This document shows, piece by piece, positions 1-64,000 of a DNA stretch of 64,000 nt. A program made the translations under genes and the position numbers. Numbering within the stretch: position 1 is the first letter of the stretch; every line of letters begins with the position of its first letter. A model generated the notes under the pieces. That model saw nothing but the letters and a program-made list of their open reading frames with translations. It was not told the DNA's origin and did not search any database. Origin of the DNA: Monocercomonoides exilis PA203 (Eukaryota; Protista; Preaxostyla); NCBI GenBank assembly GCA_001643675.2, contig LSRY02000027.1, positions 868,001-932,000 of the forward strand. The letters run 5' to 3'.

Positions 1-3000
1 AAAAAAAGAAGTGGTGGCAATTGTCGAGGAGGCTGTGGTGTTTTGAGTGTTCAACTGAGCCGATGAGAGTGTGCTGTCGAACGAGCAAAAAAACTGCTGC
101 TGTTCATCATGATCATCACCTCCTTCTTCTTCTCTTCCTCTTCCCCTTCTTTTTTTGTTGCTGCTTGTTCAAGTCTTGTTTCGAAAGTGTCTTTATGTGA
201 TGTAGTTATCTTGTTATTCTCGTTCTTCATCATCTTCTTCTTTGGCATTTCCTGCTGTCTCCCTTTCCTCTGCTCTGCACTCAACTAACTTCTGAGCTCA
301 GCGGTCTTTGCCTCTTCTCTTTGAACATGCGCTTCTCTCTCTTCGCTTCTTGGTATTGTCAATGAGCGAGAAGATGTGCGCAATGAGCCAAACAGCTCCT
401 CCCCCCTTCCGTTGCCATTTTTCATGTGACGCCCATTCACCTCATTCACTCCGTTCAGCACAGCCTGATTGTGGAATCCGTACGAAGTGCTGAAGCAGAG
501 CTGAATGTACTACTGCAAAAAAGGAAAACAGTTCAGATGTGTATTCAGCAAAGCTGCAGAATGCATCGATAACGAAGATGATGATGTTGAGAGAAAAGAA
601 ACAGAATAATGAAATTTTCAGTTCAATTTTGTAGCTCTGTTAAATGACTCTAACATATGAATCAAAATGTCGATGATCTGATTCATCAGAATGTGAGAGA
701 AATCAACAAAGAAAATATTAAAGAAGTTGAGAGAATGAAAAGACGCAGAAGAAGATGAAGGCGTGGTGATTGAGAGATGTGAAATCAGTCGAACGATATT
801 TCCGAAGAAAAATATGAATTCAATGTGATGTTTTCATTAAATGCAAGATCGTATAAAGCAAGTTGACTCCACAAGAAGGTAATTATTCAAATTGCAAATA
901 TTTTGGCTGATGTTCTGTTATTCTTCAATCAAGTTGGATTTCATCAAAGTCAATTCACTAACTGTTTGCGATTTCCTCTTCTTTCGCTTCAAAAATAGAA
1001 AATGCAAATCTCTCTCAATTTCCTTTCCTTTCCATTTCCATCTTCCATTCAGCTCACAAAATTCTCTGAAAATATCAATACCCTCCTTTTCTTCATCTTT
1101 CCCATTCTCTTTCATAAAATCTTCTTCTCTTGCAATAAATATCCCTCTTCCATTTGAATATTTCACAATTGTCCTCTTCTTTCCCGCCTTTGCCCTCTTT
1201 TCCTTCTCTTCGAAATCCATTTCTCAAATCAACAATAAACACGTCCCTCGTCATCCTCAACCACTTCTCTATATGTTTTCTATATATTATTCTCTAAATC
1301 TCCACCTGCTCTTCCCCACCCATTTGTCTCCAAATTTCTTCCATTCAAAAATCTCTCCCGAAATATAAATATTCAAAAATATCCTCAACTTCCACCCCCT
1401 TCCACAAATAATCCTCTTCCATCTCCTCTCTGCCCCATATCCCTCCTGCACATGGTGTTGATGAGATAAACACAAAATACTGTCTGGATGTCTGAAAACA
1501 TTTTTTAAGGGGTAGATCATAACATAAATAGAAAAAACACCTCTGGACATCCACCACAATGTGTACAGGCTGAGAAGACCATTCCAATGGGATATATGCA
1601 ATATATTGTGGAGATTTATTCCGAGCCGCAATTTGACCACTCTTCGGTTGAAGCTGAAGAGTGTTTTTTTTTTTTTTTTGAATGATAATGGCTGTGGAAA
1701 TGAGTGTGTTTGGCAAAAAACAGTCGAAGGGCAGTTTGGTATTATTTTATTTTTATTTATATGAATATTTATCTGTTGAATGTTTTTGTGTTGTTTTCAG
1801 GGCAACAGACGGTAAAGAATGAAAATGAATAAAAGCTTTATATCTCGTAATGCAAGGTGACCATAAAGTTGAGCCAGCAGATTCATATGGAAAGTGGGAA
1901 TGATAGATGGATTGAGAAGGAAATAAGAGCTGTTAATTTCTGAAGAAAAACAATCTGTTTAAAATCGAGAAAGATGGAACTGAACGGAAGGCAAAAACAT
2001 TTCATATTTCAGAATTGAAGGAAATCAATATATTCGAGAGAGAGAAATAAAATTTGGAAAAGATGATTGGATAATCAGTTGATAAAACTGTTGAAAATTT
2101 ATTGTTTTCATTTATTATTTATCTATTTCAACTTATCTTATTCTATTCGTTTTCAATAACATTATTTTACTGTTTTTTCCTTAAAAAATAGATTTATAGC
2201 GTATTATAATAATTATTATCATGTTTAATTGAAGATTGAATGAGTGTTCTGTTCTGTTTATTTAAGAATTGATATTTTCAAATGTCTTTTTCTTTTTTAT
2301 CAAATTTTGTAATAAAAACAATTTAAAATTAAATTAAAAGTAACAAACAATTAATAGTTGTAATATATTAAACTTTATTTTTATGCAATTTCAAAAAAAT
2401 TAATCTTTTCAACCCCACCCTTAATGAAAATTTTTTATGATCAAACGTCGGAATTTTTTATGATGTCAAAAAAAAACACCCACATGATAATTGTTTTCAA
2501 TATATACATGTTTTTGCTGAATAAAAAATAACAAAGGAAAAAAATTTTCTTTTTCACATTTCAAAGTTCATTGGTTAATATTCCAGAGAAATGTTCGAAC
2601 TGAAATTTTTGTTAGAATAAATATGATTTCAAAAATAAACATCCACATTCAAAAAATTTTTTTCTCTAAATTTTTTTTCTTTGTTTTATTTTGCACGAAA
2701 ATGAAAGACTTATTATGATTTTATTTGCCTTAAATGTTTAAAACAAATCTTTGTATTTTTTCTTAAAAACAAGAATTTTGCCACATATCATAATGAGTCC
2801 ACATTCTCATTTATAAAAAAAATAAGAATTATCATATAAATGAGTCATATATAAGGAAATGTTGAGTGAAACAAAATTCGTTTGTTATTTTATTTTTAAT
2901 TAACACTTTTGTTAATTTTTCAGAAAAAATAATAATTCATTATAAATTCAAATTTCTGTTCCAATTCAAAAATGTTCACTGGAATGATTTCAATTGCGTT

Positions 3001-3194
3001 GCAAAAAACATGTTTAATGAAAATTTTTATTGCTTTTTGTATTTTGTTTTAAACAACGCTTTCTTATATTATTTTCGGATTTTCAATTTTTCGATTTTTT
3101 TTTGTTTGTTTGTTTTAAAATCTAAGACCTGTAATTCTCTTCAAACAGATAAAAAAGGTGCAAATTTTTTTCTATTCTTTCATTTTAAAGAATA

Positions 3195-3600
3195 TTGTTA
3201 GTGTTAATAATGGTGGATACCAACAATAACTGTGGACAGTGGAATTTTTTCAACAATCATTGATAGTTGCTTATTTATAATTGACCCAATTATTCCCTCA
3301 TTGAATACAAACTTTTTTGTCATATTAAAATGAAACATCTTGCACCCAAGAATCAAAAACTGAACAGATTCAATTTTTGGAGAAACTCTGAATTTAATGA
3401 TTCTCCGAGTTTCTCCGAAAAGAAAATAAAAGTGGATAAAAATATTACAGTGTTCAATAAGTGATTTTAACAATTCGTATCAGTTCATATTCATTGAAGG
3501 AATAATTGGATTTATTGTCAAAATGCAACTGTCAACGGTTGTTAAGATAATGCGACTGTCCACAGTTATTGAAAATATCCACTATTATTAACATTAATAA
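3195..3600. mobile_element. 406-bp MITE (family A, copy 1), long imperfect TIRs, TA target duplication (Tc1/mariner-type)
   Basis: Left end TTGTTAGTGTTAATAATGGTGGA...TGTGGACAGT is the reverse complement of right end ACTGTCCACAGTTATTGAAAATATCCACTATTATTAACATTAATAA. TA lies on both flanks (3193-94, 3601-02). Internal GGAGAAACTC/GAGTTTCTCC palindrome. A same-length homologue lies at 42367-42772. Confidence 0.85.
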
Positions 3601-3685
3601 TATTGCCTTTTTTCTATTCGAGGAAATTTTAGGAAAATATGTAATTTTCACTTTTTATTATTTGACATGAATGATTTATATGTTT

Positions 3686-3708
3686 ATATATATATATATA
3701 TATATATA
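3686..3708. repeat. (TA)n microsatellite
   Basis: Run of TATATA... visible directly. Confidence 0.85.
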
Positions 3709-3879
3709 TTTTCAAAAAAAGGATTTTTATTTAAAATTATTTTTTTTTAACAAAATTTATTGTTATTTATTTGCAAATGGGTGATTTTTTTATTAAAATC
3801 ATCCTATTTTAATCAATAATTTTCGGTTCGAAAATTACAGTTGAATAGTTACAAATGAACACAAAAAAGTTATAACACC

Positions 3880-4119
3880 TGTCTAAATTTTTTTGAAAAG
3901 TTCCTTTTGTTGAATTTTCAAAAAATAAAAAATTTCATATTTCTATCAAATTTCTGTTTTCACTCACGAAACCACACAAAAACGGATAAAATAACGTTGT
4001 CAAGGATTTGTTTCAATGACAGCAAAATTTGGTGAGTGAAAACAGAAATTTGATAGAAATATGAAAATTTTTATTTTTTGAAAATTCAACAAAAGGAACT
4101 TTTCAAAAAAATTTAGACA
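3880..4119. mobile_element. Fold-back element/MITE (family B) with 88-bp inverted arms
   Basis: 3880-3967 and 4032-4119 are reverse complements with about 1 mismatch and a 64-bp spacer. ACCT lies at 3877-3880 and 4119-4122, a possible 4-bp TSD if the element is 3881-4118. Confidence 0.8.
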
Positions 4120-4379
4120 CCTTTCGAAAATAATATTTCTCAAAAATGATTTCTTACGCCTTCTTTTTTTCAAAATCATCTTTATTCTCATTTTTAAATG
4201 AATTAATTCACTTCAAATTGATCAAATCTTCAAAGCTTCAACACTCTGAAAGAAGATACGATTTCAAAATCAATTGCACATACTCTTATTCAATGTCATA
4301 TAAACTATAGTGCAATAAAAATATTGATTTCTAATCCACTTTCGCTCCATTAACAACAAAGATAAAAAATTTAAACATA

Positions 4380-4487
4380 TTTTTGAGAAGTTCCTTTTGT
4401 TTAACATTCAGGTAAAAATGAAAATTTGTTGAAAATTTACGGTTTTTATTTTCATCTGAATGCTAAACAAAAGGAACTTCGCAAAAA
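4380..4487. repeat. Short degenerate hairpin related to family B
   Basis: TTTTGAGAAGTTCCTTTTGTTTAACATTCAG ... CTGAATGCTAAACAAAAGGAACTTCGCAAAA. It shares the AAGTTCCTTTTGTT core with 3880-4119. Confidence 0.65.
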
Positions 4488-4841
4488 AATTTTTTTAATA
4501 AATGATCAAAACCATTTCTTCAATATAAGTCCTTAAGAATTACTGATAAAAACAAAAAGAATGCTTTGATACAGCATTCTTTTTTTATTATTTATTTATT
4601 ATTTATTTATTTTTTTTTTAATTTTGCATAAAAGAAGAAAAACACATCACAATTCAAAATAATGAAATAAATTTTTGATGAAGTGAATATTTTTGACAAA
4701 TTTGTAAATATTTGAAAATGAAGCATAAATCTTCAATCAACAATTAAAGCTTTATTGAAAATATTTATTGATAATATTAACAACAATCACTTTCAAAGCA
4801 TTCCATGTAAATATGCACATTGATAGTCTTCGTTATCTGCT

Positions 4842-7090
4842 TTACGTTTGCTCTGTTTCAATCTTTTCAACTTGGTGTACTAAGAAGAAAAATTTAGCAA
4901 GAAACATTCGGATAAGTCTGCTAAAGTGGAACAAATGAAATGATGAATGATTAAATTTATCAAAAGATGCTGAAGAACGAATCGATGGCTTTTGTCTCGC
5001 ATCTGAGTTTGAGGAATAGTCAGAATCTGACTCTGACGAGGAAATTGAAGATGAAGATGATTCAGAACTGCTCTCTTCAGATGAACTTCCAACGTCATCG
5101 TCATCCTCTTCTTTTCGACTTCGCTTTTGTTTTGTCTCGATAGACACATTCGATTTATTGAAATGGGCTTTCTTTTGCTTCTTGCTATCCTTCTTATCCT
5201 TCTTCTTCTTTTTGTTCTTCACAACTGCTGTCTTCCTTTCAAGTCTTTTCTCAACCTCTCGTTCTATTTGGTCTGCCCATCCTTTTTCTGGTTGCCATTC
5301 ATGCTCTTTCACAAGCGTCGACAGAAAATGCAACGGGAAACTGAGCGAATTTGAAAGGGTCGAGATATCAACTGCAGAAGAAGAAACATTTGTTGTTTTT
5401 GCTTTTGCTTGTGAAGAAGAAGAAGAAGAAGAAGATGCTTTTTCTTCAGTTGAACAAAGAAATGCACGAATGGACGAAACATCACCAATTGAAGATGGCA
5501 AAACAGAATCTTTCAAAATCTCTTCAAAACTCTCTTTTCCATCATCATCTTCATCATCATTTCCTTCTTCTCCTTTCATTGACAGCACATCCGCCTTGCA
5601 AGCATTCGCAACGAGATCGCAAATAGCAGAGCACAAATCTGACAAAATCTGTCTCTTTTTCGTTTCCATTGACTCTGTGCACAAAGGGACGATTCGAGAT
5701 AAATAGTGAAATGGTGAAGTGTTTGATATTTCATCTTCTTCATCTTCATCTTCATCTTCCTCTTCCATCTCTTCCTCTTCTTCATTTCCATCTTTCTCGC
5801 CAGTGCTTTCTGCTGAATTTTCATCATTTTCATTTGTTCCTTTCTTTTTCTTTTTCTTTTCAGATATTCTTTCATTTCTCGCATTTTCCATTAACATACT
5901 GTTTTCATCTTTCAATTTTGCAATCAAATTTCTTTTGATTTGCACAAATGTCTTTAGAATTTGTTGCAAAAACAGAATATATGGATCAGAATTCGAAGCA
6001 TAACCTTCTTTAAGCATTTGTTCAGATTGCTTACGAAGATCTGATGCTTCTGATTGCTCGGCTTTGTTTGCTTCACTTTCATTCGGATCTGCATTCAAGG
6101 TTGATGTATCCAGTGCACTTTGTATGTCAAAACCGTTCATGAATGAAAGAGAGGTAATTGGATTTTGAGTGGCAGGATTTATAAAGCCCGTTATAGTTGA
6201 ACTTTGAGACATAAATGAAGATTCTTGGGTCTTTCTCCACAATCTGGTTTCTCTCTTCACTTCGTCCACTCCATTACGGTAAATAACAAAAGGAACAATA
6301 GGTTCTTCAAAATAACGATCTCTGTCTTTCCCATTGTATTTTGGATCACTTTGGCTCAATTCGTCCACTTCATAATCAGGAATCACAGCACGAGATACAA
6401 CACCACGAGAAAAATGAACCATTTCCAAGTGGAAAAAGTCGTGGTAAAGCCGAGCATTTGAAGGATTTAGACGAAGACCGTGCTGAAGAATTGAACGTGC
6501 AAAAATAATCCCCTTTCCATGATCAAGTTCAAAAAATGACGATAATGAAAATAATACGATAGAATGCGGATTCAACTTCAAAGCTTTTGCAAATGTTTGA
6601 CTAAGAGAATGGAAGCTTCCCTCCGAAACGCTATATTGAGCATATTTCATCCATTGATTAATGTCATGAGGATATTTTTTGAGCATTTTTTGATAAAGAT
6701 GATGAATTCTCTGAACCATTTTGGTTTCGGTATTTACACGTGTTTTTCCTATAATGAAAATATAAAATTATAACAAATTACAATTGAAAAAAAGAATACC
6801 AAGTATCTTTTTTCTAATTCGCAATAATCTTAAAAGCTGGACTTCATAATTTATGAAATGTTCATAATCTGAAACTAATGGCATATGTTGTGAAATTCTG
6901 GTATAATAATCATCTCGCTTATCCAAAATTTTCTTTAACTCTTCCTAAAAACGTTAATAATTGTTGTTTCAGATATAATGCAAGAGCAACAAAACAAAAA
7001 ATGACATACCGCGGAAAAGAGTTTTCTTTTTTTAAGCTCATATATTTCTTCCGCTGAATTTTCTCTGAAAGAAGATATATAACGAGTCAT
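4842..7090 (-). CDS. UTP6: U3 snoRNA-associated protein 6 (UTP6/HAT-repeat), join(7090..7010,6944..6800,6748..4842), ~710 aa
   Basis: Spliced N-terminus MTRYISSFRENSAEEIYELKKRKLFSA|EELKKILDKRDDYYTRISQHMPLVSDYEHFINYEVQLLRLLRIRKK matches the UTP6 N-terminal motif. HAT-like segments follow (YQKMLKKYPHDINQWMKY, AKALKLNPHS, ARSILQHGLRLNPSNARLYHDFFHLE). Two GT-AG introns (7009-6945, 6799-6749) keep frame. The 3' end is less certain. Confidence 0.85.
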
Positions 7091-7285
7091 TCAGATATTT
7101 TCTATTTAGATCTTTACCCTTTACTTTATCTTTCAAAAATCTCTTTTTTTCTGTATCTCAATTTAAAATACAGTAACGTTTTGCGCTCGTTGAAAAAACT
7201 TATCTTTATTTATTTGTATGCTTATATTTATAGTTAAATTTTTATTTAAGTATTGTTTATGAATATTTTTTCAGTGTTTACAATA
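7091..7285. promoter_or_regulatory. Probable bidirectional promoter between UTP6 and the TRPML-like gene
   Basis: 195 bp between divergent start codons (7090 on -, 7286 on +). Inferred from position only. Confidence 0.5.
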
Positions 7286-9557
7286 ATGGAACAACAGCGC
7301 AGCCGTTGGCTTCAATATAAAGAGGGTTCGTTAGAAGATAAAATCACACTGAGTCCAATAGAGAAATGGAAAAGATACAGAATATTTCCATCAAAGCTGG
7401 TCATTCAATGCGTAACATCTTTATTTGTTGTTGCACAATTCTTTTTGCCAAATTTTACATCGGATCGAGAAGTTACTTCGAATATCGCTCAACTTTCAGG
7501 CTTCTTCTTACCAGAAGATTACGATCATTACGACAGAAAAGAGCAAACATACATTTTTTATAGTAAAGATGCATTTTTGAATCATCTAAAGCACATTTCG
7601 TCTTCATTTTTTGAATTTCAAAAGATTGTAATCGGAGGATATGTTTTGGAGCTTGATGACTCACCTCCTATTTCGACCTATACTCATTTTAATTCTTGGC
7701 CAACTGATGGTTCAATCCCTCCTTTTTCAACTCGAACTAGTATCAAGCAATTTACGTTAACAAAAGAAACACCATTTGGACCTTTTGGCGGAACCGAAGA
7801 AGAAATTCTGTATAATGTCCGCAGGATGAAAAAATATGAAATTTCATTTTTTCTTTCTGAGCTGAGGCATAATTGGGCACATGGTGTCAGTGAGTGCGTG
7901 TGGGAGGCACGCGTAGAATACTCCTTTGAAAAACGCGGAATAATTTCAGTTGGAGTTAATTATGTTCGCAGGATGACGCGCCTTGCAGCAGGGGAATTCA
8001 TCAGGATTGGCATTGATGTATGCTTGATGATACTTGCAATATGGTCAATCGTCCTTGTTTTGCGCTCTTTCATTCAATCTTTTTTCATCATGCTCGAGGT
8101 GAAAAAGACTTACAATGAACATTATGCTAAAGGAGAATTTGTTATTCCATGGTCAGCGCTGCCCGTTTCGCAGAAGATGAGGTTCTTCAACGGATGGGAT
8201 GGGCTGACACTGATTTCTTCTTTTAGCAGCTTCACTGGAGCTCTTATTGAAGTTTGTACTTACCTTTTTTTTTTTTTTGACTTATTCATTTAATTTTCTT
8301 TTCTGTTGATAATTGTTTGAAATCGAAACATTTATTAAATTTCAATGTGACCTTTATTTTTTGCTAACTGATCGTGCAAAATCAAATTAGATTTTATCTT
8401 TAACTGGAGGAACTGTTGGTTCTTCTTCATTTGGCAATATCTTCAGGGGAATCGGAGCTCTTCTCGTCTTTATGAACTATCTTCGCTTCCTCGATTTTTC
8501 CAAGCAGTATTCCATGTCTATTCGCGTCTGTGGAAACGCAATGCCAGTTTTCTTCAACATCGTCATTTCTTCACTTCCTTTCTATTTAGGCTTTATTTTA
8601 GTCGGATGCGCAGTGTATTCATCTCGCTGTGAGTGGTACGCGGGTGTTGTACAGACGGCTTTAACATTGTGGGGGCTGATGAACGGAGATTCCGTTCTGG
8701 ACATCTGGAATCGAATGTTTACTGTCTCTCCATTCTTCTCTTTCTTTTTTCTCTTCACATTTGTCATGCTGTTCATATACGTCATTGTCAACTTGTTCTA
8801 TTCAATCATCGAAGAAGCATACTTCCTGACAAAGCAGCGTCTTTACTCAGATTGGGAATATAAAGAGGCTTCTGGCGTTTCTGATGCCAAATGGGATAGC
8901 CTTCTACTTGCGCTCAATCAAAACGCAAAGAAGAAGGATAGAATTGCACAAGAAGCTTATCGAAGAGAAGAAGCGATTCGAAGAAGAGAGAGGAAAGAAA
9001 GAATTCTCGCAAAGATGAAACAGATTCCTGGTAACGTTCAAGTTGAAGAGTTCACTCGAGGCCGAAAGAAAAGAAATACACCTGAAATGAAGGTTTTTGA
9101 GAGCAAAAAAATGAGCTCTTCTGAAGATGCGACTGATGTTAATGCAATTCCTCTTGTTCCAGTTAAATTTAGCAACAGCAATATTCTAGCCGAATCACAA
9201 AACGAAAACCAGCGAAATCAAAATTCATCAGATTCGTTTTCGTTCGAGGCTAACAAACGAAGTCCGCCCCAAGACTCTGTATATCGTCCAAGTCGCCCAA
9301 CTTCTCTTCCAGCTCATTCAATTTCGTCAGCTCAAAACGTGAACGAGAACATGCGAAATTTGAATACACTTCACAATTATTCAGCATCATCTGATTCTTC
9401 TTCCCACGAATCACTTCACTCAAAGATTGTTTCTCCTTATCCAAATTCTTCAATTAATTCTGTTGATAGCGATATTTCCATTATCGGGAGTAGCTCTTCT
9501 GCTTTGTCTGACAATGATTTTGACTTTTTTATGAAATCATCGAATCATCGTAATTGA
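7286..9557 (+). CDS. Mucolipin/TRPML-like (polycystin family) cation channel, join(7286..8251,8391..9557), ~710 aa
   Basis: Pre-S1 SPIEKWKRYRIFPSKLVIQ, large S1-S2 loop, S3 FFNGW, S4 GIGALLVFMNYLRFL, pore LWGLMNGDSVLDIW and S6 FVMLFIYVIVNLFYSIIEEAY all resemble mucolipin motifs. Phase-0 intron 8252-8390 has GT, a GCTAAC branch point and AG. Confidence 0.88.
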
Positions 9558-10329
9558 TGAATAGTCTGAAAAGGTATTTTTGCGTATTTTTTCAAAATTT
9601 CGAATTTTTTTTGTTTGGTTTAATAAATTTGTTAATTTTACGCTTAACTTTTCTTTACCAATTTTTTTGGTTTTCTTTATTTACAAAATTTAATTTATTC
9701 TTATTTGATGAGCGTTGATCACATTTTTGTTGAAAACAAAAATCTTTATATTCTTTTAATCCTTTTTTCCAAAAAATAAAAAAAGAAAGAAAAACTTCTT
9801 TATTTGGACAATTGTATTATTCATAGTGATACAGATAATTACTGAAAAAATTGAAAATAAACTTTTGCTTATTTTATATAGATCAATAAGTTCCCAGAAA
9901 AAACCAGTTGAAATTATTTGTTAAAGATAAAAGAAAGAAAATAATTCTAGTTAAAACAAATAAAAAAACATGTAATCAACAAAACGAAGATTTTGTTAAG
10001 CAAGAAGCTAATAAAAAGTCCTTTATTCAAAATATATGAATAACAAAAACAAATTTCGACTTTAAATAACATGAAAAAAAAAATAAAAAATTATATTTTA
10101 CAAGTAATCGGCAAGGAACTAGAAAATACAAACTGATTATAAAAAGACTCGCCGCTCATTAAAAAAATTCGAAAAGCTTAAAATTATCTTTAACAAAAAG
10201 CTAATAAATGAGAAAATCCCTTTGCTCTGACAAGATTGGATAACATTTAAAAAAATAAAAAATTTTGTTTATAAAAGCTAAAAGAAAATCTGAAAATGTT
10301 CAGTTTCCCCTTCAATGCTTGCACATTCT

Positions 10330-13300
10330 TTATTCAAGCTCGTCAATTAGCTCGCTAACTCTGTTTTCTCTAGCTTTTCTTAATTTTCTTTGCCTCTTTT
10401 TCTTTTTCTTTTTCCTTTTTTTCGACGTGCTATCTTGTTCAAAATCGACATCCCCTCCAAATTCATTTGCGTCTTCTGAAAAAACATCATTTTGGAACAG
10501 TTCATCTGTAAACAGTGCGTTGAAAAGGAAAGGATCCGATGTTATCATTGATTCAATATCAACTCCGTTTTCGATGTTGTTTGAAATTTCATTGGCATCA
10601 TCCATAAAAAGCTCGTTATCAGCAATGTTGTCAAATTCGCTCTTTCTTTCTCCCTCGTTAGTATTCCACTCTTCCTCATCTGCAGAAGGCTTTAACTCAT
10701 CGTCATTCCAAACAGAATCGAACATTGAAGACGCTAACATTTCATCAGAATCTCGATCGGTTGCACTTTCTGATGTTCTTGCGTATTCATAAGCATTCTC
10801 AAAGTTATCTGGTTGACGCATATCATCATTTGCTCCGTATTCTTCATCTGCAACAAACTCATCTAATTCTGAGTTTCGTTCAAAATCATTTTCATTCATC
10901 TGTGAAAGACCATCTGATTCAAGAATTGGCAGAGCTTGAACAACATTTTCAGAATGAGATTGGTCTGAAAAGACAAATGAATTTCTTTCAAGATCTCCAT
11001 CCATCTGGTCTTCTTCTTCCCCTTCCCAATCAATCATCTCTTCGTTTTCTTCAGTATCATATCTCATAAGATCTGACTCGGCATTCCTTTGAACAGCTGT
11101 TGATCGCCCATTCGGGCTTAACATTGTTCCGCTTGAAGCATTTTCTCTTTCTTCCAAGTCAATGGGAGTACCATATTCGTTATTTAGAGGTTCTTCATGT
11201 TGCTGAAATAGTTCATCACCATTAAAGGAAGGATAACCATCAGGAGCCTTGTTGAAGTTCGTTTCATTAAAATCATCGAATTCTTCTGATGAAGATGAAG
11301 CTGAAGCCGATGAAGCACGCTGTTTCGGAGTATTTCCTAGAATATTCTTGCTCAATGGATTTTTTGTTGTTTCAACAAATGAACTGTCTTGCATGGTACT
11401 TCTGATCGAGGTATTTTTCTTTTTGGAAAAAGTTGAACGATAAGTAGATTCAGTATCTGTTGGAGGACGCTTGTTCGGAGTAACCTGCGCTGTTGGAAGT
11501 GCGCCTGATGGATTGGAAGAAGAAGAAGAAGAAGAAGAAGCACCCACATCCACCACAATTCTCACTTGATCGTTTGACTCAACTTTGTTAGAATCTGAAT
11601 GCCTTCGCCTCCGTTCTTTCGCTTTTCTCGGTGAAGTTTGACTGGCTCTTGCACGTTCAGTTTCATTTTCTGTTCTGTTGTCTTCTGGCTGGCTTATGTC
11701 TTGGCTTTGTTTATTATTATTGGTCTTTCTTTTCTTTATCCATACGATTATAATGATTAGAGTTATTAAAGCAAGAAGGAACAAAACTCCAGCTAAAATT
11801 GGCAGCCAAATCATCTGTGACCCTTTTGAAACAGAATCATTTCCAGAAGAGGCATTTGGATCGTTGCTTCCATTGACAATTGGATCAGGCGATACAGCAA
11901 CTGTATTCAAGAAAAATGACGCTGCTGTTTTAACCTCCTCATTTGGATTCCAGAAAAGGACTTTTAGATAAAAATCTACATTTGCTGCTTCAATCTCTGA
12001 TGGAAGAGAAGTAACTGCTTTGAAAAGATCTTCCTTTACTTCAATCCAAAATGTTGTCTCATTTTCGAAGTTTTCAATTGGCTGATTGATTGAAGAATAA
12101 AGAGTTTCATTATTTGCATATGAATCAATAGAAACAGTTAAATTACACGGAAAGAGTAATTCGCCTGTGAAAGTCATTCTAACAGTTGAAGATGAACGCG
12201 AAGGCATCTGTGAATTGGAGCGCGAAGAAATTGAAATATTACCGTTAGATGATTGTGTATAAATTATTTCTTTGTTTGATTTTTCCGTTGATTCCGACTG
12301 AACTGGTAAAGTCGAATTCGACAGATCAGATCGTTTCATGTATTTAAGCTTTGGAATGAACCAAAATTGTCCGTATTCCTTGTCCGTTGGGTGAGTGAAT
12401 TTGCATTTGCGACTCAGAATCCAATCTGAACTTACCGAAGGAGGATTTGTTACAGTTATATTTGCACCGAAGCACAAAATATCTCTTTGAAGAGATGAAA
12501 ATGAATTGCTTTTCTCACTGTTGAAATAGAATGTTGAGTTTTCAAGAAATGCTGAACTTTCGCTTATATAAAGAGCTCCATCTGGGGAAGATCTGAAAAT
12601 TGACGATGAAAAATGAGCCTCAGAGTCGTCCACGCTTATCATAGACTTATTCCACTGACAAACAGTATGAAGTTCATTGACAGAATTCCCAGGATTATTA
12701 CTTAACAAAGGACTTGCGTTTCCGGAATCTCTCAAAAGTTTATTGTTATTGGAGACAGAAGTGAATGAATTTGATAATGAAGTTGGTATTGGAACAGATG
12801 GCAGAAAGCTTCCAACAAACTGGGTATTTATTACATTTAACACTCCACCACTAATTCGAAAACTAGTTCCCAAATCACTTCCTCCTCTGGTCTGAATAAA
12901 TAAGCACTCATCAATCGTGCAAGCACATCCTTCACACAAGACAACACTTCCATTTTGAGAGCTTTCACATTCAACAGTATCAAATTTGGAAGCAGTTAAA
13001 TTTAGATGTGCAGTTCGAGAATTCCTTCCAATAACAGAAACAAGCGAATTAGCTTTTGCTGTAACATTGTTAATGATCATCGATAATAATGAACATTTAC
13101 TGGCTTCGCTGAGTGATAACATTCCCTTTTCAAAACCAACATCAAACAATTCAAAGTTATCTAAATGAAGAATACAGCTTACTCCAGACACAAGGAAAAA
13201 TGCCATAGTCGATTGACTTGATGACTCTGGTTCTCCGTTATTTAACGAAAGCGTACAATTAAACACTGTTAAATTTGAAGCAGAAACGATGAACAACGAA

Positions 13301-16300
13301 TCAGATCCATTTAATTCATTAAAACAATTTAAGGAGACAAATCTAAATTCTGTTGGACTAGTAACATTGAAATAGCTATTAATAATCATTTCGCCTCTTT
13401 CCTCCAAATTTTGAAGCTCTTTGTTCAATGCTCGATGGGACAATGCTGCTGGTAATTCAGAAGTTATAACATAATCACCAATGACAAAGTCAACTCTACG
13501 CGAAACGATACACCAATCTTTCAGATAAACTTTGTGCTTTCTACTTTGCCTATTTATAGCATGAACTATTTCTCCACATGGATATCCAGCGAACCCGCAA
13601 ACAGATCCATTGACACCTGTTTCTCCGCTTAAATAAATCCAATCAGGTGTGGAATCCAAACAATATTTCAAAGGAAGTGTTAGATTTTCTTCGTTCCTAT
13701 CCATTCCAATGTAATCTTCGTTGGTGCTTTCAGAAAACCGATCTGGACTGTAAAATGCAAATGTTGTTCTGTTAACAACACGCAAAAGACTGTTTGCAGA
13801 AATGAAAATGTTCCTTCCGTATTCAGCATTATTTGCAGTAAAATGAGGAGTACTTATAGAAAAGAGCGCTTGTTCATTTACTACAAATAAAGATACTCCT
13901 CCTCCCTTTCCATTTGATCCGCTGCTAAAAGGTGCCGTGCAAAATTCAAATGAATTATTCTCAAGCACAAACCCTATATGACTTGTGACATTCACAAATA
14001 AACCTCCTCCAGAGCTATCTCCCGAACTAAAATGCTCAGGTTTTTGTCCTGCTCCTAAAGTGTTAGTCACGGAGCAATTCGAAAAAAGGCAAGACAAAAT
14101 TCTAACCGATTGATCAGTTCTTGAATCTTCCTCGTTCCACGGTAAAGTGTTGCAAACATATAAACATCCTCCATGCGATTTTTTGTTCATAACTCTCGTG
14201 AAATTTGTGCGATTAAAACTGCATTTGCTCCATTCTTCAATTCCAATTAGAGAAGTATTTGTACAAACCACATCAGATATATTTGTGTTTTCGATATTTA
14301 ATTGTTTCACAGATACCACACGAATTAACTTATCGCTCAAATACAACGGGCAATTTGGTATAGAAAAGTTAGTTATGTTCACATTTGTATTCGCTCCATT
14401 TGCATCAATAAAGATTTTTTTAAGTGTAGCATACGATGAAATTTCATTTGATGATTTTGCTGTTAGAGCGATAAATGTCTGAGTGGTAGATAAGACTGTA
14501 AATGCGAATGAATCAATTTGAAGCGTTCCTTCACTGACAGAAATAAATTTTATTGGAACAACTTTATTTAAACTGACACCAAATTTGCATTCCTTTAATC
14601 TTGTTGTCCCACTTTTAACTGATATAAATGATGATGGCAATTCCTTGTTTGACAATACACTAAATATAATTCTGCTAATTGTTAATCTGTAAGAGCTAAT
14701 AATTGCAGATTGCGTTAAGGTGTGGTTTGACGGAAGTTCAAGCTTCACAGTATTGTTCAGCTCTGAAGGCATGAGTGCAAGTTCTCCCTCAGAAGGCTCA
14801 AACGATGATGTTATTGACAAATCGTCTTTGATGCCAACGATGGACTGATTGAGACGACGCTGGCTTGCACTGTGTCGAATTGTAGCACATGGGTAAAAAC
14901 TGAATCCGCATGCAGAATTATCATTTCCTGATTGAGAAACAAACACTGTCGTTGCATTCTGATCAATTAGATAATAAACAAGAGGAATTGAGTCAACGTT
15001 AACGAACTCATCAAATCCTTCCAATGAGAAATTTGAAGTTAATAAAACATCAGGATGACTATTTGTTACAAAAGGTAACGATTCCTTATGTATTGTCTGA
15101 GGTAAATTGAACGATGTGACAAATAAATCTCTTCCATAAACTGCTTTATTAACTTCTGCGTCATTCAAAGGAGGGAAGTAAGTTAATGATCCAATGGAAA
15201 ATAATTGATATGCCACAATTTCTGATTCTGTCTCTTGAGTCTCTTCTGTTTCTGCACCAGACCTGGTTTTGAGATTCAAATATATTGCTCCTCCTTTTCC
15301 TTTATAATCATTCTCATTTGTAACTGAACATCGCAAAAATCGACAATAATTCATCTTTAGACTGTCTTCTTCATAAAGGAAAGCAGAGATTGATCCTCCA
15401 TTGCATTTTCCAGATTCAGAATTTTGAGTTACGCTGCAATTTGTAAAATTCGATTTGGTTATTATTATAGTTTTTTGATCAGCTTCATTGAAAAATTCAT
15501 TGAAAGCATTTTTAACTGTCTTTAAAGCAGACATCTTGCTAAAATAATTGTTTTTGGTTGAATTATTTGAAGCTAAAATATTTGTTGAAGAACCATCAGA
15601 ACATTCAATTGAAATGCACGATCCATCTCCAAATGTTCGAGCAATGTTTTCAAATGAAGAATTTTCAATTGCAAACTCCCCGCTCTCTTCGATATATATC
15701 AAACTTGCATCGCTAAGTGCGATATTTGATAGCGATGATTGGCTTATCAATATTGAAGATTGGCCAGCCGAAGATAAAACTTGAATGAAAGAGCTTTTGT
15801 TCTCCATCAATATCTCGTTGACATTTATCTTTGTGAAAACAGCATTTGATGCAGATATGACGAAGAATGGGCGAGTAAAGGTTGGAGTCACAGCATTCAC
15901 AATAGAAAATATTGTTACATTCAAGCTACCACTTTCAACGTTTATCACAACCAAATTCAATTCGTTTTCGTCACCTGAATATGAAAATAAGCAATCTTCA
16001 AGCTTCAGATTCCCCTTTGATGAGAAAATGTTTAAAGTATCAGACGCTGCGTTTCCAAAATTGATGGAAATATTAGAGAAGCATAAGTTGCCATCGATGG
16101 AGATCACAGATTGAGAAATCACTTCAGGTTCTTCAGAAAGCTGAACAGAAAAGTCTGACATCGTTTCTTTATCAAATGAATGGACATTGACGTTCAAATC
16201 ATCTGAGACACTTAAAGCTTCTTTCAGAATAACACTTGAAATAACGCTAACATTTCCTAAGACTGTTAATGGGAGTGGATGGATCGCTCCGTTCAAATCA

Positions 16301-19300
16301 GCGATCTTTGCATCTCTTTTCAGCAGTTCGTCCTTTTGCCTTTCAATTGCATATCTAAGGGAGCAGCATGGGAATGACTTGAACCCACAACCGATTGAAT
16401 CGCATCCATTGCTCGTTACAAAAACTGATTCATTCAGCAGAAGCAAAAGGAACACTAGTGGAACTTGTTCAGTTGAAGAATGACCATTTCTTCCTTCAAG
16501 AGAAGAAGCATCGGCTTCATAACTCAAATCAGCAAAGCAAAGCTTGGTTGAATAATCTACAGACTCCGAAAGAGAAGGAGAAGATATGAACAAATCCCTT
16601 CCAAAAGAAGCCACATTCTTATCGGTATCAAAGTTTTCCTCTTCTCTTTTTGGATAAATAATGTCGCTCATTGACCAAGGAACAGAGGCGTCAGCAAAAT
16701 TTAAGAATACTCCTCCTCCAAATCCTTTTGTTTCATCTGACTCATTTGAAGGGGAAACACATTTTGTAAATGAACAATTTGAAATAAGGAGAACAACTTC
16801 GTCTGAATTGTTCAATTTTGATTGAGAAGCGATCGGAGAAAATGATTGAAGATGAGCATAAATTGCACTTCCATCTCCTCTCAAATAAACTGTGTTCCAT
16901 GGAGGAGTTATTGAACAATCTTCAAACGAACAATTCCTAATAACATATCTGTTTTGGTAATCAGAAGTTTCCGAATCAGCCGATTCTGCCTGATTAGATG
17001 CTTCATGAGGTTCCTGGATGCAAATTGCAGCTCCTCTTGTGTAGTTTCTATTGATTGAAGTGAATGTACAATCAATAACTGTAATTTCTGACCCCCATCT
17101 CACATTTAAAATAGCGCTGTTGTTACTTTTGACAGATAAAGCTGAGCAGCGATTCAAAGTTGTAGAGCCCCCCGTGTCACACCATATGATTCCGGCATCT
17201 TCTTCAGATGAAGATACAACGCAATCACTTATTTGAAAATCATTCAGGAAAAGAGTACATTTCTCTTTCACTTCAAATAGCTTGCTGCTTGCACTGAATG
17301 TGGTATTAAATACAATTAGAGAATGAACGTTGGCACTTGGGTTCGAATCATTTGCACTTATAAGTTTGAACACAATTGCAGAATTGAATACAGTCTTATT
17401 AAGAGAAGTATTCGCATTTGTAAATTGAGGCAGTTCTGTTGCAAATTGGGATCTATCAATGACAAATGTGTTCAAATGCAAGGTGCCTCCTGAAACGCAT
17501 ATAAGTGTTCCAGAAAATGTGTGATTTCTCTCAAATGGAATTAGAGTGCAATCAGATAAAGTGAGCGAAGATGACTTTAAATAGATGACAGACGAAAGAG
17601 TTGATAAAGAAGAAGGAATGCAAAGCGCAAGTAATTCAAGAGTTGTTGAGCCAGAAATCTCAAAAATTCCGTTGAAGCTATCAAGAGAAGATGGAATTCT
17701 GAAAACTAAATTTGCCTTCTCGTTATCTTCATTGCTTTTAATATTAACATTTTCTTGCGTATTATGGAAACATTCATCAAAAAGAATTTCATTAATAATA
17801 GAAAACGCTTTTCCTTCGTAGAATCTATTTGCAATTGAAAATGGTACTGTTTGACAAGGATATTCAACAAAAAAGCCGCAAGCAGATGTATCCACACCAG
17901 ATGGCGACAACAAAATCTGTGTGCTAGACTGGAATTTCGCATTCATTAAATAAAACAGAATAGGAATGGCTATCGTTTCATTGAACCTGTCAAATCCACA
18001 AAGCGAACTCCAATCAAAAGACAACGGAGATTCCGGTATTTCAATTGGATCAAGTCTGCACTTTTGAACGCTTTCTGTCAGATCTGGCGAATATACGAAT
18101 AAATCCCTCCCAAATCTAGCTTTATTCTGTTTCTCAACGAAATCACTTTCGTCTCTGTTTGGAAAGATTGGTGATGCGACAATCCAATTTGAGTCGCTTT
18201 CAGATAATTTTAAGTGAATGCCTCCTCCACATCCTTGCTCATTTTTGTCTTCTCTTGATGGGGCTGTGCATGCAATAAATGTTGAACAATTCACAATAAA
18301 CGACAAATCATGATTCATTAAACAATACAACGCGCCTCCAACTGCATCTTTTTCAGCTTCTTCTGCTTTCAAAACACAGCAATCTTCAAAATGGCAACTT
18401 TCAACTTTTATCACAATTGAATCTTCTGCAATTTCGCAATAATTTTCAATGTCTCCTTCTTCATTCCTTTTTGAAGAATACCTCACTGATTCAATTTCGT
18501 TAAAAGATAAACAAGAACCATCGCTTGAATAACGCTTGATATGTTTAAAAGTGCAATCAATTAAAGATAGCTTGCCATTTGCATTCGAAACTGAGATTGT
18601 AGATGCTGTTGTTAACTCGCAATTTTCTAAACTGAGCAGTGAAATACTTCCATTTTTACATCTCGTTATATCGATGAAAGACGATGAAGTTGCTCTTATA
18701 CGAGAAAAGTTTGAATTCTGTAAAGTTAAATCAACACAATCAATAATATTAATAAATGCACTTTCGCCTGTTGCGTTTATTTCTTCAACAAAAATTGATT
18801 CTATTTCGCAATTTCTTGGTTCATTCAACTCCACAAACGAACAAGACACTTTTGTCATATGAGTAACATTTGAATTTGCAATCGCAAAAGAAGCTGATTC
18901 CATAATGCTTATAAATGCGTTGCTTCCAATTAAATGAATCGAGGAAAATGATGAATTTTCGATTGATAAAGACGTTGCTTCTCCTTTTACTATCATTAGC
19001 GAACTGGAGTTTATTGAGATATTTAGTTCATTCGGATTTTCAATTGCGTCAGTTGCTGATAAATAAGGCTCAACAAAAAATGATTCGATTGTTGCCGAGC
19101 CGCTTTCAATTATCAAAAATGGATATTGCAACTCATGCGAAACGTCAAAAGCAATCAGATGCGAATTATTAATTGAAATTGTTCCTTCTGCCTTGTTGTG
19201 AATGAAAGATTGATGCTGATCAACTGACTGAGGGAGGAAGAAATCAATGTTCGTAAATGATAAAATTTTTTTGTTTAACAAAATTGCATCAAGAGCTTGA

Positions 19301-22300
19301 TCAACTCCGTTTTGTACAATAATTTGGCTTTGCGATTCATTTGAATTTATATTAAGTGATTTTGTGATAATTTGATATTCTTCTTTCACAATCACAGTAG
19401 AATTGACCGTCACATCACCTTCGACTGCTTCATCGTTTCCAGTCTGGCGCCAAATTGCCCAAGGAAGCGTTTGACAGGTGTAATTGTCGAATCCACAAGC
19501 CGTTGAATCGAATCCAAGTGGCGTTGAAACATAAATGGTTGGATGAAGCTGATACAAATAGTAGGGAAGAGGAATAACACATTCAGAATTGTGTTCATTG
19601 TATCCTTCCATCGATGAATGGTCAAAGCGATATGACTGCTGATAATCCCAAGTATCCCAAATGAAAGATAGTTTTGTCACGGTAGCATTCAATTCCGGAC
19701 TCGAAATAAAAATGTCTCTTCCTGAAAATGCTTGATTTTGATCAGAATGACCCAGTTCAGGGAAAGAAATTGGATTTATTTTCCAATCCAAAGCGCTTTC
19801 AACAGCATAAATCATGATCCCTCCTCCTTTTCCTTTGGATGAACTACTACCATACGGAGCCGAAGAGTGAGTTATTGATGAATTGTCAAACGTCCAACTG
19901 ACTCCAGTGCGTAATCGGGCAAAAATACTTCCTCCTCTTCCTTCGTTGTTTTCATTCAAAGAATTCTTTATGCAACAATTTGTAAAATTGCAATCAGATA
20001 TCGCGACTGTTTTTTCTATACCAGCAAGTGATGATTCAGGGAGGTCACCTTCCTCAAAGTGAAGACATGTTCCATCTCCTGATTCTCTGGCAATATTTGT
20101 AAAATTACTGTTTGTCATTGAAAATGAACGCGATGTTTCAGAAGTGATTAGAGGAGATGAAATACAGTTCATATTTGAAAATGATGATGATTCAATGATT
20201 AATTCTCCTGTTGTAGTTGAAAGAAGCGAAGAAGCTGGAAAGCTAATTCCGTCAAATATACACGATTCAAACGAAATGGATGCTCCATTTTGAATGAACA
20301 AAGATGGATTTTCGTCGGCTAATTGAAGCTCCTTCACTGCCATTCTTGTAAGCGATGTTTTTCCAGTTCCATTAATAAGCAAAAGAGATGATTTGTTAAT
20401 TTGAATTGCTGGAGGTGATGAGTCCTGATTTTTCTGGTGTTGCAAAGAGTTCATTATCCTCAGATATATGCTTTCTTGATGGACTTCATCCGATGAAAGA
20501 GGGAGAACAGGTACAATTTCGAAATCTGAAACAGTAAGAGACCCTCCAGTGACAATAAAGAGCGGATAACTGAGTGTTGAATCAGATTCAACTGGTATTA
20601 TGTTTGAGTTTTTAATTGTAAGTTTTCCCTCCAATTGAAGGAATAAAGTTTCGTGATTCAACAAAGAGGAAGGGGTGCATAAAGAAACAGAAGAAATAGA
20701 AATCACTTTTTGATTTGAAATTAGCCCTTTTAAAGAACCTTCTTCAGAATCTGCAAATATGAGGTGGCTATAGCTTTTCGTAGTATCCGGCAGGATTGAC
20801 AGGCTATCCAATAAACTGCTGTATTCTTTTTGGAGCACAACAGTTTCATTCACAACGATGATAGCTTTTGCACTCGTTGTCGTGTTAATAATTCTTTGCT
20901 CGATCCAATGAATAGTCTCACAAGTGTAATTCACGAATCCGCAAGCAACTGTATCAATTCCTTTTGAGCTAACATATCCTACTGGAACCTCTTCTTCTTC
21001 TTCTTCAAAATCAGAATCAGAAAATGATATAGCTTGCTTCGGAAAATGAATAATAAAATACCGCAAAGGAATTGATGGTTCAACATTGTTATTAAACCCT
21101 TCCAACGACGAGTGATCAAACCAATAATTGTCCGGCTGAATATCAGGAAGCGTTGAATCAGTTATCGTCTCTGTTAGATTTATAGAAGAAACAAATAGAT
21201 CTCGTCCAAAAGTTGCATAGTTCTTCAATAAATCATCAAGTGAAGGAAAGTTAGAAGTGGTTATCTTCCAGTCTGAAGAGCAAATCCCAAACTTAAGAAA
21301 GAGAGCACCTCCAAAACTTGGCTGTTCATCCGTCTCTTGTGCGATACACGCAGTGAATGTTGAATTTGAAATATCAAATTGGATTTCTGTATATATTTCC
21401 ATGAAAACTGCTCCACCTGAATTACTTGACGATTCAGAATCAATGCAACAATTCTCAAATGAACAATTACCAAGTTGCAGGTTTGATATTGCTGAATTAA
21501 TAGAAGATTCGTTTGTAGAATCACCATGTTTAACATAAATACAAGATCCATCACTTGCATTTCTGGTAACATTTGAAAACTTCACTTTTTCAATAGAAAT
21601 ATCTCCGATTGTTGACATTATAGAAATTGCAGCCTTCAAATTTTGATTGATAAATGATAAATTAACATCAGTGATTGACAAATCCTGAGCACCTGTTATT
21701 GATAAAATTGGAGCATAAGCTGAAGTAATTGTTGAAAGCGAGGAAGACGAAAGTGTTAAAGAATTTTGTGTATTCAAAGAAATAAGTGGCTTGTCACCAT
21801 TTGTTGTCAAATTATTAAGTATCAAGTTGCTCAACGAAGATGCTTCGCTTCCATCGATACATAACAATTCAGCTGCAAAATTAGAAACATTTGCAAATGT
21901 TAAATTGCTCAAAGTTAATGAAGATTTGTTTGTTGAATATAAAAATGGAGTTATGCCAGAAATAACTGTATTTGCCACAGTTAACTCTTTGACAGTGCAA
22001 ATTGCATTCTCCCCATCTGCAACAATAAATGATGTATCATTGAATTTCACTTCATTCAAAGGAATATCAGGTAAAATAGCGTATGGTTTTATTTCAAATG
22101 TAGTTATATAAGCCGAACCACCTATCAAGTTCAGTATTGGATAAGAAATTGGTGTAGAAGGATCTGAAAGGAGTAATTCACCAAAAGAAAGATACAATTC
22201 TCCGCTTTCTTGATAAATAAATGACTGATGCACTGGAAAAGAACAAGGAACGCAAAAAGATATCCCAGAAATGAAAAGAACTTTTGAATTGAAGATTACT

Positions 22301-25300
22301 CCCTTTTGACTTCCTTGTTCAATTTGTTCTGCTTGTAACACAAATTTTTCGTTGAGCGAATTTTTTTCGATTTTCAGTTTATCAAATTTGGAGGAAAACT
22401 CTTCGTCAATGACAACTGATTCATTTATAACTTCCAGAACAGGCTTTGACGCATCAACAGAACTGATTAGCCTCTCCTCCATCCATTGAAGAGTGTTGCA
22501 CGAATAATTCTCGTATCCACAGGCAGAAGTACTCACTCCATATATGCTGACATATCCAACAACAACTTCACTTTCTGAATCTCCTTCAATAAATGAAATA
22601 TTTCTTGTTTCAAAATCAAGTAAATAATAACGCAGTGGAATTGGATTCAGTATATCTTCACCATCAAAACCTTGCACTGCGGAATGATCAAATAACCTCG
22701 GATTCTCCAAAAGAGCCGCTTTCGAAGCTTCGCAAGAAAGCCTTTCTGGAGTAATGCTTATTGTCAGATTTGGAGAAGCAACAAACAAATCTCTTCCAAA
22801 TAATGCTTTATTATGCAACGCTTCATCATCCGAAAACAGCGCGCTTTCGACTTTCCACGACGCATCAGCACTAAGCAAATAAAGGAAGATAGCACCTCCA
22901 AGCCCTTTTGCATTCAGAGAGCTAAATGGAGTCGAGCAATTTACAAATGAACATTGCCCATCAATCAAGACAGAACACCCTAAATTCAGCTGCGCGTATA
23001 TGGCTCCACCACATCCCTCAACCAAAATGCCTTCATCATCTGAAACAGAGCAATTTCTAAAAGTAGAATTTTTTATTAAAACAGACGATGAAGATCCTTC
23101 TTGCCTGCTTCCTTCATTTAAGTTAATGCATGAGCCATTTCCAGCTTGCCTTTGAATATCAGTGAAATTACAACCATTAATCAGAAGCTCACTTGAATTT
23201 ATCGAGTTTATTACTGCAGAATCAATGATCTTCATAGAAGAAAAGAGTGCATTTTCAAATGCAACAGAATCGCTTGAATTAAGCAAAAATATTGATGAAG
23301 CTGCCTCGATTTTGTTAAATGAAGAATTACTTATTGAAAACTGGCATTCATTTTTCAATGAAATAAAGAAACGCTCCGACTCAACAGCAACAGATTGAAC
23401 TGTCAAATTTTCTATTTCGATTATAATTCCATTTCCATCTGCAGATAAGAAAGAAGCATTAGTAAATGCGAAAACATCGTTATTGTCCTGTTTTCTCCGA
23501 AGTGTTGGTTGAATTAAGACAGAAGGCGAGACGAAAAAGTTTTCAATATCTAAAGAGCCACCAGTTATTTGAATGAAATCATTTGTAACAGAATTTATAG
23601 AAGCTGATAAAGAAGATTCTTTAAATGTGAGATGCCCTCCAGCCTGCCTAATACAAACAGCATCTTGTGGTAATGATTCAATGCATATGCACATCCTAAC
23701 AAAACTCATTGCATGGCTGTTGCTAAATGCGAAAGCATCGCTGGATTCAGCCGGAACACTTACAGCAGCATTACTCAAATGTTCAGCACTGGATGAATGG
23801 AAAGTGAACTCAATCATTGGGTTTGTATAAGCGCTTATAATTGATGCATTTCCAACAACAGTTACATTGATATATTTTGCATCAGCGCCTTCAAATGAAA
23901 CAACTCGATCCACAGCAGCATTCAAAGATTGGCAAGGATAGCATATAAAGCCACATGTTTCGGTGTCAACCCCTTCTTGAGAAACATACGTCATGAGTAT
24001 CTTTTTCGTTTCTTCCCCTTCACCGTCGATAACAAAGTCTCTTTCTGTGAGATAGTATTGAAGTGGGAGAATCAAGTCTTCGTCATTTTTATAGCAACCT
24101 TCGTAGCTGCGGAGCAAAAAACTGGAGCATTCATTCAAAACATCGGAGAGATCCAAAGCGAATCTTTCTTTGGTTATAGTTTGAAGAAGGTTACTTGAAA
24201 CAATGAATACATTTCGCCCACATTTAGCTTGATTGGCATTCCCATCATCAGAAGCAGGGAATATTAACTCTTCAAGCAGCCAGTCAATTGAACTTGTGAC
24301 ACATTCTATAAAAATTGCACCTCCTCTTCCATTAGCATCAACAACATTATATGGAGCAATGCATTGCGAAAAATTTGAAGATTTAATAACAAATGTTGTG
24401 CCTTGCTTAAGCTGTGCGGCTACGCCACCACCTTTTCCGTTGGTTGCAATGTTTTCTCCAAATTGGATGTTGCAGCTGTAAAAAAGAGAGTTAGAAATTG
24501 AAACTGAACACAAATTTTCAAGTGAAATTCCATCTCCTTCTTCAAATGAAAAACACCCACCACAACTTGAACTGCTCTTCACTGACATAAATCTGCTGTT
24601 ATTCACAGAGAGCGCAGTGGCATAAGAAGAAGTGATGAGTGAGATTCCACTTAGAGTGAATTGAAAGAATGTAACATCATCCAATTCGAGTGTATCCGTT
24701 TGGATTTGTGATATAAATGATGACTCAACCGAACTGTTTGAGAATCTTGAAGAACTAATCTTAGCCCGAGTTCCGCTTCCAAGTGAAATAACTGGATTGT
24801 TTCCAGTAAATGAATTGTAACTGCATTGAAAAGACTGAAGAGAAAGAAATTGTTGTGCTTCGTTCAAATCGTTTGGAAGAAGGCTTACGATTGTGTTGTT
24901 AAATGAGGAATTAGTTATTGTAAACGAATCAAAGATTGCACTTTTTGCTGTCGCAACCGAAAAGAATGATTGCGCGCTGTCAAAACTTGATAAAAGAAAT
25001 GTAAACTTCGTTGTGAATGAAAAAGCTCCTTCTGTCAAATTCACAAAACATGAAGTTACTGATTGCTGTTTTATGGAAAAGTCATTAATTATAATTGTAC
25101 CGTCAATTCCTTCGACAAAAGTGTTTGAAATTGTGTTTGAAGAAGAGTTTATTGAGCAAGTCGTCAAATTCAATATGTTGTCAGATTGACGAATAATAAC
25201 TGCGCTTGATGGAAGATTTTCCACTTCAAAGTTAACTCTTCCAAAGAACAAACTTTTTTCATTGTGAAAAACAGTATTATCCGAACCTTCAGATGCAAAG

Positions 25301-28300
25301 TTTAAATATAATGTGCACAATTTAACTGAATTTGAGATAATCATCAACTTATCAACCAAAACATTGCAAGCATCACCAACACGAACATTTGTTTTGACTT
25401 TAACAGCAACATTTGTAGTGTCTTCTGCATTTGAAGCTTTCATCCAGCCGACTTCACTTGTAAGAGCGTTGCTTTGCCCGCGAATTACTGCCTGATTTAT
25501 TGAACTGCAAGGATACTCAGAAAATCCGCAGGCACTTGTTGGATTTCCATCAATTGATGCATATGCAACAGTAAAGGCGTAAGTCTTCTCTTCCATCTCA
25601 TCAATAAAATCAGATGGACCATTCCTTTTGTCGCTATTCTGAATATTGTTTGCATTAAGTGACTGCAAATATGAAGCTGGCTTTACTAGCAGAGTGACAC
25701 TTTCAAAGTCAAACGGAATAACATAATACAAAGTGGGTATCCAGTAATCTTCAAATGTATTTTCATGACATATCAATGATAATTTGTCAAAGTTAACGCT
25801 CAAATTTGAAGAATCAAGATCTGAGAATCGCTCTATTGTTATGGATTTCGTGAGATTGATTGATTCAATATATACATCCCTTCCAATTGAAGCTATATTT
25901 TCACCAGCTAATCCAGCAACAGGAAACTGAGAAGTGCTAAGCTTCCAGTTGATGTATGTCTTCAAGAAGTTCAATGCCACAGCTCCACCTTTTCCGTTCA
26001 TTTCATCAACAGATGCGCTGCATGACTTGAAGCTGTTATCTTCTATCTGAAGCGCAAAAGGCTCGCTGTCGCATTCTACAGAAAGCGCTCCTCCGCAACT
26101 ACTTGCTCCGCTGACTGTGCAAGTGATAAACGTGTTATTTGCTACGATAATTGAATCATCTTCATCTTCATTCATTTTCCTTGAATCAAATGTTTTCCTC
26201 GTGGGAGAGGAAGATAAAGTTGTTTTCCTTTTATTAAACAGAACGGAACCTTGCGAAGAAGTTGACTGAATCATTGAGAAATTGCAAAGCGAAAGTTCCA
26301 CAAAATTATTCCCACTACTTGAAAACAATGGATTTGCTGTAAGATTTGTGGATCTGAAAGCACTTTCAGTGCATATCAAAGAAGACTGATTAGAAAATGA
26401 GACGAAGGAAGTTTCTTCAAATATTGAAGATCTGATATTAAGTTTATTGATGGAAAGTGAAGAAGTGGCTTCAACAATTATAAAATCGAACTGTGTTTGA
26501 GAAATTGGATTGATTACAATTTCACTTAAAGTTGCAGAGCTTCTAGTTAATTGCATGAATACAAAATTGAGGATATTTTCATATGCCTGAATCGTGCAAT
26601 TGGATAATTCAGCAACGCCATTTCCAACTTGCAAGAAAGAAGACGCATTTAAATTTTGCGGAAGTTGAATAATCAATTTTTTTATTGCTAAATTGTTATT
26701 TGAAGTTATCATTCCTGTTGTTTGCGCTGCTTCCAACGAAGATATCCGAAGTATCTGATTTGTGATGCTTTTCCCGGCAAGCAAAAGAGCATACGATTCC
26801 GAAGGGACAAATTGCTTGGCCAAAACGACATTATTCATAACTGTGACAGTGCAAACAGTTGTATCATCAGGCACAACAGATTCAGCAGCAAGCGTCGATT
26901 CTTCCCAGCGGGAAACAGCTTGATGCAGGGTTTTGCACGGAGTTTCGGGGAAGCCGCAGGAAGAGTCGTCGTTTCCGCTCTGCTCGCTAACGAATATTTG
27001 GTCTTCGAGGCTTCGAAGATAATTGCAGAGAACAACAACAACAGACGGATCTAACTTGTCGTAGCCCTGGTATTCCAGTACATAAGGACACGATTCATCC
27101 GAAAGAACAAGTCTTCGCGAATTAACAGAAGATTTGATGTTATAGCTCGCGACAAACAGGTTCGATCCAAATTCTGCATTATTCTCTGAAAAAAGCTCAA
27201 TTCCATCAGAATTGTAAGTCACAATATTCCAAGTGGCAGAAAACTGGTCGAGATGCAAATAAATTGCCCCGCCTTTTCCGTTCAGTCCTTCTTCAAATGG
27301 GGCAGAGCAGTTGGTAAAGCTGGTGTCCTCAACTTTTGTTTCCATCATTCCTGTCTGTAAAAGCAAGCACACACTACCGCCAAGTGAATTTCTTCCAAGC
27401 GTTTGGCACGTTAAGAAACTGCTGTTAAAAAGATGAATGATAGACGCAACGGAATTTTCAGTGGGGCTATACACATCAGGCGCTATCAATTCGTATAATG
27501 ACTCATCCCCCATAAAAATACAGCTTCCATATCCGGTTGTCCTTCGGTTCTTCTCAAAAGCAGCTGTTATGCTTAGTAAAGATGGATTCAAAGCTCTAAT
27601 AACAGCACCATTTTGAAGATTAATTGATCGAAAAGCTGTTTGAATAGCAGATCCATCTGATTGTTCCGCACTTTGTAGAATCAACGAAGAAGTTGCTTTC
27701 AATTCAATAACATTAGTTGGCCCTGAAACAGTGAAACTATCAAATAAAGTGCCTTCAGCAATTAAAGTGACTTTTTCATTGCCCAGAATGAACGGGGATT
27801 CTGTCATTTTCACATCCTTGAATGAGCAATCAGTCAAAGTGACTGTAATTGTTGAAGCAACTGTGTTAATAAACGAGGCTAAGCCAAATGAAGGCGATTG
27901 AGAACCAATGTGGCCAGTAAATGATGCACTCCCCATTGAAAAATCAGTTAAGTGCAGTGATCCATCGGTTGCTGTTACAAAATGATATGAAATTGAAGTC
28001 GAAGATTGTGCCGTTAGTTTGCAATTCATCATATTCAACGAATTTGATGTTAACTTAATAAGCTGAAGTCGATTATTCAAAGACGACGGAATGCTAAAAG
28101 TAATTCCAGTGAATGATGAAGCTGAATTATTAAAGAGGATAAGTTCTTCTCGAGGTGTTATTGATTCCAGCTCTGAAGCTGTTAACGCTGCTATCTGAAC
28201 AATTGTAAGTGTGCTGTTATCTTCGCTTTTTGATTTCAGCTCAAAAGGAAAAGCATCTGGAACAATCTCTTCTTTTAGCAAAACCGATGTGTCCACCATA

Positions 28301-31300
28301 ATTTTTATAGAATCTCTCGCAATGTGATGATTAAGAGAGCGTGTCTGCCTGTTTATTGCATACGGAATCGTTGCACATGGATTATCGTAAATTCCGCAAT
28401 TCGAAACATCTTCTCCATTTAAAGTATTGGATTGTACAAGAATGAACTCAGATTGATCCATAAGGAAATAACCAAGAGATAAGAAAATAGTTGGATTGGA
28501 GTAATATACGCCAACAAGGTCATTACGATCCCAAGCCCACTGCTCTTCAACAGTTGGGTATTTATTGGTATCATAATAGGAAAAGAAAGCAAAGCTATTT
28601 CTTGTGATAGAAGTTGAAAGATTTGGTGCCGATATAAAAATCGAATGTCCATTTCGAGCAGAACATCCTGTAAAGACGTTTGATTTGAAAGAACTTCCAG
28701 AGATAGTTTTGTTTTCGAACGCCAAGAAACAATTGGCATCTGAGCACACAACCATAACAGCACCACCTCTTCCAGATGTTGTTGGAACTGCACAATCTTT
28801 AAATGAGTTGGCAATGAACCTTGCAGAAGCAGTTGCATCGATCATGCAACAATAAACTGCGCCACCTTCCGCATTATCGCCTTCAACAGTACAATTTGAA
28901 AAGAAGCATTCATCCAACACCAAATTCGAACCAGCGTCCAATTCAGCATTCAAACATGAGCCTTTTCCAGACCTCCTTAAAATCGATAAAAATGGGCATT
29001 GAGCAATATTTACTGTTCCTCTTGTTCTAATTTCAATTGGGCAAAAATTGGATAAAGAAATATTACTAAATACAGCGCATAATAAAGAAATGTTTGACAA
29101 GTCACAACATTCTATTAAAGAGGTCTCTAAAGAATCCATATCTGAAAATGTAACAGCGCCTGAATCAGTTTGATTGAATGAAATCATCGAACTTCCACTT
29201 GACGAAATCAAAGGAGAAGTCAAAGATTTAAATTCATAAAAAGAAGTGCTGCTCAAAAATATCCTCCCTGTTCCAGACGCACTTATGAGAGGCGCATCCG
29301 TTGAGCCTCTTTGCTTTATTGAGGAACTTTCAATAGTTACATCTCCTGCGCTCACAGTGATCATTGAAGATCCTTCAAATAAAGGCATCACAGATGTTGA
29401 AACATTCAGAACAAATGAAAATCCAGTAACTTTCACTACACCTGCAAGAACCGATAGAAATGAAAAAGTCAATGCTGTAGAATCATCCTTTGGTATTAAT
29501 TTGCAACTAACTAACTTCAGTGAAGATGAAGTCACTTTAAAGATTGAACGAAGAGAAGCAGAAAAAGATAAAGCCGAAAAAGTTGTTGAATATATTTCCC
29601 AAGGAACAGAAATAACAAATATGTTTGAATTGCTTTCTGTCTGTTGGTTAATGTTTAATGAAACATTTTCATCTTCTTGGGAAGCTTGGATTGTAACCGT
29701 CCCTTCAGAGTAGCTCAGCTCATTTGCTTGGTTCACTGACTGTACAATTTTCGCACTTTTTTCATTTGTTCCATTCTGCTGATTAAACAAATATGCAATC
29801 GAAGCACAAGGATATTCTTCAGATCCGCAAGCAGTGCTGTCAGTTCCGCTCGTTGACACAAAAACAAGAGGCGAACCAGAGAAATAGAACTTTATTGGAA
29901 CAACAGATGCCATATCAGGAAGGTCGTATCCACAATAATCGTATTCATCCATATTTGGCTTATCAAAGTTCACAAATGCAGAATCAGCAGAAATAGTGGT
30001 TCTCAATTCTGGAGATGCAATGAATAAAACATTACCATGTTCGGCTTTATTATCTGCAAGAATTGTGGTTTCAAAAACCGTCAGGCTGAAAGTACATAAC
30101 CGATCATCAATGAGGAAAAATATTGCTCCTCCCTTTCCATTTGCTCCTTCAATGAATGGAGCTGAGCATGAAGAAAATGAATTGTTTGTGAACGACGGAA
30201 CAGATGTTGTTGAAGAAACCTCACAGAAAATTGCTCCACCACAATTTGCTGCAGACTTAACACATGAATATGTGAAAGTGTTGTTGCTGATTGTTGTGGA
30301 TCCATCTTTTGCGATAACGTTAAGAGCCGAACCATTTCCATCAGTAAGTGAAATCAAATCAAAACCGCAGCTTTCCATTGAAAACTCACCAAGTGAATTG
30401 CTCTCAATAGTTGATGATCTTTGAAGAATGATAGAATTAAAATCAACTCCATTCAATGTTAACTTTGATGAATCGCTTGCAGATAAAATGCACGCTGAGC
30501 TTTGAATGTTTTTAAATGAAATCAAATCACTTTCATTGTTATAAATTGAGGCAACTCCTGATCCGCTGACAGAAATAAGAGGCTGAGATAAACTTTCGTA
30601 ATTCTGAAATTTCGTATTTTGCAGAATAAGTTGCCCAGATTGTGGGACCTTCAATAAAGGAACACTGTTTGAAGCTCTTTTTTCAAATGACGAAGAAGAA
30701 ATAGTCGCCTTACCGCTTGTAATTTCAATCATTGGAAAGGCATCGAAAAGAGGATCAGAAGTCAAAGTGTCTGTGAGATCTATTGAAAAGCCCTCAATCA
30801 TTAGAATTCCATTCTGAACAGTTATAAACGAAAAATTGAATGAAGATTCATCTGTTTTTGGTTTAAGCGAGCAGGTGGATAACGTTAACGAAGAAGTTGA
30901 AACCAAGAAAAGAGTTGTTAGATAATATGATGGAGATGTGAAGTTGAACTGAATAAAGGATAATGTCCAAGGCACTTTGACTTCAAATTCAACTGTAACT
31001 GAAATGCCCGTTTGGAGCATGTTAATTATTGCAATATCTCCTTCTGTTGAACTTGTTATTTCGACTGATCCTTCTGTGTACGATGTTAATGCGACAACTT
31101 GGTTGCAGGCTTCCAAAATTTTTGCTTTGCGAGTTTCAGTATTCCGTCTTTGGAATGCATAATCCAACGATTCACAAGGATAATAAACAGCCACACCAGA
31201 TATATTCTCTGATACACCACAAGCATCATTGTTATATCCATCTTTTCCAACCAAAATATAATCGCTAATTGATGAAAAGAAGAACACCAGAGGAATTGCT

Positions 31301-34300
31301 ACCGTTTCATTGCCATCTGTATATCCTGCCATTGATTCAACAGAAAGCGGTGGTATTCTTTCGGTTGCCCAGAAATTTTCTTGCGTTAGAGATGCCGACA
31401 AATCGGTGCTTGTCACAAATAGATCTTTTCCGAATGATGCATCATTATCACTCAACTCATTTGTATTAAGCAAAAATTTCCATTTGACTTCGAGTGAATT
31501 GAGAGTCAGAAACACCCCTCCTCCTTTTCCAGTGCTGTCGTCCGAAAGAGCGGTGCACATTGTGATGTTATTTCCACTCATTATCCATTCAGCTGTGTCA
31601 TTCAACGAAGCAAAAACAGCTCCCCCACCTGACCTGCTTCCAGATGAAGAACACTTCCAAAATTTATTATTGGTAATAGATATCTTCCAATTTGAAGAAG
31701 ATGATGAAATGCAACTTCCGCTCAAAGAATTTCTCTTGACAGACGTAAATGAGCATCCATCAATAGTCACAGATCCGCAATCAAGCGTTGAAATTGCAGC
31801 TCCATTGACAAGTGTAACGTTTGAAACTGTTAAATTGTGAATTGTCACATAGCATTCTGAAAAAGATAAAAGATCCAGTTGCACCGATGTGACAGTATCG
31901 CAAATAGAGCAACCATCAAAAGAGACAGTTGTTGAATTAGAACATTTAAGCAATGAAGAAGAAAGCGATTCAAAGTATCCAAATGATACATTTGTGAGAG
32001 AAGCACTTCTCCCAAATAGTAATATCAGAGATTCAGAACTTGCTGCTCTTCCCAAAATGGTTGAAGCAGACATTGTAAGAATTCCTGTGCCATTTGCAAT
32101 AAAAAGAGGCACACAAATAATGGGACTTTGCGGGTAAGGTGGTGAATGCTCAAAAGAAAAATTTGAAACGCAAAGTTCACCAGCAATGGCACATGCAAAC
32201 GAAAAATTAAGGGGAACGCTTTCATCATCTAATGGACGAAGTTGACATGATGAAACTGTCAAAATAGATTCCAATACTAAAAATATAGAAGAAAGAGAAC
32301 GCGATGAAGTTACTGTGAACAGAAGCCCATCAACAGTTACAGGAACAGAAGTTTCAATGCAGCTGGTGTCGCCTTCTAATTCTTGTTGAATGTTCAATGA
32401 ATCACGAGGAGTGCTGACTGTTAGTTGCAGCTCGTTATTCGAAAAAGCCACTTTTTGTTTCTGATTCAGCTTTCCAAAAATTACAACTTTTCTTAACGAA
32501 TCATTTTGCAGAGAAAATGAATAGAATAATGTCAAGCATGGATATTCAATGTTTCCGCAAGCTGTGGTATCCTCTGCTCCGGTAACAGTTGATGATACAT
32601 AAAATCCAGAAGGTTTGGGCAAAAAGTAATACTTTAAAGGAACATATATATTCGTTACATCTCCATCAATCCCAATAAAATCTTCGTTTAGCCAATTTTG
32701 ATAATCGAATCCAGAAAAGTGTGCTGTTGAAGCAGAGAGTAATAATGATGGAGAGGCAACAAAAATGTGCTTTCCTTGTTCAGCTTTGTTGTCAAGCCAA
32801 TCATTAGAAGATGAGTTTGTGAGCATAAAATTTGTGTTGGTGCTTGATAGCTCCAAGAACAATCCGCCACCTTTCCCTCCATCATCCTCTTTTGCTTTGC
32901 ATTGCTGAATGAAATTTTGGTTCAAGTTAAATGAAGGAAGATCCCCTTCAAGCTTAACATACATCGCGCCTCCACAAGAGTTTGAAGTTGTGCAACTGGA
33001 TAACCGCATTGTGTTGTTTTGGATGATTATAACACCATTCTCAGCGCTGCACTTAAGGCAAGAACCATTTCCTTCATTGTTGACAATTCCTTGGAAAACT
33101 GTTGTACCGATGGTTATTGAGCCAGATGTGGCTGTCTCAATAAGCGACCCGGAAGTATGCACCAATGATTCAAACGTACAATTGCTGATAGAAATGCTTG
33201 ATAGCGTGCTCAAGGTGACAAGTGAGGCAGTCAAATCAGTGAAATTCTTAAACGTTGTGTCTTGAAGATCCAGTGATGATTGTTCGCTGCACATGATGAA
33301 AGAAGATAAAGATGATGGACGCATCTCGAAAGTGGTGTGAATCAGATTCAAATGACACTCGCCTCCAATTGATGCAAATGGAACGCCATCAAAAAGCAAA
33401 TTCGTTGAAACAGCAGAGAAATCGTATTTAAAGGTGTTGAATGAAACAGTTCCTCCTGTAGCATACAAAAATGAGAATTTGAATCGCTCTGAGTCAGTGC
33501 ATGTTCGTAAAGAGCAAGAAGACACATCCAATGATGCGGAGGTTATTCTAATTGCTGCTGTGAGCGTTGTAGAATCTGTTGTAAACGCAAAGATAAGTGA
33601 AGAAAATGTCCACGGTATGCTAACATCATACATTTCAGCTTCAGTGAAAGAAGTTACATTTGATGTCAGCAGCGAATATGAAGAAGGAGATAACCCTGAT
33701 ATTGAGACAGAACCGCTTGAATAGTTCAAAAGCGATGCTTGCGTTATGGATTCAATAACCTTCACTGAACGAGTCTCATTATCTTGGTGAAGAAATGCTT
33801 GTGCAATGGTTATACATGGATTATTGATCACCCCGCACGATTGATCATCTTGTCCATCGAACTTCACATAAACAGAAGAAAGATCAAACAAAAAATTGCT
33901 TATAGGCAAAATATTCGTCGAATTTTCATTTTCACAGCACTCAAACCCTTGCTGATCCCACTCGATTGGGAAAAATCCAATAAAAGAAGTTGTTGATATC
34001 GCATTTCTAAGTTTCAAAGCATCAATGAATATATTCTTTCCATATTTGGCATAGTTATTATTCCATTGAGCAAGTGAAAAATTGTATATCTTAAAACCAC
34101 AGTTCTCATCAGTCAATCGAAAGAATACTCCTCCTCCCCTTCCTTCGTCGCTAACTGCTGCTGAGCATTGCACAAAAGTGCAGTTGTTCAGGATTGGGGC
34201 GCACACAGCCGAATCAAGTAAAAAGCTAACGGAGCCTCCACTAACACCTCCACCCGAAGAAGTGCATTGAGCAAATGAGCAATTGACAAAAGAGAAGTTC

Positions 34301-37300
34301 TTTGAAGGAGAATCTAAAAGAGTATATCGAGCTAATACAGCCGAGCCGTTGCATCCAATAGAATTTATGCGATTGAATTGCGTGGATGAAAAGGAGATAT
34401 TTGAAGATTCCTCAATGTCAATAAGTGCTTTTGCGGATAGTTCAGCGCAATTCAATGAAGTATCCTCAAATGAAACAAATGCAGAGTTTTTTATTGAAAT
34501 AAACGAGCAATTGAGAATGATTTTTGCTGTTGGATCGATTGCAAAGTCTTCTGGAACAAATGTAAATCTATACAAGCTTGTAAATCCTCCGCTTGCAACC
34601 AGAAAAGTTATAGAAAATGATGGATTTGTTCCTTGAGGCTTTAAAGTGCAATTTGATAGAGTTGTTGCAGAAGCACAAACTTCAAACAAACAAGAAGCAG
34701 AAGCAACGTTTGTAACCTTCAAATTCATTGACTCTATTGTCAGGGGGCTATTCGAAGTCACAATTGCAGTTTCAGCATTCATAGAATTCAAAGAAGCAAC
34801 GTCAAAAATAATGTTCATCTGCGCCGAAGGATTTGTTGGACTTGTGGTGATTTTAACTGACCCGCTATCAAACGTCAATGAATTGTGAATTGTTAATGAA
34901 GAGATAACTGCAATTTCTTTGTTCTCTGAAGTGACTCTGCTCAATGCCACTGGTAATGAGACGCAAGGAAGTTCAGAATGTCCGCATGGAACGGCATTCC
35001 AGCTTGCGCTGTTGTCAACAAATACCTTTTCTAGCTCTCCAAGATAAAAGAAAAGCGAAAAAGCAGGTCTGTCTGAAGAGTCCATCCCAACAGCATCGTT
35101 CAATCCCCAGCACTGTTCATACGAAAAGCCGGGAAGCATTTCGGCTTTCAATGAAGCGTTCAAAGAGGATGCAAAAACAAAAATGTTTGATCCAAATTGT
35201 GCGGCATTATCACTCCATAAAGCAGCAGATGTGGTGTTTTTAATTTCAAAAGTTGAATAATCGGCTGGAATTTCTAAATAAAGTCCTCCTCCTTTTCCTC
35301 CATTTGTGAATGCATCTTCATTTGAAAAAGCGCTTATTGTTTCACCCGCTGCGCACTTTGTCATTCCGCAATTAGAAAATTGCATTGACGATCCTGATTT
35401 AATTTTCAAATAAAGCGCTCCTCCACAAGTTTGAGGAGCAGAAGATGAACAGTTTGTAAAACTATTGTTGGACAGCAAAACATCTGATGACAGATTGCAA
35501 ACAAGAACGCTTGATTGTTTATTTTCGCTGCTTGTACGAGAAATTGAAGAAAAATTTGTGTTGCTGATTGAGATTGAAGATGAACTTTGGGAATCAATAA
35601 GTGAAGTACTCAGAAAAGAAGAAGAAAAATAGCTATTTGTAATTGAAAGAGAAGATGGCTCAGCCATTCTGATAAATGGAAAAGCTAAAGCATTTGTCTC
35701 ACTTGAGGCGGAATTTGAATAATTTAATGTGATTAAACTAACAGAAGATTCTGAAGAAACAGAAATAAAAGGGGCTTCCGTTGATCGCATATTGCTCAGA
35801 AATGATTGGATCCAATAAACAGCTGAAGGACCACCGACATCCAAAAAACTGCTGCCTCTCCAAGTCATATCAGAAAAATTGGCGTTTTCCAAACGAATTA
35901 TTCCATGAAGACAACTTGCAAATGCAAAATGAAACTGTGTATTTCCAGTTGAGACAATCGTGAAATTCAAAACTGTCAAAATAGCATCTTCCGTCATTGT
36001 CTGAAACAGCGAAGTTAAACTACCCAGTGTTGATGAAACTTTAAATTTGGATGAATATACCATAAACTCTGAGGAAATGGGAAGCATAGATGAATAAGAT
36101 GCAGAAGGAGTTGGATTTGAATAAATTTCAATAATTGATGAAGTTGAAGCTGAAGACAAAGAATTTATTTGCGATGGAAATACGTATGCCCCAGTAAATA
36201 CATAGCTTTCCTTCACAAAAATTTTACATCCGGACGAAGCTAGTAAACGGTTCCTTATTGCACCAGGAATATCGCGGCATGGAAATGCAGAACTTCCACA
36301 AGATGTATGCTCAAAGCCACCGTTGATGTATTTGCTGCTATTGGTTTCAAACGCAGTATCAGGGCCATCGATATACGCTTCTGCAGGATTTCTATTCGCA
36401 AGAACGGCTTGAAGAGATATCGGAATCTTGTCATTTCCTTCAAATCCAATAAAAAGATGATACAGCGATGTGTTGCTCATTTGCTCCTCCTGGATATCAC
36501 TGAATCTTCCTTTTTCGTAAAGTATTTCTGTCAAATTCGGACCCATCAAGAATACATTGCATCCGCTGAATGATGAGCATTCAGTGTAAGTGTTGCCCTG
36601 GAAGCTAAAGTTGTGAAGAGCGCTATCGTCAATTAAAGCAGCACAGCCACCAAACCCGTAAGTTGAAGGAGCTTTGCATTTCACGAAGCTGTTGGATATT
36701 AGCTCAAAAGTTTCCGTATTTTGTAAATTGGCATAAATAGCACCACCAAATGTTGATGTGCCGGTTGATGAGCAATTTGTGAAATGATTAAATTGCAGAG
36801 ATAGTTGATCGTTTGAATTGCGCATGCCAACATAATAAACAGCTGATCCGTTTCTGTTTGATTCAACATTCTCAAATGAACAACTGTCCATAAAGAAAGA
36901 ATTGCAATTGGTTATTTGGAGAAATGAAGATGAAATCATGGAAATGTTACTAATTGTGCATAAAGTGAGGCTAACATTTTCCGCATCATCTATTTGGATT
37001 AATGGAGATTGCGGTCCATTGCAGTTGTTGAAAGAAACAGCGTTTGCCGTAAATGCAGATTGAACACTGGATATTAATATGAAAGGTTTATCGCTCAACG
37101 ATGGTAATGTCGAAGAAAAATTACAGTTCGAAGTATACACTAAACCTCCATTTGCTTTCAGAAAAGAGTACTTTATGCCAAGTGGAGACGCAGTATTTGG
37201 AAGAGCACCATTTGCGTTAGCAATTTGGCAATATGCAAATGAAATTGCCCCCGCTGCGCAAAGAAATATGCAATCCTGAGATAAATCAGTTGGCAAACAG

Positions 37301-40300
37301 AAAAAAATTGTATCGATCAGTGTGCTCACATGTGTTTCAATACACGAACCAGCAGTGACAACTCCGTTTAAAGAAAAATTCAACATTTTATTGCTGGCAA
37401 TTCCGGTCATGCTCATTGATGTATCGGCTACGACAAATGGTGAACTTAGATTATATATCGAGTCGCCAAATTGGAAGCGAACATGATCTGTATCACTTCC
37501 AAAATAGTTAAGAGCAAATGTTATTGTGCTGCACGGAAGCTCAGTACTTCCACATCCAGCTATATCAACCCCACTTCGTGAAGATATGAACACAACACCA
37601 GTGTTTCCATTCAAAAATGGCTTTAAGTCAAGAATTTCATCTGTGTTTGGTTGCTCTACTCCTTGAAAGCCCTTTTCTTCAGTCCAGTTGAAATTGCCTT
37701 GGAATGAATTATTTGTGACGACATTGAATAATTTTTTCGACTCAATAAACACATTTTGGCCATGCTCTGCTCTGCACAATGCAAATGCATTATTAATAAG
37801 TTTAAAGGGAGAAATGGTTGTTAGGCACTTCAGATAAATTCCACCTCCTCTTCCTTTAGAGCCAGTTGATGTCTGAGTCTCACATTTAGAAAAAGAAGAT
37901 CCATTAACAATCATATCGTTGCCTTCATTCAGTGAAAAATATGAAGAACCTCCGCAGCATTGAGAGGCTGTTACTGAACACTCAACAAACGAGCATTGCT
38001 CAATCACAGAAGTGTACAAAGGAGTGCGTACGCTTATCGCACCGCCAGAACTAACTGTTTGTGTTATGTTTATAAAAGTCACCAACTGCAAAGTTAATGT
38101 GGCTCCTTCAACAGAAAAAAGCGGCTGTTCATTGGCAGCAGTGTTGGATATCGTTGAATTCACCCACGTCAACGAGGCTCTTTCTTTCGCAACAGCAAGC
38201 CAAGTGCCTGCAGCAGGACTCGACGATTGAGAATATACAAATGAAAACGAAGACACTGAAAGTGATGCTCCGTTGCTGCCTTCAATGAGTGGATTTCTCA
38301 GAGAACGCAGAAGCGGGGCAGTGCAATCAAAAATGTGGAGCAAACCTCCTGTCGCATAAAAAAGGCGCGTCATAAATGGAGACGATGGATCAGAAGCAGA
38401 CAAAGTGCACTGCTCAAATGAAAGCGATCCAGATGACGTGCGACACAAAAACAGACTCTCGTAATTCGGTGAAATGACGATCGAAGGGATTGAAATGGAT
38501 GCACTTAGAAAAATTACAGTTGTTTCTACAATAACAGCTGCTGTAAGAGATGAATTGGTGTTTGTGTGTGTAGTAAAAGAAGGAGTACGCGAAGATGTCG
38601 GGGAAGATTTGATTAACCAGGAGCTGGTTCGCAGAGTGAGCTGTGTTGTGAAGTCAAAATTATTCAATGAAATGCGTTTTTGCGAGAACGAAAAAAAAGA
38701 AGAAGAAGCTAAAAAAGTTGCACATGGAATATCTTCCAAGCCGCAGATATTGCTGTCTTTGCCGTCATCAGAGCTAACCACCACAAAGTCTGGCATATCT
38801 CTGAAAAACAGCTGAATCGGATAACAAGAATCGTCTCCTGTTTCATCGCTCCACAGCATCGACTCAACCTGCGGGTCAGTCGCCATGTTTGCAGCAAACG
38901 AAGCCTGAGCTGACAATCTTGTTAGTCCAGGAGCCTCAACAAACAGCTTCTGCGCTTTGAATGCGGTGCATGATGCAAAAGGATGCGCTCCCATAAACCA
39001 AAACTGAGAGCTTGTTGGAGAGCAACGCAGAGCAACTCCACCACCCATTCTTTGAAACGATGACAGATCTCCAGCGCCACACGATGAGAAAGTCGAAAGC
39101 GTGGAGTTTACCAAGAATTCAGCAGATGACTGCGAAATATAAGCATAAACAGCACCGCCAAAGCCATTTGTTGTTTTTGCATTGAGGATAGACGAGTTTA
39201 TGAATTTTAACGATGAAGTCGATTGACCTAAAATTGCTTCTACAAATGAACCATTTCCTGCTGTTCTCGTTATATCTGAGGCAATCGTTCCATTTGCAAA
39301 CTGAAATTGAGAAGCACCACTAAGTCTGATTGCAGCTTGATCGGTGAGATTAACTTGCGAAATTTCACAGCCTGAAGTGTTGACAGATCCTCCATTAAGA
39401 TCAAAGATAGGGCAGCTTTGCATTGAAAAATGTGAGATTGTAGAGCGATCAAAATTAACTTTCCCACCTTTCAAAGTAATAAGCGGATACAATAACTGAG
39501 ATTCGCTGTTGGTGATGAATGCACACAGTATGAAATTGATTGTTCCAGTTGATGATCCTTCCAAGTCAAGCACAGAACGCGATGAAGCGCTCTGTGAAAT
39601 CGCAAGCTCCGATAGCTGAACAGTTTTTGAAAAGCTTCCTGTTATAAGCCCTTTGCTTACAACAACTGGATTGGCAGATGTCGATTCGGTTTTTCGGATA
39701 GAAACATTCGAGCCAGTAAAAATCCAACCTTGTTCTTCGGAAAACGTTTCATTTGGAAGAACAATCACATTCCTTGCAGCAGTTGTAAGCGATGCAGCAT
39801 AAGCGATTGTCAAGCAAGGGAACAACGAAAGATAACCACAAAACTGGCTATTGCTTCCATTTGAGGCATAGACAAGTATTTCTGACTGCTGATGAGCATC
39901 ATCTGGCTCGATAAGCACTGAAGAAATAGTCGCAGTTCCAATTTGGAAACGCGGCTGTGGGCTGACCGAGCGGCAATGTGTAAAAACGGACTCTTCTCCA
40001 TACACCAAGAGCCAGTTGTTGGATAAGAAGACGTCTGTGGCCCCAGAAGCACCAGCAGAGCCTGATGCGGAATTTTGAACGAATATGTTTTCACTTAAAA
40101 AAATAAGAGGAGATGAAGCTGTATTTTCTGGATAGTCAGAAAAGAAGATAGATCCTTTGCCATTTGAAGTTGAGCACTGATAAAAAATTAATGAAGAGAT
40201 GGAAACTGTGCCGTAGGTACCTGTAACAGCAATTGCACTTCCATGGCTCTGAGATGTTGCATTCTGAATGACGCATTCTTCAATTATCGACCCAGCAAGA

Positions 40301-41400
40301 GGACTCTCTGAAAAGACAGCACCTCCCATTGCATCGCTTGAAGACGATCGAGCAGAGCAGTTTATAAAGGTGCAATTCCTTATTGAAATTTGGCTGCTTT
40401 GCGGAACTAAAATTGCTCCTCCAGATCCATCTGCTGCTGTGCAGTTAATAAATTGGCATGCATTAAATATATTTGAATTCTGTGTTGAAGAATATATCTC
40501 ATTGGCGTTCAAAATTTTTCTGTTATTGAAAAAAGAAGATTGGATTATAACTTTTTTCTCCGATTCTATAACCCTAGAGGATTGAATAGAATTGTTGAAA
40601 AATGATGAATTCACTGTAAGACTTGATAAAGAAATAATGCTGCCATATATAAAATTATCAGCATTAAAAGCTTCGCAATGTTGAAATTTCACTTCGGAAA
40701 AATAACTAATTTCTTTGAAAGAAGCACCAACATTAGAGATATCCGTTTTTGCTTGCGTAATGTTTAAAAATGTCATAAAGCTCAGAGAAAAAGAAGAAGA
40801 TGCACTTTTTGTGAAAAGAGAATGAGAAGACGAAAGATGAAAGTTTGAAACACAAAATTTTGTTGCAGATATTCTTCCATTGGAAGAATAAGACAGAATA
40901 CTCTCTGTCAAAACAAAGAAAGGATGTTCAAAAGCAAATGATATATTTCTTAAATTGAGGTTCCCTTGCGCAGTGAAAAGTGGAGGTATTTTGGCATCAA
41001 GATAATGAAAAATGCAATCCTGAATCAAGCACGAAGAAGAATGTGCAATAAAAATCAATGACAAATCGTCCCTTCCTTGAAAATGTAAAAGCGAAAGTGT
41101 TGCCGATGAATTATAAAGATATATTAACATTTTATTTTCTAAAACAAAATGCTCTTTTAATAATGATTTATTTGATGAGCTTGAGTTCGTCAATAATTTC
41201 AGATAATTTTCCGAATCGACAGCAGGTTGAAACATTTTATTTTCAATTTTGCAATGTGTAATAATTGGTATGTTTTTTGTAATTGGAGATATAATTGTTG
41301 CTCGATGTTCTGAAACATCAGGATTCAAAAAGCAAAAAACTCCTCGAAAAACATGTAATAATACAAATAATGCAATTATATCCAAATGGTTTAGCCGCAT
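10330..41400 (-). CDS. Giant single-exon type I membrane protein (~10,356 aa) with 20 Cys-capped parallel beta-helix-like (Pmp/pectin-lyase-like) modules
   Basis: Uninterrupted 31-kb ORF. First ATG at 41400 gives signal-like MRLNHLDIIALFVLLHVFRGVFC. Repeated GxDxxxCGxxxxPC, FxxC...GG[A/G][I/V/L] and NxAxxGR[D/N]xF motifs. One TM helix (IWLPILAGVLFLLALITLIIIIVWI, ~11738-11812) followed by KKRK, then a ~470-aa acidic tail. Confidence 0.92.
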   Translation of the reverse strand: MRLNHLDIIALFVLLHVFRGVFCFLNPDVSEHRATIISPITKNIPIITHCKIENKMFQPAVDSENYLKLLTNSSSSNKSLLKEHFVLENKMLIYLYNSSATLSLLHFQGRDDLSLIFIAHSSSCLIQDCIFHYLDAKIPPLFTAQGNLNLRNISFAFEHPFFVLTESILSYSSNGRISATKFCVSNFHLSSSHSLFTKSASSSFSLSFMTFLNITQAKTDISNVGASFKEISYFSEVKFQHCEAFNADNFIYGSIISLSSLTVNSSFFNNSIQSSRVIESEKKVIIQSSFFNNRKILNANEIYSSTQNSNIFNACQFINCTAADGSGGAILVPQSSQISIRNCTFINCSARSSSSDAMGGAVFSESPLAGSIIEECVIQNATSQSHGSAIAVTGTYGTVSISSLIFYQCSTSNGKGSIFFSDYPENTASSPLIFLSENIFVQNSASGSAGASGATDVFLSNNWLLVYGEESVFTHCRSVSPQPRFQIGTATISSVLIEPDDAHQQSEILVYASNGSNSQFCGYLSLFPCLTIAYAASLTTAARNVIVLPNETFSEEQGWIFTGSNVSIRKTESTSANPVVVSKGLITGSFSKTVQLSELAISQSASSRSVLDLEGSSTGTINFILCAFITNSESQLLYPLITLKGGKVNFDRSTISHFSMQSCPIFDLNGGSVNTSGCEISQVNLTDQAAIRLSGASQFQFANGTIASDITRTAGNGSFVEAILGQSTSSLKFINSSILNAKTTNGFGGAVYAYISQSSAEFLVNSTLSTFSSCGAGDLSSFQRMGGGVALRCSPTSSQFWFMGAHPFASCTAFKAQKLFVEAPGLTRLSAQASFAANMATDPQVESMLWSDETGDDSCYPIQLFFRDMPDFVVVSSDDGKDSNICGLEDIPCATFLASSSFFSFSQKRISLNNFDFTTQLTLRTSSWLIKSSPTSSRTPSFTTHTNTNSSLTAAVIVETTVIFLSASISIPSIVISPNYESLFLCRTSSGSLSFEQCTLSASDPSSPFMTRLFYATGGLLHIFDCTAPLLRSLRNPLIEGSNGASLSVSSFSFVYSQSSSPAAGTWLAVAKERASLTWVNSTISNTAANEQPLFSVEGATLTLQLVTFINITQTVSSGGAISVRTPLYTSVIEQCSFVECSVTASQCCGGSSYFSLNEGNDMIVNGSSFSKCETQTSTGSKGRGGGIYLKCLTTISPFKLINNAFALCRAEHGQNVFIESKKLFNVVTNNSFQGNFNWTEEKGFQGVEQPNTDEILDLKPFLNGNTGVVFISSRSGVDIAGCGSTELPCSTITFALNYFGSDTDHVRFQFGDSIYNLSSPFVVADTSMSMTGIASNKMLNFSLNGVVTAGSCIETHVSTLIDTIFFCLPTDLSQDCIFLCAAGAISFAYCQIANANGALPNTASPLGIKYSFLKANGGLVYTSNCNFSSTLPSLSDKPFILISSVQSAFTANAVSFNNCNGPQSPLIQIDDAENVSLTLCTISNISMISSSFLQITNCNSFFMDSCSFENVESNRNGSAVYYVGMRNSNDQLSLQFNHFTNCSSTGTSTFGGAIYANLQNTETFELISNSFVKCKAPSTYGFGGCAALIDDSALHNFSFQGNTYTECSSFSGCNVFLMGPNLTEILYEKGRFSDIQEEQMSNTSLYHLFIGFEGNDKIPISLQAVLANRNPAEAYIDGPDTAFETNSSKYINGGFEHTSCGSSAFPCRDIPGAIRNRLLASSGCKIFVKESYVFTGAYVFPSQINSLSSASTSSIIEIYSNPTPSASYSSMLPISSEFMVYSSKFKVSSTLGSLTSLFQTMTEDAILTVLNFTIVSTGNTQFHFAFASCLHGIIRLENANFSDMTWRGSSFLDVGGPSAVYWIQSFLSNMRSTEAPFISVSSESSVSLITLNYSNSASSETNALAFPFIRMAEPSSLSITNSYFSSSFLSTSLIDSQSSSSISISNTNFSSISRTSSENKQSSVLVCNLSSDVLLSNNSFTNCSSSAPQTCGGALYLKIKSGSSMQFSNCGMTKCAAGETISAFSNEDAFTNGGKGGGLYLEIPADYSTFEIKNTTSAALWSDNAAQFGSNIFVFASSLNASLKAEMLPGFSYEQCWGLNDAVGMDSSDRPAFSLFFYLGELEKVFVDNSASWNAVPCGHSELPCVSLPVALSRVTSENKEIAVISSLTIHNSLTFDSGSVKITTSPTNPSAQMNIIFDVASLNSMNAETAIVTSNSPLTIESMNLKVTNVASASCLFEVCASATTLSNCTLKPQGTNPSFSITFLVASGGFTSLYRFTFVPEDFAIDPTAKIILNCSFISIKNSAFVSFEDTSLNCAELSAKALIDIEESSNISFSSTQFNRINSIGCNGSAVLARYTLLDSPSKNFSFVNCSFAQCTSSGGGVSGGSVSFLLDSAVCAPILNNCTFVQCSAAVSDEGRGGGVFFRLTDENCGFKIYNFSLAQWNNNYAKYGKNIFIDALKLRNAISTTSFIGFFPIEWDQQGFECCENENSTNILPISNFLFDLSSVYVKFDGQDDQSCGVINNPCITIAQAFLHQDNETRSVKVIESITQASLLNYSSGSVSISGLSPSSYSLLTSNVTSFTEAEMYDVSIPWTFSSLIFAFTTDSTTLTAAIRITSASLDVSSCSLRTCTDSERFKFSFLYATGGTVSFNTFKYDFSAVSTNLLFDGVPFASIGGECHLNLIHTTFEMRPSSLSSFIMCSEQSSLDLQDTTFKNFTDLTASLVTLSTLSSISISNCTFESLVHTSGSLIETATSGSITIGTTVFQGIVNNEGNGSCLKCSAENGVIIIQNNTMRLSSCTTSNSCGGAMYVKLEGDLPSFNLNQNFIQQCKAKEDDGGKGGGLFLELSSTNTNFMLTNSSSNDWLDNKAEQGKHIFVASPSLLLSASTAHFSGFDYQNWLNEDFIGIDGDVTNIYVPLKYYFLPKPSGFYVSSTVTGAEDTTACGNIEYPCLTLFYSFSLQNDSLRKVVIFGKLNQKQKVAFSNNELQLTVSTPRDSLNIQQELEGDTSCIETSVPVTVDGLLFTVTSSRSLSSIFLVLESILTVSSCQLRPLDDESVPLNFSFACAIAGELCVSNFSFEHSPPYPQSPIICVPLFIANGTGILTMSASTILGRAASSESLILLFGRSASLTNVSFGYFESLSSSLLKCSNSTTVSFDGCSICDTVTSVQLDLLSFSECYVTIHNLTVSNVTLVNGAAISTLDCGSVTIDGCSFTSVKRNSLSGSCISSSSSNWKISITNNKFWKCSSSGSRSGGGAVFASLNDTAEWIMSGNNITMCTALSDDSTGKGGGVFLTLNSLEVKWKFLLNTNELSDNDASFGKDLFVTSTDLSASLTQENFWATERIPPLSVESMAGYTDGNETVAIPLVFFFSSISDYILVGKDGYNNDACGVSENISGVAVYYPCESLDYAFQRRNTETRKAKILEACNQVVALTSYTEGSVEITSSTEGDIAIINMLQTGISVTVEFEVKVPWTLSFIQFNFTSPSYYLTTLFLVSTSSLTLSTCSLKPKTDESSFNFSFITVQNGILMIEGFSIDLTDTLTSDPLFDAFPMIEITSGKATISSSSFEKRASNSVPLLKVPQSGQLILQNTKFQNYESLSQPLISVSGSGVASIYNNESDLISFKNIQSSACILSASDSSKLTLNGVDFNSIILQRSSTIESNSLGEFSMESCGFDLISLTDGNGSALNVIAKDGSTTISNNTFTYSCVKSAANCGGAIFCEVSSTTSVPSFTNNSFSSCSAPFIEGANGKGGAIFFLIDDRLCTFSLTVFETTILADNKAEHGNVLFIASPELRTTISADSAFVNFDKPNMDEYDYCGYDLPDMASVVPIKFYFSGSPLVFVSTSGTDSTACGSEEYPCASIAYLFNQQNGTNEKSAKIVQSVNQANELSYSEGTVTIQASQEDENVSLNINQQTESNSNIFVISVPWEIYSTTFSALSFSASLRSIFKVTSSSLKLVSCKLIPKDDSTALTFSFLSVLAGVVKVTGFSFVLNVSTSVMPLFEGSSMITVSAGDVTIESSSIKQRGSTDAPLISASGTGRIFLSSTSFYEFKSLTSPLISSSGSSMISFNQTDSGAVTFSDMDSLETSLIECCDLSNISLLCAVFSNISLSNFCPIEIRTRGTVNIAQCPFLSILRRSGKGSCLNAELDAGSNLVLDECFFSNCTVEGDNAEGGAVYCCMIDATASARFIANSFKDCAVPTTSGRGGAVMVVCSDANCFLAFENKTISGSSFKSNVFTGCSARNGHSIFISAPNLSTSITRNSFAFFSYYDTNKYPTVEEQWAWDRNDLVGVYYSNPTIFLSLGYFLMDQSEFILVQSNTLNGEDVSNCGIYDNPCATIPYAINRQTRSLNHHIARDSIKIMVDTSVLLKEEIVPDAFPFELKSKSEDNSTLTIVQIAALTASELESITPREELILFNNSASSFTGITFSIPSSLNNRLQLIKLTSNSLNMMNCKLTAQSSTSISYHFVTATDGSLHLTDFSMGSASFTGHIGSQSPSFGLASFINTVASTITVTLTDCSFKDVKMTESPFILGNEKVTLIAEGTLFDSFTVSGPTNVIELKATSSLILQSAEQSDGSAIQTAFRSINLQNGAVIRALNPSLLSITAAFEKNRRTTGYGSCIFMGDESLYELIAPDVYSPTENSVASIIHLFNSSFLTCQTLGRNSLGGSVCLLLQTGMMETKVEDTSFTNCSAPFEEGLNGKGGAIYLHLDQFSATWNIVTYNSDGIELFSENNAEFGSNLFVASYNIKSSVNSRRLVLSDESCPYVLEYQGYDKLDPSVVVVLCNYLRSLEDQIFVSEQSGNDDSSCGFPETPCKTLHQAVSRWEESTLAAESVVPDDTTVCTVTVMNNVVLAKQFVPSESYALLLAGKSITNQILRISSLEAAQTTGMITSNNNLAIKKLIIQLPQNLNASSFLQVGNGVAELSNCTIQAYENILNFVFMQLTRSSATLSEIVINPISQTQFDFIIVEATSSLSINKLNIRSSIFEETSFVSFSNQSSLICTESAFRSTNLTANPLFSSSGNNFVELSLCNFSMIQSTSSQGSVLFNKRKTTLSSSPTRKTFDSRKMNEDEDDSIIVANNTFITCTVSGASSCGGALSVECDSEPFALQIEDNSFKSCSASVDEMNGKGGAVALNFLKTYINWKLSTSQFPVAGLAGENIASIGRDVYIESINLTKSITIERFSDLDSSNLSVNFDKLSLICHENTFEDYWIPTLYYVIPFDFESVTLLVKPASYLQSLNANNIQNSDKRNGPSDFIDEMEEKTYAFTVAYASIDGNPTSACGFSEYPCSSINQAVIRGQSNALTSEVGWMKASNAEDTTNVAVKVKTNVRVGDACNVLVDKLMIISNSVKLCTLYLNFASEGSDNTVFHNEKSLFFGRVNFEVENLPSSAVIIRQSDNILNLTTCSINSSSNTISNTFVEGIDGTIIINDFSIKQQSVTSCFVNLTEGAFSFTTKFTFLLSSFDSAQSFFSVATAKSAIFDSFTITNSSFNNTIVSLLPNDLNEAQQFLSLQSFQCSYNSFTGNNPVISLGSGTRAKISSSRFSNSSVESSFISQIQTDTLELDDVTFFQFTLSGISLITSSYATALSVNNSRFMSVKSSSSCGGCFSFEEGDGISLENLCSVSISNSLFYSCNIQFGENIATNGKGGGVAAQLKQGTTFVIKSSNFSQCIAPYNVVDANGRGGAIFIECVTSSIDWLLEELIFPASDDGNANQAKCGRNVFIVSSNLLQTITKERFALDLSDVLNECSSFLLRSYEGCYKNDEDLILPLQYYLTERDFVIDGEGEETKKILMTYVSQEGVDTETCGFICYPCQSLNAAVDRVVSFEGADAKYINVTVVGNASIISAYTNPMIEFTFHSSSAEHLSNAAVSVPAESSDAFAFSNSHAMSFVRMCICIESLPQDAVCIRQAGGHLTFKESSLSASINSVTNDFIQITGGSLDIENFFVSPSVLIQPTLRRKQDNNDVFAFTNASFLSADGNGIIIEIENLTVQSVAVESERFFISLKNECQFSISNSSFNKIEAASSIFLLNSSDSVAFENALFSSMKIIDSAVINSINSSELLINGCNFTDIQRQAGNGSCINLNEGSRQEGSSSSVLIKNSTFRNCSVSDDEGILVEGCGGAIYAQLNLGCSVLIDGQCSFVNCSTPFSSLNAKGLGGAIFLYLLSADASWKVESALFSDDEALHNKALFGRDLFVASPNLTISITPERLSCEASKAALLENPRLFDHSAVQGFDGEDILNPIPLRYYLLDFETRNISFIEGDSESEVVVGYVSIYGVSTSACGYENYSCNTLQWMEERLISSVDASKPVLEVINESVVIDEEFSSKFDKLKIEKNSLNEKFVLQAEQIEQGSQKGVIFNSKVLFISGISFCVPCSFPVHQSFIYQESGELYLSFGELLLSDPSTPISYPILNLIGGSAYITTFEIKPYAILPDIPLNEVKFNDTSFIVADGENAICTVKELTVANTVISGITPFLYSTNKSSLTLSNLTFANVSNFAAELLCIDGSEASSLSNLILNNLTTNGDKPLISLNTQNSLTLSSSSLSTITSAYAPILSITGAQDLSITDVNLSFINQNLKAAISIMSTIGDISIEKVKFSNVTRNASDGSCIYVKHGDSTNESSINSAISNLQLGNCSFENCCIDSESSSNSGGAVFMEIYTEIQFDISNSTFTACIAQETDEQPSFGGALFLKFGICSSDWKITTSNFPSLDDLLKNYATFGRDLFVSSINLTETITDSTLPDIQPDNYWFDHSSLEGFNNNVEPSIPLRYFIIHFPKQAISFSDSDFEEEEEEVPVGYVSSKGIDTVACGFVNYTCETIHWIEQRIINTTTSAKAIIVVNETVVLQKEYSSLLDSLSILPDTTKSYSHLIFADSEEGSLKGLISNQKVISISSVSLCTPSSLLNHETLFLQLEGKLTIKNSNIIPVESDSTLSYPLFIVTGGSLTVSDFEIVPVLPLSSDEVHQESIYLRIMNSLQHQKNQDSSPPAIQINKSSLLLINGTGKTSLTRMAVKELQLADENPSLFIQNGASISFESCIFDGISFPASSLLSTTTGELIIESSSFSNMNCISSPLITSETSRSFSMTNSNFTNIARESGDGTCLHFEEGDLPESSLAGIEKTVAISDCNFTNCCIKNSLNENNEGRGGSIFARLRTGVSWTFDNSSITHSSAPYGSSSSKGKGGGIMIYAVESALDWKINPISFPELGHSDQNQAFSGRDIFISSPELNATVTKLSFIWDTWDYQQSYRFDHSSMEGYNEHNSECVIPLPYYLYQLHPTIYVSTPLGFDSTACGFDNYTCQTLPWAIWRQTGNDEAVEGDVTVNSTVIVKEEYQIITKSLNINSNESQSQIIVQNGVDQALDAILLNKKILSFTNIDFFLPQSVDQHQSFIHNKAEGTISINNSHLIAFDVSHELQYPFLIIESGSATIESFFVEPYLSATDAIENPNELNISINSSSLMIVKGEATSLSIENSSFSSIHLIGSNAFISIMESASFAIANSNVTHMTKVSCSFVELNEPRNCEIESIFVEEINATGESAFINIIDCVDLTLQNSNFSRIRATSSSFIDITRCKNGSISLLSLENCELTTASTISVSNANGKLSLIDCTFKHIKRYSSDGSCLSFNEIESVRYSSKRNEEGDIENYCEIAEDSIVIKVESCHFEDCCVLKAEEAEKDAVGGALYCLMNHDLSFIVNCSTFIACTAPSREDKNEQGCGGGIHLKLSESDSNWIVASPIFPNRDESDFVEKQNKARFGRDLFVYSPDLTESVQKCRLDPIEIPESPLSFDWSSLCGFDRFNETIAIPILFYLMNAKFQSSTQILLSPSGVDTSACGFFVEYPCQTVPFSIANRFYEGKAFSIINEILFDECFHNTQENVNIKSNEDNEKANLVFRIPSSLDSFNGIFEISGSTTLELLALCIPSSLSTLSSVIYLKSSSLTLSDCTLIPFERNHTFSGTLICVSGGTLHLNTFVIDRSQFATELPQFTNANTSLNKTVFNSAIVFKLISANDSNPSANVHSLIVFNTTFSASSKLFEVKEKCTLFLNDFQISDCVVSSSEEDAGIIWCDTGGSTTLNRCSALSVKSNNSAILNVRWGSEITVIDCTFTSINRNYTRGAAICIQEPHEASNQAESADSETSDYQNRYVIRNCSFEDCSITPPWNTVYLRGDGSAIYAHLQSFSPIASQSKLNNSDEVVLLISNCSFTKCVSPSNESDETKGFGGGVFLNFADASVPWSMSDIIYPKREEENFDTDKNVASFGRDLFISSPSLSESVDYSTKLCFADLSYEADASSLEGRNGHSSTEQVPLVFLLLLLNESVFVTSNGCDSIGCGFKSFPCCSLRYAIERQKDELLKRDAKIADLNGAIHPLPLTVLGNVSVISSVILKEALSVSDDLNVNVHSFDKETMSDFSVQLSEEPEVISQSVISIDGNLCFSNISINFGNAASDTLNIFSSKGNLKLEDCLFSYSGDENELNLVVINVESGSLNVTIFSIVNAVTPTFTRPFFVISASNAVFTKINVNEILMENKSSFIQVLSSAGQSSILISQSSLSNIALSDASLIYIEESGEFAIENSSFENIARTFGDGSCISIECSDGSSTNILASNNSTKNNYFSKMSALKTVKNAFNEFFNEADQKTIIITKSNFTNCSVTQNSESGKCNGGSISAFLYEEDSLKMNYCRFLRCSVTNENDYKGKGGAIYLNLKTRSGAETEETQETESEIVAYQLFSIGSLTYFPPLNDAEVNKAVYGRDLFVTSFNLPQTIHKESLPFVTNSHPDVLLTSNFSLEGFDEFVNVDSIPLVYYLIDQNATTVFVSQSGNDNSACGFSFYPCATIRHSASQRRLNQSIVGIKDDLSITSSFEPSEGELALMPSELNNTVKLELPSNHTLTQSAIISSYRLTISRIIFSVLSNKELPSSFISVKSGTTRLKECKFGVSLNKVVPIKFISVSEGTLQIDSFAFTVLSTTQTFIALTAKSSNEISSYATLKKIFIDANGANTNVNITNFSIPNCPLYLSDKLIRVVSVKQLNIENTNISDVVCTNTSLIGIEEWSKCSFNRTNFTRVMNKKSHGGCLYVCNTLPWNEEDSRTDQSVRILSCLFSNCSVTNTLGAGQKPEHFSSGDSSGGGLFVNVTSHIGFVLENNSFEFCTAPFSSGSNGKGGGVSLFVVNEQALFSISTPHFTANNAEYGRNIFISANSLLRVVNRTTFAFYSPDRFSESTNEDYIGMDRNEENLTLPLKYCLDSTPDWIYLSGETGVNGSVCGFAGYPCGEIVHAINRQSRKHKVYLKDWCIVSRRVDFVIGDYVITSELPAALSHRALNKELQNLEERGEMIINSYFNVTSPTEFRFVSLNCFNELNGSDSLFIVSASNLTVFNCTLSLNNGEPESSSQSTMAFFLVSGVSCILHLDNFELFDVGFEKGMLSLSEASKCSLLSMIINNVTAKANSLVSVIGRNSRTAHLNLTASKFDTVECESSQNGSVVLCEGCACTIDECLFIQTRGGSDLGTSFRISGGVLNVINTQFVGSFLPSVPIPTSLSNSFTSVSNNNKLLRDSGNASPLLSNNPGNSVNELHTVCQWNKSMISVDDSEAHFSSSIFRSSPDGALYISESSAFLENSTFYFNSEKSNSFSSLQRDILCFGANITVTNPPSVSSDWILSRKCKFTHPTDKEYGQFWFIPKLKYMKRSDLSNSTLPVQSESTEKSNKEIIYTQSSNGNISISSRSNSQMPSRSSSTVRMTFTGELLFPCNLTVSIDSYANNETLYSSINQPIENFENETTFWIEVKEDLFKAVTSLPSEIEAANVDFYLKVLFWNPNEEVKTAASFFLNTVAVSPDPIVNGSNDPNASSGNDSVSKGSQMIWLPILAGVLFLLALITLIIIIVWIKKRKTNNNKQSQDISQPEDNRTENETERARASQTSPRKAKERRRRHSDSNKVESNDQVRIVVDVGASSSSSSSSNPSGALPTAQVTPNKRPPTDTESTYRSTFSKKKNTSIRSTMQDSSFVETTKNPLSKNILGNTPKQRASSASASSSSEEFDDFNETNFNKAPDGYPSFNGDELFQQHEEPLNNEYGTPIDLEERENASSGTMLSPNGRSTAVQRNAESDLMRYDTEENEEMIDWEGEEEDQMDGDLERNSFVFSDQSHSENVVQALPILESDGLSQMNENDFERNSELDEFVADEEYGANDDMRQPDNFENAYEYARTSESATDRDSDEMLASSMFDSVWNDDELKPSADEEEWNTNEGERKSEFDNIADNELFMDDANEISNNIENGVDIESMITSDPFLFNALFTDELFQNDVFSEDANEFGGDVDFEQDSTSKKRKKKKKKRQRKLRKARENRVSELIDELE

Positions 41401-41579
41401 TAATATTTTGAATATTGTGCTAAAACCGTTTGAATAAAACAACAGAATAATAGATAATTATGGTTCAAAAAATAAGTTTTCGAAAATACAATCTGAATGA
41501 ACAAAAGAAAAACAAAATTTTTTTCTTTTATCCAATATTTTAATGAGGATTGTTAAATGTCGTCTAATTGGATTTTATT

Positions 41580-41580
<1 letters not shown>

Positions 41581-41639
<59 letters not shown>
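41581..41639. repeat. 59-bp poly(T) tract ~180 bp upstream of the giant gene
   Basis: Homopolymer seen directly. Confidence 0.9.
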
Positions 41640-41640
<1 letters not shown>

Positions 41641-41775
41641 TGACAAATAAATGAATTTTTAACTTGCCATGTCACAGAGATTAAGTGAAAATAATAACAA
41701 AAAAGTTTTTTTAGTCCGATACACAAGTTTTTCTTTTCTTTTTTTAACTTCATTAATACTTCTCAAATTTCAAAA

Positions 41776-42228
41776 CAGTCAAAACCGGATATAATCACAT
41801 CGGTTTTTGTACAACTTTTTGTGAATATATCCGATTGTGATTATTCACGATGCTGCTTTACACAGAAAAATTAAAAAAAGAAATATTTGAAATATTTAAT
41901 TAAGTGTCAATTTTTTTATTTTTGGAAATTCTTTTCATTAACAAATTTTTTTTTTTTGAAATAACTATTTTTTATGTTTAAAAATGTTATTCAGACTTAT
42001 TTAAACATTATTTTGAAAAATTTGAAAATTCAAGTTTTTGATCAAAAAATCGATTATTCAACGAAAAATCCACCCATAATGAAATAAAATGCGATTATAT
42101 ATATTTCCCATGTGATTATATTTGATGTGAAATGAATGAAATATTGGCCAAAAATGTCGGTGCGAGGAAAAATATAATTATAAAAGGAATGTGATTATAT
42201 ACAACGTGATTATATCCGGTTTTGACAG
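41776..42228. mobile_element. 453-bp pogo/Tigger-like MITE
   Basis: Perfect 21-bp IR GTCAAAACCGGATATAATCAC (41778-41798 vs 42206-42226). CAGT start. TA on the right flank and AA on the left (degenerate). Subterminal GTGATTATAT repeats. Confidence 0.75.
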
Positions 42229-42366
42229 TACTGCAATGAGTAAAAAACCAGGATTTTTAAAAATAGAACTTTTTTTTCGTGAAAACATTAGCTTGTTCAA
42301 ACAAAATATTGACTGATGAAACATTTGAAGAAGGAAGGTTTTGACTTTTCAAAATATTTCGATGTA

Positions 42367-42772
42367 TAGTTAGTGTTAATAATGGTGGACACTTTCAATA
42401 ATGGTGGACAGTCGCATTATTTCAACAACTATTGATAGTTGCTTTTTGACAATTAACCAAATTGTTCCCTCATTGAATGTGAACAAATACGAATCGTATT
42501 TTTCATTTGCACATCAAAATTAAATTAAAAAAAAAGTATTTTCAGTTTTCGGAGAAATTCGGAGAATCTTATTTCTCCGAGTTTCTCCAAAAATAGAAAA
42601 TGTTTTTTTCAAAATTCTGCAGAGCAAGTTGTTTAATTTTTGTTTGACTTATAAGTTTATATTCATTGAGGGTATAATTGGGTTAATTATTAAAAAGCTA
42701 CTGTCAACGGTTGTTGAGAAAAAGCCACTGTCCACAGTTATTGAAAGTGTCCACTATTATTAACACTAACTA
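42367..42772. mobile_element. 406-bp MITE (family A, copy 2, inverted relative to copy 1)
   Basis: TA|TAGTTAGTGTTAATAATGGTGGACACTTTCAATAA ... TTATTGAAAGTGTCCACTATTATTAACACTAACTA|TA with ~110-bp imperfect TIRs. Same length and internal palindrome as 3195-3600. Confidence 0.88.
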
Positions 42773-43035
42773 TATTTCTTAAATACAACTGTTGTTCACT
42801 TAATAGAATGATAGTTTAACATTCTTTTTTTGTTGTTGAAGATTCAAGATGAAATTTGGCAAATATATGGCTGATACTTTTTGATATCAAACTTTCGATC
42901 GAGTTTTGAATAATATTTTAATCTCAATGGGATTTTGATAAAAAATGAGTTGAAATATGAAACATTTATTGTTAATGATATTACAATTGCAAAAACAAAT
43001 TTTTACACAAACCTTAAAATTTTAAGAAATTTTTA

Positions 43036-43181
43036 GCAAGTTCCAAGTATATGGACCATCGATAAAAAATTCTTTTCATAAATTATACGAAAGAAAATGT
43101 TATATTACTTAATTTAAAATAAGTTTTATTTGTCGAAAATGCACTGTTAATAACTTACTGTTTTTCATTCAATCTATCCCA
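43036..43181 (+). repeat. Left arm of a perfect 146-bp inverted repeat
   Basis: GCAAGTTCCAAGTATATGGACC...CAATCTATCCCA is the exact reverse complement of 46743-46888. Confidence 0.93.
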
Positions 43182-43499
43182 CAAATATTTTTTTAAATTT
43201 TCTGTTTTTATTTTATCTTTTTCATAAAGGATTGGAGCTTGATCCTCCATTACAAGGAATTTTATAGATTATATTCATTATAATCAGCTTTAAACTCTTT
43301 GATAAATTTTCGCACCATCATTTTTGACTGTTATTATTCAAATCATATTAAATCTTTGTGCTTAAATTCTATTTTGAAAAGTTCTTTGCCTGAATTTAGG
43401 ATATGAATAACATAACTTGAAAGCTATCTTCAACAAACTGTAATTGCGTTCTATTTGATCAACTGACAGAATTTTTAAACTGAATTCAATGAAATTAAT

Positions 43500-46258
43500 T
43501 TATGGAAGTAATCCAGAAAATTGAAGTGATAAAGTATTTGCTTCTGTGCGATATGAAAGAGGAATGACTTGCACTAGCAATGAATTTGGAAACTGAGAGG
43601 AAACAGCAGACACAACAAATAAAGACCGCTCTTTGAAGATCACTTCAATCAATGCTGCAGTGGAGTTTGAGAAAATCTCAATTCTTGATTTTCCTGCTTT
43701 TTGCTTTTATAAAGATAACGAAGAATTCAAATTTGAAGGAGATTCAGATGAAGTCAAAGCAAAAGAAATCCAAAGAAATTTCTTTTCACCAAACACTTCT
43801 GCTGATGTCTGTTTCCTTGATTCCTGCAAGTTGATCACAGAGAAAGAAACATTATTTAAACATCAACAATTACACTCAACACATATAATGGTATTTGCCA
43901 ACTTCACTGACTCTTCTGACGTGATTACGCAGTCGCTGAGCGTCAGATTTCCGCTCCTCACTCCAAAGACAGAGTGATGCGATGAATCAAACATCGATCC
44001 AAATACGATGTTTATCTTCAATAACTGGCTTTCCAGTGAAGAGGATTCAACATAATTCGATTTTCCATCTGATTTTTTGATTCCCTAGTCAAATAAAACG
44101 ACAGCCTGCGTGTCTCCAACAGCCTGAACTGTCACAGAACGAATGATTGTTTCAACTGAAACATTAGCTTTCCCCATTACAAACAATTTTTGAGATGATC
44201 CTTCGTTGAGATGCCGCACAGACTCGCTGAGTGTGGCACACGGATCTGATCTTTTCCCACATTCTTTATTGTCTGTCCCTTCTTCCGCAGACACAAATAT
44301 TTGCTCTGATTTGTAGAACACAATGAATGGAGCCAAATCAATAGGAGCTTTGTTTATTTGATCAGTGCAATAGATTGCATTAGTCTTATCGAATGACAGT
44401 TCTTCGAAATCCATTACAAATAGGGTTTCATTGATTTGGTCAGAGATTGATCGGCAAATAATGAAAAGATCCTTCGCAACTTTAGCTCTATTCAAAGAAA
44501 GCCGAATCAGACGAAATTTGATTGGCAGCGCCTTCGCTTTCTTCGAAAATGACGCTTCTGAATGTTCTGGACCGTCCAGGCAGCTCAATGCAATTGCACC
44601 TCCTCTGCCTTCACTCGTTGAGCACGCACATGTCACAAAAGACGACAGATTCGCCAGCACACTGCCTTCATTTGCCCAACTGCAAATCGAAGAGTCTGAG
44701 CTTTCCTTCATCCACACTCAAAACACCCCTCCCAGCTGAGACTCGCTGTTGCAGTCGCTGAATGTCGAGTTGTCCATCGTCAGCTCCACAGACAGCGCGC
44801 TCTCATAAGAAATGATCGACGCCTTCGCGTTTGTGCTGCGGATGAGATGCCACTGAAGATTCTCCAGTCTGATTTCGCTCGCTTCTTTGCTCGCTTTCGT
44901 TTCTTTGCCACTCCCTGATAAACTCGATTCCTCAATTCCCTTCACTTCTGCATCTCCCAGAGAAATAAACGATCCATCTGCAAAATTCAGAACATCAACA
45001 GAAAACGCGCTTGCCACGAAATGTGCAGCCGGAGCAGCAAGTCGGATAACTGATGTCGCAAAGGAGAGCTCAGCCATTTTGGACTCTTCAATCGAAAGTG
45101 TTCTAGACGAAACATGCAAAAGCACAAAGGCAATGCATTCTTTTGCTGTCTGCGTCGCAAAAGAGCATTTGCAAAGGGGGGCTGTTCCTGTCTCAGTGAA
45201 AAGAAGTTCCTTTTGTGGTGTTTCGAAAGACGAAGTCAGGCAGAAGTTGATGGAGGTGAAGGTGAGCATAAGCTTGCTTGTTAGCACAGCCTCAGAAGGC
45301 TCAGAAAGAGATTGAATAGCTTTTCCCACATCGATTGTGCATTCATCTGAGGAAGGCTCATAAGAAGAGGAAGAAGAAGAATAACCAGGAGAAGAAGGAA
45401 CAGCTGGGCTTATTGAGCGGTTTGAAAGGTCCCACTCTTCTGAAATGGCAGCACTTGTGTTGATTTTGATTTCTCTGAACTGAATTCTTTCTCTGAAATT
45501 CCTCATTCCTTCAATAAATGATTGATAAGGAATCCATTCCGATCCACATCCAATGATATCCCTTCTATCCAAAAAGATAATAACAGAATTACTTGCGTAT
45601 TGGAATCGCAGCTTGTCCAAAGATATGCCTTCTGTAAAGTTCACGTAATCTGCCCCTAAGAAAGCATTTGCGTTTTTTCATTCAGTCCAATCAAACATCA
45701 ACCTTCCAACAACAACAGAGGCATTCAAATCGGAGCTCAATATGTTCAAGTTTTTGCAAACAAATGTTTCATCATCAGAAAACACCAAATTAGACAAAGA
45801 GAACCCAAAAAACGAATTGCAGAAGCTCAAATACAAAGACCTACTTTATCCTTTGAAAGTCGAACAAATGCAAACAATTCAGAATTCACTCCCTTCCTCA
45901 GGTCATTCACCACAATGAACATGTCTCTTCACTTGTGTGCCCTGTTTCCTCCAACACTTATCTCTGAAAATGAACATCTGTCATTGTTGTCTGTTGCACA
46001 TGTCAAATTGATTCCTCCTCCAAATCCTTCAGAACTACAACAGATGCTGTTTGTCACTTCCACATTGCTCATCTTCAGCTGTCCATCTGCCCCTTTCAGC
46101 TCAAAAGACATCACTCCTCCCTTTTTGCATCCTTCTGAGCCGAGTGTCTGAAACATGCATTCAACAACTTCGATTACGTAGCTATTCTGAAGAGAGAATA
46201 TCGAAGAACACGGATATGTTGCTCCGTTGTTGACGCATCTGAATGAAGAAGATAACAA
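43500..46258 (-). pseudogene. Decayed fragment of a beta-helix-module surface protein gene (same broad family as the giant gene)
   Basis: Family motifs EGFGGGINL, EGRGGAIAL, NRAKVAKDLFI and EEGTDNKECGKRSDPCATL are spread over ORFs broken by in-frame stops (TGA 45929-31, TGA 44718-20, TAG 44085-87, more downstream) and frameshifts near 45650-45900. No signal peptide or TM found. Boundaries are approximate. Confidence 0.8.
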
Positions 46259-46742
46259 TAAAAGAATGGTTGTTGAAAAATCCTCTTTGTCTTCGTATTT
46301 GTTGTTTTTGAGTTTTTCCTTTTTTGAGAATTATGCAAATTAATATTTTAATTTATGTATGATATTTTGCAAAAGATTCTGATTGTTGTATATGAATAGG
46401 AATCAATATCATCGATGAAATAAACGAAAAAACTGAATTTTGATTCACATATTCAAGCATATATTTTATTTGCTAAAAAAACTGTGCATTTTTTTGCATT
46501 TGATTATTTTTTGAAGTTTTCGAAATTCGTGTATTCTTTAACGCTCGAAATAACCTGAATGAAAGAAAAAACTTGATTGTGTCTATCTTGTTCGAAAAAA
46601 CATTGAAAAGAGTTAATATGAAAAGATTTTGAATTTCAAAAGATATGAGCACAACAAAAATAAGAACGGAAAAATAAATAACGTGTTCAATTATGAAAAA
46701 ATAAAAAAATGTAAAATGAATAAAAGTTTAAAAAAATATATA

Positions 46743-46888
46743 TGGGATAGATTGAATGAAAAACAGTAAGTTATTAACAGTGCATTTTCGACAAATAAAA
46801 CTTATTTTAAATTAAGTAATATAACATTTTCTTTCGTATAATTTATGAAAAGAATTTTTTATCGATGGTCCATATACTTGGAACTTGC
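46743..46888 (-). repeat. Right arm of the perfect 146-bp inverted repeat
   Basis: Exact reverse complement of 43036-43181. Confidence 0.93.
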
Positions 46889-47053
46889 CGACAAGGTTAT
46901 TACGAGAAAGACAGACTTGTTACGGGTTTTTCATGGTTTATCAGTAAGAAAATTATATTTGTGGTAAGAATGAGTAATTACAGGAACAACATAGATGTTT
47001 CGTCCAACAAGTTGAATTATTTGAAAAAACTTGTTCGTATCCAGAATTTTTTA

Positions 47054-48529
47054 GGCAAATGCATACTTAACGGCAATTTTCAAATTAATGAAAAAACAGT
47101 TTATAAATATAAAGTAAGTTATTTAATGTATATATCATGAACGAAATATGTGCGGAAACCATGATTTTTTGATTTTTGAAATCTATCGTTTTCACATATT
47201 TATGGGATTTTTGATCATTGATAAATCAAAAATTTCATGGAAGAAGTGTCTGATTCAAATTATTCACTTGCTATTCCAGGAAGAACAACAAATAAATTAT
47301 TCAGATTGTTTCTCAATTCGGAGAAATCTGAAAAATGGATATTTAAGAAAATCATCAAAAACAAGCCAAAATGCCGAAGGCACAGAATTGAAATGGATTT
47401 ACGGCGTTACTATGGAAGGATGATGTGGGTTTGCAGAAAATGAAGCAATAGGCAATCAGCATACAAGAATACGTCATTTTATCGAAGCAGGATACCAATA
47501 AATGTGATTTTGTTAATTATCCTATTTATTTGGAATGGTGCTAGTGTAAAATTTTGCTCGGAAATGTTGGGAATTCATAGGAACTCTGTAGCATACTGGT
47601 CATCTGTTATGAGGTGTTGCGCGATGGACATCATAAATCAAAATGAGACTATTCTTGGAGGCGAAAACATTATTGTGGAGATAGATGAATGTGTTTTGAG
47701 GAGAAGAAAATATCATAGAGGAAGAAGAAAGAAACAAATGTGGGTCTTTGGTGCAGTGGAGCGAAAAAAAGATAAAATGGATGAAACAAGGAATTTTTTT
47801 GTTATGATTGTACCAGACCGTTCTGCTTCGACGTTGATTCCTATCATTCAAAAGCACATTCTGCCTCATTCAACAATAATGTCAGATGAATGGAAGGCAT
47901 ATTCATCTCTTTCTCGTCTCGGATACAATCATCTAACAGTGTGTCACAAGAGAGAATTTAATGATGAAGAAACTCACGCATGCACAAATACAATTGAAGG
48001 ATTATGGAGCCATATGAGAAGATTTTTTCCTCCCCATGGAATTCGAGAAAAATATGTTGCTGATCAACTTGCTTTTTGGATGATTAATAAGAGAAAAATT
48101 GTGAGATTTGAAGAATTTGTATCAAAAATTGTTTTCTATAAAGAAAAACAAATAGAAGAAGCTGAAGAAGATGATGAAACAGTAGAAAATGAAGAAGAAA
48201 TTCCTGATTTGGATGATTCGATTATTTCCAATGACAGCGAAACAAGTGAAACCGATAATATTGACCCAGGCGATGGTTTATCTGCCTCTGAGTATTCAGA
48301 AAACTCATAAAGATAAACTTTTTTATTTTATTTTGATTTTTTATTATGCTTTTTTTTTTATTTTCTGAAAAAAATTTGACCCATTTTCATAATTTTTGAA
48401 AAATTTAAAATTTATTTTAACGAACTTTCGCATGTTTTTAACTACTCAAAACATCACAAATGATGTTTATAAGCAATAAACAAATGAAATATGCAAAAAT
48501 TAGAAATTGCTGTTAAGTGTGCATATGCC
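47054..48529 (+). mobile_element. Merlin/IS1595 (ISXO2-like) DNA transposon, 1476 bp, 26-bp TIRs, 8-bp TSD
   Basis: Left TIR GGCAAATGCATACTTAACGGCAATTT (47054-47079) matches right TIR reverse complement GGCATATGCACACTTAACAGCAATTT (48504-48529) at 23/26 positions. ATTTTTTA is duplicated at 47046-47053 and 48530-48537. It encloses a DDE transposase. Confidence 0.93.
47237..48310 (+). pseudogene. Merlin/ISXO2-like DDE transposase with a single in-frame TGA (47441-47443)
   Basis: One reading frame of 357 codons: Zn-finger-like KCRRH...WVCRK*, HTH-like SEMLGIHRNSVAYW, then VEIDE, RKYHRGR, WVFGAVER, TIMSDEWKAY, HLTVCH and TNTIEGLWS, ending in an acidic tail. Confidence 0.88.
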
Positions 48530-48882
48530 ATTTTTTATTTATTACGAAACAATTCAAAGTTATGGCAATATTCCTACTTATGCAAAAATAATGAAGGATC
48601 AAAGCCCCCATAACAACAAACATTAAAAGATTAAACGTTGTGACTCTTTGCTATCACTTGCCAAAAATACAAGTACAAAAAGAATGGTGTGAGCGCTAAT
48701 GTATTCATGCCTATAATATGAATTAATAATTTGTCAAATTTTCCATTTCTATTGCATTTTGAATTTTGATTTGAAATACAAAAATGAATTGTTTTCTGGT
48801 TACAGCGTATTTCACAAGAGCAGGCAACGAACATAGTTGAAATATATTCTGGTTTGCAATCGTTGTTTTAGGTAACTTCCTG

Positions 48883-50225
48883 ATGGTTGCATGTTTTGCA
48901 TCATTTTTTATTGAAGAATTGCTTTCTGGGCTGGAGCAGTGCGTTGAAGATGAACAAAAACAGAAAATTAATAAATTTAACAGAATAATTTATGAAATGA
49001 ATAGTGAAGAATTTGCTTCGGTTTTCGCATCAGAATTATTCGAAAAAATTGATAAAATGATTAAAGAAAAGAAATTGTCTTTGGTCAACGCGCTTGCTCT
49101 ATTGAAGCTTTCTGGATATGTCAAAGCGTTGAAGGATTTGTGGAATTTAAGTTTTGAAGATTCTTTGTTATGTATAAAATTCGAAAAGATGATTATCGAG
49201 GATCACAAAAATGGAGGAAAGCTCGACAAGCTGCTGGTCGATCTTTGCGAGTGCATTGTATTGCTTTGCATACATTTACCAAAAGAATTGATTCCTATTT
49301 GCGTGCCTTGCCTTCTGAAAGTTGCGTTGAATACGGAAGAAAGCGAGGAAACACAAAATGGATCAGAAATGGCCCTGCTGGCTTTGAGTAATATCAATCC
49401 TCTTCTTGTATGAATGCTTTTTCTTACTACATATTTATTAATATTTTTTTGGATATAATTTTGGAATAGGATATGAAAAAAGAATTGTATCTGAAAGATA
49501 TCACAGAAATCATCAAATATCATCAGGAACATCGCAACTTGAAGCGCCTTTCGTATCAGTCAGCTTGGATGTTTTTGATAAACAGAAAACATTTGGACGA
49601 TAAGCTGGAAGATGTTATTGTGAATGAGCTGCATTTTGCGAGAGAAGCAACAAGAGAATTGGACGAGCTTTTAAAATGTGTTGATTGGAGCAGAAAAGAA
49701 GAGGGCCCGGAAAAGACAAAAGAAGTGTGCATCATTTTGAGATGGTGCGTAACGCTATGGTTTTTCTTTCATAATAATTACAGTTTAAATCACGAAGAAT
49801 ACGCTGAATTAGTTGGATGCCTTGTGAGGCTGTTTAGAGTCATAAAAGTTGAAAGCAGAGAAATTAGAGCAGAATTCATTCATTTATTTGAAAAAATGGT
49901 GATGTGTGATGAAATTCAAATATATGTGTTATTAAAAGGTGGGGTAGTCGATCTTTTTTTGGAGGACATGTGCCAAACGATTTCAGAAGACGGGGCTTTG
50001 GAGGATTGGCGATATTTCTTGATGAGTCTGATTCAAAGCTTGAAGGAAAAGACAATTGCTAAATACGAAGAAAAGGAAGGAAAAAAGATAAAAATGCAAA
50101 TATTTGAGAAGTTTGAAGAAGAAGGATACGAAGACGCTATCATCGAAAAATATGCGCTGTTTGTTGTGATGGAAAAAAGGTATAATATCTCGAGAATTCC
50201 GTCTGATTATTTCGTTCATTTGTAG
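48883..50225 (+). CDS. Lineage-expanded alpha-helical (ARM/HEAT-like) protein, copy 1; intron 49408-49469; 5' exon apparently frameshifted
   Basis: Shares EQKQKI, CVPCLLKVAL, EMALLALS, ELYLxxIxEIIxYH, AYQSAW/SYQSAW, ELHFAREA, KGGxxD and EEEGYED with copies 2 and 3. A family-type first intron (48852-48916) is present, but the ATG at 48784 is out of frame by one base, so the start is uncertain. Confidence 0.75.
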
Positions 50226-50630
50226 CAGTCAAAAAAAGATTCTATTTTTTGTGGGTGCTCTTTCCATTCAAATGGCTGCCAATCGGATATTTTTTTCGTT
50301 CTTATGCTATTGGAATAGTTATATTCCGTCTTTTTGTTTCTCAAATGTACTTCCCTTGAAAGTCTTAATTTCCATTTCACTTTCTTCTTTGAGTTTGTTC
50401 AAACACATTTATTCATTTTTTTTTTGGTTTGGAAATCTCAAATAAACAATCAGCAACCCCATGCGAGCCCTTCTTCTGAAATTTGAAATAGAGAAAAAAA
50501 TTCTGGAAAAGACTCTTTGAAAGTCATTGACGAAGCTGTTGAAACATTTTGGCAGCAAATTAACTGAAAAACGACAACAATTCTATATTGGCTTTCTAGT
50601 TTTCCTTTGAAAATACATTTTCATTTCATA

Positions 50631-50817
50631 TTCTTCTTCCTCTTCTTCCTCTTCTTCCTCTTCTTCCTCTTCTTCCTCTTCTTCCTCTTCTTCCTCTTCT
50701 TCCTCTTCTTCCTCTTCTTCCTCTTCTTCCTCTTCTTCATCTTCTTCATCTTCTTCATCTTCTTCCTCTTCCTCTTCGTCTTCGTTTTCTTCTTTTTCTT
50801 CATCATCTTCTTCTTCA
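50631..50817. repeat. (CTTCTTCCT)n / CTT-based tandem repeat
   Basis: 9-bp unit repeated about 12 times, then CTTCTTCAT variants. Reads as poly-Glu/Asp in one minus-strand frame. Confidence 0.85.
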
Positions 50818-51617
50818 TTGGAAATTTTATCATTTACAGAATATTAATCTGAAGCTTCGATGAGTTATTCATCATCAACAATACAAAAATTATCATTCTT
50901 CATCTTCTTCACAAAGAAGAACTGCTTTTTCATTCACATTTTGTTATAATGAATATATCGTTTTTTTTTTATTGCATCATAAATCAGTCAGATCAAATTT
51001 TGGGAATTTTTTTTTTTAACATTTCTTTGCTCTTCATTCTTCAACCTTCCCAGTTACATCTTCATCAAAAAGTGTATAAGAATTACAATGAGAATGCTTC
51101 TTTTTCAAAGCCCTCACTATTTTTCCATCTCATTTGAGTAATGTTCAACAGAATTGTAATTGAAGATTTCTTTTTTTCCCTCATTTATACAAATCTCAAA
51201 TATGTTCGTCTCTTTCGCTGCTTTTTTCTTTCTCTTCTCAAGCTGACAGAAATTTCAGAGAAAGATGTGAAAGCTGCGGGAAGGAACACAAATATCAAAA
51301 TGGAGGAGAAAAGAATATTGGAGAAGAAGATCAAGAGATTTGGTATTGAATTGAGAAGAATACATTAAAAAAATGAATTCAAAAAGCAATTGGTTTTGAT
51401 TCGTTGAGCGAAAAATCAAGAACAGCAAACAATTCTGAAATTTTTCTTCTCATTTATTATTTTCGTTTTTTAGAAATTTCAACAAAATTCATTCAAAAAC
51501 TCTTCAAATGATTGTTTGTTTTCTATTTTGTGAAATGGAAAAAAAGAATAAAAAAAATTTGAGTTACATATTGCAAATCTTTTCGTTTCCTCAAGACTTA
51601 AAAAAAGTGTGAATTAT

Positions 51618-53001
51618 TCAAAGTTGAATGAATACAGTATCATCATCAAAATAGAATCTATTCACTTTTTGAAAGCTTGTAATGATATCTTCGAATCCCT
51701 CTTCTTCTTGCTTTTCAAACACATTCCTTTTCAATTCTTTTCTTTCCTCCTCTTTTGTATTTACTTCTCCCTTTCCTTTGAAATGCAATGAAATCAAATG
51801 AAAAAAATAAATAAATTCATTTATAATACTTATATTCAATATTGGCCGCTGAATCTCCTCCAAAGCAGCATCAATGGCACCACCTTTCAGCAAGGCATCA
51901 AATTTCACAGCTCTATTTCCTGTAACTGTATCAAATGATTGAATGCATTCCTCGCATATTTCACTGTGATTATCTCTTGATGCTCGAAGCACATCAACAA
52001 TGCGGCTGATAAGCTCAGTATATTTTTCACTCCACAAATGACATGAGTAGAAGTAATTACCAATCGAGCTGATCCATCTCGAAATAATATCTATTGTTTT
52101 CCTTTCTGTTTTCCCCATCTCTTCTTCTTTCTTCTTCCAATTCACACTCTTTGACAACTCTTCCAATTCTCGCCTTGCTTCTCTTGCAAAATGCTGCTCA
52201 TTCACAATAACGATTTCAGATGAGAAACCCTTGCAATATCTGAACACCAAAAATGACCAAGCAGACTGATAGGCAAGTCGCGTCAGATTCCGATGTTTCT
52301 GATGATACTGAATAATTTCTTTGATTTCATTCAGATAAAGATCTCTTTCAATGTCCTGCTCAAAAATAAGAAAAATTAGAAAAAATTTCAAAAACAAAAT
52401 AGAAATATTCAAACACAATATGAGTTAATGCAACTCAGCGCTAAAAGAGCTATTTCCACTTCTTTTTGCGTTTCCTCATCTTCCTCTTTCTTCAATGCAA
52501 CCTTCAAAAGGCAAGGAACACAGATGTGATATAGATCCAAAGAAAACCGGTTATCAAGCAAAAGATAACATTCAATGAGGTCGATAAAAAGCTTTTCGTC
52601 ATCTCCTTTTTTCTCATCTTCTTCAGCAACCATCTTCTCAAATCTTGCTTTCAGCAAAGAATTTCTAAAGCTATCATTCCATATGTCTTTCAGCGCATTA
52701 CAAAATCCCATGTGCTTCAACAGCAAGATTGCATTTTCCATCGTCAGTTTTTCTTCTTCAATCATTTTATCGATTTTCTCGAACAGTTCTTTTGTGAATG
52801 TTGAATAAAGTTCTTCTTCATCCATTTCTTCCATCAATACAATAATTTCTTCGATCTTCTGCTTCTGCTCATCCTCAGCGTAATGCTCAAGCTCAGAAAA
52901 CAATTCTTCAAAAAATAAAAATAAAATCGTAACTATCAAGAATTCGAATTCGACAATGAGCGCAAACCATTGAACCTTTCGGTTACACTCATTGTCTGCA
53001 T
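51618..53001 (-). CDS. Lineage-expanded alpha-helical protein, copy 2, join(53001..52968,52905..52415,52355..51618), ~420 aa
   Basis: MQTMSVTERFN-E-LFSELEHYAEDEQKQKI... with GT-AG introns of 62 and 59 bp that restore a continuous frame. Family motifs as in copy 1. Confidence 0.85.
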
Positions 53002-56000
53002 TTTTGAAAATGTATTGCATCCAGAAAACAATGAAAATTTATCATTCGCATTGAACTCACATATCATTGGATAAAAGAAATTGGCGCAAAATAAAAACTC
53101 AAAATAAACATGAAAATATAAGTTGTTATACCATTCTATGTTGTTAGTATTATTTAACAAGTCGTTACAAAGAAAGAAAGAAAGAAAAAACGATAAATAT
53201 TTTTTCTTGTTTGCAGTAATGGATATTCAGATCATCAGATTTGAATAAACATTAATATTCCTTGCATAAATGAGAGAACGGTGAGCAGATATTTTCTGCA
53301 AAATAGACGATATTATTATGAGTGGCTACGGAAGGCAATGATGAAAATACGTTGATTTTGGAGTGCTTTCATCATATTTTTGAAATTGGTTGGCCAAGAA
53401 ATCCAACAACTTTATTTTTGAATGAAATTTTCAGTGTGTATGTACTTTTAATAGTTCTATTGGTTATGATGATATCACCATCCGTAACCTTTCCAAAGCC
53501 CAGGAATACGATTTTTTTTCAAAATGGCTAATCTCCCTTTGCAGAGCAAGACGGTAGGAATGGATCCGATAATTGTATATCAATTATTAAATAAAGGAAT
53601 TTATTCCAGGGCAATTCTTTTCGTTGTTTTTGTTTGGGATGAGAGATGAAATCAAATTCGAAAGTTAAACATTTGGATGAAGATGAAAAGGATGGAATTC
53701 TATGGAAAATAAAATTGGAATAAATTTGCTCGGAAATTTGGAAAAAAAGATCGGGGAGCAATTTTGGTTATTATGGACAAGACAAGAGAGACATTTTCTG
53801 CCAATGATGATAGATTCATTCCAGACCAATAAAACACGATATTGGCCACATAAACGAGAGTGAGACAACCATTTCTGCTTTAGGTAAAAATTCACCTGTT
53901 TTTTTGTGGAATATTTTTTTGAAAGCGAAGCATTGTTGTTTTCCATTGTATAATTTGAATTATGACGAGGAAGATAAGCAGCTCCTGATTCAGTCCATAC
54001 ACTTGTTCTTCGAAAATTACAAAACAAACAATGTGGACTTCAACTATTTTCCGTCTCATGCTTTTGCTCCATTTGCAAAAAGGGTTGACAGAAAACATGC
54101 TGCTTTGTCTTTATTGTTTCGACTTTTTTGCAATCATAAGGCAATATTTAATGGAATAATTCTTCTGTGCTTTCATCATCATCTTCTTCTTCTTCTTCTT
54201 TTGATGGCACACCTGCTTTGTTTGCTTATGTGACATAAATTTTAATCTCTTGTGGGCTATTTGAAGCAGAGGACCGATTCCAGCCATTGATAACTGCGAG
54301 TGAAGGATTTGCATTTTCAGCCTTTTCGTCATCTGCCTCTGAAATAATCGGACTGTTTCATTCGATCCGCTTTAATCAACTTCCAAACCATCATGTTATT
54401 CACCAGATTCAGTTGTTGATATCTCGTTCTTCAGTAACGCCACCTTTGATGACGTTTTCTCTTTCAAGGCAATCAACATTCCTCATCTTCTTCATATTCA
54501 AAAAAAAATCCAACTTTCTTCAATTGCTTCGTCATCGTCACTCAATATGTTCATGTAAAGCACAATTTCTGTCATTTCTTCTTTTTCATCGTTCTCTTCC
54601 ATTTCACTTTGCTTCATTGCACTTGCTGCTTCGGCTGCCAATGTATTGTTCTGAGAAGGAGTCGGCGAGACTTTATCCGTCTGGCGAAAGGGATAATGGC
54701 AATGTGCATACACCAAAGTGGAGAGGATGTCATCAACAGATCAAACAGATAGAAGAACAATTGAAGCGCATTCACAGCATCTGCAGCTCAGACTGGAAAA
54801 GAACGTTCTCCACCACCAACTCGATGTTCATGTTTCTCTGTTCCTTTCGCTCATGAAGAAAGCATCGAAAGAGAAAAGTTCGATGAAAGGATATCATTTC
54901 GTGACAATTCAACATGTTATGTGAAGCACTTAATGGCACTTTGTTGTGAAATTCCAAGAATTCAAAAGTCTCTCTCGATGGGGAAGAATGAAGAGCATAC
55001 AATGAGCAGTTGGCTTGGTCAAAGCATTCTGTGAATGGTCTTGGAGTCTTGTGACATGGCCACATTTCAATGCTCAAGAAGGGTTAATAGCAGAAGGAAA
55101 GGATGAGGAAATCCAATTTTCTGAAGATGGAATATCACTTTTCTGTTATTTTTCAGCACGAAACGAATGAGGAAGGAGAAGAGAGTCATGGAGTTTATGG
55201 AGAAGCAAGTGGTGCAGAGGAAAGAGAATTGGGAGAAGGAGGAGGATGGGAATGTTATCGTTGGTTCAGCTATTCATTTGAATTTATGGAAATTCTCAAA
55301 ACGTTGCGGCAGCCAAATCATTTGAATATTATCTCTTCTGCGTCTTCTGCTTATGCTTTCAATCATCGATTGATTTCTGCTCCATTCATATTCATCTGAG
55401 AGGCAAATCTTTATCTATTCTTCTGCTTTGAATGAACTCAGAAAGAATTCTATTTGGAGGATCTGCCAATTCATATTGGAATATCTTCGATATTCTCTTT
55501 GTTTTTGATTGGGAAAGCTTCGTTGGATTGGCTCACGACCTGCCTTTGGCAAAGTTCACTTACCATTTACACGACGAATCAGTTAAAGCGGAAAGTGCTT
55601 GACATATTTTCCACACTGTTTCCGCTGCGTTTTTGTTGACGTCTATTGAACTTGAAAAAGGAGTTCTTTTCCTGACTTTTCAATTCTCTCATTGAAGATT
55701 TTTTGTCATTCACATTTTCTGTTTTTGAACATTTTCTTTCTGGTTGTGTAAAGTGGCACTTTCATCTTCTTCTCAAAATTGGCAAATACGTCTTTATTGG
55801 AAGAAGCAAAACTTTATCTGGCCATTCGCTTCTTTCTGTCTCTTCGAATGCTGAAATGGAATAAGGAAATTCAGCTCCTCTTTTTCTCTTCCTTCTTTTC
55901 TTTTTTGAAAGAGTTCGTGTTTCTTCCATCTGCATTTGTTTTGACGATTTTCATCGATGAGTTGTTTTGGAAGTTTGATTGCAACAACGAGCTCTTGAAG

Positions 56001-56377
56001 TGTTTTTTTCCAAAACAAGTGAAACACTTGTTTTGCTATAAATTTTTACAAATATTTCCGCTTATTCACAATAAAAATGCATATTTATTTTCAAAATTAT
56101 TTTTCTATGGTTTGAAATGAACATTGAATAGAACACGATTATAAGAAAAATTTCTCATTCATATGAATGAAAACTCACTTTTATCTGTCTGATCAGATAT
56201 GCCAAAATGAGAGTCAGTCAAAAGAAAAACATCGATAGGTGTGGCAACTCTGCATTCTTCAAAATGCAATTTTATGATTTCAATTTTAATTTTTGCGATA
56301 GCTGTTTTTTTTTCAAAATTTCAATTCTGCGGAAGGTTACTTCATTTGCAATTTGAGTGGAAAAAATATTGTTCAAA

Positions 56378-57804
56378 ATGGAAATGATTGACATCGGGAA
56401 TACAGTTAAAAAATTGCAAGTATTGCCACCAAAAAATCAAACATTGAGTTTGCGTATTTTATTTTTTTTTCGGATAATTTTTTGTGTTTTATCAAATGAT
56501 TGAAGAATTGTTATCTGAGCTTGAATTTTGCAATGAGGAAGATCAGAAACAGAAAATCCTTGAAATGAATAGAATGATTGAAAATATGAATAAAGAAGAA
56601 TTCAGATGCATTTTCACAAAAGAACTGTTCAATAGAATAAATCAAATGATTGAAGAAAAGAAAATATCTTTGAAATATTCCCTTTTAGTGTTGAAGAGCA
56701 TAGGATATTCCAAGTCTCTGATGAACCTGTGGGGTAGGAGCTTTGAGAGATCTTTATTGCGCAAAAGATTCGAAGAGATGATTGCTAAAGAAGATGAGAA
56801 AAAGGAAGGAAAGGATGAAAAGCTACTTGCTGATCTTTGTGAATGCTATATTTTTCTCAGTTATAATTTCCCTCCGAGCTTACTTTCATTTTGCGTGCGT
56901 TGCCTGATAAAAGTTGCTTTGAATAAGGAGGAAAACGAGGAAGCTCAAAAAGAAGTGGAAATGGCACTTTTGGCATTGAGTCACATTGATGGATATTATG
57001 TTTGACCTTCTTTTTTTAAAAATAATATATTTTTATGACAATGGCTTCTGTTTTTATAAGAAAATTGAAAAAGAATTGTATTTGAATGAAATCAAAGAGA
57101 TCATTCAATACCATCTGGAGCATCACAATCTGACACATCTTGCCTATCAGTCTGCTTGGCAGTTTTTGCTCAGAAGATTAGAAATGGACACTGCGAATGA
57201 GCTGCATTTAGCGAGAGAGGCAGCAAGAGAACTGGAAGAATTGTCGAAATGTCTGGATTGGAAGAGGAAAGAAGAGAAAAAAGGAAAAGAAACGAAAGAA
57301 GAAAAAATTATAAACAGATGGCTGCAAGCATTGTTCAATTTCTTATGTTACTGCAACATGTGGAATGAAGAATTTATTGGGCTTATTGGCAGCATTGTTG
57401 AGGTTTACCGAGCAGCAAAGGATAATTACAGAAATATTTGTGAGAGATGCATTATTTTCTTGAGAAAAGCAGCAATATGCGAATCTGTGAAGACTGATTA
57501 CTTGGTGAAAGGAGGAGCTATTAATGTTGCCTTAGAGGAGATTCAGCAACCAACAACGGATGACACGATGATACATGAAAGCTTATCATTTTTTGTTGCG
57601 ATTCCATTGCGAATGAAAGAAGAGAAGGAAGATGGAATAGATGAAGCAAAAAGAAAGAAAAACAAAATTAAATTGTTCGAAAAGTTGGAAGAAGAGGGAT
57701 ACGAAGATTCCATCGCAAGCTTTTATGAAACTTTAGAGTATTATCAAAGATATTATGAAATTGGTTTATCGTTGAATATTGCAGATTATTTTGTGAATGT
57801 TTGA
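56378..57804 (+). CDS. Lineage-expanded alpha-helical protein, copy 3, join(56378..56447,56506..56999,57061..57804), ~435 aa
   Basis: Introns 56448-56505 (GTTTGCG...GAAG) and 57000-57060 lie at the same positions and phases as in copy 2. Family motifs conserved. Confidence 0.85.
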
Positions 57805-57947
57805 AGAAATGAAACTCCTTTAATTTTGTAACTCAAAAATGATGCATTTTTCATTTTTTTTTCCATTTCACAAAATCGAAAACAACAGAGTTTTTTTTCT
57901 AAAAAGACTATTTTTCATAACTTCGAAATGCAATGAAGCAACAGAAA

Positions 57948-57949
<2 letters not shown>

Positions 57950-57993
<44 letters not shown>
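57950..57993. repeat. 44-bp poly(A) tract
   Basis: Homopolymer seen directly. Confidence 0.9.
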
Positions 57994-57995
<2 letters not shown>

Positions 57996-58247
57996 AAAAG
58001 ATGAGCTAAATCATATTCTGAGTGATAAAATTTCTTGAATCCTCCATAAATCGACAGGCAATCACAAACAAATCATTCAAACCTGCGTGAAATGAAGAAA
58101 CTTAGATTATTAGAAAATTGTTTATGCTATTCACCTCTTCTTTGAAGGTTTCTTATTTTCTTATATGGTTCGAATTTTTGTAAAAATTTTTAAAAAATAA
58201 TTCAAGTTATAAATATTATTGAATGCCAATCAATGCAAAAAGTTCAT

Positions 58248-58279
58248 ATTTTTCTTTTCTTTTCTTTTCTTTTCTTTTC

Positions 58280-58310
<31 letters not shown>
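58248..58310. repeat. (CTTTT)n microsatellite
   Basis: About 10 tandem CTTTT units followed by poly(T). Confidence 0.85.
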
Positions 58311-58721
58311 GAGAATATTACTTAAAATGAATTCATTTTTGCATTTGTGACATATCTAAAATAGGATATAATTTTTCTTTTCATCATGCCGAGTTTTTAA
58401 TTTTTTTGTGTTGAAGATAAAATGGATCTTCATAAATCTAATATGCAATGAGAATCACACACTCAAACAGTTGATTTTATTTTTCTCTTTCGCCTTTTTA
58501 TATCTAATTTTATCACTTTCAAATAATTGAAATCAGTAAAACAGAAATAAATCAAAGTTTAAATAAACAAGCTTTACAGCATAAATAAAACGTCATTGAA
58601 AACAAATTTATTTTCAGAAAAAATTATAACTCTTGAATTTTCAGAAAAATGTCTTTTGATCAATATCCATAAAAACTTAAAAGTGTTATCAAAATAAAGT
58701 TTTGTGGTGTTTAATATTTTA

Positions 58722-61700
58722 ATGAGCGATAGAAGCAATCACAAGCACAATGCTATAAAGCCAATTGGAAAGGTGGTGTATCAGCTTGATTATGAGACTT
58801 TAAAAGAGCTTGTTCAAAAAAGTGCTCATTTGCTCAAAAAATATCCTGTTTATGCTTGCTTTAACAATGATTGCTTTCATTCTGGGAAAAGCCGATTTTT
58901 ACTGAGTTCTTTTGAGGGACTTGGACTTGTATTCCCTGTTGGACTCGTTAAAGAAATTGATATTGGGTAGATAAATTGATTTTCTAATTTGTAAGGAATT
59001 TTCATGCTTTATTTTTTTTAGAGGAAATCAACTTTCTTCATTTTCGGTAAGGGATGCAAGTAGAAATCAGCAAGGTTCAAGAGATGGGTTTGTTAAATTG
59101 AGAAGAATGTGGCTTGATCATAATGAAATTTCACGACTTGATCTTGATGGTGTACCAAAAATTGAAGAACTTTATGCATCACATAATAAGGTTTGAATTT
59201 ATATGCTGTTTATCAAATGATTATTGAATTATTTATGCTTTTCACTTATCTCTTTAAAGCTAACATCATTACCAATTATTCCTGATTACAAACACTTGTC
59301 TATTTTGGATTTGTCGCACAATCAACTTTCTGGATCCCTTGAACCACTTGCGCACTCCTCTTCCTCTCTTGTGACGCTGAATATCTCATACAATGAGTTT
59401 GATTGGGATCTTCCAGAAATGTTATCGGTATTTAACTTTCAGTCAGTTAACTTGTTGTGTTTATTTATTTATTTGGAAAAATTTTTGATTTTATTTTTAT
59501 TTTTCTTTATTCCTTCCTTCCTATTTTTCTTCTCCTTCTTCTTCTTCTTTGCCATCTTTTCCTCATTCTCTCTCTCTCTCTCTCTCTTCCACCTCTCTCT
59601 CTCTCTCTCTCCTTCCCCCCTCTCCTCCTCCTCCATGAACACAGATGCTCTCCACCTTAAATGCATTTGTCAATCTCGTTTCGTTTGATTCCTCCCACAA
59701 CCCTTACGAAGACTCATTCCCCCGCCAGCTTCTGAAGGAGCATGTGACACAGCAGATGGCGAAGCACAAGCTAAAGTGGTTCAACGGAGACAAAATCCAC
59801 AAGGCAGACAGGAAGAAGAAGCCAAGCGAGCCACTGAGATATGTGACAGAACAAGAGAGCGAGCAGTTGATGATGACGATGAAGAGTATGAAGACAAAAG
59901 AGGAAATATCTGGATCGGATTTATCAGCGTCATTGAATTCTTCTTCTTCTTCTTCTTCTTCTTCTGCCATTTCTCCAGTTGTGGTGGAAGCAGAAGCGTC
60001 AGTTCCTTCAGCATTTGCTGGAATGTCGACAACAACATCACAGACAAAAGAAGAGAAAATCGAATATCACAAAGAGAAAATGCAAAAGGGAGAAGGAAAA
60101 GAAGAAGGAAAAGAAGAAAGAAAAGAAGCAGAAACAGAGAAACAAGAGAAGAAGGGAGAAAAGAAGAAGGAAATAATTGAAGAGGAGCATAAAGATGGTA
60201 AAGGTGCATCTTTATCTGTTGGTTCATCATCATCATCTTCTTCTTCTTCTTCCTCCTCCTCCTCTTCTTCTTCTTCCTCTTCCTCTTCTTCCTCTTCTTC
60301 TTCTCAGAAAATCTCAGAAAATGAATCTCAAAGAGAAGCAAAGCAAGAATCAGAAAAGATTGCTTCTGTTGAAGAAAAACGAGGAAAAGAAAAAGAAACT
60401 ACAAAAATAGCAGACAAAAAAGAAAGAAGTGAAAAGAGAGAAGAGAAAGAGAAAGAGAAAGAGAAAGAGAAAGAAGAGAAGAAAGAACAACTTAGAAGAG
60501 AATCAAAAGAAGTTTTAGAAGAAAACGAAAATAAAACTGAAGCTGAAGACGAAATGATAGAAAAAGCAAATGAAGAAATAAAAGAAGAGGAGGAAAAGAA
60601 AGAAGAAAGAGAAGAAAGAGAAGAAAGAGAAGAAAGAGAAGAGAAGAAGAAAGCAGCCAACACAATAGCAGACTGCTGGTTAAGTGTGAAAAGAACGAGA
60701 GAAGCGAAAAGTGAACTGAAAATGTTGAAACAGAAGAAAATAGAGGGGAAAGAGGGGAAAGAAGGGAAAGAAGAAAAGGAGAAGGAAAAAAGAGAAAGAG
60801 AAAGAGAAAGAGAAAGAGAAAGAGAGAAAGAAAGAGAAAGAGAAAGAGAGAAAGAAAGAGAAAGAGAAAGAGAAGAAGAAGAAGAGAAGGAGGTGACAAC
60901 TTCTGTTCTTGTAAAGGAAGAAGAAGAAAAACTAAAAGCCGAAAAGAAAGGCGAAGTTTTAGAACTTGAATGGGAAGAGGTAGAAAAACAATGTTTTTTG
61001 ATAGAAAATGTGCTGTTTGGCAGCAGATTCAATGAAGAAGAAGAAGAAAGCGTGATTGAGTGGCTTGGAGAAGAAGAAAAATGGCAAAATGTGACAAGGG
61101 CGCTTCAGAAGATGCTGAAGATGCTGATGCCGATTGTGACACATTGTAGAATGATGGAAGAGAATGAGGAAGAGGAAGAGAAGAAGATGATGGTATCGAA
61201 TGAAAATTCTTCTTTGTCTGCTTCTTCTTCTTCTTCTTCTTCTTGTATTTCCTCTTCCTCTTCTTCTTCTTCCTCTTCTTCCTCTTCTTCTTCTCCTTCT
61301 CCTCACACATCTTACATCTCGCACATGATATGCCATTCAGATTGCATTCCAGACTCTTCTCTTTCTTCTGTCTCCTCCACCCTTCTTCTCCTCTGCCACA
61401 TCTTCCCAATCATCCTCTCCTGCGCTCTGAATAAAAAACAGAGGAACTGCAATGAAAATGAGAAAAAATTAGATTCGATATCTTCTTCTTCTGCTGCTTC
61501 TTCTGCTCCTTCTTCTTCTGAAAATTGTTTTCTTTCTCTTTCTTCTTTATCTTCTCTTTCTTCTCTTTCTTCTTTCTCTCCCCTCACATCTTCCCCTGCT
61601 TCCATCCCTCTCTTCATCATCTGCCTCATCTGTCACATACAAAGTCCTTTTCATTCGGTGAATTCTTCTTCTTCTTCTCTTTCTTCTTCTTCTTTATCTT

Positions 61701-64000
61701 CTTCATCTTCATTATCTTCTCCTTCTCCTTCTTCTTCAATTAAGATGGATTCATTGGGCGTTAGATTTGCAAGAGCAGTTGTTCAGAACCCTCTTTTCAC
61801 TTCAACTTCTGCACTTTGCTCTATGAAAATGGATTCATTAATATCTTTATCTTTATCATCATCATCTTCTTCTTCTTCTTCAATTACTTCTTCTTCTCAA
61901 CCTTCTTCCATTTCTTCTTCTTCTTCTTCTTCTCATTCCTCTTCTTCATTAGCTTCTTCTTCTCCTTCCATTTCTCCTTCTCCTTCTTCTCCTTCTCTTT
62001 CTTCTTCCCCTTCCTCTTTGAACAACTCTCTCTTCTCTCTCTCCAACCCCCTCTGCTCTTCATTGGCTGCCCATTCAAATGACACAGTTTTCTCTCTCCT
62101 CCACAGATTCCACAGGAATGGAAACCCAACAGAAGAAGAAGAAGAGGAAGAAGGTATAAGAGAAGAAAGGGAGAGGATGAGGAAGATGATGGAGTGGATG
62201 AGGGAAGAGAAGGAAAGAAGAGAAGGAGAAGGAGAAGGAAGAGAAGGAGAAAAAGGAGAAAAAGGAGAAGGAAAAAATACCCTTTCAACCTCAAATTCAT
62301 CCCCAAATACAAAAATTTCCCAATTTTCCCAGTTTTCTCTCAACAAGCTCACAATCTTGTTATATTTGCGTCGTGCCGGCAAGAAAAGGAGGAAGTTGCT
62401 GTCATTGCCTTTATCAGGAAATGGCTTTTGTTCGTCTTCTTCTTCTTCTTCTCTTTCTCTTTCTCCTTCTTCTTTTCCTTCTTCTTCTTCACATGCCAGT
62501 GTCTGTTCAAAAGAACAGATAACTCATTCACCTTCCTTTGAGAATGGAGAAGCAGAGATGGAGGCAGTTAATGAGGAAGAATGGGTGAAGTTTGTTGGGG
62601 TTGTGCAGAAGTTTGTGGGGGAAAGGGGGAAAAGAGAAGGAAGAGAAGGAAGAGAAGAGGAGGAGAAAGAGAAGAAAGAGAAAGAAAAGAAAGAGAAGGA
62701 GAAAGAGAATGGAGAAAGAGAAGGGGGAGGAAATGAAGTTGAAACAAGAGCATCGACACTGGACTCTATTGCTTCTCTCTTTTCTTCTCTTTCACCCCAA
62801 ACACAAATTTCTTCTCTTTCTTCTTCCTCCTCCTCTTCTTCCTCCTCCTCCTCTTCTCTCCAGCATCTTCCACCTGGTCTAAGACAACGCAGACTTTCTC
62901 GTGCCATGTCTCTGTCTGCCTCTTCTGTGCTCAGATCTTCTTTCTCTTCTGCCATTCAACCTCCTCTTTCGATTGTTTCTGCTTCTGCTTCTGCTTCTTC
63001 TTCTTCTTATACAGTAAGCTCACAATACCCTTCCATTTGCGATCCAAAAGACGAAGAAGAACTAGAAATTGATCAACTGCAGGCGAAAGACAAAGAAGAA
63101 AGAAAGAAAAGACACACAAAATATGATTTTCTGATGAAAGCGATGGATGAAGAAGACGATGAAGGAGATGAGGTGATGTTCAGAGGAATCCTGCCAATTT
63201 CTGTGAAGTTCCATTTTCTGCCTCTTCTGCTGGCGACTGTTCGGTTTGCGAGTTTGGATGTGAAGGGAAACGGAGGGAAGAAAGGGGAGAAAGGAAAAGA
63301 TGGAGTAAATGTTAGCGATCCTTCATCTTCTTCTTCCTCCTCTTCCTCTTCCTCTTCCTCTTCCTCTTCCTCTTCCTCTTCCTCTTCCTCTTCCTCTTCT
63401 TCTCTCCAATATTCATATTCCTCTCAACACCTTTCCATTCTGAATGTCTTTTCGCCTTCTCCATCTCTCGTTTTCGCTTCTCTTCCTTCTTTCTCTGTTT
63501 ATCTTCACTCGCTCTTCCTCTCCTTCTCTTCGGCTGTGCTGATCAGCAGAAACGAAGAAGGTATAAAGACACAAACATCTTCTCAATCTTCATTGTCATC
63601 TGCTTCTTCTTCTTCTTCTTCTTCTCTTACCTCCTCTTCCTCCTCTTCCCCCTCTCAAAAATCCATCATTGCCATCACACAACCAATGATTGACGCCCTC
63701 TGCTTAATAAACGATTTCTCGTCTTATCTTCCCTTTGTCTGCTCTTTCGTTTCTTATCCAATCAGAAAAACACTCCAAAAACTGTCAAATTCGGCGATTG
63801 ACGTGAAGAATGAGGAGGTTTATTGTTCTTCTTCTTCTTCTTCTTCTTCTTCTTCTTCTCTCCAACCCACCTCTCAATCTGTCTCTGTCTTCGACTCTAT
63901 CACAGCGTCTGCCTCTTCCCAACAACAACAGCAAAAGGGGAATCTTTCTTCGCCTTTTGCCCTTCTTTTAGCTGCTTTGCTGACAAAAGCGCCAATGTTT
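58722..64000 (+). CDS. Leucine-rich-repeat protein with LRR cap and very long S/E/K-rich low-complexity region; join(58722..58966,59022..59190,59260..59427,59645..>64000), 3' partial
   Basis: Splicing gives VKEIDIGGNQLSS, LRRMWLDHNEISRL, IEELYASHNKLTSL, LSILDLSHNQLSG, LVTLNISYNEF, LVSFDSSHNPY...LKWFNGDKI (LxxLxLxxN repeats plus cap). The frame from 59645 is absent from the ORF track, consistent with no stop before the window end. Spot checks read as protein (VIEWLGEEEKWQNVTRALQKMLK; FALLLAALLTKAPMF). Confidence 0.82.

Follow-up and report, generated by a model that had tools for sequence, protein, structure and literature searches.

The genome of Monocercomonoides exilis PA203 contains an intact gene for a giant protein of 10,356 amino acids (1.125 MDa), whose ectodomain is made of beta-helix modules set end to end and is followed by one transmembrane helix and an acidic tail. 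The best explanation of the whole, which we hold to be probable, is that of an expressed mega-protein devoid of a kinase-like domain, the glycosylated ectodomain of which forms a chain that serves as an adhesin, a capture fiber, or a surface coat. M. exilis is a model eukaryote without mitochondria and cannot be grown without bacteria. The giant protein and its siblings are specific candidates for the molecules with which oxymonads recognize prey or host.

The window, i.e., the whole 64,000-nucleotide stretch of DNA that was analyzed, carries the gene, with the parts described below, on its minus strand. From stop to stop, the reading frame covers 10,370 codons (10330..41442); the first ATG, at 41400, opens a coding sequence of 10,356 codons (10333..41400) closed by a stop codon at 10330-10332. 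A first-pass annotation of this DNA had reported an open reading frame for about 10,350 amino acids and 31 kb free of stops, and indeed no internal stop was found, with 322 to 811 stops in each of the other five frames across the same span. The annotation had further predicted a product above 1 MDa with a signal peptide and one transmembrane helix, in agreement with what we describe here as a putative type I membrane protein: the N terminus is signal peptide-like by inspection (MRLNHLDIIALFVLLHVFRGVFC, 41332..41400), and a single hydrophobic stretch (amino acids 9864-9886, 11743..11811) separates the modules from a cytoplasmic tail of 470 amino acids (10333..11742), which is acidic, of low complexity, and without a Pfam domain. 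RNA contigs define a 3' UTR (9971..10329), the end of which varies from 9971 to 10216 depending on the run. A decayed fragment of the beta-helix family lies 2.4 kb upstream of the gene; since it is broken by stops, an extension of the gene in the 5' direction into this fragment was ruled out.

Twenty modules of 365 to 606 amino acids, abutting and without linkers, occupy amino acids 509-9861 (11818..39876) and carry the N-terminal cap GxDxxxCGxxxxPC. Modules 1 to 10 begin at 39876, 38781, 37590, 36336, 35022, 33873, 32595, 31257, 29865, and 28434, with their cap Cys codons at 39840, 38745, 37554, 36300, 34986, 33837, 32559, 31221, 29829, and 28398, and modules 11 to 20 begin at 26994, 25566, 23991, 22557, 20979, 19533, 17916, 16425, 14946, and 13635, with the corresponding codons at 26958, 25530, 23955, 22521, 20943, 19497, 17880, 16389, 14910, and 13599. 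All 20 caps that the first-pass annotation had located were thus recovered, each at an offset of 3 to 5 nucleotides, and its count of 20 holds for the capped modules; as a total, it has to be raised to 21, with a degenerate module 0 (amino acids 40-482, 39955..41283) that is devoid of the Cys cap but has two GGA motifs and matches the module profile with an i-E of 1.2e-8 over profile positions 41-350. Because this capless module fills the N terminus, the ectodomain is modular from wall to wall.

At their C-terminal ends, the modules share the consensus FxxCS..GGAxY..SFxxCxAP..GxGGG..NxAxxGxxxF, which bears out the GGA-containing motif previously noticed there, and any two modules are 21 to 34% identical. 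The giant protein contains 21 GGA[ILV] motifs against 0.4 in shuffled sequences (maximum of 4 in a shuffle) and 42 GG[AGS][ILVMF] motifs against 2.5, with two of the latter per module in most modules. FxxN is not enriched in the protein (47 observed versus 49.9 expected from shuffles), its position in the modules being occupied by FxNC or FxxC. Of the module columns, 47 are conserved at 60% or more, and these are almost all structural Gly, Cys, Phe, Leu, or Ala; the only polar or charged ones are D9, R298, and N418. In the alignment across modules, no conserved catalytic-type Asp, Lys, Arg, or His column was found; single modules may carry private active sites.

The fold of the modules is predicted to be a right-handed parallel beta-helix of the pectin-lyase-like type, based on models of two of the 21 modules, modules 9 and 10 (26995..29865), both of which adopt it. 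The AlphaFold model of module 10 (pLDDT, 82.9; pTM, 0.86) aligns with 9ozd at Z 23.1 (305 amino acids, 3.0 Å), that of module 9 aligns with 7akv at Z 24.3 (364 amino acids, 3.8 Å), and module 10 reaches Z≥8 with 152 PDB chains, all those among the matches listed being beta-helices. This agreement with solved beta-helices sustains the fold proposed by the first-pass annotation. The matches of the modeled modules include the RbmB lyase, Vag8, the AlgE4 epimerase, the PfbA adhesin, pertactin, PL6 alginate lyases, and phage depolymerase tailspikes. Foldseek against the PDB likewise ranked beta-helices alone but with weak E values and TM-scores, after which the assignment was decided by VIA-align structural alignment. 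In the ESM Atlas, the nearest clusters by features scored 0.94, and those nearest by shape (TM, 0.61 to 0.66) comprised NosD and methanogen "adhesin-like proteins" of the Chlam_PMP type. A di-module model, for which non-overlapping module pairs were aligned, gave a pTM of 0.62 versus 0.86 for a single module, and no solved helix aligned across both of its modules.

Known sequence families are approached without being reached. The Pfam Beta_helix family (PF13229) matches a single stretch of the protein at 22.2 bits (E, 1.2e-4), below the gathering threshold of 25.9 bits, and one of the 20 modules at E≤1; Chlam_PMP (PF02415) stays below threshold in the giant gene, with 2 of 20 modules matched and a best E of 0.015, and is passed at six other family loci of the genome (24 to 25.6 bits versus 20.6). 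No match at E≤1 was obtained for DUF1565 in the giant protein, for any CAZy-type Pfam family in the modules, or in a profile search of the PDB by sequence, and the NCBIfam search of the modules returned chance matches only. The last 1,089 amino acids contain no autotransporter beta-barrel and no Pfam domain except for a weak DUF6479 match, the single transmembrane helix standing where such a barrel would be. The similarity to Pmp proteins is real but sub-threshold: of the Pmp-like reading that had been offered earlier, the GGA motif and the fold stand, whereas enrichment of FxxN, Pfam membership, and an autotransporter domain do not.

A search of protein databases with the module profile returned 3,143 relatives, 343 of them at E<1e-30, and at least 48 distinct family loci were found in the M. 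exilis genome among 96 candidates scored. The oxymonad source that the first-pass annotation had supposed is correct. Thirty relatives were sampled, of which 28 are named and all belong to M. exilis or Blattamonas nauphoetae, many of them having kinase-like tails, the remaining 2 being metagenome proteins; there were no trichomonad proteins in this sample, and the giant protein itself was not among the listed matches. A word-indexed protein search with the module alignment, and also with modules 14-15, came back blank, a result of little weight given that few 5-residue words are common at about 25% identity. In the papers searched, the family appears only as "tyrosine kinase-like" or "hypothetical" proteins of M. 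exilis (PMC6759080, PMC8767320), without a description of its ectodomain.

Typical members of this oxymonad family bear a kinase-like tail. P0012 and P0007 match the module profile at E 1e-239 (over 12 stretches) and 2e-260, respectively, and their tails, as well as that of P0026, match PK_Tyr_Ser-Thr at E 2e-9 to 2e-13; this Pfam match is limited to the C-lobe of the kinase fold, and a regular expression for the kinase HRD motif found none in the paralogs. The domain is missing from the giant protein and from P0001-P0003, and the giant gene is a member of a small, kinase-less "mega" branch of this very large family. Besides it, the branch comprises open frames of 16,665 (16,659 amino acids from the first Met), 9,080, 8,211, 8,137, and 5,036 amino acids, so that the giant gene is not the biggest of its kind in the genome. 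The modules of the giant gene interleave with those of its paralogs and are partly collinear with them, and as module order is partly common to paralogs, the array must predate the gene duplications. Modules have been kept distinct rather than homogenized, apart from one tract of 1,577 nucleotides in modules 15-16 (amino acids 6904-7429, 19114..20689) that is 86.4% identical to the paralog G000:C36:183694-185269 and is likely a gene-conversion tract.

The gene is expressed, and both of its ends are seen in RNA. In four RNA runs from one study, 97 to 99% of the sampled words from 31401-41400 are present, and RNA contigs extend from 9971 or 10216 to 13000 without splice joints and with zero differences from the genome, the exact matches being with contigs of up to 7.7 kb. 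All four runs show the 139-nucleotide GT..AG intron of the neighboring gene spliced out, and nothing covers the intergenic stretch; the reads therefore represent RNA and not DNA. The giant gene is a single exon, as seen in assembled RNA contigs, which cannot show one molecule, and its contig depth, a poor measure, is at least that of the neighboring gene. Purifying selection, which had been put forward from the length of the frame, is borne out on one segment by a dN/dS of 0.20 (dS, 0.44) over 525 codons between the giant gene and the C36 paralog.

The tail has a net charge of -48 and is apparently disordered. Near its C terminus lies a polybasic cluster, KKRKKKKKKRQRK, that is common to the 16,659-amino-acid paralog (shuffle P, 0.01 and 0.03). 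Pfam gave no match to PK_Tyr_Ser-Thr or Pkinase in the 490-amino-acid C-terminal piece, blastp found no similarity between the tail and that of any paralog, and no sorting or signaling motif was recognizable in it: among the endocytic motifs sought (DxF, DPF, FxDxF, NPxY, YxxPhi, and di-Leu), none was clearly enriched and DxF was marginal.

We propose that the ectodomain forms a chain that stands out from the plasma membrane and is heavily glycosylated, as its 217 NxS/T sequons suggest; if extended, the chain would measure about 100 to 150 nm, both the rod shape and the length being guesses. The faces of the beta-helices could bind glycans or other surface ligands, and the protein would then serve as an adhesin or capture fiber, directed at bacterial prey or at host mucus, or constitute a main part of the surface coat. 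In polyxenic culture, M. exilis lives as a bacterivore and takes up its food by phagocytosis (PMC12308965). A bolder version, which we consider rather unlikely, is that the kinase-less mega-proteins (10,356 to 16,659 amino acids) are capture fibers or an outer coat of 21 to 35 non-interchangeable beta-helix lectin domains, longer than 100 nm, with each position tuned to another bacterial or host glycan and with modules occasionally swapped among paralogs by gene conversion; if true, this would be a eukaryotic multi-lectin system for recognition of prey or host, built on a fold best known from bacterial adhesins and phage tailspikes.

Since the conserved residues are almost all structural, binding by the modules is more likely than catalysis. 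It is very unlikely, in our opinion, that the protein is a surface-anchored poly-enzyme, some or all modules of which would be lyases, hydrolases, or epimerases acting on capsule, mucin, or plant polysaccharides. M. exilis does break down bacterial and fungal wall polymers (PMC12308965), and lyases, an epimerase, and depolymerase tailspikes are among the best structural matches, but the non-enzymatic Vag8, PfbA, and pertactin match equally well, no acidic or basic constellation is kept across modules, and CAZy-type families are absent from their Pfam matches. The kinase-like tails of typical family members and the shared polybasic cluster would suit a kinase-free signaling receptor, in which a ligand or shear leads to cleavage, the acidic tail with its nuclear localization signal-like end being freed or recruiting partners, or which acts as a decoy or coreceptor for the pseudokinase-tailed relatives. 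We judge such a receptor improbable: the tail has no domain, conservation among paralogs, or enriched motif, we know of neither a cleavage site nor a partner protease, and a membrane-near polybasic stretch could just bind acidic lipids.

Extreme length, richness in sequons, and a Ser content of 15.4% recall mucin-type coat proteins, and together with the RNA contig depth could point to a shed or secreted component of a matrix, coat, or cyst wall that uses the transmembrane helix for delivery alone. No specific support was found for this proposal, and the helix and a long tail are kept in all mega-paralogs examined, which argues that anchoring matters and makes shedding a poor candidate. That the gene does not work, being an assembly artifact, a decaying pseudogene, or several genes read as one, is scarcely credible despite its unusual size and the decayed fragment upstream. 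A stretch of 10,370 stop-free codons has a composition-based chance of about 1e-308, the low dN/dS and the exact match of RNA contigs speak for a working gene, and modules of at most 34% identity make collapse or expansion of repeats impossible; the first-pass annotation had likewise argued against an assembly artifact from module divergence. An artifact or a pseudogene is refuted by these data. We retain an anchored, kinase-less chain with an inferred adhesive or glycan-binding function. An expressed protein of 21 discrete beta-helix domains, with siblings of up to 16,659 amino acids, is an unusual eukaryotic architecture. With modules conserved in position, under purifying selection, and now and then subject to gene conversion, it is also a natural system for studying the upkeep of long arrays of diverged repeats.

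Bacterial and archaeal DUF1565, Beta_helix, and Chlam_PMP adhesin-like proteins (e.g., of Methanobacteriota) and NosD consist of a single beta-helix of similar size with an N-terminal G.D...G....P..TI..A cap, but the sequence similarity is non-significant, and the two-Cys cap and the 21-fold tandem array are specific to the oxymonad proteins. The kinase-tailed oxymonad family is found in the same organisms and has the same homologous capped modules and the same plan of signal peptide, array, and single transmembrane helix, whereas the giant protein lacks the kinase-like domain, has three to four times more modules, and falls in a separate branch of mega-genes, the module order of which it partly shares. 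Chlamydial Pmps, which are adhesins, have the same right-handed beta-helix, with GGA[ILV] coils preceded by an F-x-N/x-C motif about 12 residues before; the giant protein differs in being eukaryotic, in having a transmembrane helix instead of a beta-barrel, and in containing only two Pmp-like coils per module, close to its C-terminal end. The trichomonad Pmp-like proteins, type I proteins of which some members raise adhesion upon expression (Handrich et al. 2019, PMC6701047), likewise belong to anaerobic metamonads and combine a GGA[ILV] beta-helix ectodomain with a C-terminal transmembrane helix and an acidic tail. Their markers (PMC6701047) are ATPITK before the helix and, in the tail, NPx[YWF] along with an acidic cluster; the giant protein contains no ATPITK-like string, its tail has no NPx[YFW], its FxxN is unenriched, and its Chlam_PMP match is sub-threshold, and it is made of 21 separate domains (20 of them capped), whereas the trichomonad proteins have one repeat region. 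After trichomonads, oxymonads are a second metamonad lineage in which Pmp-like beta-helices are held at the membrane by a eukaryotic anchor.

The minus-strand open reading frame at 10330..41442 extends from stop to stop over 10,370 codons, and its first ATG, at 41400, gives a protein of 10,356 residues (41400..10333), 1.125 MDa and pI 4.6, much as the first-pass annotation had proposed (~10,350 residues without a stop, above 1 MDa). From the base composition, the probability of an open frame of this length is ~1e-308, and the remaining five frames of the same DNA contain 322-811 stops each. Hydropathy places a single transmembrane helix, also anticipated from the sequence, at aa 9864-9886, and the N terminus, MRLNHLDIIALFVLLHVFRGVFC, looks by eye like the signal peptide that had been proposed. 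In the ectodomain there are 283 Cys and 217 NxS/T sequons. The tail, 470 aa long and with a net charge of -48, carries a polybasic cluster close to its C-terminal end; it contains no Pfam domain and shows no similarity to the tails of the paralogues.

A search for the cap pattern C[GSA]x3-7[PTSAYF]C found a cap at each of the 20 positions originally listed, with an offset of 3-5 nt, the eighth cap carrying an inserted loop, CGVSENISGVAVYYPC. Cutting at the caps yields 20 modules of 365-606 aa, the C-terminal signature described for them being recovered in the MAFFT consensus. A profile built from these modules revealed an additional, degenerate one without a cap at aa 40-482 (i-E 1.2e-8, two GGA motifs), so that the count of 20 holds for the capped modules and the total rises to 21; the profile left no linkers between modules up to aa ~9837. 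All-against-all blastp of the 20 modules gave pairwise identities of just 21-34%, mostly across the whole module, which rules out repeat collapse during assembly, as the first reading had argued. GGA[ILV] occurs 21 times versus 0.4 in shuffles, and the looser GG[AGS][ILVMF] 42 times versus 2.5, with two per module in most, whereas FxxN is not enriched (47 versus 50 in shuffles); the Pmp-type motifs once suggested are thus retained for GGA and withdrawn for FxxN.

Module 10 (26995-28434) was modelled in AlphaFold2 with the remaining 19 modules as the alignment (mean pLDDT 82.9, pTM 0.86), and the model consists of strand nearly throughout. Exhaustive comparison with 48,161 PDB representatives matched it to the Vibrio lyase RbmB (Z 23.1, 305 residues, 3.0 Å), the Bordetella autotransporter passenger Vag8 (Z 23.0), AlgE4 (Z 22.1) and the pneumococcal adhesin PfbA (Z 21.4); 152 chains reached Z>=8 and, among the chains listed, all are right-handed parallel beta-helices. 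Foldseek ranked the same fold class on top with weak scores. The nearest ESM Atlas clusters by shape are methanogen Chlam_PMP "adhesin-like proteins" and NosD-type proteins (TM 0.61-0.66), and by language-model features a Preaxostyla cluster followed by bacterial DUF1565/Chlam_PMP/Beta_helix clusters. In a two-module model (pLDDT 78.2, pTM 0.62), module 9 matched Vag8 (Z 24.3) and module 10 separately matched a beta-helix hydrolase, while structural comparison found no solved helix spanning both at a sensible rmsd, which argues that each module, as modelled, is a beta-helix domain of its own. Structure prediction, the check suggested at the outset, therefore bears out the beta-helix fold for both modelled modules, at Z 23-24.

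Transcription was assessed with the assembled contigs of four metatranscriptome runs of a single 2024 study, plausibly the M. exilis polyxenic-culture study (PMC12308965). Of the words sampled from the gene's 5' third (31401-41400), 97-99% are present in the four runs. Across 7001-13000, a 139-nt GT..AG intron (8252-8390) of the neighboring plus-strand gene is removed in all four runs, and between the two genes, from ~9540 to 9810-10216, there is no coverage; the signal is therefore genuine RNA. From the end of the 3' UTR (9971-10216), RNA covers the giant gene through the stop codon, tail and transmembrane helix into module 20, breaking only at a simple repeat (11508-11553), and the contigs, judged by their length, extend 2.5-6.3 kb past 13000. 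Within the window up to 13000, they show no splice joints or base differences in the giant gene. The gene is thus transcribed at both ends with no intron seen in the RNA-covered parts, and the claim that it is intron-less stands for the covered 3' part. The neighboring gene (7253-9557, plus strand), which is convergent with the giant gene, has a weak, below-threshold match to the Polycystin cation channel (PF08016, E 0.002) and, in one run, may contain a further intron of 59 nt (7216-7274). A 625-aa frame at 4842-6719 on the minus strand, with subthreshold HAT-repeat matches of the PRP39, Suf and Syf1 types, probably encodes an RNA-processing factor.

The paralogue count proposed in the first-pass annotation was begun in the M. 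exilis genome: among 96 scored candidates of 7,598, the module profile matches 48 or more distinct loci, with open frames of 16,665, 9,080, 8,211, 8,137 and 5,036 aa and many of ~4,100 and ~2,550 aa. A family fragment broken by internal stops precedes the giant gene by 2.4 kb on the same strand (43866-45677, minus), in three pieces (profile positions 9-241, 316-433 plus 2-51, and 90-140; E 1e-6 to 1e-15). Among 1.84 billion cluster representatives, 3,143 proteins match at E<1e-3, of which 343 reach E<1e-30, and the closest have M. exilis accessions. Of 30 proteins checked among the best 150, those from M. exilis are entered as hypothetical or as "putative protein tyrosine and serine/threonine kinase" and those from Blattamonas nauphoetae as "adhesin-like," "protein kinase domain-containing" or "trimeric autotransporter adhesin"; the others are metagenome proteins without a name. 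In many members a transmembrane helix precedes a ~420-aa tail, and Pfam found a PK_Tyr_Ser-Thr C-lobe in three tails, those of P0012, P0007 and P0026 (M. exilis MONOS_4951 and MONOS_1060; Blattamonas BLNAU_19569); these match the kinase models over the C-lobe only, at profile positions ~97/156-257 of 258. Searched with a simple regular expression, none of the 150 relatives showed the catalytic-loop HRD motif, and the kinase-like tails are consistent with pseudokinases. According to the genome papers, tyrosine-kinase-like proteins form the largest M. exilis gene family, with 332 genes; the papers mention neither the ectodomain nor beta-helices or giant genes (PMC6759080, PMC8767320, PMC10703272).

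The longest paralogue (G000:C36:143903-193882, plus strand, loci L013-L019; 16,665 codons, 16,659 aa from the first Met) follows the plan of the window protein, with a signal-peptide-like start, ~35 modules (40 profile stretches), one transmembrane helix and a tail of ~410 aa that includes a polybasic cluster. It contains near-identical internal modules (e.g., aa 5834/7674 and 6263/8103), the product of recent duplication inside this gene, which the window gene has not undergone. A tree of 79 full-length modules, drawn from these two proteins and five further relatives (from M. exilis, two giants and one kinase-tailed protein; from Blattamonas, two proteins), leaves the window modules scattered; their label requires 16 changes for 16 rows, equal to shuffles, and they pair with paralogue modules. 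Best-hit mapping showed partial collinearity, of modules 10-16 and 19-20 with positions 11,011-15,936 of the longest paralogue and of the capless module through module 4, and module 20, with the giant relative P0001. Together with the pairing, this argues that the array is older than the gene duplications, module positions having, to judge from the sequences, kept separate identities. A 1,577-nt tract in modules 15-16 (19114-20689, minus strand) is 86.4% identical to C36:183694-185269, with sharp edges inside both modules and no other blastn similarity detectable between the two genes, and likely reflects an interchromosomal gene conversion. Its 525 codons give a dS of 0.44 and a dN of 0.087; the dN/dS of 0.20 indicates purifying selection on the protein, the mode of selection first suggested, here measured in one tract.

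The evidence thus shows a chain of 21 beta-helix domains that is expressed, under selection and anchored in the membrane, and we consider it very improbable that the gene is non-functional. The protein would project from the cell as a glycosylated fiber. Beta-helices of such size are usually ~6-7 nm long, and on that assumption, rather than from the models, we estimate a length on the order of 100-150 nm. The only polar or charged residues among the conserved columns are D9, R298 and N418, the rest being almost entirely Gly, Cys, Phe, Leu, Ala and Pro; residues of this structural type favor scaffolding or binding rather than catalysis and make a surface poly-enzyme unlikely. A shed matrix component seems no more probable for this transmembrane-anchored chain. 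Slightly less unlikely, though still doubtful, is a signaling or decoy receptor lacking a kinase; Pfam finds no kinase match in the tails of the window protein or of the giants P0001-P0003.

Our preferred interpretation, held with some confidence, is that the protein is an adhesin, a prey-capture fiber or a surface coat. An adhesin role is favored by the residue pattern and by the non-enzymatic members of the fold, which are adhesins (PfbA, Vag8, pertactin and Pmps). It is favored further by the increased adhesion that trichomonad Pmp-like proteins cause upon expression (PMC6701047) and by the feeding of M. exilis on bacteria via phagocytosis (PMC12308965).

The protein would thus resemble a Pmp-type beta-helix adhesin set on a eukaryotic type I anchor, an arrangement also seen in trichomonads, whose ATPITK and NPx[YWF] motifs it lacks. 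The likeness to chlamydial Pmps initially noted extends to GGA and the fold and does not amount to membership of that family: PF02415 matches 2 of 20 modules, with E no better than 0.015, FxxN stays at background, and the autotransporter barrel is absent. At six further loci (G000:C36:2190711, C36:2274697, C36:1652127, C16:748272, C58:1402747 and C22:398994; open frames of 1,244-4,138 aa), single repeats exceed the Pfam Chlam_PMP threshold (24-25.6 bits versus 20.6). Their size suggests that they belong to the oxymonad module family, in which case the Pmp link would reach threshold at these loci, in contrast to the window gene. Of that family the window protein is a clear member, yet it lacks the kinase-like tail. 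Fold, motifs and the concept of a metamonad surface protein resembling Pmps have precedents; the literature searched contains no description of a tandem array of 21-35 individually capped beta-helix domains, of the kinase-less branch of giant proteins or of its mode of evolution.
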